NCBI RefSeq assembly: GCF_001194135.2
Contig: NC_068981.1
Span: forward strand, 49,552,026 to 49,616,025
DNA from: Octopus bimaculoides
Taxonomy: Eukaryota
Direction of reading: 5' to 3'
DNA length: 64,000 bases
Within the stretch, counting starts at the first letter, position 1; the number at the start of each line of letters is the position of its first letter. Shown one piece after another: positions 1 to 64,000 of the stretch. Under the pieces are notes generated by a model. It was not told the origin of the DNA and made no database searches. It was given only the letters and a program-made list of their open reading frames with translations. The position numbers were made by a program, and so were the translations under genes.

Positions 1-1828
1 GCGTACTGAAAAGCTCATTTACTTGTGTTCAACTAAGGAAGTTTGGTTGATATACACAATCTCTCAATTTCTCGGTAGTATCACAATGCAAACTTAGATA
101 ATAAAGATCTGAAATTGCATGACCTACCCACAGGAGAAAATGCACCTCCACTTATTTATTTATTTATTTTCAATCTATAATGGTCATCTCAAACTACCTC
201 ACTTTCTCTATCTCTTTTACTCTGTTACAGCTTATGTATATATATGTAACCTCACACACAAATGCATAAATATATAGTCATTAGTGTATACATATACACA
301 TATACATGCATATGTGTGTGTGTGTGAGTGTGTATGCTGTATAATATGTATGTATGCACATATTTATGTGTGTATGTATGCATGTATGTATGTATGTATG
401 TATAAGTGTGTATGTTTCTATGTTGTATGTGTAAATACGTCCACATAATTTTGCGTGTAATAAAGTATAACAGCACGACACGCATACATATTTACTGAAG
501 AGCCAGCCATACATCCATAACTCGCATATATGAGGCAAACTTTCTATTAGCATATGGTAAAATCAACAGGGGTAAGCTACGAATACAGAAAAGGTTCTTT
601 TAAAACCCAAATGAATAACCACCTCATTACTGATTTCCAACTTGAAAGATGTAATTTATCAACATCTAACTCATCGGATTTTATCCACTTTTTAAATGAG
701 CGATTACAGTTATTACATTAACATCATCATATTAACAATACATGGTGTGTAAAAAATGAAGGACCAAAACTATATTAGTCATTCATTACCATTATTTCGT
801 TTGTTTTGCTTTGTTTTTTAATGTCGGAAAACTTACTCCATATAAATATTTGAATGCCTTTGCTACGCATAAACTTTGTGAAATAGCCAATTGATAATTA
901 TCAGTGAGTTGTTGTACAATATGTATTGTTCTTACTGTAGAATATCTTGCTTAAGGTGCGAGAGGTTTGTAATATATGCATAAACAGATGTACGTGCAAC
1001 CATATTCTGAGTTCCTTGGCAACTATATATTTAAAGACATCGCAGTAGCAATTGAAATACACAGAACCATGCACATTAATGCATTAATGTAGATTTCACT
1101 GAATAAGTCTGTGTTAGAAAATAGAATACGTTAATCACAATCATATGAAACGTGGAATGAATCGAAACTTGTACTTTCATATATCATCTAAATTTTGCTA
1201 GCGGTTGCAAAACTCAAACGCCAACGTCTCTTTAGTGAAGCTACGTGTGTGATTCTTATTAGTTTTTCCATTAGCTACTAATACATGAATGGCATTACAG
1301 TAGTAGATTTAGAGTAATATTTACAAGGGTATACTAATTGGGTTCTAAATTCATTACTAGCGATCTTTTAAGCCAATATATCTAATGAACATGTCGCCAA
1401 TCAACATAGGGCATTTACAATTCAAGTAAAACCACTTTATAATGACTGAAATTGCCCTAATGAATAACATTGATGCAAACTTCACAATCGATGAGTTGAC
1501 ACCAAAAGATTTCTTAGGCGTGGTTTTTATCATTGTGAAAGCACATGACGCTATATATTATCATGTCAACACCATTAAGGCAACAAAATAGTATTTATCT
1601 ATGTATCTATATGTCTGTCTATTTATCTATTTTTCGATCAATTAATAAGTATGTGCGTGAGTGTGCTTATGTGTATATTTATATGCGCATATACTTGCGT
1701 GTGCCTGTGTGTGTGAGTGTGTGTATGTGTACATGTATGCGAATGGTAATAGATAGACAGACAGAGAAAGAGGCACTTATTTAAATAACACATTTTACGG
1801 GAACTCTATCAATATCTATGTGCATGTA

Positions 1829-2043
1829 AGGCGGCGAAATGGCAGAAACGTTAGCACGCCGGACGAAATGCTTAGCAGTATTTTGTCAGTCTTTATGTTC
1901 TGAGTTCAAATTCCGCCGAGGTTGACTTTACCTTTTATCCTTTCGGGGTCGATAAATTAAGTACCAGTTGCGTACTGGTTCGATGTAATCGACTGGCCCC
2001 CTCAACAAAAGTTTCGGGCCTTGTGCCTAAAGTAGAAAAAAAT
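1829..2043 (+). mobile_element. tRNA-derived SINE, family A (best-preserved copy)
   Basis: A-box-like TGGCAGAAACG (1840) and B-box GAGTTCAAATTCC (1902), followed by GACTTTACCTTTTATCCTTTCGGGGTCGATAAATTAAGTACCAG and a GGGCCTTGTGCCTAAAGTAGAAAAA tail. Homologous copies occur elsewhere in the window. Confidence 0.85.
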
Positions 2044-2448
2044 ATATGTGGCCATGTGTGTCTGTGACTATCTCTGTACTTGTATATAAGCTTGTGTGTA
2101 TTTATGCATGTATATATGTATATATGTATTTATGTATGGATGTATGTAAGGGTGGATGGATATTCACGTATGTTATAGTTGCACAGAAAATGTTACCTTC
2201 ATCGGATATATAAGTAAACTGCAACATGCGCATATGCGTGTTCGTGTGTACGTTTTTAAGTGTGTCACTAAACATCTAGCCTATCGTATAACACATGGAC
2301 CCTAGAGTGTAAGACATAAACTACTTTAGTTTTTACGCTCTTTCCATATGACAGTTAAAAAAATTAATGACTGGGCTATTCTTGAGTACGTAAACACCGA
2401 GACGTTGGTTATAACCATTGTATAATAAATGTCTAAAATATGTGTGCA

Positions 2449-2450
<2 letters not shown>

Positions 2451-2521
<71 letters not shown>
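2451..2521. repeat. (TATC)n microsatellite running into a gap
   Basis: Seen directly in the sequence. Confidence 0.95.
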
Positions 2522-2789
2522 NNNNNNNNNNNNNNNNNNNNNNNNNNNNNNNNNNNNNNNNNNNNNNNNNNNNNNNNNNNNNNNNNNNNNNNNNNNNNNN
2601 NNNNNNNNNNNNNNNNNNNNNNNNNNNNNNNNNNNNNNNNNNNNNNNNNNNNNNNNNNNNNNNNNNNNNNNNNNNNNNNNNNNNNNNNNNNNNNNNNNNN
2701 NNNNNNNNNNNNNNNNNNNNNNNATATATATATATATATATAGTATCAGTAATACCCGTCATTTACTGCTTCTCGGATGAGATGCTATA

Positions 2790-3000
2790 TAGAAGAAGAG
2801 GTTTACAGAATCTAGTTGACTGCGAATGCACTGAAAATGATGCAGGTCAAGTGGAACACCCATTTGTCAACTTTTCTTTTGACATTTGAGTAGGCCGTGT
2901 GCCGAAGGAGAATTGAAAGATTCAGTTTAGAATCTGGACGAAGGTGAGTCTACCACCACAAATTTAGGTTTACTCGTCCTGTATCTGTGTGTTATACCAG
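2790..3000 (+). mobile_element. Possible very old RTE-like 3' fragment
   Basis: LKMMQVKWNTHL...FSLESGRR*VYHHKFRF loosely resembles QLRWxGH..ELxxGKRxxGRPxLRFKD. Confidence 0.25.
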
Positions 3001-4052
3001 ACGAAACATATAATAATACAAGTAGGACAAAGATAGACTTGATGTTGCAATCAAGCAACTATGAGTGTTCGAACTTGAGTTTTTTTAATGCTCACGGCAA
3101 AAGAAAATGGGATAGGAAACTGCAACGGCTTAATTTGGAATGGAAATTATATAGTATAACTGGTATGCGAGGAACAAAGACGGTGTCACCCTCACCACAA
3201 TCCGTAAGAATATATGCCTCAGTTCAGTTGTACCATAGCATAATTTTGGATAAACAAACGAAAAAAGACACAAACATACAGATGATCTCTCTTATATATA
3301 TACATATANNNNNNNNNNNNNNNNNNNNNNNNNNNNNNNNNNNNNNNNNNNNNNNNNNNNNNNNNNNNNNNNNNNNNNNNNNNNNNNNNNNNNNNNNNNN
3401 NNNNNNNNNNNNNNNNNNNNNNNNNNNNNNNNNNNNNNNNNNNNNNNNNNNNNNNNNNNNNNNNNNNNNNNNNNNNNNNNNNNNNNNNNNNNNNNNNNNN
3501 NNNNNNNNNNNNNNNNNNNNNNNNNNNNNNNNNNNNNNNNNNNNNNNNNNNNNNNNNNNNNNNNNNNNNNNNNNNNNNNNNNNNNNNNNNNNNNNNNNNN
3601 NNNNNNNNNNNNNNNNNNNNNNNNNNNNNNNNNNNNNNNNNNNNNNNNNNNNNNNNNNNNNNNNNNNNNNNNNNNNNNNNNNNNNNNNNNNNNNNNNNNN
3701 NNNNNNNNNNNNNNNNNNNNNNNNNNNNNNNNNNNNNNNNNNNNNNNNNNNNNNNNNNNNNNNNNNNNNNNNNNNNNNNNNNNNNNNNNNNNNNNNNNNN
3801 NNNNNNNNNNNNNNNNNNNNNNNNNNNNNNNNNNNNNNNNNNNNNNNNNNNNNNNNNNNNNNNNNNNNNNNNNNNNNNNNNNNNNNNNNNNNNNNNNNNN
3901 NNNNNNNNNNNNNNNNNNNNNNNNNNNNNNNNNNNNNNNNNNNNNNNNNNNNNNNNNNNNNNNNNNNNNNNNNNNNNNNNNNNNNNNNNNNNNNNNNNNN
4001 NNNNNNNNNNNNNNNNNNNNNNNNNNNNNNNNNNNNNNNNNNNNNNNNNNNN

Positions 4053-4398
4053 AACGGGCTGATTACTACCTAGCTCAGATACCAGGAAACCCCAAAATGG
4101 CTGAAGTTCAAAAGATAGTGCTCATGGGAACTGCCCATATCCTATGTAAAATACTGTCTATGTGATCTCAAATTTTAAAGCAAACATAATTTTCTTATGG
4201 TTTCTTAAACATTCACTTGAACAAAACTGTACAAATCCAAATATATGGTACCCTAGGCATAACACCTACATGAACTTTTAACTTGTTGTCTCTTGAGGTC
4301 TCTGGGTGAGACTTGGATCCAACTTGTACAAATGCAAAACAAAAGTCAAACATAAAATAATAATAATAATAATGATGATGATAATAATAATAATAATA
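4053..4398 (+). mobile_element. 3' end of an R4/Dong-like (RLE) non-LTR retrotransposon with a (TAA)n tail
   Basis: 4055-4165 reads RADYYLAQIPGNPKMAEVQKIVLMGTAHILCKILSM*, matching the R4-clade C-terminal QKxxLxGTAxILRK motif. A ~190-bp 3' UTR and (TAA)n/(TGA)n follow. The 5' part is lost in the gap. Confidence 0.8.
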
Positions 4399-4493
4399 AA
4401 TAGACACATACATAATAGATTCCCTTGAACCATTCACATTTATTTTGATAGACAAACAAACGAGCTGTCACAGAAACGGACAGAATCTCTATT

Positions 4494-4509
4494 ATATATA
4501 TATATATAT

Positions 4510-4550
<41 letters not shown>

Positions 4551-4620
4551 GGAGAGAGTGAGAGGGAGAGAGAGAGAAAAAGAGTGAGAGAGAGAGAAAG
4601 AGTGAAAGAGAGAAAGAGAG
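4494..4620. repeat. (TA)n plus (GA)n compound microsatellite
   Basis: Seen directly in the sequence. Confidence 0.95.
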
Positions 4621-4623
4621 AGC

Positions 4624-4759
4624 GAGGTTACAAAAGTGACAGAGAGTGCTGACTATCATCGCTCTTACTAAGGATAATAGTTGATTTATCTCAAAGTCAC
4701 AAATGCACTGTCTAGCAAAAGCGGTGCCACACACCACACTCGGTCACTTTTGTGACCTC
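4624..4759. mobile_element. 136-bp MITE-like element with 17-bp terminal inverted repeats
   Basis: Left GAGGTTACAAAAGTGAC versus reverse complement of the right end GAGGTCACAAAAGTGAC (16/17), with weaker pairing continuing inward. Confidence 0.6.
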
Positions 4760-4898
4760 TATTAATTTTACCTAATAAGCCACCTTTTTTTAATTTGTTA
4801 TATATGTATGGTGCGGGTGTTTGTGCGTATGCATACGTGTGTAAATATATTTGTAAATAAATACATGTGAGTCTGTGTACGATTGTTGATTTATCTGT

Positions 4899-4972
<74 letters not shown>

Positions 4973-7900
4973 CATCGACACATGCACGCGCATATCGGCA
5001 TAAGAGTTTAGAGAATCCGAAAGATCGTCAAATAGTTCTTTCTTCTTAGCAGATAATTCTATAAATAATAGTGTATAAATATTGCATCAGGAAACCATTT
5101 GGATAAGATTTGGTTGAAGGCTGCTACTTCACCTTACTTCTTGAGCAAGCATCACAAATGTATTTTATTTAGATTTACTGTCGTTGGACTGTAACCACAT
5201 ATCGATACAATCTTGAAAGCTGTTATAGATGTAACTGAGCCGATTCCATATTCTAATTCTGTGCAGTTTGCTCAAACATTTTCTGTCGAAATGCTTGCTT
5301 AAGGGTGTATAAACGAATATCTCTTTTTCCTTTTATATATATATATATTTTTGTTTGTACTTTTTGTGCTAAGAGTTCGAAAGGCCAGTAAACAAGGAAA
5401 AACAGTAAGTGTGCTGGGCGTGAGGCCTTGCCTTTATTCTCCGACTCGTTGCACTCTAAGAGCAACGACTGGAATGGAAATTGAGTCACGTTCCACCATC
5501 GAAAATTGCTAACATATCTTTTCGGTCAAACGTGGGTGATATAGTGAAAAACATATTTTCATACAGTTATTCTGGTTGTCTTCCTTCAAGCATATTTTAC
5601 TTGTACAAGTATGTGCATATTGTACACATGAAGGGTGAATAATCACCAGTGTACAATGTTCTATTCACAAACACAGACACACTTATGATAATGTTGTGCG
5701 CGCGCGTGTGTGTGTATGTGACAAAGTGACTATTGGAGACATTATCGCAGAATACATTATCATTTATTTTTAGAAGGTAAAATTTGAAGGTTCATCTTAG
5801 TTACCTTTGCCAGAATATCAGAGAGTGTCAAAAGGTCTATATGTAACATGGAAGCACCTGTCAATATTGTCTTAGTAATCTTAAAAATATCATATATGTG
5901 TGCATGTGTGTGTTTGCAGTTTGTGCGTTTCCGTGTGTGTGTGTGTGTGTATCTGTGTGTGTGTGTGTGTGTGTCTCAGTGAGTGTCTGAGTATGCGTGT
6001 GTGAGTGTGTGGGTGCGCGTGTGTACATGTGTTTGTATATGTGTGTGTTGCTTATTTTGGTGTGTGTTTGTGTGTGTGTGTCTGTGTTACTTATTCGGGT
6101 GTTAATCAATAATGGTTGGAATTAATTTGCAAAAGCAGACGCAGTGTACGAAAATAACAACGAGTTTTATAACATTTAATTATAGTTTGTTATGCCACAA
6201 AAAGTAAACATGAAAATTAAAGTGATATTTTAATTAGTCAGCATTTCCTAATTAGTTAATTGCTTAAGCATTGAAAACCACTTATATAATTTATTCATTA
6301 AATGCTTCTCATAAGTAAGTAATATTTCTAAATATATCTTGTTTTCTAATATCAGAAAATATATATTCACTAAAATACAGTTTCTTACGTTGTAATTCGC
6401 TCATAATTAGCACCAGCTTGAAGTTATTCTCCGAGGAATAAACTTTTGAGCCTTCATTTTCAATTATAGAGTCACGGAAAATTCGTTCCTAGATGTTAGT
6501 ATCGTACAATAATTAATGAAATGCAAAGTTCAACTCATTGGAATGGCTAGAGCTTTCATTTCATTAACTAGTCATTTGTATGTCGGATCAAATAGTAACA
6601 CTTGCGCCTTTCAATTGCATATATTTATGTTTTTATTCACCAAGTTATTATTTATTTTGTCTTGGAATTATTAAAATGCATTATATCAGATGCCTTTTAA
6701 AACGTATGATACTATAACATTTAATATGCATTCACGTGTTTCCATTCTGTGTTTAACGGTATTTTTTTTCTTCGTTAAGCAATTGCTCATACGTTATCTG
6801 CTCCATAAACAAATTATTTTAACATACTTTACTCCTGGTTACAATATTATTGTCCATTAGATTCCTTTACATAGCTGACACTCAAGGACGTAATTCAAAC
6901 GTTTTTGCCACTTGAAAACATGCACTTATACACAAAGGCACAAACACAGATATGTATGCAAGCATTTATATATGCTTACATGCATACATACATGCATGTA
7001 TACATACATATACACATACTTTCATACATATACACATACATACATACAAACAATCTTACACATATATGTATATACATATATGTATAAAAGTATATACTTA
7101 TATGCGTGTGTGTATATATATGTATGTATATGTGTGTGTGTGTGTGTGATTTGTTTGTGTGTATGAATGTATGTATATACGTATGTATGTATGGTTGTAT
7201 GTATGTATATTGCGTAACTTAGCCCGTCATCCTTTTACGTGATTGAGATTGAAGTAATGTAATTATAACTCTGTCGCGTGATTAGTTGAATGGAGAGAGA
7301 GGAGAAAGTAAAATCAGAGAGAATAATATGATAAGGCGAAGAGTGAGACACAAACAAAGAGAAATAAAAAAAAGGGGAGAGAAGCGTCCATGCCGTGAGA
7401 TAGGAGGAACGTAGTATTTATTATGTGGTTTAAAATTTAGTTGAACATGGGAATATAGATAGATTTATATATATAATTATAGCAGAGGGGTAATGTTGTG
7501 ATGTTGAGGTTAAATAAAGTCAGAGAGAGTGGAAAGTGGAAGAGACAGGAGTGAGAGAGGGGAAAAGATGGGGAAAGTGAAAGGAGGGAGAGAAGGGGAG
7601 AGTGGGAGAGCGAGATGATGCTGGTGACTGAGGTGGTTGTGGTGGTGGTGGTGGTAGAGTTGGCAGTAAGAATTGCATAGTGAAAGTGTATCTTTTTAAA
7701 ATTTAACTATTTTTTATATCTCCTATTACTTAACGCATGCATATAAGGGAAATCCCGTGAAACATTCACTCTTATTTACGTAGCACATATATACAATTTA
7801 ACTGAAGATTGTATTCTAAGTACGGGATATCTTTTTTTAATAGCAAAAATTGTAAAATAAGTGTGAATATTTATTTTATGAGTACTGTTTATTAAGACTA

Positions 7901-10361
7901 TAAAATTCTGCATGAAGTATATAAAGTGTATATATAAAATACATCAAGTAATAATCGAATTCCAATTTCTTTCTCTTATGTCTTTTATTCAGATACAACA
8001 CAGGCAACGCTTTCAGGTTTTGGGGATAAAGTTTTCAGAAATAACCTGACAGGTTACCCATTAATTCCTTGAAATATTCACGGGTCCCGCTAGTTCGAAT
8101 AAGCACTTAAATACTTACTCGGTAACGTTAGATAATGTTTATGGTGTACACTAGATCGACTGGAAGACAATGAAAGAGTGAGGGATATTGTGGACATTAA
8201 AGGTGAATGGAAGAGAATGAAATAAATAACAATGATTCTCACAATTCGATGTATTCTGCAGGACTTATAAAACGGGTAGTAAATGACGTTAAATTCGAAA
8301 CACTCTAAATACAGGTAGTAAATATCGTGGTAGATACATAACCAGTAGTTAACGGATAGAGACACTGGCAATTTAGACACGTCGTGAGAATTTCCAAAAG
8401 CGAAGTGCTGAAATCATAGGGTCACATGAAAATAACAGAAATATACACTTCAACTCAGTTGTCAAGTTTAAGTAGATAATGTCGGTCAAAAGAGTTTGAG
8501 TGGTTAATTATTCTATGCTGAGCTGGCATCAAATTTCCTAGATTTAAGAATTTAAGGCGTAGTTTTGAAATATCTTGATAGGCTTTTGGAAGTGTTGGGC
8601 TTTACTGCGGAGGTTGAGTACGAGCTTGCAAGTAATGATTACTTAACCAAACGCAGTCCTGCTGAGTTTTTATGTTTTGTTTTTCAGCACTTGCACAGCG
8701 TTTGCTCAGCGCATGCTCTGAGTACAATGGGTTCAAGTTGAGTCAATGTCGGTTGTGGCTGGAAATCAGGCTTGCAAATTATTTGTAATTGTATTCGTGG
8801 AAATGTTCGTGATATAGAGCATGAGATTTTGAAAGGCCCGGGATGTGATTTTATAGGCGATATTGAGTGATGTACCAAGAAACCGAACGCATTTATCTTT
8901 TCTGAGAAGAAATTGAAAAATATATTGGAGAGGCAGAGAAACGAAAGTCCATATTCATTGAAACTTAGAAATAGTAACTGCTTATCATTTTATCGACTAC
9001 TTTCATATTTCTTTAGTCAGCCGGCTTTCTTATAAACTTGCATTTAAGTGTATATGATTCACAGATGGAATATATAAAATATTATTAGGCGTATGTACTT
9101 TGTCGGAAATGTCTTATTTACTAGATAATTTGGCTGTTTCTTTGTTAAGAAAATGTGCTTGATATGAAACACAATCTTATGCAATCCGACAAAAGGACGT
9201 GATGCTAAGAATTTCTTCTCTATTTGGTAAAACAAACTGACCTCAAAGCATGGCAATTTTCTTTATCTATTTTCGTGACAAAAGGAGGCTACAAAAGTCC
9301 AAATACTTAGAAATAACATTTAACATGATAAAGAATGAACCAGTATTGAAAATATGTGTCCTTTCTATCAAATACTCATTGACATTATTGTTTGAACAAT
9401 GACAATGTAAAAGGAATAAAACTTACGCAGTTTCTTTCAAAGGAACATGCCTTTAATGAGTGATATTCTGAAAACCACAAATGCTATCAGTGAATATCAT
9501 TTCTTACGAAATATGTGAGTGTATATACTAAACGTTTATGCACGTATATATGAGAGCGCGCCTGTCAGGTCAGTGCATATGTGTGTATGTATCAATGCGT
9601 TTCGCTTTCACCCTCCTGTTCCACTCTCTCTTTCTCTTTCTCTATGTTTCTCTCTCAATCTCTTATTCTGTGTATGTTGCAAACACAAGAAACAGTTGAA
9701 ACAATATTAATTAGATTAGCTTAACGCCTGATGAATGAATAAGAGCAAGTAAGTGCATTGAAGTTCAGAGTGCAAGTTATTCGTGTATTTAGACAGAGAA
9801 TCGTTTTATACAGAGTAAAACAACACAAAAATAGGGAACAATTAATTGTTTTTCTATAAAAATTCATTTTGTAGAGTTTAGAGGAAAACTAAAGGCATAA
9901 AAACACACAATTTTTATTTTTCATTTGCATAATAGCCACAGGGGAGATAATTCATCGAAAATTATGGATTACCTCTTCTTGTTTGTGTGAAATTATTCTG
10001 TACGTCGTGAACTCATTACATATACTTTAGTAGGTATGGTCTATGCTCGTTACATGCTTGTGTATGTGCACGTATGCATAGATGTCTGCATCAACAGTGT
10101 CAGGATGAATTTGTGTGTGCAAAGACAAGTATATTTATGTATGCATGTCCAAACATACGATGCTTCTTTAGTTTTATTCTTGAGAGAGTTCGAGCTGGTC
10201 GGTAACAAAGAGGCAGAAGTCTTTGTGTTACGAGAATTCCCGGTGTTTGTAAATATGTGGTTGAGGTGTGTTGGTTGAACTACCGTTTTATGAACCTTAG
10301 TGTGTGCCTTTATTCACATAAGAAGCTCAGACGGAGAATTTTAGTATACGATTCTGGGAAT

Positions 10362-10427
<66 letters not shown>

Positions 10428-10599
10428 TGTGTGTGTGTATGTATATATACTCATTTTACTCATTTTAATATCTGGATGCTATATAAACAATATAGAAACA
10501 CACACGCATATATATTTGTGTGTGTGTGTGTGTGTGAGTGTGCTTAAAAGTCCCTAGCTTCAAGGGTACCACGAAATAATGAGTTCTTTTATATGGCTC

Positions 10600-10870
10600 A
10601 GAGTTATTGAAAGACCGCTGGAAAAAGTGTGTGAATCTGCGAAGGGAGTGTGTTGTATACGCGTGAATACATGCAGTGAGGTGAATGCACCTGTTAACTG
10701 AAAGAGTGTAGTGTTTGAGTTCGTCAGTATTCAATGTTGAAGTGACTTCCGTTCCGCATTGTCGACGAAATTCTCGAGCACCCATGTATACAGATATCCG
10801 AAAATTAAGAGATATTGCGTAGAATGATCGGCAAATCACAAAACTGGGGGCAACTAGGGAATGAAGAAGG
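10600..10870 (+). mobile_element. Mariner-like transposase remnants
   Basis: ELLKDRWKKCVNLRRECV (C-terminal RWxKCVxxxGxY-like) and NVEVTSVP..DIRKLRDIA*NDRQIT (N-terminal DRRxT HTH-like). Confidence 0.35.
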
Positions 10871-11679
10871 TGTTCATGAAAACGCAAGATGAGCTGGTCA
10901 GATAGCGGCCGATCAGTCTCTCCGAAATATATAGATGTCGTATATTTTATACACTAAATACATTTTGAAGTACAACATGTGATGAAGTTTGTTACAGACA
11001 AAAATGTAAAGAATTCTGAGAAAACAGGTGATGTAAGAAATATCACGCGGAAAACGTTGATAATCAAGTCGAAATTCTATTCAATAAAGCGAGCTTACCG
11101 ATTAAGTCAAAGCCGATAACTATTAAAGCTATTAGTCTTATTATCTTAATAAGTAATGTATATTTTAAATGCTACGCTATGAATATATATTTTGCGAATA
11201 TTGTAGTATCGTTATGTTTACTATATCGCATTAATTAAACGGCTTGCTAGTGTAACCAAATATGCTTTTTTATAAAGGATTTACTGATTTTAATATCATC
11301 TGAATATTATATAAACACAATATACAAACACACACGTTTATAAACAGGGAAGGGGGAAAACCTTGAGACTAAATTCTTTGATAAAACCAGCGGATATTTC
11401 TGATAACATTCAATAAAGTAATTGGTGTGGGGAAAATTAATAATGATGTTTATCTTACTCTATCATCACTGATATACAAGGCAACTCACAAGGGATCTGT
11501 AGCTAAATAATTGATCACCCTTATTTGATCAGTATTTATCTCTGTATGCATGAGTAAACCTGACTAAAACTCTCTGGTAATTCAGGCTATCGCACAGGTT
11601 ATAGTAACTTTTATCGTCTAACTTTATCGTTTAACTATTTTAAGGAATTTTTGATGATGTAATAATAACAAAAACAACG

Positions 11680-11835
11680 ATGATAATGATGATGATGAGG
11701 AGGAGGAGGAGGAGGAGGAGGAGGGGAAGTGCAGTAGGTGGATGATGATGATGATGATGAAGATCATGATGATGATGATGATGATGATGATGATGGTGGT
11801 CATGATGATTATCATGATGATCATGATGTTCATGA
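11680..11835. repeat. Compound trinucleotide repeat (GAT)n/(GAG)n/(GAT,CAT)n
   Basis: Seen directly; it is the source of the poly-His/Asp/Ser ORFs in the track. Confidence 0.95.
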
Positions 11836-12609
11836 TAAAAATAATATAATATTAATAGTAGTAGTAATAGTAACAACAGCGTTTTTTCTTTTTTCCATAA
11901 TGGCAACAACTGACACCATATTATCAGTAAAAATTACAAAAAAATGCTGGGTTTTTCGTAGAGTATACTAGGAAATGTATAAAAAAGTGTGAAATTTGAC
12001 AAATGATGGGGCACCATAAACGCAACATTAAGAAGAAGGCTCATTGAAACGTTCCTACACCTTCGTATTATTGTATCATGAAATATGCGCTTGGCTTGGG
12101 CAAATCGCTTATTAGAGAGTTTTTCTTGCCACTGACGTATTGTTTGCAATGCTCTTTCATTAGACCCCGTCTAAACGTCTACGTAGTATCTCTCTGCCAT
12201 ACTATTATCTATAGCTGTATATTTGCTGATTCTAACCAACGCTAATTTATGTTTCTGTTGTTCATGCTGTTGTTGCTGCATCGGCACTTATATCTATTTT
12301 TGCTTGTATTCTTGCTGCTGGTTTTAGCTTGATCTTATCGCCGGTGTGGTTGTTCGTATTTTTCATGCGCAGTTACTTTTTTTACTCTCTTTTTTTATTG
12401 TTTTTACCTAATGTAAGGTCTTTTTTATGCTATTATTTTGTATATAGATTTTTTGTACTGTTGTTGCTGGTGTTGTTGCCGACGTCGCCGTCATCGTCGT
12501 GGTTGAATGATTGAATGGTTTTCGTCCTCGCATAAATTGCCCGTTTAGTTTCGAGTTCGTGATTGCTGGAATAGTTTTCTGTTTCTCATCCTACTTGTTC
12601 GTTCTCATA

Positions 12610-13110
12610 CTAAGTACTTTTGAGTTTGCTTTGCGGGCAGAGGTAAGAAAAGAGTTTGCTTGGAATGTCTTTGCTTTGCTGTAATTGCAGCTGACGTTCG
12701 TGGTATTGGTGAGGCCTGTTTGAAACTCTTTTCCGAGTAGTGTTTAACAGTACGGTTTCTGCAGTTGGCACACCCCCTATTCTTCTGGATGAAGCGGCGG
12801 AGTTGTTTCCTGTAAAGCTAAAGAATCGCCGCACTTTTTTGTTTACCACTGTAGATTTAAAAGCTTCAGGGAGTCCACTTTGCACCTTGTGCAGCACATA
12901 GGCTGCCCCACTGCCACCAGTAATGGTATTCCTTTAAAATCCTCGAAAACTACATGATCTTGGAGGTCTGGTAGTTCTTCAGGTGCAACGAACATGCAGA
13001 ACACTTGGTCAGGTCCTGTGAAATAAAACCTCATTTATCCGATGTATGCAGGAATTGTTATAAGCTTTTGCCCTAATCTTATTAATACTTATAAGAGAAT
13101 CTGTCCCACG
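12610..13110 (-). mobile_element. Possible L1/Tx1-like ORF1 (gag-like) remnant
   Basis: KLITIPAYIG*MRFYF..ELPDLQDHVVFEDFKGIPLLVAVGQPMCCTRCK resembles the ORF1 region that leads into a CxxC zinc knuckle. The His/Cys half of the knuckle is missing. Confidence 0.4.
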
Positions 13111-14024
13111 CTGTCAAACTGTTGCTAAGAAACTTAGTGCTAATCACTTAGTTTGCAATCGATCAATTTCTGGATAAATTATCGTCATCCCTCTACGCTT
13201 GATAAACTTGCAGATTCTTCGTTTTTTGTTTTATTTACTGTTTTATGTGGTACACACCAAATCCGGATCGACTTGTATAACATACAGAGTCTGTGTTTTT
13301 CACAGGACTGATGAAAATGTATTTTCCTGTTCCTATGCGACAGCATCATTCTTATCATTATTATTGGTACTTTGTTGCTGTTTTTGTTATGGCTGTTGCT
13401 CTTAGCGATGTTCAATTTAGTAACAGTTCAGTCTTGCATACATATTCTGGAGAACATTTTTTTTTTCGCATATTCTTTGAAATAAGAAAATGATAAAATT
13501 TGTATACGAGAAACTCTTAACAGCCTATTTCTCAACATAAAGGAAGATACAAAGGAAAAATCTACAAAATAGAAAAGAAGATTTGTTTCTCGGATTTAAT
13601 TGATAAAAGAAAAATGGAAAATTCTCATCGGAGTGTAGAGTTATAATTTCTGGAATTTAAAAGAATCTACTTCGGGCGTGAATTTCCCCTTTACATACAC
13701 ACAACAATACCCACAATAACAACATGCGTAACAATAAAAAAACAACGAAGACAATTAAAGAATAAGGATGAAAATTGTAACATATGCTGACTGTCGATTA
13801 TATCTGAATTTCTGTGCTTAGCCGCACTGTGTTTTCGATTCCCCAAATACATATAAACTTCATCCTTACCTTATTTGATTTTCAAACATAAAGATATGTA
13901 ACTTAATAAATCAGGATATTCACAGTTTTGCCATCTTATTGACTTACATAGAGTATATCTACCCCTCTCAACAAAAAAATATGGATATCAAGATACATAT
14001 ATACATAGATATATATGTACATAT

Positions 14025-14064
<40 letters not shown>

Positions 14065-15145
14065 NNNNNNNNNNNNNNNNNNNNNNNNNNNNNNNNNNNN
14101 NNNNNNNNNNNNNNNNNNNNNNNNNNNNNNNNNNNNNNNNNNNNNNNNNNNNNNNNNNNNNNNNNNNNNNNNNNNNNNNNNNNNNNNNNNNNNNNNNNNN
14201 NNNNNNNNNNNNNNNNNNNNNNNNNNNNNNNNNNNNNTATATATATATGAGCATGCAACAAACGTATATATGTCTTTAAAACAAGTTAATTTTGAACATT
14301 TGCATGTCATTCAATAACAGAAATTCGAATGAGTGTATATGTGTATGTGTGTATGATTGAGTTATCGATTGTGTATATATGTGCGCATGTGCACGCGATT
14401 AAATGTTTGTGTTTACGATAATGATATCTGTTCGCAATGTAATTTTCCAAATTTCAGTTATAACAACCCTATAGTCAGATAGAAATTCTAAGGAAATCCC
14501 ATACATGTATAAGAAATATCTAATTACTAAGATTAGATTCGTGATTTTCTTATTAAAGCTCACAGTTTCAGTAATAATATGATTCGTATTTGAAAAGAAA
14601 CTTGTAATCACCGTGGAAATTGCGTGATAAAGATTATTCCTATAAACACTTAAAGGACTCTCGTTCCTTTTTCTGTACATTATTTTTTTTTAATATGAAC
14701 ATTCAAAATACCATCTCCATCATCCACCTGCGAAAGAATTTGAACTGCAGCTAATAAATATGGACTTAACTCACTGTGAATGACCCATATTGAAGGACAC
14801 CTATTGCTAGTTTTAATATTCCCGCATATAGCACCACTATTTTATTATATTGAGAACTGTACGCATATATGCACCACATGATATGTTGAAAAAGCTAGTG
14901 GGACCATGTATTTTCAAGTATTAATTAGTTTCATTTGTATCAATATTATCACTACAAATAAATATTAGTTAAATGTTTATTCATTTTAAACCAAATGCAT
15001 TCATAACACCATCATCCCCACAGAATATTTGTCCAGCATACGGGAACGGCTTGACTTTATTGCACTGTATTAATATTAACTATGCGACATGTTCAATTAA
15101 ATACGACCGTACAGGTCACTGACATTTAATATATTTGTCACCAAT

Positions 15146-15331
15146 AAGGCTGGCAAGATCAATAACGCATCGGAAAATGTCCTAGAGTTCAAATACCACA
15201 AAGGTCAAGTTGGTCTTTTATGCCTTCGAGGTTAAAACAAATAAATACCAGTTATGTACTGTGAACGAGGAAAGTGACTATTAAGTATACTGCGAAAAAT
15301 CCAACTATTGTGCCTACAGTAGAAAAAAATT
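15146..15331 (+). mobile_element. SINE family A, degenerate copy
   Basis: GAGTTCAAATACC B-box, TAAATACCAGTTATGTACTG and TTGTGCCTACAGTAGAAAAAA all match the 1829 copy. Confidence 0.6.
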
Positions 15332-16837
15332 GATCATCAATACTTCGAGTAATAATAATAAAGTCAGAAAAAAATATTAAAAGGTAACACTTATTAGGAA
15401 TATCAGACAAATCAATTCACTGAAATAGAATAAGTTTGCGCAATAATTATTTCATTTCCATAAAAGCAGAAACATATATAATTTAGATCTGCTAATATCA
15501 TGTTCTTTTAGGAGCAAATGTATGACTTCATAATACTGTGCAAATTCGGATTGTCTCTATCACTGATGGTAGACGTATTTCAATATCGATTTTCGAAGAT
15601 GCTATCACATGTTTCGATGTAAAATTTTGGGTTTCTATGTCAACTTCCATAACATACTTTAGAACATCAGAGTTGAGTTTTGCAAAAGTGCCCAAGGTTT
15701 GTAGATCTTAAAATTTAGTCTACTGCATGGTTTGATCAAGTAACGCGGTACACCGGCGTTTCAGCTATAAGCAAATTGCAGTTATTTATTATGTTGCATT
15801 CATTATCTGTATTATTGTAGCAATACTGTACAGAATAAGTTACGTTTCCTTTAGATTATTAGGTGCTTTCTTCCATAATATTATTTGGCTATGTCACCTA
15901 CTGTATTCCATAATGCTAAATGATATTTTGTTAAATTGAACACAATTCCTCCATTAGACACGCAATCTATAACATTTTTGCAATCAGAGGAGGTGTATAT
16001 ATATATATATATATATATATANNNNNNNNNNNNNNNNNNNNNNNNNNNNNNNNNNNNNNNNNNNNNNNNNNNNNNNNNNNNNNNNNNNNNNNNNNNNNNN
16101 NNNNNNNNNNNNNNNNNNNNNNNNNNNNNNNNNNNNNNNNNNNNNNNNNNNNNNNNNNNNNNNNNNNNNNNNNNNNNNNNNNNNNNNNNNNNNNNNNNNN
16201 NNNNNNNNNNNNNNNNNNNNNNNNNNNNNNNNNNNNNNNNNNNNNNNNNNNNNNNNNNNNNNNNNNNNNNNNNNNNNNNNNNNNNNNNNNNNNNNNNNNN
16301 NNNNNNNNNNNNNNNNNNNNNNNNNNNNNNNNNNNNNNNNNNNNNNNNNNNNNNNNNNNNNNNNNNNNNNNNNNNNNNNNNNNNNNNNNNNNNNNNNNNN
16401 NNNNNNNNNNNNNNNNNNNNNNNNNNNNNNNNNNNNNNNNNNNNNNNNNNNNNNNNNNNNNNNNNNNNNNNNNNNNNNNNNNNNNNNNNNNNNNNNNNNN
16501 NNNNNNNNNNNNNNNNNNNNNNNNNNNNNNNNNNNNNNNNNNNNNNNNNNNNNNNNNNNNNNNNNNNNNNNNNNNNNNNNNNNNAAAAAAAAAAAATAAA
16601 AAAAAAACTTGCTATAGAATTTTATTTCATCTAAGCAAGATTTTAATAAAAGTAAATATGCAAATCCTCAGCCGTCAATGCTATCACTTATAAGCGTGTG
16701 TCCATGGTTAATTTGCATATGAAAAGCACCTACTGGCCCATTTCCTCAAACAACTTCCGTTGTTTTGACTGTGGCATATTGAGCCGCAATTCTCTCGCTT
16801 TCTCACTCTCTCCCCTCTATCTACCCCTCTATCCCTA

Positions 16838-16879
<42 letters not shown>

Positions 16880-17200
16880 ATCTCTGTTACCCTCCTCCTA
16901 CTATCACGTGGTCCCTGACGACCTAAGGTGATGTCATTCTTTTGTTGGTTGCCTTCGACCACATTGGACACGATTCTTTGTGCTCCTCGCCCTACCCCCT
17001 CGCGTGTCTATAGTCCTTTAGGACAATTTTCATTTCTCCTTCAGGTTACCTACTTTTATCCTGTCTTGCAGCCCTAAGGCTTTTTGTTGTATATTTATTA
17101 TAAGTATTAATTAGTGTCTTCTTGTGGCCCTAAGCCTTTATTCTGTTTATTGTTTTGTTATTTGTCCGTCCATTATCGATCTCGTAGTATTATTAAAAAC
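16880..17200. repeat. Interspersed repeat, possibly Penelope-like terminal sequence (related to 39590-39830)
   Basis: Both regions have CT-rich flanks and a CTAC/CTCACGTG..GAC motif. The family assignment is from memory only. Confidence 0.25.
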
Positions 17201-17604
17201 ATATTCAAATCTACATATTGTATCGGTTACTTTTATTAATACTCTTAAATGAATTATTTCAATATGTTTTTAGTTTATTAAACACATTCGTTTCAAACAA
17301 ATCTTTCTGCGTAAACAACACAGTTGCTAAGAATAGCATTTTCATATAGTGAAGATTTTCAAAAAAAATTGTTATGAAACACAGCAACCCTATATGGATA
17401 GAACACTAGTAAATATTCGTATAAAGATTTTTCATATAATAAATAGAATGTAAGTCTTCGAATATGTGTTTAGTATATCAAAATTACAGTCCAATACTAA
17501 AATAAATATATTGCGATGGTAAAGTGAATTTGCAACTTGCACCATGATCAATATCATATTCTTAAGTAAGAAGGACACAACATTTCGAGACATTTCGAGA
17601 CCTG

Positions 17605-17675
<71 letters not shown>

Positions 17676-17767
17676 GTATCTATGTCTCATACAAAAATGT
17701 ATGTATGTGTATAGGAATATACACGCACACATATATATATTATATATATTATATATATGCATATAGA

Positions 17768-17819
<52 letters not shown>

Positions 17820-18385
17820 CATATATTAACTGACAAAATGAATAAGTGTGAATCTATGAATTAAAGTTGAGAAAGTTGTTTTCGATATAAACGGTATTAC
17901 TGTGTTCATACTACACACTACTGGGATTGACAATGGTTAGAATTAATAACATTTGAAGCTACAATCGCAACATTTTTATCACGTGTAGATTAAGAAACTA
18001 GAGGAAGTGTGTATTAATTAAATCATTATAGTGAATATAACGGTGATCATAGGCGAGGCATGTCACATGCATAAGAGTGTGGGCAACAGTTAACGTTTAT
18101 AATCTCTTCCCGACAGCAAAAGAAGCAATAAATCCTAGGTTAAAGAATCTGTCATTGTTGAAAAGGAAAAGTCTCAATATTAACAAATAGATAGTATGAG
18201 AATAATATATTACTGACTATAACAGAGAAGTCATGCAATGAAAGCTGTCTTCTGATATAATTGGATATCAACTTGGATTTACAATTCTCAAGTTTTCACT
18301 TATTCAGAATTGAAATTCTGCACATCATGTGATACCTTAGGGGATAAGTTAACATTAATCACCATACATTGTGTATATGAATTCC

Positions 18386-18432
<47 letters not shown>

Positions 18433-19669
18433 CATACCTATGTACGTCACAGATAGAGAGTAGAGAGTGAGTCTGGGATAGCATATGTGCGTGCGTGCGT
18501 GCGTGTGTGTGTTCAAAGATGGTAGAGAAAGAGGGAGAAATGAAAAGAAAGATAAAGGATAACGGGAAGAAAAAGAATGATGGTGCAATAGATTGCTTTT
18601 GACAGAATGTTATATTATTGCGTTGTGTTGCGGTATAAAATATATATTACCCACTGAAATATTTATAAATTATAAATATGCGGAAATATATATATACCTC
18701 TACATGCGCAAGCATCTTCACTACAAAAGTGAAGCGGATAATACTCTCACAAACATACACATAATTTGCATATACTTAAATATACGTATGGAACTAAACT
18801 ACATTTTAAATATAACTGATTATACTATTTCCATATTCTGGTTCTGAATTACTGGACTGATGTTAAAATGTATTTCAAAATGTTTAGTATAATTTCTGTA
18901 GATAAATTACGTTAACTCATAGCCAGTTAATTTACATTAAAAGAAGTTACCGGTCAAGGCAAACATATGTGTCTGTGTGTATGTATGCATACATGCATGT
19001 ATGTATGTGTTTATGTATGTATGTATGTATGTATTTATTATGCAGGTATATATGCATATATAGCCGATTATTTCAGTTTAATCGATACTCTAATAGATAC
19101 ATCCAGGTGTATTAATATACCACATATTAATTCATCTGTATTCACGAATTTAGATAGAAATATATAATTTCAATATGTGATATATATTTTTAACAAACGC
19201 GTACATAAGTACGACGAAGTAAAATGCTTTCAAACAGATGGTAATAACAATGCAGTATTGCATGCTAGATAAGTATAAAGTGTTAAAACTTAATCTCATT
19301 CATAAAGTTTTCAGTCGATTGACGGTCGAATTGTTGTATAACAGTCAAAATACAAACATCAAAGTATATAGAATATATGTAATATTTAGCAATTTTAACA
19401 GATGAAAATATTTTAACGCTATAAATTTTGAAAATCAATTAATTTGAATCATACATTGTCACTGAACCGGACATGGATGACGTCAAAACAATTTATATTA
19501 CACAGTAATATATAGCATTCATTACGTTCGTAGAGCGAAGTTCGAGATAATCGTTTACATACATACATACATACACGCATACATACACACACGCATACGT
19601 GCATACATGGACACATACATACATGCACACATGCACACATAGATGCATACATGCAAAAGGCAAATAAAC

Positions 19670-19715
<46 letters not shown>

Positions 19716-19770
19716 GTATATGTACAAACGAAAGAAGGGCAACTAGCAAATTTATTTCAATTTTCTTGTT

Positions 19771-19863
19771 TGGATCAAAACAGTTTGATTCAAATTCATA
19801 GGGACGCTTGAATTTCAAGCGTGAAGGTAGTCATCGAATTTCAATGAAACTGTTTTTTATCCA
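19771..19863. mobile_element. Short palindromic MITE, an internally deleted relative of 50316-50486
   Basis: Imperfect ~27-bp TIRs TGGATCAAAACAGTTTGATTCAAATTC / GAATTTCAATGAAACTGTTTTTTATCCA and a perfect central hairpin ACGCTTGAA-T-TTCAAGCGT. Confidence 0.7.
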
Positions 19864-19868
19864 TACAG

Positions 19869-19955
<87 letters not shown>

Positions 19956-19958
<3 letters not shown>

Positions 19959-20107
19959 AAGGGCTTCTTTCAGTTTCCGTCTAGCAAATCCGTCGGCCCG
20001 AGGCTACAGTAGAAGACACTTTCCCAAGGTGCCGCGCAGTGGGATTGAACCTGGAACAATGTGGTAGGTAAGCAAGCTACTTACCAAACAGTCGCTCCTG
20101 CACCTAT
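19956..20107 (-). mobile_element. tRNA-derived SINE, family C, 5' half
   Basis: The reverse complement reads ATAGGTGCAGGAGCGACTGTTTGGTAAGTAGCTTGCTTACC..CCACATTGTTCCAGGTTCAATCCCACTGCGCGGCACCTTGGGAAAGTGTCTTCTAC...GGAAACTGAAAGAAGCCC and runs into (TA)n. Confidence 0.8.
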
Positions 20108-21530
20108 ATAATCAAACCAACCGTCGATATGGGTTTCTTTTACGCTGATCGGAATGGTTTCAGAATCTAAGCAACCAGTTATATTCACCAGTGTCACTGA
20201 CCATTTTCTTTAAGATTAGCTGATTAGTTATGTAAAACCTTCTAAAAGTCTTTGCAAACAGTGATGAAACTTTCGAAATATTTTGAGAAAATGAGAATTT
20301 TCTCCTTAAGAGAAAGCAAGACATAGACCATTATGACACAAATGCATTTGACAGATATTACCTCTATTTTAACCAAATATCCTCGTACGGAATTATTTCT
20401 ATATCCTACTTCATTCTTTTGATTAAAAATTAGGCCTAACGAAAATTTTAATACACCTACACCATCCTAATGCCTTAATCTTTAAATATCGTTGATTATT
20501 AATTATATTTAATGCTATATATCATTTGTAGGTTAGTCCCCAATCCACTAGACTTTAGGATTTTACCTTTTATTAAGTATATTTCTCTGCTTCTTTAACC
20601 TCTTTTTCAAATATTTTTCCTCTTGTTCTTTATTTTGCATTTTTTTCATGTTCCCTGATCTGTATAGATTCCATACGCTTCGATGCTAATACAGTGTTTA
20701 GTCTACGAGAAGCTCGCTTTAACTCGCTTAAAAGAGTGAGCATAAATTTTTCTTTATTTCATAATTTTTTAATGAACTCTGCAGAATATTCTGACTCGAC
20801 AAGTCTGATTCTTTTAAAATGATCTTCATTCCTCCCTCTTCTTAATTCTTTCTTTTTGTCATTCATTTCTGATTCACTCCCTCTTCCACACTTCACGAAC
20901 ATTTTATCACTGTACATCCCAACACATTTGTTAATATGATTATTTCTAACTAAACTTCGTTAGTCCTCCCCTTTCTTCCATTTCTTGTAGACGTTTGCAG
21001 ACACTATAATGCTGTTGCACTGTTACATTCATCATAAACTGCCATTGTTTACTTCTGACGAAAAAACAACTTCAAAGCGTATCTTGATTTTATAGAGGTT
21101 TCATGCTTATATGTGTTCATTGTTTGCTTTATTAATTTTTTTCTGCTTCTTTGATGCGTATTACTACATCGGTATTCACACCCTTTCTCGTCATAAATTT
21201 TATTCCATCAAATAGTCGCTGAAATTTTCAAACAGCAGAAGTACTACTTAGGAGAAATTTCGCTTCAGTTGCTATCATTTGGTTTAGTATATANNNNNNN
21301 NNNNNNNTATATATATATATATACATATATATACAAACACACATACATATATATATACATTCATATGTATATTCATACATATATATATATATGTGTGTGT
21401 GTGTGTTGCATTTTAAATAATATGATATAATGCCACCTGCATGTTTGTCCATCTATTATCTTTATACATACACATATGATATAAAGCATTCACGGTAAGA
21501 AGACGCTATCATGATTCAAGGAAGAGTCCC

Positions 21531-21702
21531 ACCACCACATGATTCTCTACCACATGGTTCTCCACCACATGGTTCTCCACCACATGGTTCAATAATGAGT
21601 CCCACTACGTGGCAATATTAGGCAAGCGTCTTCCACTATAGCCTTAGGCTTACCAAGTCGTTCTAAGTGGATATCGTAGAAAGGAACTGATAGAAGCCCA
21701 TC
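21531..21702 (+). mobile_element. SINE family C, 5' half with a 15-bp tandem amplification
   Basis: ACCACATGGTTCTCC x~4 (21534-21590), then GTCCCACTACGTGGC..GGCAAGCGTCTTCCACTATAGCC..GGAACTGATAGAAGCCC, followed by TG-rich repeats. Confidence 0.7.
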
Positions 21703-24020
21703 ATGGGTGTGTGTCTGCGTGTGTGTGCTTGTGTGCATATGTGTATATGTGTTTGTATGTGTCTGTGTACGTGCGTGCGTGGATCTTTCTGTTTATGTTT
21801 GTCCCGTACCACGATTTAACAGTGCTGAGCATGGCCGGAGTCTAACGACTGAAAGAAATGACGGAGAACATATACTTTTATACTTTCATACTTTTAGTGG
21901 AAGAAATCGACCACTGGACTTAATTTTTTGTAAGCCTGATACTTATTCTATCGCCTCCTGTGCCGAACTGCTAAGTTACGTGGACGTAAGGACAGCAATA
22001 TCAGCTGTAGGCGATGGTGATGAGAGATATAGATAGACAAACATGGAGACAATTTGTTTAATTTCAACTGATAGTTGAATTTAAACAAATAGAGAGATCC
22101 ACATCGTCTTCCTGCAAGTCCTGCTTATTGCATGTAGCTTAGTGATGAATATTTCAAAACTTAATGTGTGTTGAGTTCTTTGTAACAGATGTATATCAAT
22201 ACCTGCTTTGACAGAGTATAAGTTACTAGACTAAAATATTGAGACAGCAGTGAGTTAGAATATTTTGAATATACATCCCTAATATACATACTCAAAGTGT
22301 AAAGTGATACTGTATTCAAGCCATAAGACTCTCTCTGAAGGACGAACGCGCGTACAACTTGACTGTACTCGAATTAATATAAAGCTGTAAGCTCTTCCCT
22401 TGTTATACACACTTGATTGTTAGAAAATCATTGTGGAAGAAGCAATAACGATGTGATATGTCTTTTTCGGAAACAATAAAAAACTGTACGAACATATTTT
22501 ATTAAGTCGATGTAAAATTATCAATATAAAAGTTCGAGTTAGTTTATCGATCGATCTGTAAAGGAAAACATTTAATTAATCATCGAATTTAAGTGGCACT
22601 GACTGGGTCATGAATCTGGACATCAATACTTGGTATTTAGAACGTTTGTCGCTTAGGATTATCGATTATCATTCTTGACCCTGTACAAGATCAAAAGGTG
22701 TCAAGCAAGCCTGTTAAAATGAGCTTCAATTTATTTCCTTTAAATCAGAGTAAAATAACGTGTTACGCATAAATTACATTCAGACGAAATAGCTTTGTTT
22801 AAGGGAACAATATAAAAGCAAAGAAACATGTACTTTGAAAATATTCATATGCTTTCAAATCAGTCTGTGGTATAATGAGAATGGATATGTTAGCAGACTT
22901 GATTAACATCAACGGCTATACATGTGGGTATTTCGACTGACTGGCTTCACGTAACAATATTGGAATTGATTACATTAAACTTTACAGGATTAATAATAAT
23001 TTTCTGAAAGAGTAGAATTATAATTGAATCTGCTGAATGTGAGTGAATATTAAAGAAACCACTAGCAACGATGTATGAATTAATGTCAGACATGTCGGCC
23101 TAGTTAACAGAAATCTATAATCTGCTCTCGTAAAAAATACACTATTACCATGGAATTGTGTGTGTTATATTTAATTTCACTAAAAACTATTAATGTGTAT
23201 AAGCCCATATTTTTTCACTTAAAACAAATAATTAGTAGGGTGTACCAGCGATTTGGGTATTGAAATGATATACTTAGTGTATATTGGAGAAAAATCTATA
23301 CATGCTCTTAGCTATTTATATTACAGGATATATACTAAGCAGTGTAACGCAATAAAGAAATTGTCTCAATGAATATATTACGTTGTTTAAACTAATACAA
23401 TTCAAATGACCACTGCAAAAATTCTACAAGCAATTAGCATTCAATAGAGTTTCATGATTTTCTCACAGAGACAATAAATTGGTGACAAGTACTAAGAATA
23501 CGTATGTATCAGATATGCCAAAATACCCATCGATTTCATTATAATTGTATCTATAATTATTAAATTAAATATTAAAAAAAATAGGAAATGTTATTTGTAG
23601 AAGAAAACATGGCCTGATCGTTAAAATATATATTTAAGAATGATTAATTATAGCACATTTATCCAACTTACCAATGTTTACACTATGTTAATATAACTAT
23701 CTCTAATGTATACAGAGAAACCAATGAAAGCAAAAAGTTACCATTAAGTTGATTGGTTAAACACAATATAATATTGTCATTTGTTTTTGTACAACAAATG
23801 ATGAAGCTCACGCGCAAAAATGTGAAAGCGCAGTCATCTGGTGTAATATTTTGCCATCTTATGACGAATCGTGCAATGAAAAAGCATCTTTATTCGCATT
23901 TATACTAAAACGGTGTCTCTTGAGGATGTTACTCCATTCTCTTGTTTTGGCATTGTGAAATACATAAAAATATGACGACTTTACACAAGAAATCTGATTG
24001 TATTATGAAACAGGAATAAA

Positions 24021-24215
24021 AGGGAGCAAGCCGGCAGAATCGTTAGCACGGCAGAATCGTTAGCACAGCAGAGAAAATGCATTCGTTCATTTCATATTCG
24101 TTCAACTTACGTTGAAGTCAATGAAACGATTACCAGTCGATGATAGGGGTCGATGCAATCGATTTTCCCTCACCTCCTCTGAAATTTTAGGTCTTGTGCC
24201 TATAGCAGACAAGAG
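24021..24215 (+). mobile_element. SINE family A, internally deleted, with a 17-bp head duplication
   Basis: GGCAGAATCGTTAGCAC x2 (24033-24066), then TACCAGTCGATGATAGGGGTCGATGCAATCGA and GGTCTTGTGCCTATAGCAGA. Confidence 0.7.
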
Positions 24216-24516
24216 GACTGTGAAACATGCATTAAAAATTGTTATGAAGAATACATAAGCTTTACAAAAGTATTAAAGATTAAACTGATGTGTGAGTATA
24301 GGAAAGTAAATATAGAGATCCGCAGATTCGTATGTTTAGCAACTTATCTATAACCATCCAACTTATAGGGTATATTTCAACGTTTTACGGAAAGAGTTGC
24401 CTGTCGTTTCAAACATAAAAATATTAAAAAAACAAATGAAATACAGGTTCAAACACTACAATATCATGTATAATCAAACATCTTAAAACGTACACACACA
24501 CATGTATGCATGTATG

Positions 24517-24576
<60 letters not shown>

Positions 24577-24603
24577 TATGAGTGTGTGTGTGTGTGTGTG
24601 TGT

Positions 24604-24895
24604 GAAGGTGCATAGCTCAGTGGTTAGAGCCTCGAGTTTACTATCGTGAGATTGTGAGTTCGAATCCGGGACCGGGCTACGAGTTTTCTTCTTGAGCAAG
24701 ACACTTTATTTCACGTTGCTTCAGTTCAGTGAGCTGTAGAAATGAGTTGCGATCTATCAGGTGCCAAGCTGTATCGGCCCCTTTGCCTTTCCTGTGGACT
24801 ACTGGTTTTTCATAAACAACTTTTCGCAGAATTGTACCTGAGATCGTAACTTCCTGGGTGCAATCCCATGGTCAGTCATGACCGAAGGGTGTCTC
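24604..24895 (+). mobile_element. tRNA-derived SINE, family B (CORE-like central domain)
   Basis: tRNA-like head with A box TAGCTCAGTGG (24613) and B box GAGTTCGAATCC (24656), followed by TTGAGCAAGACACTTTATTTCACGTTGC...CTGTAGAAATGAGT (CORE-like) and a 3' end CCCATGGTCAGTCATGACCGAAGGG. It is flanked by microsatellites on both sides. Confidence 0.8.
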
Positions 24896-24899
24896 CGCT

Positions 24900-25012
<113 letters not shown>

Positions 25013-25851
25013 TATACACACATGTATTTATACACACACACACCACGCGCTATGTTGATACAAAGGATAACATTCCCCATAAGTATCATGTAAGACGTAC
25101 TTTATGCTACTTGTCGGTTGGTCGTTGTGATAATGTTTGAGACAGGATTTTTATTACCATACTGCAATGAACTGAGGTGTTCATGTGTGTATCATGTTGG
25201 TTAATGTCTGTGCAGCATTTGAAATCTTTTTGTCAAGCACTTAGTGGAAATAATATGTAAAAATGCATGCTAAAATAAAATAGAGGTTGATATCACAAAA
25301 TAGTGATGTGTATAAATACAAGCTTGTTATCAGTTCAAATATGCCTGAGGCACATTTGATGTCGTAACGAAAAAAAAATTGCTGATGGTGTAAATCGGCG
25401 CTCCTTAACGGAATAGTTGGACGCATGCATTTCGGAGTGCGCATATCCCATCATCTGCAGAAACACTGCGTACACATATGCATATATGTATATACTCAAA
25501 TACATATGCATATGAGTTATATTTTTCTATTCGCACACACATATATTCAAATACATACATGCACAAACTTGTCCTCTGTTACACACATACTTACGTATGT
25601 TCTAATATAGGTGTGAATGGTAGGGATTTTACAGGTACGTAATGAATAAATAATTAAATACTAGAAATTCCCAGCTGGCGGTAGACTTAAACAGCGAAGC
25701 TGTGTAACAGCTCCACTTAGCAGTGTACTAGTCTTTTGGGGAGTGTACGCAGTTAAAAGCATTTAGGTCAAGCTTCCCTTCGAGCAACTGGACCTGAACA
25801 CTGCATTTTCCCCTGAATATCTCTCAATCAACCTCTCTTTCTTTTGTTCTG

Positions 25852-25892
<41 letters not shown>

Positions 25893-26027
25893 NNNNNNNN
25901 NNNNNNNNNNNNNNNNNNNNNNNNNNNNNNNNNNNNNNNNNNNNNNNNNNNNNNNNNNNNNNNNNNNNNNNNNNNNNNNNNNNNNNNNNNNNNNNNNNNN
26001 NNNNNNNNNNNNNNNNNNNNNNNNNNN

Positions 26028-26062
<35 letters not shown>

Positions 26063-26078
26063 GGGAGAGAGAGAGATA

Positions 26079-26110
<32 letters not shown>

Positions 26111-26153
26111 AAGAGTTAAATAAATAGACAGACAGACGGATAGACGGACACGC

Positions 26154-26186
<33 letters not shown>

Positions 26187-28579
26187 CGTAAATAAATGTC
26201 GTCCAGCTGGAATGTAAGTATTCCTGAATAGGCATTTCTGATTCAATGAGCTTCGTCAGCAGCAAGTATGCACTGGCATCCACATTTTAACAAACCTCCG
26301 CTGTTACCGCTAAAGTAAAACCGTGGCAGTAAAATCGCTAACGTTGCAGTCAGGTGATTATATGTGGTAGAAGTAGTTTTGGGTGAACTGGCACGGATCC
26401 TCGTGAACGAGCTCGTTCAGTCGATCATTATTCACCTGCTGTAAATGTCTCCTGTAAAGTCGAGAAACTATGAGGTCGAATTTTCCATCCTCAAGTGTGA
26501 ACGTTCTTCTCCAGTTGTTCCAGTGTTAACACCTCCATACTCAACAAAATTTTCTTCAATGGCTTCGGCAAATTTGATACAGCAGTGAAATCGAAGCAAG
26601 TCAGGTGTCGAAAATCTTAGATTCTATTCCGAACACGATCGCCATACATCTGAAAAACGATGAAAGGCAGTCAAATTCAAAGGGTAAAACCAAAAGTTGT
26701 AGTGGAAGAATAGAGCTACAGAAATCATTAAATAGTACGATCAAATGTTTTTCGTTTTAAATTCAAAAGATGTAGGAATTAAATGAACGAATTTATCTGA
26801 CAGCCCAATGTATGTACGCGTGTGTGATTGTGTAAGCATATATATATATATGCATATATCTGTATATTTATACTTGTTTTGGATACAATTATGCATATCT
26901 ATAGAGGTATGTGTGTGAGTATATGTATATATTCATGCATATAAATATATATACATACATGCACATACGCACATACATATAAAAATACCTAGTCAGGTAA
27001 AGCGAATCTAGGTATGTAGCTATGTAGACTGCTAGCAATAAAACAGTTATACTTTTAACTTATTTTCAGTTTCGAGTCAAAGATTAAAGTAAAATAACAT
27101 AGTTCGATTTATGAACAGATTCAGAAATATCCGAAGTTATCACCGAACTGAATTTTTATTATCAAGTTACTACCTTAATTCTATTAGAGTAAATCCATCT
27201 ATAAAGAAACTGTGTATATCTCGACACAAGACCAAAAGAATAACAATATCTTTAAACTTCACATTAAAATACAATGCTAGTGTTGTATAATCACTCACAG
27301 AAAATTAAACTAAGTTGGAATGGAAAGTGTCCTTATGCAGAATGAACCATATCATGCCAGCCGAATTTTAAATTTGAATGACAAAAGCTATGAAAGAAAC
27401 TCTAGTCTTATTTTCGGTTGTCAAAGTATTCAGAGTCATTGGATGAGAACATTTTTTCTCTTTTTACTAGACAACGGAGAAAGATTATATGTATGTGGTG
27501 AAGGAATAACTAGGATGAAGACATCGGATCTTGTAATATTCTCGGGTTCAATACGGAAAAGAATTCTACTGAAAGTACCGTTACTAGATTTTGAAATATC
27601 TCTGTTCACTTTATTAGATTATATTGTATTGTAATAATAGGAATCTAGAAGCAGATCAACAAAAACATTTAAGCACAAGGATTGACGAATAACATTAAAT
27701 TCGGTTTGATTACCTCTGATGGTTGTTATTCAAACATAATATAGCTCACATTTATATGTATATATGTATATGTATACACCTGTATGCATATTACAGAAAA
27801 GAGCAACGCATCAGTTCCTTACGGCTGTTTCTGTAAAGAGGCAACGAAATCCTCCATGCCATCTCTATCACTTCAGTGTTCTGTAGGGGTGCGCAGATAA
27901 AGTGTGGATGATGAGTGTGCTTCTAGACTTCTTCAGAGGGTCTAAGTGGTGAGGAGTGCTAATACATATAATAAACAGTTAACAATAGCTACAGTATATT
28001 TGTCATTATTAAAAAGGGCAGTAAAAGAATAGGAGCAAACATGAGACTGTGCGAGAAGTACAACTTATCCAAATGAATTAGGTATAAGGATAGGAAATAA
28101 GCTACAAACTTACCGTGATGTATTTCTGGATCTATGTTACTTCGTCCAATGGTGGACAGGTGAGTATAGTCGTTCTTGGGATGAGTTTTTATGAAGTGCG
28201 AATTTAGGCAGTAGTTCACATTATGTTTACATAGAAAATCACATTATGTTTGCATAGAAATATATTGGTGGATGTGGATAGAAATATATTGGTGGTCCGT
28301 GTTACTGAGGTGAGATTTCATATGTAAAGTACCAGCTAGTAGGTGCAACGTTGCGGTAGGTATGGTATAAACAGCCTATGATGGTGAACCCATCATGGGA
28401 GAATTTGGTATATAAGTGTACTAATGAGAGTAAGGAACTAGGTGGTGACTAAAGTGCGGTGTTAGTGTTCGTTATTTTGTAGCCGATCAAGAAGTCTGAA
28501 TCCCTATGTGTAGTGGGGTGGAGGTAATAGTCAGTCCTACAACCTACTTTGTCGGCGATTTTTTTTTTGAAAAACATGT

Positions 28580-28626
<47 letters not shown>

Positions 28627-31242
28627 NNNNNNNNNNNNNNNNNNNNNNNNNNNNNNNNNNNNNNNNNNNNNNNNNNNNNNNNNNNNNNNNNNNNNNNNNN
28701 NNNNNNNNNNNNNNNNNNNNNNNNNNNNNNNNNNNNNNNNNNNNNNNNNNNNNNNNNNNNNNNNNNNNNNNNNNNNNNNNNNNNNNNNNNNNNNNNNNNN
28801 NNNNNNNNNNNNNNNNNNNNNNNNNNNNNNNNNNNNNNNNNNNNNNNNNNNNNNNNNNNNNNNNNNNNNNNNNNNNNNNNNNNNNNNNNNNNNNNNNNNN
28901 NNNNNNNNNNNNTATATATATATATGTATGTATGTATTTTGATAGATAGATAGATAGATAGATATTCGTTATTTCTAACAAATCTAGTGGCAGCACTAAA
29001 TTTAAATAGCGTTCTGTGTATTCTACTTGACAATGTAAATATATCATGAAAGCGTAAATTTGCTGCAGTATCCGACCTGTGATAATTTTTATAGACACTG
29101 TGTGCTCAGAAACACAGAATATATTCGAACATTGGTAGTGGACGATAATCGGCCAGCAGTCGGTGAGAATACTAGATTCATATTTCTGCCTTGTTTTTTC
29201 TTTTTCTTTTTTCTTTTTTTTTTTGTTTTCGGCAACATATACGTATTTGCAGGTGCATAGTATGAGGAGAAACTTCGATATAGAGCAAGAGGGAAAAGTT
29301 TGGAAGTAAAACAATAGAAAGAAGAGTTGCATCCCTTTAGTTGGCATGTTTAATTCCAAATGAAATAATTTTAATAAATATAAAATTTCGGTCGACTTTC
29401 TTTGCCGAAATGAGGGCAGCCCATCCTCTCTTTATAAAGCAGGCAGTCTCACAAAATTCGGCCTTCTTTCCGCTGATTTATATTACACCAGCTACTTTAA
29501 TTCTGGGTCCGACATAATTTAAATTTTGATTTCGACAAGCAGAAAAGGCACACATTTCTTTTGCATCTTCCTTTTTTGCATTCCACCTTGTGATTTCCGT
29601 TCCGCTTTTTCTTTTGCCTATAGTTCTTTCTCTCTCGCTCTCTCGTAGACGTACGTTTTCCCCCATTTATTATCTGATCTGGACGTAAGTATGTCACCTA
29701 AAGGGAATCATGTTCTTTTAGATTTTTTCATTTTTTTTTTTTTTTTTTTTNNNNNNNNNNNNNNNNNNNNNNNNNNNNNNNNNNNNNNNNNNNNNNNNNN
29801 NNNNNNNNNNNNNNNNNNNNNNNNNNNNNNNNNNNNNNNNNNNNNNNNNNNNNNNNNNNNNNNNNNNNNNNNNNNNNNNNNNNNNNNNNNNNNNNNNNNN
29901 NNNNNNNNNNNNNNNNNNNNNNNNNNNNNNNNNNNNNNNNNNNNNNNNNNNNNNNNNNNNNNNNNNNNNNNNNNNNNNNNNNNNNNNNNNNNNNNNNNNN
30001 NNNNNNNNNNNNNNNNNNNNNNNNNNNNNNNNNNNNNNNNNNNNNNNNNNNNNNNNNNNNNNNNNNNNNNNNNNNNNNNNNNNNNNNNNNNNNNNNNNNN
30101 NNNNNNNNNNNNNNNNNNNNNNNNNNNNNNNNNNNNNNNNNNNNNNNNNNNNNNNNNNNNNNNNNNNNNNNNNNNNNNNNNNNNNNNNNNNNNNNNNNNN
30201 NNNNNNNNNNNNNNNNNNNNNNNNNNNNNATATATATATAGCATGGTTACATACGTGCATAAGTATTATGAGTGTTAGTGTGTGCTTCCTTAGGAATTGT
30301 TACATCTAATTTGAAATGTTGCAGATTCTGCGTCTAAAGTGACAGACTTACTATTTAGTTTAATAGTGTGCATATTATAATATTTATTAAAATATTCAAA
30401 CCAGTGTTTACTGAAATAAAATTATCTTTCTTCTAACGTTGCACTTAACACATATAAATTTTCCTTCCTACAAATCGGCAAACATACATTTAGCTTTATT
30501 TCAAGTATCACCGCATTCAGTGGTATACTAAGTCGAATCTTATCGCCGATTCATAACACTCAAACTTCTTTCAGCTGGTTGTATATAAAACAACACAAAC
30601 AGTGTCTTTAAAAATATATCTAAATTGAATTAACTTTTACTTTATAGCCATGGATTGTTCTCACTGGAAACGTTGAATACTGTGTTTATTAATATTTCAC
30701 TTGACAGGTTAAATGTAGCTACCTAAATTAAGTTTAATAATTCAACTGCTCTTAAGGTTACAAAGCTTGTTTGGAGAGATTTTATCACGGACTCAGTCTA
30801 AAGCAGACGCAACGTTTAAATACTGCAGATGACCTTACAGAGGTCTAGCCTATACATATATGTATGTATATNNNNNNNNNNNNNNNNNNNNNNNNNNNNN
30901 NNNNNNNNNNNNNNNNNNNNNNNNNNNNNNNNNNNNNNNNNNNNNNNNNNNNNNNNNNNNNNNNNNNNNNNNNNNNNNNNNNNNNNNNNNNNNNNNNNNN
31001 NNNNNNNNNNNNNNNNNNNNNNNNNNNNNNNNNNNNNNNNNNNNNNNNNNNNNNNNNNNNNNNNNNNNNNNNNNNNNNNNNNNNNNNNNNNNTATATATA
31101 TCCTAAACCGTTATATGCAATAACAGTTTTGGGATAGTTTGTAAGACACTTGTTGTTTACTAATGTATTTTTAGAATTTTTTTTTATTCTTATACATTAC
31201 ACAACTTTGTTAATGCTATATGACGCACTCTGAATAATATTT

Positions 31243-31264
31243 ATATTTCTTTTTCTTTTTACAG
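31243..31264 (+). other. Splice acceptor upstream of the start codon, implying an unlocated 5' exon
   Basis: TATATTTCTTTTTCTTTTTACAG lies 30 nt before the first ATG, and the frame is open from 31265 (AAA GTG CCT...). Confidence 0.65.
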
Positions 31265-31294
31265 AAAGTGCCTGTCACTAAGGTTGTTAATCGG

Positions 31295-32517
31295 ATGCGT
31301 GTTCCCATGACGACGAAGGCTTTTGAAGTGCTATTATGGCTACAAACTGGCCTCGTTCTAGCCGTGGCAGTTGTGCTGCGGGTGACGTCGGCCGAATGCA
31401 AATTCCCCAGTTTTATGCACACGGAGCAGAATGCTTGGGTACGAGGTTACGAAAAAGGTGACCGATTTGTGGCGTACTTTCAAGATGGTATTATGAAAGC
31501 CAGTAGTTGTCGCGATCGACAATGTACACGATACGAAAGAAAATGTATAGAAGAGTTCCCTAACGGTAAATATATAGCATCTCACATAGAAATTGCTCAT
31601 TCGACCAGTTATGTTTGTATGGAATTCTTGCGTCGAGGTGAAATCATTGTTCAGCTAAAACAATCAGAAATATCTAAAACGAATTATCCAGAACTTTGTA
31701 ATACGTTAATGTTAGATATGTGGCCATTAGTACTGCTAGAAAAACTACTTGAGCACAAAGTTAGCTGCCCATTCTCAGGGGGTTACAATTTACAAATGTT
31801 TGATAGCAGTGGGTCTGCGCTATGCCGTGAAGAAATAGTTCCTATTAGGCTTGAAAGTGAATGTGAATCTGGAGAAGGTATGATGATTCATTTTAGAACG
31901 AAGGCTTGTATACACAAAGATTTAAATATGGAAGTAAAACAGAAATTATATTGTCTTGCACATTGGAATGAAGGCCCGTTCAGATTCATCATTCTTCGAG
32001 AAAAAAATCGACGCGACCATATCTGGTCTCTACGAGTAAAAGAGCCTGTTAATGAAATCAAAACCGCAGCTTTATTCATGGTGCCTGTCTGTGACACTGG
32101 GGAAGAAATTACTCAAACGAAAATGTATCTGGAATTGAAACTTGATAAGTATGTGGTGTCAACAACCTGCGCCGACGAGTTCAAAGATTGTGCACAATAC
32201 GTGCAGTTTTGTGATTCAGGGTATCGCCAACATTGCTCAAATTCATGTCGAGACTGTCGTCAAGACGTAATTAAATTATGTCCGTTTTCTGAGCGCTTGC
32301 GTAGCACTTGGGTGCAAAGCATGAAAAAAAATAAGCAACTCTCCATAAATATCACACATTACCAAATCTCTATTCAAACTCTTGGGATGTTTCACTGTCT
32401 AGTTGCCAAAGGTAAAAGTACACCAGATAGTGATGTTCTTTTACAATTGTTCCAGAATGGATGTTACCCAAGATACACATGTCTTCAAATTGAGAAAACA
32501 GCACCGTCAGTTATAAG
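31295..32517 (+). CDS. Coding exon 1 of an uncharacterised secreted/cell-surface Cys-rich repeat protein with an ShKT-like domain (~662 aa with exon 2)
   Basis: The 417-aa ORF is of high complexity. ATG at 31295 (alternative in-frame ATG at 31307) is followed by a hydrophobic signal peptide (LLWLQTGLVLAVAVVLRVTSA|EC). The exon is preceded by a pyrimidine tract plus acceptor (TTTCTTTTTCTTTTTACAG, ends 31264) and ends at donor AG|GTAAAT (32517|32518). Motifs CKFPSF..W, CPFSGGY and LYCLAHW resemble the DUF7043/DUF7042-type (PTHR22255-like) modules I recall; not verified by search. Confidence 0.88.
32168..32257 (+). other. ShKT (ShK toxin-like) 6-Cys domain within exon 1
   Basis: CADEFKDCAQYVQFCDSGYRQHCSNSCRDC has spacing C-x6-C-x6-C-x7-C-x3-C-x2-C, with the CxD start and CxxxCxxC end typical of ShKT domains. 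Confidence 0.7.
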
Positions 32518-33079
32518 GTAAATATTCATTTCTGTTTCACTCATTGACATAAATGTCTACTATGAAAATGATTACACATTTAATTTAAATATTTGTCCTA
32601 AACATAATAAATACTCCTAATAAGAAAAATAGCAAAAATAACAGCAGTAATAAAATATAATTACTGTAATTAATATCATTTTGATAACTTACATACGAAT
32701 TTCGGAAACTAATGACGACACCCACAAATTTCGTGGCAACCTTAACTTTTGTACTAGAATGGGCCTTATGTTATCATCTTCAGAAATCAGAAAACAAATT
32801 AAGCATGTGTACTTATCGATAATAATAAGAAGAAGAACTACCCATGAGGATCCCACGGTTATTTTGAAAATTGTATGATGAAATTGGATATTTTTCTGAA
32901 AGATTTGATTGTTATGAAGATGTGAAAATCCTCATAAACAGCACTGATGGGTAAATCAGTCAACCAATTAATCAATCAATCAATCAATCAGTCAGTCAAT
33001 ATGTTTATATGTCTCCCCATCACTCTATTTGTCTGTCTATCTACCTACACATCTAACTATTAGTCTATCTACCTACCTA

Positions 33080-33155
33080 GATGTATATCTACCTACCTAC
33101 CTACCTACCTACCTACCTACCTACCTACCTACCTACCTACCTACCTACCTACCTG
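33080..33155. repeat. (CTAC)n microsatellite
   Basis: Seen directly in the sequence. Confidence 0.95.
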
Positions 33156-33439
33156 CGTACCTATCTATCATCCTAGCTACCTATCTCTTAGTCTCTAATA
33201 ATATAGATCTTCTCTTTCGCGATTTCCTTTTCTATTCCCGTTTCTTTCTGTGTTTCCCTTTCTCCACTTCATTTCATTTTCTTTATATATATATATCTTT
33301 TCATTCGAATCATAACTTCCCTTGGTGACGTAAGTGAAATACACGTAAAATAACAGGCAAGATTAACTGAATAATGTTGCCATAAACTCTTCTCTTCTAC
33401 GTGACGACACGTAGTTGTATATAGTTTTTCTTGCTTTTA

Positions 33440-36400
33440 TGTTACACGGCATTGAAGTTCTAATCTGCTAAATTGAGCATCTTGTAGCATCTCACTCCGG
33501 GGTCTGACAACTAATTTTAATCTCTTGCAGTTTAGGGCCTTTATGCACTTAAACAATACTCTTTCTACTTTCGTATTGAAGACATCTTTGGGTGTTTTGT
33601 AGAAATAAAGATGATTTCTGCACAATATTTAACCTCAACAATTTAAGATCAATCTTCACAAAGTTTAATTTCAGACTGGTTTTCAGACTTCTTTTTAGGA
33701 AGGCTCAAAAATAACCGGCAGGTACATGAATTGTCTAATGTCTTGTTTCCGAAATTTCATACCTCAGCTTGGTATAATACTCTGCTTCTTGATTACAGTA
33801 TCAGATGATCATGACACTCTAATTACAGACTCAACAATTTTATCACCATCTTTACTGTCCGGACTTTATTTCAATCTTCTCCTTCCAGTTTATATAAAAA
33901 AGCTCCATAAACTTGTTTTATCGTTTTCTGTGCATGCACAACGAAACCTCTTACAAAAATCTTATAGCAACAGTATTAGCATACCTAAGCATTTGTACTG
34001 ATTTGGGTCTAACTGTAGTTCCTCTGATGCAAGATGAGCTATAATATCATTTCTATTATCGTACATTCTAAAATGCTATATATCATTCTCTGAATCTAAT
34101 TTACGTTTCAGTTTATTTTCTATGACGCTGTAATAATTTCCTTCATCTCTTCCTTCAAGAGTCCTCTCTTTAAACAAACTCATCTAGACGTGTGACACAT
34201 TATCGCATGCATTTTTAAAACACACTGAATGGAGAAAATTTACTTGGAAGTTTTGTTTCTTTTTCGCTTCATGTCACTATTTATTTTAATTTGATCTCAT
34301 TAACACTAATTATATCACTAATTATCATCTCTTGAAGAATGACTGGGTAATGTTTTCTCTAGAACTTCAGAATTTATATTAGTAAACCCTTGTTTCTCTC
34401 TCTCTCTCTTTGTCGCTTACTCTCTGCTTTTTCTAGTATAAACGGATTACAATGGATTACGGTTGCCTATTCCTGTGGAGTGTAAATATTGTTATCATCG
34501 GCTTTTTATTTTTATTCTTAAATTCTTCATTTTGCCTCTCAGTGTTTCCTCTTCACTATTTTATAAGGGGTTATACATCGCTTGTAAATTACTGGCAAAT
34601 CCATTTGCATTTTAATCAAAGGTTGTACAAAATGATAGTTTACCAAGGACGTCTTGTATTTAAACAATTTTGCTTTTGTCATCTGCTAGTAATCCGAGAT
34701 ACACTCATTTCAGGATTTAATATTCGAGGCATTATCTAGATCCATTTCAGTAATGATGTTTCCTGCTTCATTTCTGTCAAAGAAATTTTCTAATTTTCAA
34801 ATGTCATCCCGATTTCTCTATAGATATTCTTACAGAAAATCTAGTTGATAATTGTACTTTCCATAAAGTTTAAATTTCTCATGAAAAAAGATTTATTTTT
34901 CCTGAGTAAATGTCGTTCCTTAGCTTGTTAAGAATAATTGTCAAATTTGTTAGACACTGTAAATAGGCTAACTGTACTGTCCGATGTTGAAATGCAGTTT
35001 CTAACAGACATAGCATTTTCTTCGAGATCTTGAAGATTTCTGGACAAAACGTGATTCATACACCTTCCTTTTATCGATCCTCACAGTCTATGAATTAGTC
35101 GTTCTACATCTTCCACTTATTCAGACTATCTTATCGATCTTTAATTGGCTTTTCGTATATTTCCTCATTTTCAGACGCTTTTTTGTGTCCATCACACATT
35201 GAATATATCATATATACATATTAGCATATCTTTTTCCACAATGTTCACAGTTAAGAGATTTTACACAAGGTATCCACCCGGAACTAGTCGGAGATATCAA
35301 GCAACGTTTCTTTTCTATTTGTCTTACAATAGCAGGCAATCACATTGTTACATCATATGTTGAAATACACTCATTTAGATTTATCAATATGTTTCACAGA
35401 AATTTGTTATATTCTTTCAGTCCGTAACCATGGAAAAAGTATGGTTCAGTTACATTTCTTATTACTACCTATCTGATACCGCTTTCATATATTTGCTTTC
35501 ATAATGGTAAAAGCCATCTGCGCATCAACATATTCATCGTAATTTTCTACTTCGTTTACCAACTATATTTTATCAGCGCATCTGGCATGCTTTCCTCAAC
35601 TACGCTTCCACGCCAGTTCCTGTCTTCAACATTCCAAATTACGTCATCAATTTTCTTATTTCTTACATGCCCATCAAATAAATCACTCCGCTCCGATTGA
35701 AGAAACGCTTTTGATAGTAGAAATGGATGATTTTAATGCTTTTAGTTCGAATAACGTCGGCCACAAATTTTGTTTTCTCCCTCCTGTTAAAGTAAACCTA
35801 TCACAAAATTGATGTTGCTCGCACACGATGTTTTAGTGTTTCGATAACTGTTTTGAACCCTCTTTCCTATCTGGGATTTATGTCTTAGATATGCCCTTGC
35901 ACCTTTTTAGCATTTTTCCATAGCCCTTTGGACCATTCTTCTATGCAGCGCAAATATTTACGTAATGTTTTAATATCCGTCTGCTTTCCTCTATTTCTTT
36001 CCAAACACTTCACCTACTAAAATTGAAGCGGATCTGACCAAGTCCCTTGTTTCCGTTACATCTTTTAGCCCATTCTTCTATGCGACGCAAGTCTTAACGC
36101 AAAGTGTTAATATTGCCCTCAGTTCTCCGCTTCCATCATGCCCTCTGATTTCCTCATTCTGCCCTCTGATTTCCTCTTTTTCATTCCAACCAGTTCACCT
36201 ACTAAAATTGAAACAGATCTGATCAAGTCCCTTGCCTCAGTTCGATCTTTTGTTAAAATGTATTTCAGAATCTCATCAACTTTTTGGGTCACGCGTTTCA
36301 CATTGTAGCAGTCGAAGCTTCTCAAATTCACCGGCTTGCTCTCTGTTCTTGTAACTATTATAGCATCGAGTTTTATCCAGAGCTTTCTCTAATTCTGAGT

Positions 36401-37400
36401 CATATCTTCTCGTAATTCAGTTGTCCCCACATTATATTGATTGGCCGACCGTTCCTCAATTACATCTTCTCCTTGCTTACGCATTCGCTGTTCTACACCT
36501 ACATTATCCACTTCAAGGTTATTATCACTACGGAGGATTTTCCTGATTGTCTGAATTTGGCATTCATTGAGAAAGCCTCTATTCAGTACTATTCTTGTGT
36601 GATTCATGAGCCCATTTTCAGTAATCTGGAACATACACAGCAATTTCCAAAGTTCTAATAATTTTTTTCCCACAGCTCAATATTTCTCTTTGTCGTTGTC
36701 TACCAAGCCTTGCTCACAGCACTTAATCGCCTTTTTGTTCATATAAACAGACCACTGGCGTTTGCGAGCATGTTGCATAATTCGACCAGTTAAAGGACTA
36801 CGACTGGATGGAATCTGATCTTCCAATCTACTGCCCTCTGAGGGGCACCTGCCAGGTGCGGTAGATTTGGTGTCTTGGACATCAAGAGTAGTCATCCCGT
36901 GCGTGACGTCATTTGGGTTGAAATTGTCAATATTGCAAATAATGAGAATGATTTTACAGGATTTGCTCCTTGGATGTGTTTATCTGAGATTTTCATGTAA
37001 AGGGCTACCCTAAATACAATACCAGCTCCAATTTGGCTGCCGACCAAGGCTTTGGGACGCCAAGTTCGACCTTTGTAAATTGCCATAGGCCTCTCTGAGA
37101 CGCAGAGGTTACAGCGGCCTATTTTGGGCATGGGTGGCACCAGTTTCACATGGGCAGCCGCATAGAGAACTACACTATCTTAACTGTCCTTATTCTGCGG
37201 TGTAAGGTGTGATTTGAAAGAGATGTAACTACTCTTTCTATAATGCCAAATGACTTCTCAGAGAGTCCATTGCTAACTTGAAATCTTCGGTGGACAAATT
37301 CAGCATATGAAAACTCAATACGTTGCTTTTGTCCTTACTCCTATAGCTAAGGTGTTTTTATCGTTGTTTTTGTGACTAGCTATGTTCACTAGTCACAGGA
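33440..37400 (-). mobile_element. Old, near full-length, heavily mutated R4/Dong-like element, antisense in the intron
   Basis: Collinear minus-strand fragments: LELWKLLCMFQITENGLMNHTRIVLNRGFLNECQIQTIRK (N-terminal), VKRVTQKVDEILKYI..SILVGELVGMKKRK, KRGFKTVIETLKHRVRA, TVRID (RT, weak), KRGLLKEEMKEIITAS, HFRMYDNRNDIIAHLASE (decayed zinc knuckle) and YYTKLRYEI (RLE end). It has many stops and frameshifts, and an (AAT)n/(AAC)n array lies at its 5' side. Confidence 0.6.
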
Positions 37401-37479
37401 TCCGAGTGTGGTGGGTTGGTTGGCTGGCTGGCTGGTGTTACTTCCTGTGTTATTGATGTTGTTGCAGTTGTTGTTGCTG

Positions 37480-37518
37480 TTGTAAATGTTGCTGTTGTTG
37501 CTGTTGTTGTTGTTGTTG

Positions 37519-37571
<53 letters not shown>

Positions 37572-37650
37572 TATCTCCTTCCCGAAACGGCTGGCGTCGT
37601 TCCAAAGTTTGAAACTATTGTTGTTGTTGTCGTTGTTGTTGTCATCACCG
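37480..37650. repeat. (GTT)n/(ATT)n compound microsatellite
   Basis: Seen directly; it lies at the 5' side of the antisense R4/Dong-like fossil. Confidence 0.95.
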
Positions 37651-37699
37651 TTGTTCTTATTGTCCAACTGACCCTATGACCATACATAATAAATCATAT

Positions 37700-38000
37700 T
37701 CAGATTTTTTTCATGTTTACTTGATAGGGAAGTACAAATGCTCTGCTAAAATCAGCGACTCCAGTGTGAATCTGGGAGAACTCTTGTACAACAAATGTAT
37801 TCATACTTATGCGCTGCACTATATGGAGAACATATGTAATACCATCACGGCCAGACATATTCGTAGTGACATTGATACATGGCTTGCGTAAGCTGGTTCG
37901 CAAATTGTCGGAATATGCTGCAAGCTGATTTGACCTCCAACAACAACTCAATGGCTCTGCAAAAATATCCACGAATTCTATAAAACTACCTGTGAGATAA
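37700..38000 (-). mobile_element. Degenerate RTE-like RT fragment
   Basis: SLRKP..MSGRDGI..LHIVQRI..GVADFSRAF resembles LRxNQxGFRxGR..FVDFSKAFD. Confidence 0.4.
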
Positions 38001-38904
38001 TCATTGTATGATCCAGAAGGAAACCATTCAGATAGTCAGGTGCCTTGCGTAGGCCCTAATTTTTCAAGCTTGTTAGTAAACGCCACAAGAGTTTCTAGTA
38101 TTTAGAAGAGGATGTGAATAATTTCCCTAAATATATAGTCGTGACTATATTGCTTTTGCTACCTCAGATTCCAAAGTGTGATAGATCATAGCTACGGAGA
38201 ATATCCTTTGTGTCAGCAAATGTAATTGCCTTGTCATAACAGCCTGTAGCATAAGGATTCGTATATAACTGAATTTCAGGAAGTGGGTGGTGTATTTTTT
38301 GAAGTCAGGATCAATTAGACTCTGCGAGTTAAAGTAACACACGGTTCACTTGTACTGAAGTGAAGGCGATGGAAAGGCTAGGAAACATATGGCTAGTGTG
38401 AAAAATATGCAAGTCCATTAATTATGAAAGTAAAGATATATTAATTCCTAAATACGAAGTATCTTCGTCTTCTCAACTGGGTGTATATAAAATATTTCTG
38501 ACAGAAAGCTTGAAGAAGCCGAAGAAGACAATCGTAATACATTTCTGATGGAGATACTGGGATTAGGACGACGTTAAATTGTGAACAAAAATTGAGGTCT
38601 ATTAGAAAAACTGCACAAGTCCAAATTTGTTGAAAACATTACAACTCATGGGATCCAGGTAGCCTCAAGTTTACGCAGACACTAAGATACCTGCTTCCTG
38701 TTTGGCTGAATTCGCAGAATATGACAGTAAACAGTGTTGGAGGCGGGTGAAACATAGACAGGCCTTAATCTAAATAGACATAGATTTATTAAGTTTTTAC
38801 TTCTGCGATCGAAGTAATTATTATATTTGTCTTGTGTTTCAATTATTTAACTTGCTTTAAGCTGCATTACGAATTTCGCACACATACATCATCTTCATTT
38901 CCCC

Positions 38905-38960
<56 letters not shown>

Positions 38961-39335
38961 NNNNNNNNNNNNNNNNNNNNNNNNNNNNNNNNNNNNNNNN
39001 NNNNNNNNNNNNNNNNNNNNNNNNNNNNNNNNNNNNNNNNNNNNNNNNNNNNNNNNNNNNNNNNNNNNNNNNNNNNNNNNNNNNNNNNNNNNNNNNNNNN
39101 NNNNNNNNNNNNNNNNNNNNNNNNNNNNNNNNNNNNNNNNNNNNNNNNNNNNNNNNNNNNNNNNNNNNNNNNNNNNNNNNNNNNNNNNNNNNNNNNNNNN
39201 NNNNNNNNNNNNNNNNNNNNNNNNNNNNNNNNNNNNNNNNNNNNNNNNNNNNNNNNNNNNNNNNNNNNNNNNNNNNNNNNNNNNNNNNNNNNNNNNNNNN
39301 NNNNNNNNNNNNNNNNNNNNNNNNNNNNNNNNNNN

Positions 39336-39394
<59 letters not shown>

Positions 39395-39435
39395 CGTATA
39401 GATGTAATTTTGTACATATACGTACGTATATATGC

Positions 39436-39468
<33 letters not shown>

Positions 39469-40343
39469 TTATTTATATTATTATATGATTGTACGCAACT
39501 CATCCTCTTCCAAGTAGGAATTATCTTAATAATTCTGTTGCGCATTGTATACGAACTTTATACACTTTCGGTTTTCTCTGATTCTCTGTCATACTTTTAC
39601 TTCCTCTCCTCTCCCATATTCCTACCCCTTGCTCACGTGGCTCCTACGTGACCATCGGCTATCTTTCTCTCTTCTCCTAACTTCTGTTTCTTTCTTTCTC
39701 TCCGTTGTAGCTGAAACAATGAAGACGTGTTCTTGTCTGTCTCCTGTCCAAGCTTGATTTATGCGTTCGCCACCACAACATTGATTAGGCCTAACAGCCC
39801 TTCCTCTTTATTTTCTCTGTCCGTTTGTGATATCAAATTTGCTCCTTTTATTTAATTTGCTTTGCGGGAGCAACTGTTTAATCGATAGCATATATTGTTG
39901 TTAAATGTTTGAAATACGAGAATACGATAGTAGAAAAACAGCTATCAACTGATAAAAGGTCGTTCTTTATGCTGTTTGTCTTAATTTCCATTTGTGTCTT
40001 TCGTTGTTAGAAAAAATAGTTCATATTCCATGTACTCGTACTTCGTATTTTTTGTTGTACACGTTTTGTTGCCCATATATATATANNNNNNNNNNNNNNN
40101 NNNNNNNNNNNNNNNNNNNNNNNNNNNNNNNNNNNNNNNNNNNNNNNNNNNNNNNNNNNNNNNNNNNNNNNNNNNNNNNNNNNNNNNNNNNNNNNNNNNN
40201 NNNNNNNNNNNNNNNNNNNNNNNNNNNNNNNNNNNNNNNNNNNNNNNNNNNNNNNNNNNNNNNNNNNNNNNNNNNNNNNNNNNNNNNNNNNNNNNNNNNN
40301 NNNNNNNNNNNNNNNNNNNNNNNNNNNNNNNNNNNNNNNNNNN

Positions 40344-40394
<51 letters not shown>

Positions 40395-40529
40395 GGTGTG
40401 TTGGGTAAGACTAATCATCAGGGATCATGTAGCTATTGCTATCTCTACAACTCTACAAATTCTTCAGTTATTATATATTGTTTGATCACGTTTTTTGATA
40501 ATTCCTAAGAAGGACACAAGTCAATGCAC

Positions 40530-41000
40530 TTATGTAGCAATCAAAAATCCTTAAACCTGAAGTTTGACTCCTATATTTCACCGCTAGCGTTGCTATTGTT
40601 ATTTCTTTACCTCCACTGTTTCCAGTTTCCTTTTCTCTACATAATAGCCTTTAAGTTGATATGGTCAATTTTCCTTTCACTTTTCGCATGACAATCTAGA
40701 GCACGATATTTGTTTTAGCTTTTAGCCTCTTCCCAATTTCTGTTGATCATTGTTCTTGTTTCCATAATCTGTCGTTTCTGGCTTTGTTTTGATTTGTTGC
40801 TTCTTTTTAAGCCAGAAAACAATTTTTGTATTGATGTATCGTAGGTATTCCTATTAATTTTCTATCACTTTTACGAGATACTTTTAGTAGCCTTACAGCG
40901 AATGAATTATATTTTCGAGTTGCATAAGGCTCCAACCTCCATTTACGTGATGTAAATACAATCATTTTGCTAGATCTTATGTTGTGTAGTCTAAATGTCG
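40530..41000 (-). mobile_element. Degenerate RTE-like LINE 3' fragment
   Basis: WRLEPYATRKYNSFAVRLLKVS...LKAIM*RKGNWKQWR resembles the RTE C-terminus. Confidence 0.35.
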
Positions 41001-43655
41001 TCATTACTCTGTGTTTTTTCTTAGTAGTCTTGTTAGTTTGTTTAGAACATTAGCCGTTAACATATTACAGGAGCATCTAAAATTTGTTTGCCTGTTAAAT
41101 TTTAGAATTAGCTCTGTTTTAGACATTATTATAAAGAGTCTATAATATTCTTTCTTAATAATTTCTTTCGTGTGCTTTGTAGTAGTTCATTCATTGTTAC
41201 GTATTTATATGTATTTGGCGATGATAGCAAAATATTAATGCACTAACGTAATAGTTATACTGCACACACTTCAAGATGGCCTCGACATATTGTTCTTATT
41301 AGAATATCATAAAACTGTTTCTGGTAAATTCATGTACTGCCAGGAGTTATATTTCGAATTTTATTATCTTCAGCACACAAACATAGTTGATTGTTCTAAC
41401 AGAGCATTTCGTTCAGAGTTCACTTGAGTGTAATCTGTTGCTTAAAGGTAACCCTATTAGAGAGAAAAGAATTGACGACTGAGAGACCCAATAGAATATT
41501 TCTTTTCTAAAGGGTAAACGATTTATATTTTCATAAATCCGTATTCTGCTTGTATTTTCAAAATTGAATGCTATTTATATGTGGACGTTTTTGGCCAGGA
41601 AAACTGTCAACATACGATTGCAGTCAATTTATGTCATGCTCAGATCTTTTACCGTCGCATTCTTTTTGTTCGTATGTGATTTTGCAGCATTATTCGTTCG
41701 TATGAGACTTTGTAACATAATTTGTGCTCTTCCGGAAACGTTGTTTTTTTCTATTCTATGTCTGTCTCTAGTATTTAGAGTGGCTATTTAATTATTCTTG
41801 TGAATGAAATTGACTTCCACCACGGTAAGCCAGTCCGATGGTGTCTCTGATTGTGCCAGTTTCACATTAAAATTTGTTAGATCTTTAAAAGCGCATTTCA
41901 ATGTGTTATTCAGTTCTGAAAAGGTATCATCACCTACTGTTGTTTCTACTTATTTTATATATATATTATATGTATTACAATGTTGTTATATTTGTCAATG
42001 ATTGTTCAGATACTGCATCAGTGGTTTTGAGTTTTAGAATTGAAAGACTATTAACACGCGTAGAGAAGCTCATATACTAGTAAAGTATTATACTTACAAT
42101 GTTTCATACTAAGAGATCAACTTATGGATAATCCTAAACATTTACAAGTACAAGACTTTCTAAGAATAGTAACAGAACAAAACTTGAAACCAGACGGACT
42201 GTGGCAATATTGAATTGACAAGTGATAACTCTACACTGTTATGAACAGTGCTTTATTAATTCAGAGAGATTTTGACCTTCCTCACCAGCTCCATCATTCG
42301 TTAGCTGAGATGGGTTATCTGCGAAAGAGAATTAGCAGTACTTGTATCATGATTATAGGGAAATGAAAAGTCATTAGGTTGTGTGCTCCGGTATTATTTT
42401 CTAAAATATAAAATTTAGGCTTATAATTCTCTATAACTTATTGCGAGTATTCGGTAAATCATTTTATGATTTGCCATATGCATAAAATGTCTTAACATTT
42501 AGGTTTTGCTGCACAGCTCGATAATGAACATTGAGAAGTTGATATTTTCATTTTGCTGCACTCAGATAAGTATAGACATATCTCCGTGCGAATATTTCAC
42601 TCCGGAATTCGATACATTTAACACAATCATATTTTACGTATTACTTTATTAATTGGTATGTCGTCAACTGAGTGTATTGTTTTATTAGTCAGTAAACTGC
42701 GTAATAATTGTTCTCCTTTTTGAGAAAGAAAATTAATGATGACCATTCGGATTAATGTTTCGTAGAAAGATATTTCTATGAGATATTTACAGGCTTTTAT
42801 AATTGTTGGCAACATTCTTTGATAGTGTGTTGGTGCAAATATGTATGATATATATCTCCTAAAGTATTGTCTTTATGAATTCTGTTTATGTATCGCTGCT
42901 CAAGAGGAAATGTTGAAAATCTCTTTCGACGAATTTTCTTAATTACTTCTTCGAAATAGCTATTATTATTCTTGAAATATGTTCATGTTAAGATATAACG
43001 TTAAAATAGTTCGTCGGGACATATTTTATTACGTCAATCTCCTTTCATTACTCTGTATATTACGAACGCTTTAAGAAACTTTTGTTTCATCTTTAATTTC
43101 ATCGAAGGAGCTACTGACAACTTTATAATAAAACTCATACTAGAATGATACTTTCATCTATCAGGTGTGAGCATTTCAAAATTGTAGGCCTGTAACTTTG
43201 TACAAAAGTAGTTAACCAAAATTAAATGCAAATTATCATTTCACTGATTATTAAATAATCAACCACCAACATTCTCCGATAATTAACTCCTAAAGAGACT
43301 GTTTCGTTGTACACCTACCGCTGCTACTGCTACAACAATCCCCCCTTATTGTTTGTGATAGTCAGTTGCATATCAGATCCATTAAGACCTATTCGTTCCA
43401 CAGGAATACAATAATTTTATGTACATCTTCTTAGTAATATGATCCATCCACATTAATATGTGATCGAAAGTAGAACTAAGAAACTAATAAACCGCATCAA
43501 TTCCTTTGAACAAGTCACATTTTACCACTATGCTAATATTCTTATGCTGAAGTATCAAATAAGTTGCATACCTGTATGTGTATATATATAAGATTCCTTG
43601 CTACATTTATACTGTATATACTAAAGAATATATAGGTATAATTATAAGCGTTAGT

Positions 43656-43842
43656 AGGGGTGGTGAGCTGATAGAACCGTTACTGCGCCGAACAAAAGAA
43701 CAATGATGCTTAGTAGCATTTCTTGTGACTATTTACGTTTTGAAATCATACCTTTGAGGTCGAATTTGTTGCGCACAGAGAACAACGTAATCGACTAGCA
43801 CCTTCCACTAAAATTTCAGGTTTCATGTCTCATAAAAAAATT
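43656..43842 (+). mobile_element. SINE family A, degenerate copy
   Basis: GGTGAGCTGATAGAACCGTTA...ATGCTTAGTAGCATTTC...GAGGTCGA...GTAATCGACTAGC. Confidence 0.65.
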
Positions 43843-46800
43843 ATCGTAAGTTGCATTAAATACTTTCGATGTCGGATATGCAAAAGACAGTGTCTTGCCA
43901 AATTCTCATGAAAAATAACGGCCATCCCTCAACATCTACTTTTCTGACACCAGATATTTAAAAAAAAATTATTCAGGTTATTTTAAGTAATGTCGTATCC
44001 TCCCAAATAATCAAGGCTATTCATGAAAATTTCATGTACACAATCTTTAAATGTTCAATGTCTACAATTCTTCTAAAGTTTAGATTTATTCCTGACAAGC
44101 AGGCATGTGCTGCTGTATCCAGTGCTATGTATGTTAATTTAGCATCATTGACATTTCCTCCCAATCGTGTTTGTCAAGGTGGGAGGTATTAAATTAATGA
44201 ATTCTAATAGATTATATGCAAGGCGTTATACAGACAACAGATAACATGTAAATGGAAGGAAAACCATCGAAATACTATTGAAAATAATTTTTAGCATTTA
44301 CTTGAAAAGTGTTATCAGTTTGACTTTAAAATTAATGAAGTAGTTATTTTAATGAAACGCGTTCATTAGGGCCAGGTGGGCTCTGAAACTTATAATGAAA
44401 CTGAAATCTTCATAGCACCTTATCAAATTAAAACAATTTATATCATTTTAGACATAAAGTTTATTTTTTATTCCTCTGTTATTTTAACGGTAGCAGTCGT
44501 TCTCCTTTTGCAATGTTGTGTCATGGTATTCCCAAGTTTTAAGCCATTATATTAGCTTTCCACTTTTCTGATAATGACCCTATCATCTTCGTATTGGAAG
44601 AAAGTTAAATTTGTCAGATTGAAAGTACGAAACAGAACGTGACTAACCACATCATATTTTGAATAGTGGTCACTTTTTGATTACTCACTCACAGTAATTA
44701 TACGTACATAAATACATGCAGTATGTGTAACTCTATGACACTCTTTCTCTCTCTCTCTTTCTTTCTCTCTCTCTTCTTTCTCTCTCTCTCTCTCTCTCTC
44801 TCTACCTCTCAATATAACTGAGATGCTAATATAAGTAAATTAATACATACATAGATGCATACATAGAAGCACACACACGTATGTACATGAATACTTATAT
44901 ACATACAAACGCATACCATTTTCTCAAAGTGACTCGCACTAACATCCTTTTCAAAGGAAATGACTAAGGAGCAAAATTGTTAACCACTCAGCCAGGCTTT
45001 GCACTCTCAATTGATATTTTCTACGAGATTTACTACCATTATCTGTTACAACAATTTGAGTTTTATCGATATTTATAATGCAATTTTACAACTTATCGAT
45101 TCAATGTCCTCTCTTCTGCCCCAATTTCGGATAATTAAAGCATTCGTTAATGTGAAACTTTAAACTAGAAGCAAGCCAGGGAAAATGTAGCAGAAAAAAA
45201 GAAATAAATTCTCAATTGAATTTTGCTCTTCAAAGTATGTTAAAATGGAGTATATTATAGATAATTGGAATAAAATAACGACCAAAAATATTCTAAATAT
45301 ATGTAATAAAACAAGAGTATCACTTTTTAACATCACTGATGCATATTTCATTTTACATGCCATGGTTGTTAATGCTCAATAAAATGGCAAACTTACTTTT
45401 CCTCACAAATCACTGTTTACATTATTTTCAATTAATTTTATATTTTTAACTGTAGGTTACCTCCTTGAAATTTTCAATGTTTAAATTTTATACAACAATA
45501 AATAATTTAATAAATATACTCTCTAGAAGTAAAATATCAAAGGGAACCGCAGATATAAAAATTGCTTTAGTATTTTGATCATTTAAAATAACTCCATAGG
45601 TAGAATGTTGCAAGTTTATAACCCAATAAATGAGAAAATGGTACATGCATCCCATAACAAAAAAAATATTGTTTTCACTGTGGATTAAAACCAGTTTTGA
45701 TTAGACCTAGTAAATTGTATTAGTTTTCTCCGCACGTATGACAACACGTGAAATAATTACTGCTCACGTACACTTTGCGCATGTGATCTCAGTCTAAACG
45801 AAACGCAGGAAAAATAGAGGATGTTTGGAGTACTGTATATCTGTTTTGAAAATGTTACAGAATAAAATTTGTGTAGAATGTAGAGATGTATTGACAATTG
45901 GAACACGACGACTATACAAAAGTTGGATTCCTTTCAATAATCTGAAGAATGCCTGTTTTGGCTGACATGCAGGAATTTAAGTCGCTTCAGAAATGCTGAA
46001 TTTTATTTCTATGTAAAGAAATTAATTTGATTTTTTAACGAAAGTTTGCAATTTATTGACTGTTTAGAATATATTTCATTGTAGTAATATCTTCTGGTAT
46101 GTGTTGCTGTTGATCGCTGGTAAAAGATTCAGTTTGACAGTACCTATTCATGTTATAATATTCCAGTTTTATAGAAGTTTTGCAGAAATGACACGTAAAT
46201 GGTTCCAGTATAACAGGGGTTAAATTGTGTAGAGGTTTTGCATCGTATGTTAGGAAACGTTTCGAGCGAATTGAATATATTGCCAATAATATCTAGAAGA
46301 AAGTATACTGGGGTTAATTAGGAATGCGGAATACTTCTAGATTGATTGCATTTTGAACGAAACAAACCCATCATTGAACAATTTACGATACATTTTGTAG
46401 AAATATTTAACTAAATGCAATGAGACTAATGAAATGTGGAGAACTACCTGGTACATAACGTATGAAAACAAAACTACTATACCTTTGTCTATTAGTGTCT
46501 TCCTTAACTATTCTACTTTATATGAACCAACTATCCATTTGGTTTTCCTAGTCTACTAATACAAATATGTGTGTTAATTCATTTATAGATATATGTTGAA
46601 TGCTCTACAATGGCCGATACTCTAACTGGAGATAGAAATGATGTAGAAGCTGATCGATAATTTCTATATTTAATCCCATTGTCCAAATTTGTCACATTAT
46701 TCCACACTATTTCTACGTAAGAATTTCATTCAATATACACATGTCTATCCTCTATAGTTGCCTAACACTATCTCAATGAGCCTGGTAGTTTAGGTAGATG

Positions 46801-47339
46801 AACAACAAAACGTTCGTGGTAAGATCAACTTTGTAACGACAAGGTTCCAGGATCGCTTGTAATGCATGGCGTCATGTGAAAATGTTCCGTTTCTATATCT
46901 TCGAGTGAAATTATATGAGAATGAACTGCTTAGACGGGAACCGTGTAGAAATTTAGCTGGGGGAGTGTACAAGCACTTAGAAAGCTACGACCATGTGACG
47001 CTGTGGCACTAATTTTTGCCGGAGAATTACACGAATTGAATAGCAAGCAATTTAGTTACTTCAACAATAGTATCTTCACCGTCGTTCAACTAAGATCCAT
47101 CGCCATACTATCTTCCATACAATGGAATTCCTTTTTGGCTGGCCTTCTCAACCAAGCCCTAGATCAGAATGAGCTGGCTGCTGGGGCAATCTTCTTTCAA
47201 TCCCGCCAAGTCAAATGGGTCAAAGCTGAGGGAGCGTATATATATACTCCCAAGTAATTTGCCACCTAAAACAATTATCTAAAGTATGTGAGACTTTACC
47301 AAGTCATATTCACTAACATCTGACTGCTAGGTGTACTGT

Positions 47340-47370
<31 letters not shown>

Positions 47371-47619
47371 NNNNNNNNNNNNNNNNNNNNNNNNNNNNNN
47401 NNNNNNNNNNNNNNNNNNNNNNNNNNNNNNNNNNNNNNNNNNNNNNNNNNNNNNNNNNNNNNNNNNNNNNNNNNNNNNNNNNNNNNNNNNNNNNNNNNNN
47501 NNNNNNNNNNNNNNNNNNNNNNNNNNNNNNNNNNNNNNNNNNNNNNNNNNNNNNNNNNNNNNNNNNNNNNNNNNNNNNNNNNNNNNNNNNNNNNNTTTTT
47601 TTTTTTTTTTTTTTTTTGT

Positions 47620-47900
47620 CTCTGAGTTGTAACAGAAAATCCCCTAGTAATTTTGCTGTCACGATTGTAACAGTTGGGATTTTGACGCCGCAATGCTTTT
47701 CCATTCCGATTGTGTCTTTTAATCCTCGGTGGAACAACTGCAATCTAAAAAAAATATGGTATTCAAAACCCTTCAAATTTCTTACCTTATCATATATTGC
47801 CTCTTGTGTTCTCACTTTTACCATCCGCTCATAATCTGCTGAAAATAGAAAATAGTCAATATCATTGCAAATATCTCTGTGGTTCACCATTGTTTTACAC
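47620..47900 (-). mobile_element. RTE-like LINE fragment (end of endonuclease and linker)
   Basis: CNDIDYFLF...IYDKVRNLK...FRLQLFHR...IVTAKLLG resembles the RTE NxIDYIL / YDxxKLK / TAKExLG motifs. Confidence 0.45.
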
Positions 47901-48724
47901 TGGACATGTACAGATATACGAGTCTATAAGAAGGGGAGTATGTATTCTTCTTGACCTTTGCTCTCCCCTTAGTCACAAATGACGTAAATTATCTTATACT
48001 GTGTTGAAATACATTGGCAAAATATTGGTAAACACAACTAACAGTGCTTCAAACTAACCTTGTGTTAACAACAAACAAGATGAGGTACAACATCCATCAA
48101 ATGTAAATAATGTAAATAATGTACATAATTCCTCATCTATTAAATATAGTAGTGCATTATTTTCGGCCCTAAACGACAAGCACACTTGGGAATGTGATAA
48201 TCCCCGTCACTTTTGTTGCCCCGCGTTGAATTTAATTATACATTGGAGTTTTTTTAATTATATTATGTTAAATGCGAGTGCTAAGCTGAGTTTTGATGGT
48301 ATTGTTAAGCAAGTGGTTAAAATTGTTCGTATCAAAAGCTACAGAATATTGATTCATTTTTATGCGCTTTAAATTATTGCAATTGTAGTTTACAGTATCC
48401 TGGGTGTTTTAAAGTTTTCATTTTCTGATTTTCTTGTGTGAGTATGTGAACTGTACAACTTCGAAATCTTTTGTTAGAAGGAGATTTTCTCATCTATAGT
48501 TCGTGTTAAATATTAACCAGAAAAGTGTACTTATATGATTTACATGAACAGCTTTCATAAAACAAACTGCTAGTCTGAATAAGTTTCAAATTAATACGGC
48601 AGAAAAAGTCATCCAATTTTGTAAAGAAATATTCATACGAAAACATATCATTACAAAACATTGGGAAGCCAACCTTTGCATTGTGACATAACAACATCAT
48701 CAACAACAAAACAATGATATTCCT

Positions 48725-48918
48725 TTCTATTGTAAGCACAAGGCCTGCAATGTGGGGGCAGGGGGATAGTCGATTACATCAACTCCAGTGCTTATCGACC
48801 GCAAAATGATGAACAGTAAAGTCGACCTCGGCGGAATTTGAACTCAGAACGTAACGACGAGCGAAATACCGCTAACTATTTCGTGTAACGTGCTAATAAT
48901 TCTGCCAGCACGCCTCCT
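48725..48918 (-). mobile_element. SINE family A
   Basis: The reverse complement reads GGAGGCGTGCTGGCAGAATTATTAGCACG...GTTCTGAGTTCAAATTCCGCCGAGGTCGACTTT...GGCCTTGTGCTTACAATAGAA. Confidence 0.85.
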
Positions 48919-48928
48919 TAATAATAAC

Positions 48929-48963
<35 letters not shown>

Positions 48964-48990
48964 TAATAGTAATAATAATAATAATAATAA
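48919..48990. repeat. (TAA)n array between a SINE head and an R4/Dong-like 5' end
   Basis: Seen directly in the sequence. Confidence 0.95.
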
Positions 48991-50145
48991 CCCCACAACC
49001 GGAATATTCCAACAGATGGCCATCCATGCTCGTCATCAAATAACCAAAAGAAAAAGAATGAAAAATGGTCTAGGGAAGATCATAAAGAAGTTCTTACAGC
49101 TTTCTACCATGCCATATATTTCCCTACAGATAAATCTAATACTGTACAAACCTACTTAAACTGGAGACAGAAACACCTTGAAGTAAGACCCTACATAGAC
49201 AGTAACAAACTTGCCAACGTCAGAAGAAACATTATGAAAAAAAATTACTAACTGAAGTANNNNNNNNNNNNNNNNNNNNNNNNNNNNNNNNNNNNNNNNN
49301 NNNNNNNNNNNNNNNNNNNNNNNNNCATACAGAAATCGACGCAACAGAACTACATGATCTAAAAAATCAAATCATGATTGAATGGCTGAAAATTAAAGAA
49401 ACCAGTATGAATGAACGCGACACTCTCCCCAAAATTCGCAATTCGAACCAAAACCTGAAAATAATTGGTAAAATCCGCCTTGCACTTAAGGATATAATTT
49501 CAGCTAATGATGTTGATATTACAGATCTCAACCACCTGTACTGTGCATCCGCAAAAATCTCAACGGTTCTATGTGGTGAAAAGATTAGAAAACGACAACA
49601 CTCCCACAAAAACCCTTCTTGGCAACAGCGCATTCAACACCAAATTAAGCTACATAGATCTGACATAGAATGTTTGAAAAACCTTAAATTTGATAAGAGT
49701 ATCAAACCTACAAAGACCCAAAAACTAAAGAAAAAATATAATGCGAAAACCATAGTTGACATTGATACCACCATAGAAACCATCAAGCAAAAGGTATGTG
49801 CTAAAGCTGCCCGTATAGCAAGGTATGAAAAGCGTGTTAGATTCTTCCGAGATAATAACATGTTGAAAAATAACCCCAAAACTTTCTACAGGAAGATAAG
49901 GAAAACACCAGTAACAATAAAGTCTGTCCCATCAAAAGAAGAAGTGCAAGAATTTTGGAATAAAATCTGGGCAGAAGATAAAGCACACAATGAAAAGGCC
50001 CCTTGGATTGATAGAATATCTACAGACCTAGACTCCTTAGAGGAGCAAATGTGGGAGGGGGTCAAGGTAGAAGATATACGATCTGCTCTCAGGATGTCAA
50101 GCAAATGGAAGTCTCCAGGAAAGGATAACATTCCTAACTTCTGGT
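48991..50145 (+). mobile_element. 5' part of an R4/Dong-like non-LTR retrotransposon
   Basis: Starts directly after a (TAA)n array. It reads KWSREDHKEVLTAFYHA..NWRQKH..NKLANVRRNIMKK (frameshifts in A-runs), then ORF 49374 with PSWQQRIQHQIKLHRSDI, KQKVCAKAARIARYEKR, NPKTFYRKI and WKSPGKDNIPNFW (the motif preceding the RT domain). It is cut by a gap. Confidence 0.85.
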
Positions 50146-50315
50146 NNNNNNNNNNNNNNNNNNNNNNNNNNNNNNNNNNNNNNNNNNNNNNNNNNNNNNN
50201 NNNNNNNNNNNNNNNNNNNNNNNNNNNNNNNNNNNNNNNNNNNNNGATAGATAGATAGATAGATAGATCGTTCGATAGATAGATAGATAGATAGAAAGCT
50301 AGCTAGCTAGATAGA

Positions 50316-50486
50316 TAGATCAAAATTATTGCACTCAAATTCGTTAGTACGCTGAGTTTCAAGAGTAATGCTAGTATTCAGCCATTTTGAATTCAAATTC
50401 AGCATTCACATTCAAAATAGCTGAAGACTAGCGTCACACTTGACACTCGGAGTACCATCGAATTTGAATGAAACTGTTTTGATCCA
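50316..50486. mobile_element. ~170-bp foldback MITE
   Basis: An imperfect palindrome over its whole length, with inner stem CTAGTATTCAGCCATTTTGAAT / ATTCAAAATAGCTGAAGACTAG. The right end CATCGAATTTGAATGAAACTGTTTTGATCCATAC is shared with 19832-19866. Confidence 0.7.
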
Positions 50487-51871
50487 TACATGCAATTCCC
50501 AAGATGTTTTTTTGGATGCCCTTCTTCTCGTTTGTCCACTCACTCGTAGATGTGTGTGTTTGCGTGTGTGTGTGTGTGTGCGCGTGTGTGTGTGTGTGCG
50601 TGTGTGTGCGTATGTGCGCGCACGATCGTGTGTGTGTGTGCGAACGTGTGTGAGAGTGTATATATGTGACTCTCTTTGTGCGTTTATTTCAATGACATTT
50701 TACAATCGAAGATTTTCAGATTTTACTATCATTATATTCATAAAACCAAGAAATAATATATTGATCGATTAAAGCTCACTATGTAGTGGATCATATCGAA
50801 TTTGAAAAATCATTTGGAAACGTTTGCCAACATTTTGAATAATTGTTACTTTCACAGATTCAGTAATTAATGCTATCATTAAATCCCCTGGGTAACGCTG
50901 TTGTAATAATGCTTAAATTAGGTGTCAACAAAAAAATATATATTAATACGAAATTTTTATAGAACACATTTATAACTAAATATAGCCATATATGTTACTT
51001 TTTTGGACAGCTTCTCATATTTTTTATTCTCTTCAAATCTGTTGAGAATAATTACTTTCAGATTAGTTTTGTCAAATATGTTTGCTAGACTTTTCTTGAA
51101 ATAACCTCATTTTAAATTAAATGTTTCTTTTTATTTATCATGTCTACAAGGAAATGATATAAATCAATTTGTTTGGAAAATAGAAACGACAGATTTAGTG
51201 TATTAAAAAGAGTTGATTTAAAATAGCATTAATAGTGCACACTACATGATAGTAACTAATTATATCAACACATGTGACATGGAAAACATGAAAGAAAACA
51301 AATTCCAGCTGTGATACTGTATCTCAGAGCAAATTTTTCTTGTAATTCAAGAGAAATCTGTTTCGGTGGTGTACAGGAATTGGATGATGCCGACGAAATC
51401 GTATTATTAAAAATAAGATTCCAGGCGGTATGTGTTTTTTTCTGCAGTGCATTGAATGTATAATAAGTGTTACGGATAAACTGGTTCTAAATACACAGCC
51501 GCCGTGTGAATGACGACATATTCATATCTCTTTCACCTGCATATTGCATATTAATAGCGTAATACAGAGACAGACACATTGACAAGCATATAATATATAT
51601 ATATATATATATATATANNNNNNNNNNNNNNNNNNNNNNNNNNNNNNNNNNNNNNNNNNNNNNNNNNNNNNNNNNNNNNNNNNNNNNNNNNNNNNNNNNN
51701 NNNNNNNNNNNNNNNNNNNNNNNNNNNNNNNNNNNNNNNNNNNNNNNNNNNNNNNNNNNNNNNNNNNNNNNNNNNNNNNNNNNNNNNNNNNNNNNNNNNN
51801 NNNNNNNNNNNNNNNNNNNNNNNNNNNNNNNNNNNNNNNNNNNNNNNNNNNNNNNNNNNNNNNNNNNNNNN

Positions 51872-51904
<33 letters not shown>

Positions 51905-51929
51905 TGTATATCATCGCGATAGTTGCAGA

Positions 51930-53390
51930 CATGCTGGGGTACTACCGTTAGCTTTGCTACACTTTAACTAAAGATCTTCCGATAGTGACATTTGGTGAAT
52001 GCTGGAATTTGATGTTGCTACCGTCATCTGTGTTTCTTGACGCTGGCTAGTTTCCGTCGAGACATTGGCAAGAGGAGATCCAGTTTTGTTTTGAAGATGC
52101 TTGGGTCCACCACATGTAGCTCTCTCAGGCTCTGTTGGGTTTGGAATATTAAAGAGCTGTGGACCTTTGGAACACATCTTGTTGCAGTATCTGATCCTAC
52201 GTCCTGATGGCGATGATTGGATTTTCGGTACCATGCGGTTACGTTCCGTTCTGATATGATTTATAATACAAACGTTAAGTACAAGAATTTTCCAGATGTA
52301 TATCATTGCATATCTTCTCTGCTTTCGTTCTGGGGAGTATATTCTTACCTTTATCCGCCTCTCCTATTAGCTGGCATGTCGTTTCAGATGATCATATTTT
52401 TGCAGCTTCGCTGGATTGCTTCCACTTCAGTGGCCATAGTTGGGAGCAATAATCCAAACAGCCGAGGACAAATATCCTCCAGAAGGCCATCATGGTTTCC
52501 TGTTCCCGCGTTCTGAAAGTTCTAAGGATCCATGCGGCCAAGCGCCAGCATTTCATTGCACCTCGAAATATGCATCATTACTCATGTCGATATCGATTGC
52601 AACCCCTGTTAGGCCAGTGAATCCTGTCTGCTTTTCATTCAGCTTCGTGTATTGGTGGCATAGGGCTTAGATATTTCTAGCATTAAACTGCATCTTATTC
52701 TCCTCCAGGGAACTGTATCCATCGAGAGAGTTTTGTATCTGCATAAGTAGCAAGAGTTGCTGTATGAGCAGCTGAGAACATTTCAAAGAGGGCCGCAATG
52801 AATAGCAATATCCTCAAGAGAGTGCCTTTGTGTGCATCTTGTTGGAAGTAGCCCCGTTCATTACCATTACCTGACTTCTGTCTTTTAGAAAGTTAATGTA
52901 GCGACTATGCAAAGATTACGTTGCTTGTGACATACACCATGGTGGATTCTATAAAAGTGAGCTATACCACGTCTACATTTGAGTTGTTGAACAGCTGCTT
53001 TAACAATCAGGTGTAGTGCTGCATGAAGTGTCTTACGTCCACCAAGTCAAGAGTGTGTTAGTCAGCAAAACGTCTCTTCGGGAAAGGCAATTAGGTCGCT
53101 TCCGACCTTTCGTTCCATTACTTTGCAGATGTGTTAGGTAGAAGAGATACGTCTATAGATTTTAGCATCTGCAGAGCTTTCTCCGGTATGAATAAGGTTT
53201 ATTATTTCCCCTTTAGATTGCCTTGAAGCTCTGAAATGGAAGATGCCACAGTTTTACAAGGGCTCGTTTACATTGTATCAGAAGAATTGCTACGAATCCA
53301 TCGAAACCAGCATCTCAGTTTGTGCCTACGTTATCTATTGCCAGTATTTTGATGTTGATGTAATCAATATTCTTGCTCTGGCTGGTTGAA
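51930..53390 (-). pseudogene. 5'-truncated CR1-group (Jockey superfamily) LINE, RT and 3' end
   Basis: The minus strand reads LFNNSNVDVV, FLKDRSQVMVMNGATS, QGTLLRILLFIAA..LATYADTK (decayed YADD) and IYIWKIL..VPKIQSSPS..RYCNK..GPQLFNIP..SRQETQ..SNS. It has multiple stops and indels. Confidence 0.8.
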
Positions 53391-53408
53391 GTATTACTTG
53401 CGTCATAT

Positions 53409-53443
<35 letters not shown>

Positions 53444-53545
53444 TTCAATTTAAACACTAGTTGAGTAACGAGAATAATAGCAAAGGAAATAAATGTGAAA
53501 GGCAAACAAATATACTAGTATGTAGGCTATATATATAAAATAGTA

Positions 53546-53987
53546 TATTTCTAAATCACTCAGAGAGAGTTATACAGTCACAGCAGGATAAAGTGATGGC
53601 TTGTTCCCAACTTAATATGACAGTCCCAGGAAAGGAAGACCGTTACTGTTATTTAACCTAAAGAATCACCGTTTCTACTTGGCTACGTTTCTACTTGGCT
53701 ACGTTTCTACTTGGCTACGTTTCTACTTGGCTACGTTTCTACTTGGCTAAGCGTTGTTTCCTTAAGATTTCAAACAGAACAGATATCAGGGGAGATAAGC
53801 ACCTCCACCCAACAAAGCTGGCTTTTTTGAGTGGAGGTACTTATCTCCCCTGTTTGAAAACTTAAGAACAGAGAACGCTTGTGTTGTATAGCCAACAAGA
53901 AACGGTGTTTCTTGGGACTAAATTACAGTAATATTATTCCCTTTCCTGGGACTTCCACATTAAGTTGGCAACAAGCCATCACTTTAT
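53546..53987. mobile_element. Long foldback element, copy 1 (unpaired leader plus 400-bp hairpin)
   Basis: Palindrome 53588-53987 (ATAAAGTGATGGCTTGTT... / ...AACAAGCCATCACTTTAT) with inner stem CAGGGGAGATAAGCACCTCCAC / GTGGAGGTACTTATCTCCCCTG. Leader TTTCTAAATCACTCAGAGAGAGTTATACAGT. (TA)n lies on both sides. Confidence 0.85.
53670..53749. repeat. 16-bp minisatellite (CGTTTCTACTTGGCTA)x5
   Basis: Perfect tandem copies in the left arm of foldback copy 1. Confidence 0.9.
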
Positions 53988-54021
53988 ATATATAAATATA
54001 TATATATATTTAACAATAATA

Positions 54022-54233
54022 CTTTCTACTACAATCAGAAGGCCTGGAGTTTGGGGGAGGGTGATAATCGATTACATCGAATAAACTGCTTCACTGGCAA
54101 TTAATTTATCGACCCCAAAAGGATGAAAGGTAAAGTCGGTCTCGGCGGAATCTGAATTCACAACGTAGTGACGGGCGAAATACTGTCAACCTTTTTGTCC
54201 AGCGCGTTAATGATTCTGACAGCTCACCGCCTT
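54022..54233 (-). mobile_element. SINE family A
   Basis: The reverse complement reads AAGGCGGTGAGCTGTCAGAATCATTAACGCG...TGAATTCAGATTCCGCCGAGACCGACTTTACCTTTCATCCTTTTGGGGTCGATAAATTAA. Confidence 0.85.
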
Positions 54234-54491
54234 TTATATATTTAGTAATAATAACAATGATCCTTCTATGGAATTTATAAACATTTAATGCATCACGACG
54301 TGCGTTTCCAAATAACATCTCTTTTAAGCTCACAGTCCGTATTCCTGAAATGATTACAATGTAGTCCGTAGTAACTCCAGCTCGATGTAACCCAGAAAAC
54401 CGGTTCACTATTGTGCATCATTAGAGCGCAGCTTTATTTGCATTTTTGAAACGTTTCCTGTAACAAATATATACATACACGCGCGCACACG

Positions 54492-54570
<79 letters not shown>

Positions 54571-54573
<3 letters not shown>

Positions 54574-54636
54574 TAGCTATGTGGTAAAAAGCTTATGATT
54601 CCGGGTTCAGTTCCATTGTGTGGTACTTTTTGGCAC
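54571..54636 (+). mobile_element. SINE family C, head fragment embedded in (TA)n
   Basis: GTAGCTATGTGGTAAAAAGCTT..ATTCCGGGTTCAGTTCCATTGTGTGGTAC is homologous to the 20107-20040 head. Confidence 0.6.
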
Positions 54637-55218
54637 ATATATATATATATATATATATAAGAGAAAGTATAAAAGGAATGCATCTAGGCAATCAATACAA
54701 ATTCTGAAGCATAATTTAAAGCACACAACGAAATCAATATACACATACATTTATATTAATGAATGAATGTGAAAACAATGCATAACGTACTTCTGAAACG
54801 GCCGTAGATGATATCCTTTAGTCCCGAGTTTTTTACATTTATCTTATATAGTAATATTTACCAAATTTATTTACCTCTGATAATTCATATAAACATCGAA
54901 TTCTTAATCGATTGGAGCATTTCCTTTTGGGAGACCCTATCTTGGTTATTCTTCCATTTCTCCATTCGGTATGTGACCAAACTACATGATGCATACTTTT
55001 CACATACGAATTTTACATGTAATTTTATTCATTTATTTGTGTAAATTTATATGTATGTTTATTTTGTTGTGTACTTGCTCTGGAATTTGCACTGATTTCC
55101 AAGATGTGCCACTTCTATAATTTCTCTTATCCTCCGATTTAGCTCGCAATGAGCACTTCTTACTACAGAATATATATTGTGAATTATATTTACAAACATA
55201 CTATTTAAGAAAATTTAG

Positions 55219-55255
<37 letters not shown>

Positions 55256-55308
55256 GGGGGGGGTGCGTATGTGTGTGTGTGTATGTGTGTGTGTATGTAT
55301 TTGTGTGT

Positions 55309-55490
55309 CCCCATCGCTTTAAATCGATGTTGTGTTTACGTCACCGTAACCTAGTGGATGGGCAAAAGTGACCGATGGAATAAGTACTATACTTACAAAG
55401 AATAAATCCTGAGGTCAGTTGGTTCGACTAAAGTCGATGCTCCAGCATGACCGAAGTCAAATGACTGAAACAAACAAAAATAATAAAAGA
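55309..55490 (+). mobile_element. Probable 3' half of SINE family C, following a TA/TG microsatellite
   Basis: CATCGC..GTGTTTACGTCACCGTAAC..GGCAAAAGTGACCGATGGAATAAGTAC..GCTCCAGCATGACCGAAGTCAAATGACTGAAAC. I recall this as an abundant octopus SINE tail; the link to family C is from memory. Confidence 0.6.
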
Positions 55491-56343
55491 TTGTGTGTGT
55501 ATATGTAAGTTCGTGTGTGCGCGCGCGTGTGGTGGGGGTGTCGGTGTGAAATAAAGTAAGGCTGAAACTTTCGATGCCTGAGAATTGGAATATATTGTTC
55601 TTTTTGAATTCCAGCCTAAATATTTGTACATTTAAAAAAATATATATGTTTTGCCCCGTATTACTGTCATAAGTTGGGATAATTCTAGAAATATTTCATA
55701 GTATTTTAAAATTTGCGCGCCACTGCATTTAAAATTTTGAAATCAGAGAAAATTCATTGAAATTTTCTAATTCTACCTAGGATGGTAATTTTGGTACATG
55801 CATATCATGGACAACAAATGTGGATGAGGCCCAAATGTGCTTCATATCTTAAGGATCAACTGAAATTTAAGTACAAACAGAAACACAGACACACTTGCAG
55901 AAGCTCACGCGCGCGCACGTATACACACATACACACACACACACAAATACATCCAACCAGTGAGTCCATTGGTCGCGATTCTCATTCAAGATCTATGTGT
56001 CACATGACAATGGGAACAAGTAGTATATTGAATTACCAACTGAATTGCATTCAAATATTTATAAGGATGACTTCGCTGTACTTTGCCGTATTGAGCGCTT
56101 TTGCTTAATTGCATCTCACACTTGTATAAAATACTAGCCAATATGCATCCATTACGCATATATGTAAAGAGTAAAAGATCGAAAGAAGGAGGAAGTGAAG
56201 AGGCAGATGCTGATGTAGATGTGGAGAAGATTGAGCGATATAAACATGGATTGCTATCTTCAGAGATTATATATTGATTATATATATATAGCCACATTTT
56301 TGTCATTAACTTTTCTACAAACATTAATTAATGGCTTCTAATT

Positions 56344-56432
56344 TAGGTAAAAGGCCAACAATTCTGAGAGGCGGGGTTAGTCGATATCATCAAACGCAGT
56401 ACTTGACTTGCAGTTTGTTTTGTGAACCCCAA
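56344..56432 (-). mobile_element. SINE family A, 3' fragment
   Basis: The plus strand AAGGCC...GGGGTTAGTCGATATCATC...CAGTACTTGACT...GAACCCCAAA parallels 54040-54120. Confidence 0.5.
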
Positions 56433-58425
56433 ATATTGTCAGAGAAATCTGAACTTGCCGTTGACTTGATCCTGGAAGCTAAGGAGACGGGAAACTATAT
56501 CGTATAATTTTTCTCGACGTTCTCACGATCTCCTCACCCTTCACCGTTATAAACACTAATTAATAAGAAACATAATGAATAGATTCTCAATTAAAACTTT
56601 ATGTATCATGCACATCAATAAGTATTTATCTTTCCTACTATCCACCATCATATATGAATAAGAAATGGAACACATATTTTGCAAAATTTAATCAGTGATA
56701 TACACAATGTAAGATCATTATTATTAGAGCTACAAGGGTTGTGCATTTAACAGTAATCGGGAAAGTGTCCGACAAATGTTTTGGGACATTTTGTTATACG
56801 GCTCTACATCTCTGACATCAAATGCTCCGGTATCGAAAACATAAATTACCTTTCAAGTACTGGTGTCAATTTTATTGGCCAATTCCTCAACGCAAAATTG
56901 ATGACTTAGTGCCCGAATTATAACTTGTTATTTTAACCATTACAGACCGGTAGATTTTTTAACGCATTGAATTCCATCCCTGTTTTTGTCAGTTTGGCTT
57001 TCCAACATGCCGAATGAATTCACCCGACAAACGTCAGCCAAAAATAAGTGTTTTGCGCCTCATTTTGTTGGATATTAAATATTTTTCTCCTAAAATGTGA
57101 TTCAGGAAGATAGTCATTTCTTTTTTTTTTTTTAAATATATATATAACTATCGGCATTTAGTGAATAACTGAATTGCTACCAGCGTTTGTTGAGCCTCGG
57201 TGACAGTCAATTATTCATTTCTTAAAAGATCTTCGCAAAAGACATATATATATATATATANNNNNNNNNNNNNNNNNNNNNNNNNNNNNNNNNNNNNNNN
57301 NNNNNNNNNNNNNNNNNNNNNNNNNNNNNNNNNNNNNNNNNNNNNNNNNNNNNNNNNNNNNNNNNNNNNNNNNNNNNNNNNNNNNNNNNNNNNNNNNNNN
57401 NNNNNNNNNNNNNNNNNNNNTATATATATATATATATTAAGATGATTTCTTTTTGTATTCGAATGTCTGTAACAGTGTGTAACTGTGTTATATAATCAAC
57501 AAAAAAATATCGCTTTGGGGTAGCGAGGCTTTAAAAATCAGTGGATTTAATTGTTTTAATGAATGTATTAGCGGGAGATAAGCAGCCGTATTTTACTTGC
57601 TGTCAAAATCATTGCGCTGCGCATAGGATGCAGAAACATTAGGTCGTACAATTTTCACTGAACACCGAAGCCTCGAATCTTTTACAGGTTACTCAGTTGT
57701 CAACGTTCCTCAAACTAGTCCACACCAACTTAAAGTGCCAATGGCATATTCACAGTTGAAGCAACTTTTATAATAAGTCTGCCCGTCCACATTTCACAGC
57801 TAAACCACGTCACAAAATAATTTGCACAAGTGTCATTAGCTGTAACACTGAAACCGGTGATCATGGAAGTATCATCCATGATACATGCAATGACAGACCG
57901 TTACTTAGTTCAAATAATTTATAGCAATTCCGGAGTGTTGACACAGCTATATTAGCATGTAGAAATATTTTCTAGGGTGGGCTAACAAGTCAAGCAACAA
58001 GCGTTATCTAATCCATATCACGTCATTTAATATTCATTTACAGCCATATATGCATTTGGAAATAATACACTACTGAGCCAGTCGAAGGTCGGCGATTGTC
58101 GTACGCTGAGGACAGGTAAATACCAAGAAACTAGAGTCCGTGCGTATCGCAGATCAAGAGGGGAAGGATGACTTCCCTTTGCAAATGCAGACAGGACGCA
58201 TTACAGATTTAGATCTACCCTAATTGCACCAAATCCAGAACTACGTACCTTCCTTACACATAATCTTTTTACTCGGTGACTAGTAGCCCCAACACCGTTC
58301 GGTTAACAGTGCGCATTCAAAGCAGTGATCAATAATTTTACGAAACCGGCATACTTTTGAATCGCTTTAACAATTCACAATAATGACTTTTATTACTTCC
58401 TGCCTCAGTTCATATATATATATAT

Positions 58426-58917
58426 AATACATTTCTAAATCTCTCTGAGAGATTTATACAGTAGTAACACGATAAAGTGGTGGTATGTTGCCAAATTAAT
58501 GTGAGAGTCCCATGAGAGGGAATAATACTACTGGTATTTAGCCCTAGGAAGCACTGCTTCCTGTCAGACTTGACACATTTCCTGTGTCCTTATGTTTGCA
58601 AAGGGGGAGATTAGCACCTCCGCCTAGCAAAGTCACCATCCAAAGACTAGTTTCACTTGAATTGTTATATGTTTCCAGAGGCAGATAGGCATTGACAGCT
58701 AGAAAACCATGCTACTCCAAACTGATGATGAGCAATGACTCAGAAACTAGTCTCTGGATGGTGGCTTTGCTGGGTAGAGGTGCTTATCTCCCCCTTTGTA
58801 AACATAAGGACACAGGACATGTGTCCAGGCCGATAGGAAGTAGTGCTTCCTGGAGCTAAATAGCACTAGTATTATTCCCTTTCATGGGACTATCACATTA
58901 AGTTGACAACATACCAC
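58426..58917. mobile_element. Long foldback element, copy 2 (leader, 175-bp arms, 88-bp loop)
   Basis: Arms 58480-58654 and 58743-58917 align without gaps, with 21 mismatches counted by hand. Leader TTTCTAAATCTCTCTGAGAGATTTATACAGT is as in copy 1. (TA)n lies to the left and (CA)n to the right. Confidence 0.85.
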
Positions 58918-59355
58918 ACACACACACACACACACACACATACATACACATATATATATATATACAATTAACAGCGCCAGAAACTGTATTTATACCAATA
59001 GCTAATATGTATCTCCCAATCAAAGTGAATGTCGTGTTATAACACAGAACACTTCGTTATTTACCATCAGGGGAAAGTTAAATATGTAGGTGGGTTACAT
59101 ACGCGCACGTGCACACGCCCCCGAAATGTAGACACATGATGGACAAGCGCTAATATATAACATTAATACCATTACAGATTTTGCATAAAAGCAAACAAAT
59201 AATATAGCAAAAATAAATATAGATATTCAGCCTATTTTACAACTGTTACAAAAATTAAGCCGCCAGTTGATATAATAATGTGCATTACACAAACAATCGC
59301 ATATCTGATGAAATCATGCACAATAAAGATAGAGTTTTTATCAACACATAAACAG

Positions 59356-59550
59356 GATAGCATTCATGAAGCACTGAATTATCCCGGCAGAAGAATGGGT
59401 GGCGAAATTCAATTCTGTAGTACTAAAACCTATATTTAAGGACATATAAATATGATAGCACCCATAAAGCGTTCAATAATTCCGGCAGAATTATGGGTGA
59501 CAAAGTGCAATTCTGAAGTAGTAAACTTATATTTAAAGACATAGAAATAC
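59356..59550. repeat. Diverged 98-bp tandem duplication
   Basis: GATAGCA at 59356 and 59454, CCGGCAGAA at 59384 and 59482, and TATATTTAA.GACATA.AAATA in both units. Confidence 0.8.
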
Positions 59551-60775
59551 CAATAGAAAGACAGTGGAAGAGAGATATTAGAAGTAGCGAGGTGAAAAGA
59601 CAGACAGTGAGAACTGTTGTGAGATCAAGAATAGGAAAATGTAGGTAAATGTTTGGACTTGGTAGTAGGTGAAATGTATAGAATTGCAGAAAAATAAAAG
59701 AAGTAAAATAAATAAACGATAAATGATAAAATCATTTACTAGGATACAATAGATTAGTTATATGTCAGAATTTTAGTGAAGGGAAGAGATGGAATTCATA
59801 ACCGAAAGAAAGAATAAAAATATAAAAACGAGCTAGACAACCTCTGGTATGCAAATGGCAAAATCACCTTTAGGATGCCTTTAATTTGTACAAGCATTCA
59901 AGCGTGTATACAAGAACATATGTAGGAGAAATAAAGACGTATAAAAAGTTAAGAAGTAAAAGCATATTGAATATATGTAAAAATAAGAAAAGCTCGTATA
60001 TTAACATTTTTCTACAAATCAAATTGTGTCCACCATAAAAAAAATATATATATAAATGGCTTTAATACTACACTACCGCTGAATCTTCTACATGTAAAAC
60101 GCGCATTACAACAGCTTCTGAAGCATGAACTCTAAGGTTCATGTCCGAGAAACTCATTCCATCCTTCAATTAGCTTATTTTAACACCTTAGACGGTTATT
60201 AAACTGATACAAAATACAATGTGAAAATTTCTTCTCCTAGTTCTTGCTGGAAAACTTTCATGGAAGAAAATTAATTGCATGTCTCAAAATCGCTCTTCAT
60301 TTTCTGTAGCGTAATTAATTCATTAAAAGTTCAGCTGAGTGAATTTTGTATACATTTATTTACTATAAATCTTCAATGGAATGCATGTGTACATTTCCAT
60401 CTGCTAACTATAATAGGACTCTTTCTATGTCTAAGTAAGTATTGCCTTGATAATAAAATTCCATCATGTTAGAGCCTACTTTAAAATTTATGCCAACCAT
60501 TTCTATTGTAATTTAAACGTATCAGGAACATTTCACGTGAAGAATACTAAAACATATTTTCCTAATAGTTATGTTTCCAACAATACTATGTATACAATGT
60601 CTATCGAATTTATTTTATGTCCCAAATACAATACTGTAGTTCTTACATTTATTTACTCGTAACATATTTTTGTGCGTGTAAGAATATATATAAATACACA
60701 CACGAATATATATATTTAGAAGAAAGTGTGTATGAAAACATATTGACATGGAAAATGCTATTTGCATTGCATATG

Positions 60776-60861
<86 letters not shown>

Positions 60862-61544
60862 TTTACATGTGTACATATATGTGTATCTGACTATAGAAAT
60901 TGCACCTTAACCTTTTATTATATATGAATTTTACGTTTCTTAATCTACAGTATTACCTGAAGAGGAAATGCAATAGTTTTCTTATTCACTATGTTCTTCT
61001 TTCCATTTTATAACTATTTTAATGTAATTTCAGGATATGTAGCTCACAAATGAAGAAAAAAGACGTTATATTAATATTATAGTAATAGGGTGAAAACTTC
61101 ACATGTGAAATGTCATATTCTGTTTTAGAACTTATTCGACTGTAAATGCCAATGCATGATAGTGATTAAAGATTTTTTTTGTTAATGATTACAGTGCATC
61201 TCCATACGTTCTAATTGAATTTTGAATATAACATTTCATATTTTAAGTCGTAAATAGTGGTTTTATTTTAAACACATTCTAAAAGGGGTTGGCATCTTCA
61301 CTGCGTGCTATATGTACGTAAATTGTAAAAGATAGAAGTTTTAAAATGTCAGATTTGTAAGTATATTATGTTGCAATGTATTGTTAATTTTCTTCACTGC
61401 TGTTCATTAACTACTCTAAAAATCATCTTTATATTGATGTATATTTTCGCAATCAAATAACAAGTATCTTGATTAAAGAAATAATTTACGAATTTAAAAT
61501 TACGTTTTCGAATTAACACTTTTCTATTTTTTTTTCTTTTTTAG

Positions 61545-62310
61545 ATATCGACTCGGACGCAGTATAGAATGGCCCCTTGCTCACCCAGGAGAGTTGAAGA
61601 CATATATATGTAGTGAAAACCACTTTGATTACAGCCCGGATGTTCAAGCCGTCCAGAGAAAACCAATGACCGTGTTAGTAAATCTCAAAAAAACACACTT
61701 CGTTAACTGTAACTTACATCCCGTGATTAGTAGGTATACCTTGTTGAGAGATGATAATTTTTGTGAATATTGTCTTATGCATGATCCCAGTCTATCATCA
61801 GATCGGATTGTGTTATATAGCTTGAACTGCTCTACGAAACCGAGGCATATTAATCTGGCATGTTTGGCTTCATTCGATATCAACGCTCAAACCAAAGCAG
61901 TAGTTCTTAAAGCAGTCCATCGCAAACATAATTTCGTTTGCTGGGTTTTCACATCACGAAACAAAATTCTTGTGCTACCACCATCTGACTGTACCAATAC
62001 TACAGCTCATGAACAACCAATTATTGGAGGCAGAGAGGACGAAGCCTCGGAGTTTTCCATTATGAAAGATGTATCTCGAACATGTGAAGAATTATGTCTA
62101 ACTTCAACGCCATCCTACCTCACGGCTAACACTACGTTATTACCGTCAAGCAGCTATTGGGATAATAGTTCAGGTGTATACCGTCCGCAAGCAGAAACGT
62201 CAGCAAATTCCAAAGGAACATTACCAGAATGCAATCGCAAGAACACTTATGTAATCACAGTTATGTCTGTATTATTTTTTCTGATACCTCTTGTTTGTGT
62301 CCCCGCCTAA
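61545..62310 (+). CDS. Coding exon 2 (terminal) of the same gene
   Basis: Acceptor TTTCTATTTTTTTTTCTTTTTTAG|A at 61544|61545. Exon-1 AG plus A makes an Arg codon and continues in frame: SVIR-YRLGRSIEWPLAHPGELKTYICSENHF, joining the 238-aa track ORF (61594 is 48 nt downstream of codon 61546). It ends with hydrophobic VITVMSVLFFLIPLVCVPA and TAA at 62308-62310. Confidence 0.88.
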
Positions 62311-62559
62311 TGAATGGTCGATTGTAAGTATTGAGCGTGTGTTAGCAAACTATTTTGAATCACTCAGTTTTGCATCCAATTATCATAACAAGAAAAAAAA
62401 TATCCATTACTGTATTTTGTATCAATGGAACTACTTTCAGAAATTCTGAGCTGGCTGACGATATGAAAGGACTGATCTATTCCCAGAACAATACAACCAA
62501 TATATATAAAAAAGAATATACTACTTCGATTTATATGACATGGAGTCCGTTTGAATTTA

Positions 62560-62565
62560 AATAAA
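62560..62565 (+). terminator. Candidate polyadenylation signal
   Basis: AATAAA about 250 nt after the stop codon. The region is AT-rich, so a chance occurrence is likely. Confidence 0.25.
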
Positions 62566-62767
62566 TTTTAAATTGGAAGTTAAAAAATTTTAAAGAACTA
62601 AAAAAAACTGACATCGATCTATATATGACACTGATTTTCAGATATACAAATATTGATGGCGAAATACTGCGAAAAGAGAAATTGTATATATATATATATA
62701 TATATACACAAACATACATACACATATACATATATATACATATATATATTTACATACACACACATAC

Positions 62768-62810
<43 letters not shown>

Positions 62811-64000
62811 TATACGTTTGTACGATTGTATGTATGTTTTCACATATATACACACCAGACTTTATGAATATTCCAAGAAGAGGAAAATAACAAGTCCAAA
62901 ATTTCAAACAATCAACAATGAGAAAACATTGATAGATAAAGTAAATGCAAAACATGGCAAAGATTTTATCTAATTCGAGACGTAGTATTTCAGTTGTGTA
63001 TGACATATGAAAAGACAACAGAAATTGAATTATGCGTGTAGTGTTGCGGACACTAATGAAAGGAATCAAAATATAGACATGAATCATTGTTCAATTGAAT
63101 ACATTTACATTGCAAAAAATTACCTGACTGTATCAAACATTCAATCACTCACTATATTTCTGTCGCTAACTGTCTGTCTATTCCGTTTATATCTCTCTAC
63201 CTAAATTGTGTTTCTTTATCTCTATCGAACGCTCCTTTTCACACTCTATCATGTCAATCTGTCTATCTTTCAATTTATCTTTCTATAATTTTTCATTCTC
63301 TTTCGTCTTTAATTTCCCGATCGATATCGTTTCGATCACTTTGTTTCAACTATTATTTTTTTAGTTTATATTTCTCCATTTCTCATTCATTAAACTATCT
63401 ATTGGTTTGGTAACTAAAATATTATGGCAACTAGGAACTTATAGCTTTGGTGATTTAAAGCAAATTTCATAAAAATAACATTCAAATACTGAAATTTAAA
63501 ATTTGAAAGAAATATAAAGCCTTGAACAAGTTTAAAATGTACAAACATTTTTTTGTTATTTTTTGTGGCTGGGTTTCAAATTTTCATCTGACGTTCGCAA
63601 TCCCATTTTGTATCATTGTATTCTATTATTATTGCCCAATGAGTCTAAGTGTAAACACAAATATATATGCATATATAAGTATATGTGTGAGAACGGTGTG
63701 CGTGTGTCTTATAAGTGTGAGGGTGCATGCAAGTGAACGTCTGTTTGTGTATGTATAGATAGATATATATTCCTATATATGTTCATTTATAAAAATGCAC
63801 ATATATTTATATATATATTTATATATAAAAGTGTTTTCGGCCACACACACATATACGTGCACAGATAAATGTATATTCTGTATGTATATACATACATATA
63901 TACGCGCATATTTACTTATACATATATATATATATACATATGTATATATATATGTATATATATATATATATATATGTATATGTATATATATATATGTATA

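What the first reader, a model, noticed from the sequence alone, without database searches (positions are those of the whole stretch)
31295..62310. Uncharacterised cell-surface protein with A-B-ShKT-A-B-stalk-anchor architecture
Seen in sequence: the spliced ~662-aa product has a signal peptide, module A1 (CKFPSF..W..YVCMEFLRRGEIIVQLKQS..LC) and module B1 (CPFSGGY..C..C..C..LYCLAHW). A 6-Cys ShKT-like domain follows, then A2 (CPFSERLRSTW..HCL..RYTCLQIEKTAPSVIRYRLG..IC) and B2 (C..C..C..NCS..LACLASF..FVCWVF). The protein ends in a Ser/Thr-rich glycosylatable stalk and a hydrophobic tail. From memory, the A/B motifs resemble the uncharacterised DUF7043/DUF7042 (PTHR22255-like) invertebrate family. 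Inference: a membrane-tethered extracellular protein presenting a toxin-fold module between two predicted beta-rich repeats, possibly an undescribed receptor, ion-channel modulator or ligand-binding system in a cephalopod.
Basis: partly seen in the sequence, partly recalled or inferred. Interest (0 to 1): 0.78.

Follow-up and report, generated by a model that had tools for sequence, protein, structure and literature searches.

The report
Octopus DUF7043/DUF7042–ShKT surface protein gene
This is a real two-exon octopus gene for a probably lipid-anchored (GPI) cell-surface protein, built from a duplicated pair of beta-rich modules with a small toxin-like (ShKT) domain between them; its family is large and already catalogued in molluscs and annelids, but nobody has studied its function.

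Summary
Exon 1 (31295-32517) and exon 2 (61545-62310) are the two longest open frames in the window. They join through a canonical GT...AG intron, in phase, to give 662 aa. All six N gaps lie inside the 29-kb intron. The cuttlefish orthologue (81% identical) has its intron at the identical codon position, and all homologues run straight across the junction.

Pfam confirms DUF7043-DUF7042-[ShKT]-DUF7043/7044. The fourth module has no Pfam hit but is homologous to the second. Profile comparison of the two halves gives 98.6% probability (E 1e-15). AlphaFold2 with 116 relatives gives pLDDT 88 and pTM 0.81. Foldseek finds no real neighbour in the PDB, and APCDD1 shows no detectable similarity.

A signal peptide, a Ser/Thr stalk and a terminal hydrophobic tail with nothing after it point to a GPI anchor. 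This holds in about 100 of 116 relatives.

The family has at least 453 clusters at 50% identity. Named members are molluscs and one annelid, all "uncharacterised". The potassium-channel-blocking Lys-Tyr dyad of ShK toxins is not conserved, so a channel-blocker role is unlikely.

The most likely reading is a surface ligand-binding ectodomain. It is a new member of a catalogued but unstudied family, of moderate interest.

The parts
31295..32517 (+). Coding exon 1. It runs from the ATG at 31295 (an alternative in-frame ATG at 31307 matches the Sepia start MTTKA) and covers residues 1-407 plus 2 nt of codon 408. A splice-acceptor-like site (tttttacag|AAAGTG) at 31263 suggests an upstream 5' exon outside the window.
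   Evidence: It differs at only 2 residues from the exon-1 part of the O. vulgaris model P0002. That model spans 128 kb.
31295..31393 (+). Signal peptide, residues 1-33 (hydrophobic core AFEVLLWLQTGLVLAVAVVL, cleavage motif TSA|EC).
   Evidence: Read from the sequence. AF2 models it as a lone helix, residues 7-31. 89 of 116 full-length relatives have a hydrophobic N-terminus. No signal-peptide predictor was run.
31394..31744 (+). Module A1, residues 34-150: Pfam DUF7043. It is a seven-strand beta-meander with short hairpins, followed by a helix. Conserved residues are C35, F37, P38, W48, C84, C108, R114, Q120 and C135.
   Evidence: 44.4 bits against cut-off 27; pLDDT about 90-98.
31757..32164 (+). 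Module B1, residues 155-290: Pfam DUF7042. It has eight beta strands and carries the highly conserved motifs CPFSGGYN (158-165) and RLESEC..GEG (185-195).
   Evidence: (43.8 bits against cut-off 27).
32165..32260 (+). ShKT-like six-cysteine module, residues 291-322 (C292, C299, C306, C314, C318, C321; spacing C-x6-C-x6-C-x7-C-x3-C-x2-C).
   Evidence: Pfam ShK scores 15.1 bits, below the cut-off of 20.9, for this sequence. 15 of 66 relatives hit ShK, best E 1e-8. The family profile matches PDB ShKT peptides weakly here (7 of its 8 matches, E 0.12-8.6). The Cys columns are 97-99% conserved. 111 of 116 members have the pattern, but a K-Y-like dyad occurs in only 10 of 111.
32273..32517 (+). Module A2, first part (residues 327-408). 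It is a second DUF7043-type module (also a weak DUF7044 match) and carries the family's most conserved motif, NGCYPRYTC (388-396).
   Evidence: DUF7043 35.4 bits; DUF7044 20.4 bits; A1 vs A2 97.7%, E 2.4e-12.
32518..61544 (+). Single coding intron, 29,027 bp as assembled (gap lengths are estimates). It holds all six N gaps of the finding plus a seventh at 57261-57420, microsatellites and a transposon-like ORF.
   Evidence: The intron position and phase are identical in the Sepia pharaonis gene, whose intron is about 10 kb.
61545..61686 (+). Module A2, second part (residues 408-455, YRLGRSIEWP...).
61699..62109 (+). Module B2, residues 460-596. It has no Pfam hit but is homologous to B1. Conserved residues are C463, C481, C503, C514, C540 and C557.
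   Evidence: no hit; B1 vs B2 94.8%, E 4.9e-8; pLDDT about 92-97.
62110..62244 (+). Low-complexity Ser/Thr/Pro-rich stalk, residues 597-641. It has sequons at N603 and N615 and candidate GPI omega sites at A628 or S630.
   Evidence: pLDDT below 50 for residues 602-639; 40% S/T/P; poorly conserved. The omega-site reading is by rule of thumb, not by a predictor.
62245..62310 (+). C-terminal hydrophobic tail TYVITVMSVLFFLIPLVCVPA (residues 642-662) ending at the stop codon (62308-62310). It is the presumed GPI-attachment signal.
   Evidence: 112 of 116 relatives have such a tail; the median segment is 16 aa with a median of 4 residues after it.

Best explanation
What it is. The region is one protein-coding gene of an Octopus species very close to O. 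vulgaris. Two coding exons, separated by a roughly 29-kb intron, encode a 662-aa precursor.

Shown: after a signal peptide come four all-beta, disulfide-rich modules in the order A1-B1-ShKT-A2-B2. The A-B pair is an ancient internal duplication, and a ShKT-type six-cysteine knot sits between the two copies.

Inferred: the ectodomain folds as one compact unit. It is held above the membrane on a glycosylated Ser/Thr stalk. It is attached by a GPI anchor that replaces the C-terminal hydrophobic tail.

Most likely mode of action (inference). The protein is a cell-surface binding protein whose beta-meander modules, possibly calycin/lipocalin-like barrels, bind a ligand. The ShKT knot acts as a rigid, conserved clasp or interaction surface between the two halves rather than as a channel-blocking toxin.

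My confidence by step:
- Real gene and architecture: about 0.95.
- Extracellular and membrane-attached: about 0.8.
- GPI rather than a transmembrane helix: about 0.7.
- Ligand binding in beta-barrel pockets: about 0.35.
For: Gene model:
- The exons are the two longest ORFs in the window.
- Splice sites are canonical and the phase is consistent.
- The Sepia orthologue is 81% identical over 95% of the length.
- Its intron sits at the same position and phase.
- Homologues P0003 and P0005 are uninterrupted ORFs on 2.2-2.3 kb contigs assembled from sequencing runs, which look like transcripts.

Architecture:
- Pfam DUF7043 matches twice and DUF7042 once.
- Half 1 vs half 2 gives 98.6% probability, E 1.3e-15.
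- A1 vs B2 gives 72.7%, which hints that A and B are themselves related.
- Cysteines are lost in pairs in a way that implies equivalent intradomain disulfides in both halves: C329-C368, C158-C220, C481-C503 and C540-C557.

Fold:
- AF2 with 116 relatives gives pLDDT 88.3 and pTM 0.81. Only the stalk is disordered. Strands are joined by 2-5-residue hairpins, i.e. a meander.

Anchor:
- The hydrophobic tail runs to the very last residue, with small residues 9-13 positions upstream.
- The same anatomy is seen in 102 of 112 relatives, with 10 or fewer residues after the tail.

Barrel hint:
- The family consensus FPxxhxGxW at the start of A2 resembles the calycin GxW motif.
Against: - No transcript evidence from this species could be consulted.
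- No GPI or signal-peptide predictor was available, so both calls rest on rules applied by eye and by a hydropathy script.
- A subgroup of relatives has short Cys-rich tails after the hydrophobic segment (QIPCLCKCKSC). This looks like a palmitoylated transmembrane anchor, so the anchor type may vary within the family.
- The barrel and ligand-pocket idea is weak.
- Foldseek of the good model found nothing with TM above 0.13 among its top 50, and its significant-looking E-values belong to spurious long all-beta alignments.
- The window protein itself has S-T-W instead of G-x-W in A2.
Confidence: 0.6

Rival explanations
1. The ShKT module is the business end. Like the ShKT ('toxin') domain of membrane-bound MMP23, or the cysteine-rich domain of CRISPs, it would bind and modulate a potassium or other ion channel on the same or a neighbouring cell. 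The A-B modules would only present it.
For: The ShKT cysteine framework is 97-99% conserved and lies at the centre of the protein. It is confidently modelled. From my own knowledge, not checked here, tethered ShKT domains that act on Kv channels exist in MMP23.
Against: The C3-C4 loop that carries the Lys-Tyr channel-blocking dyad in ShK is hypervariable in length (7-10 residues) and sequence. It contains a K-[aromatic/hydrophobic] pair in only 10 of 111 members, and the octopus loop is DSGYRQH. Outside the cysteines the module is less conserved than B1 (1.10 vs 1.52 bits per non-Cys column). The most conserved motifs of the family lie in A2 and B1, not in ShKT.
Confidence: 0.1
2. It is a distant homologue or functional analogue of APCDD1. 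That would make it a membrane-anchored tandem beta-barrel protein that sequesters lipid-modified ligands such as palmitoleoylated Wnt.
For: The overall logic is the same: signal peptide, two tandem homologous disulfide-rich all-beta units, then a C-terminal membrane anchor. [quoted passage not shown] Both proteins have a G-x-W near the start of a unit.
Against: - Pfam APCDDC was not hit by any of 66 members.
- The family profile does not hit APCDD1 chains in the PDB even at E<=10, although those chains are in the copy searched (8e0r, 8e0p).
- hhalign of every module profile against mouse APCDD1 gives probability of 1% or less, and hmmsearch gives -1 bit.
- Foldseek of the high-confidence model does not place APCDD1 in its top 50.
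- The strand counts appear to differ (about 15 per half here; about 11 per unit in APCDD1 is my inference from the paper's strand labels).
- APCDD1 has no ShKT and is a type I transmembrane protein.
Confidence: 0.1
3. It is a type I transmembrane or secreted/matrix protein rather than GPI-anchored. For example, it could be an adhesion or extracellular-matrix component whose terminal hydrophobic stretch is a transmembrane helix with no cytoplasmic tail.
For: The octopus tail is 21 uncharged residues, long enough to span a bilayer. Some relatives have 11-27 residues after the hydrophobic segment, including Cys-rich or basic tails.
Against: In 102 of 112 relatives 10 or fewer residues follow the segment (median 4), and the median segment is only 16 residues. 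The octopus and Sepia proteins end exactly at the hydrophobic stretch, with no stop-transfer basic residues after it.
Confidence: 0.17
4. The 662-aa product is an artefact. On this reading the two ORFs belong to different transcripts, and the true gene product is the truncated form annotated in O. vulgaris (exon 1 plus a short terminal exon at 34783-34872).
For: The O. vulgaris annotation P0002 (461 aa) uses that short exon. An AG acceptor exists at 34782/34783 in the window, giving 29 residues and a stop.
Against: The short exon is only 90% identical in protein between the two octopuses, against about 99.5% for exon 1, so it evolves like intron. It would cut module A2 in half. Exon 2 continues the homology in every relative, and it is conserved at 81% overall with Sepia at the same intron position.
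Confidence: 0.03

Closest known systems
Pfam DUF7043 / DUF7042 / DUF7044 / DUF7045 proteins. UniProt auto-names them 'DUF7043 domain-containing protein' or 'ShKT domain-containing protein'.
   Same: The sequence family and the full architecture are the same. DUF7043 is found in 66 of 66 sampled relatives, DUF7044 in 53, DUF7042 in 33, ShK in 15 and DUF7045 in 6. Orthologues are Sepia pharaonis P0001 and the (truncated) O. vulgaris P0002. Other named members come from Mytilus, Sinanodonta, Potamilus, Pinctada, Nucella, Pomacea, Babylonia, Elysia and the annelid Paralvinella.
   Different: Nothing essential differs. In the octopus protein A2 scores better as DUF7043 than as DUF7044, and B2 falls below detection for DUF7045. 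No member has a described function, and no paper in the library mentions these identifiers.
APCDD1 (PDB 8E0R/8E0P; Pfam APCDDC), a cell-surface lipid- and Wnt-binding protein
   Same: Both have a signal peptide, two tandem homologous disulfide-rich beta units and a C-terminal membrane anchor. Both have G-x-W near the start of a unit.
   Different: There is no detectable sequence or fold match. APCDD1 has no ShKT. It has a transmembrane helix plus cytoplasmic tail instead of a GPI-type tail. The number of strands per unit appears to differ (the APCDD1 count is my inference from the paper's strand labels).
ShKT-domain proteins: sea-anemone ShK toxin, MMP23 toxin domain, astacin-ShKT and CAP-ShKT proteins of molluscs and nematodes
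   Same: The six-Cys framework ends in C-x3-C-x2-C, with family consensus Cx[KR][TS]CGxC, and the family profile matches PDB ShKT peptides weakly (E 0.12-8.6).
   Different: Here there is a single ShKT embedded between two large beta modules, not a free peptide or a C-terminal appendage of a protease or CAP domain. Those are the architectures listed for molluscs in PMC6409789. The Lys-Tyr dyad is not conserved. The octopus sequence scores below Pfam's ShK cut-off.
Lipocalins/calycins, including the GPI-anchored insect lipocalin Lazarillo (from my own knowledge, not tested here)
   Same: These would be small antiparallel beta-meander modules with a helix after the last strands and a GxW-like motif at the first strand, displayed on the cell surface by a GPI anchor. 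There is a weak Foldseek match to the lipocalin-fold protein Tp0751.
   Different: No lipocalin Pfam or PDB sequence match was found. The structural match is not significant (E 0.29) and came from the low-confidence first model. This protein has four modules plus ShKT rather than one barrel.

Membership tests
DUF7043/DUF7042/DUF7044/DUF7045 family (Pfam PF23070, PF23069, PF23071, PF23073) | DUF7043 HMM at or above the gathering score | tested here: met
   72.7 bits against cut-off 27, with two stretches. A1 alone scores 44.4 bits and A2 alone 35.4 bits.
DUF7043/DUF7042/DUF7044/DUF7045 family (Pfam PF23070, PF23069, PF23071, PF23073) | DUF7042 HMM at or above the gathering score, following DUF7043 | tested here: met
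   43.8 bits against cut-off 27 on residues 151-288 scanned alone. It was not listed in the whole-protein scan. It is precomputed as present for the O. vulgaris orthologue.
DUF7043/DUF7042/DUF7044/DUF7045 family (Pfam PF23070, PF23069, PF23071, PF23073) | DUF7044 and DUF7045 HMMs in the second half | tested here: not met
   DUF7044 scores 20.4 bits, below the cut-off of 27, on A2. DUF7045 has no hit on B2. Homology of the second half to the first is nevertheless shown by hhalign (A1-A2 97.7%, B1-B2 94.8%). 53 of 66 relatives hit DUF7044 and 6 of 66 hit DUF7045.
   No PANTHER library is available, and no paper mentions the identifier.
ShKT domain (Pfam PF01549 ShK) | Six cysteines with terminal C-x3-C-x2-C spacing | tested here: met
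   C292, C299, C306, C314, C318 and C321. 111 of 116 relatives have the pattern.
ShKT domain (Pfam PF01549 ShK) | Pfam ShK HMM at or above the gathering score | tested here: not met
   15.1 bits against cut-off 20.9 for the octopus segment. At family level, 15 of 66 members hit with best E 1e-8, and seven of the eight PDB hits of the family profile are ShKT peptides.
ShKT domain (Pfam PF01549 ShK) | Channel-blocking Lys-Tyr dyad. This defines the toxin function, not the fold. | tested here: not met
   The octopus C3-C4 loop is DSGYRQH. A dyad-like pair occurs in 10 of 111 relatives.
APCDD1 (Pfam APCDDC; PDB 8E0R) | Sequence match to APCDDC or APCDD1 | tested here: not met
   No APCDDC hit in 66 members. 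No APCDD1 chain hit by the family profile at E<=10. hhalign probability is 1% or less and hmmsearch gives -1.0 bit against mouse APCDD1.
APCDD1 (Pfam APCDDC; PDB 8E0R) | Fold match to the APCDD1 beta-barrel domains | tested here: inconclusive
   APCDD1 is not among the top 50 whole-chain Foldseek hits.
GPI-anchored proteins | N-terminal signal peptide, plus a C-terminal hydrophobic segment with no cytoplasmic tail, preceded by a short polar spacer and small omega residues | tested here: met
   Found by inspection and a hydropathy script. The tail is residues 642-662, the spacer 633-641, and the small residues are A628, S630 and G632.
GPI-anchored proteins | Dedicated predictor (NetGPI, PredGPI) or biochemical release by PI-PLC | not testable with these tools
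   No such predictor or experiment was available.
Lipocalin/calycin fold | Eight-strand up-and-down barrel with a GxW motif and a C-terminal helix | tested here: inconclusive
   The meander of 7-8 strands plus a helix appears in the AF2 secondary structure. The consensus GxW is in A2, but the octopus protein has STW. The Tp0751 Foldseek match has prob 0.92 but E 0.29, and came from the weak model. There is no sequence match.

The most novel reading that the evidence does not exclude
The family would be a previously unrecognised class of protostome GPI-anchored surface receptors with a fold arrangement not seen in the PDB: four small beta modules clasped by an internal ShKT knot. It would act analogously to APCDD1 or GPI-linked lipocalins by capturing a lipid, lipid-modified morphogen or other hydrophobic cue at the cell surface. 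This would give the many orphan ShKT-containing invertebrate proteins a first non-toxin, non-protease functional context.
Probability: 0.2. Interest if true: 0.6.

Novelty: new member of a known kind. Interest (0 to 1): 0.38.

Why it matters
The gene itself is ordinary: it is an orthologue of proteins already deposited as "hypothetical" for O. vulgaris and Sepia pharaonis. Three things are worth keeping.

1. The correct full-length gene model. The public O. vulgaris model appears truncated, because it replaces exon 2 with a poorly conserved 29-codon exon.
2. The demonstration that the four Pfam DUFs are one duplicated A-B unit with a constant ShKT knot in between.
3. The size and quality of the family as a target. 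It has at least 453 clusters at 50% identity, a high-confidence AlphaFold model, no structural neighbour in the PDB, no literature, and a family-wide GPI-type tail.

That makes it a well-defined target for the "dark" extracellular proteome of molluscs and annelids. It is not a surprising discovery.

Tried and rejected
- Word-indexed homologue searches with the protein, a 6-sequence profile and a 116-sequence profile all returned the same six proteins. Only the exhaustive HMMER search revealed the family's size.
- Pairwise BLASTP of half 1 against half 2 was not significant. The 6-sequence hhalign was marginal. The duplication became clear only with the 116-sequence profiles.
- The first AF2 model, built from 6 sequences, was poor (pLDDT 59.7). 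Its Foldseek search gave nothing significant.
- Foldseek of the good model against the PDB and BFVD gave only long, spurious all-beta alignments with TM of 0.13 or less and rmsd of 15-60 Å. The hits included neurexin LNS arrays, phage receptor-binding proteins, sliding clamps and DDB1. I reject these as meaningless.
- APCDD1 homology was tested four ways and not found.
- The O. vulgaris locus DNA could not be fetched because the gene range is too long.
- The upstream exon of the O. vulgaris model (MLFYENDRLCPKGK) is not in the window.
- The APCDD1 paper's supplement holds no sequence text.
- The mollusc ShKT survey (PMC6409789) does not describe this architecture.
- Rfam found nothing in the window. 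No other convincing coding ORF lies in 1-31000.
- The intronic 257-aa ORF has no significant Pfam match.

Full report

They are 427 codons around 31268-32521 and 270 codons ending at 62310; the next longest is 162 codons.

- The donor at 32517|32518 is AAG|GTAAAT.
- The acceptor at 61544|61545 is a long pyrimidine tract followed by AG.
- Exon lengths are 1223 + 766 nt = 663 codons including the stop, so the frames join in phase to give 662 aa.
- An AATAAA lies 250 nt after the stop.

**2. The gaps.**

The six gaps flagged by the scan program (38961-51871) all lie within the intron 32518-61544. A seventh gap, at 57261-57420, does too. None touches coding sequence, so frame continuity across them is irrelevant to the product. 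Only the intron length (29,027 bp as assembled) is uncertain.

No exon is hidden in a gap. The Sepia (Acanthosepion) pharaonis orthologue P0001 (657 aa, 81% identity over 95% of the query) and four more distant homologues align across ...TAPSVIR|YRLGRSIEWP... without any insertion.

I fetched the Sepia gene (L001). It also has two coding exons, and the intron interrupts exactly the same codon in the same phase (GTTATAAG|GTAAG ... CAG|ATATCGAC). Its intron is about 10 kb.

Homologues P0003 and P0005 are uninterrupted ORFs on 2.2-2.3 kb contigs assembled from sequencing runs. I read these as transcripts.

**3. Species and existing annotation.**

The O. vulgaris protein P0002 (461 aa, [quoted passage not shown]) matches exon 1 with only two substitutions. 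The window therefore comes from O. vulgaris or a very close relative.

That model adds an upstream exon that is not in the window. The gene range in O. vulgaris is 128 kb. An acceptor-like site, tttttacag|A, lies at 31263.

The model also replaces exon 2 with a 29-codon exon that maps to window 34783-34872. This exon is only 90% identical between the two octopuses, against about 99.5% for exon 1, and it would cut module A2 in half. I consider it an annotation artefact or a non-productive isoform.

**4. Domain anatomy.**

- **Pfam on the whole protein:** DUF7043 at 72.7 bits (cut-off 27), with two stretches.
- **Pfam on segments:**
  - A1 matches DUF7043 (44.4 bits).
  - B1 matches DUF7042 (43.8 bits).
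  - The six-Cys module matches ShK (15.1 bits, below the 20.9 cut-off).
  - A2 matches DUF7043 (35.4 bits) and DUF7044 (20.4 bits).
  - B2, the stalk and the tail have no hit.
- **Family size:** an exhaustive profile search of 1.84 billion cluster representatives found 453 clusters at E<=1e-3 and 214 at E<=1e-30. Most are 600-780 aa and match end to end.
- **Pfam across 66 members:** DUF7043 in 66, DUF7044 in 53, DUF7042 in 33, ShK in 15 and DUF7045 in 6. The canonical Pfam description is therefore DUF7043-DUF7042-ShK-DUF7044-DUF7045.
- **Internal duplication, with 116-sequence profiles:**

| Comparison | hhalign probability | E-value |
|---|---|---|
| Half 1 vs half 2 (211 columns) | 98.6% | 1.3e-15 |
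| A1 vs A2 | 97.7% | 2.4e-12 |
| B1 vs B2 | 94.8% | 4.9e-8 |
| A1 vs B2 | 72.7% | 3.2e-5 |

- **Disulfide hints:** cysteines are lost in pairs (C329/C368, C158/C220, C481/C503, C540/C557). This suggests intradomain disulfides, and C329/C368 and C158/C220 occupy positions that correspond between the two halves.

**5. The ShKT module.**

- Its six Cys columns are 97-99% conserved.
- 111 of 116 members show the pattern ending C-x3-C-x2-C, with consensus CxD[ED]...Cx[KR][TS]CGxC.
- Against all PDB sequences, seven of the eight hits of the family profile are ShKT peptides, all at profile positions 292-327. The E-values are individually weak (0.12-8.6), as expected for a roughly 35-residue domain.
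- The C3-C4 loop, which carries the channel-blocking Lys-Tyr dyad in ShK, varies in length and sequence. A dyad-like pair occurs in only 10 of 111 members.

I conclude that this is a genuine ShKT-fold knot and a constant structural part of the family, but probably not a conserved channel blocker.

**6. Structure.**

With six sequences AlphaFold2 was poor (pLDDT 59.7). With the 116-sequence alignment it gave pLDDT 88.3 and pTM 0.81, with low confidence only at residues 1-3 and in the stalk at 602-639.

- A1 and A2 are each seven short-hairpin strands followed by helical turns.
- B1 and B2 are each seven to eight strands.
- The high pTM implies a defined packing of all modules.

Foldseek against the PDB (350,542 chains) and BFVD gave no hit with TM above 0.13 in the top 50. 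The two "significant" E-values belong to alignments of about 680 and 840 columns with rmsd 26-31 Å, which I treat as noise. The only domain-sized hint is Tp0751, a lipocalin-fold protein (prob 0.92, TM 0.49 on the target, E 0.29). It came from the weak first model.

**7. APCDD1.**

The PNAS 2023 structure paper (PMC10193966) describes two tandem homologous beta-barrel domains. Each is made of two curved sheets joined by a helix-loop element, and the protein has a type I membrane anchor and a lipid pocket. This is a similar overall logic.

I recovered the mouse APCDD1 ectodomain sequence from the PDB search output and tested it four ways:

- hhalign probability is 1% or less for every module, and hmmsearch gives -1.0 bit.
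- The family profile gives no PDB sequence hit to APCDD1 at E<=10.
- No member hits Pfam APCDDC.
- APCDD1 is not in the Foldseek top 50.

Only an FPxxxxGxW / PPTIEGHW motif lines up. Membership is rejected. A functional analogy remains possible but unsupported.

**8. Membrane attachment.**

The N-terminus has a typical signal peptide with cleavage at TSA|EC. After B2 comes a 45-residue stretch that is 40% Ser/Thr/Pro, carries two N-glycosylation sequons, is poorly conserved and is predicted to be disordered. The protein ends in 21 uncharged, mostly hydrophobic residues with nothing after them.

Across the family:

- 112 of 116 members have such a segment, with a median length of 16 residues.
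- The median number of residues after it is 4.
- 102 of the 112 members with such a segment have 10 or fewer residues after it.

Small residues (A628, S630, G632) sit about 10 residues upstream. By the established rules for GPI signals this indicates a GPI anchor. No predictor was available. A minority subgroup has Cys-rich short tails that suggest a palmitoylated transmembrane anchor.

**9. What it most likely does.**

*Shown:* this is a conserved, secretory-pathway, multi-disulfide, all-beta ectodomain with an internal duplication and a central ShKT knot. It is under strong purifying selection (81% identity between octopus and cuttlefish).

*Inferred:* it is displayed on the cell surface by a GPI anchor on a glycosylated stalk and acts by binding something.

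The most conserved non-cysteine motifs are NGCxPRYxC (388-396, in A2), CPFSGGYN (158-165, in B1) and RLESEC..GEG (185-195, in B1). They sit in the two modules that flank the ShKT knot, so the functional surface is probably there. The nature of the ligand is unknown. The meander topology and the GxW-like motif make a calycin-like hydrophobic-ligand pocket my leading guess (about 0.35).

**10. Novelty and score.**

No paper in the library mentions DUF7042-7045, their Pfam or InterPro numbers, or PTHR22255. All named relatives are "uncharacterised" or "hypothetical": eight mollusc genera besides Octopus and Sepia, plus the annelid Paralvinella. The survey of mollusc ShKT proteins lists only free peptides, astacin-ShKT and CAP-ShKT architectures.

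The finding is therefore a correct description of a new member of a catalogued but unstudied family. It is not a new kind of system and it is not cephalopod-specific. Interest is moderate.

Noticed in passing
window 34783-34872 (+): This short ORF lies behind a weak AG acceptor. It is the terminal exon used by the public O. vulgaris model P0002 in place of the real exon 2. It adds 29 residues (NFLIFKCHPDFSIDILTENLVDNCTFHKV) and a stop, is only about 90% conserved between the two octopuses, and would truncate the protein inside module A2. It is probably an annotation artefact or a non-productive isoform.
   Followed up: partly
window 31255-31294 (+): An acceptor-like site (tttttacag|AAAGTG) lies at 31263, 32 nt before the ATG, and the reading frame is open from it into the ATG. 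The Sepia gene has an equivalent site (ttctgttgcag|AGGC) about 45 nt before its ATG. This implies an upstream 5' exon. In O. vulgaris the gene model spans 128 kb, so window 1-31262 is probably the 5' intron of the same gene.
   Followed up: partly
window 49374-50145 (+), cut by the gap at 50146-50245: A 257-codon ORF inside the intron ends in ...SSKWKSPGKDNIPNFW at the gap. It has no significant Pfam match. From memory, the final motif resembles the start of the reverse-transcriptase region of non-LTR retrotransposons, so it is possibly a LINE fragment. This is unverified.
   Followed up: partly
flanks of many N runs, e.g. 38832-38960/39336-39400, 40344-40390, 47331-47370, 51872-51930, 57200-57445: Most of the assembly gaps whose flanks were seen in the ORF translations are bracketed by dinucleotide or simple-sequence repeats. 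These translate as SLSLSL, YIYIYI, CVCVCV or poly-K/F, which suggests (CT)n, (TA)n, (TG)n and (A)n; the DNA itself was not read. The gaps look like short-read assembly breaks at microsatellites rather than missing unique sequence.
   Followed up: no
window 37389-37680 and 48844-49160: Long trinucleotide-type microsatellites in the intron translate as poly-Asn, poly-Leu or poly-Val/Ile depending on the frame and strand. They produce spurious ORFs of 60-90 aa.
   Followed up: no
window 62560 (+): An AATAAA hexamer lies 250 nt downstream of the stop codon. It is a plausible polyadenylation signal for a short 3' UTR.
   Followed up: no
relatives P0064, P0071, P0075, P0084, P0103 (deep-search hits): A subgroup of the family ends in a Cys-rich tail (QIP(C/L)xCKCxC) after the hydrophobic segment, instead of stopping at it. 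This suggests a palmitoylated transmembrane anchor in some lineages and a GPI anchor in others.
   Followed up: no
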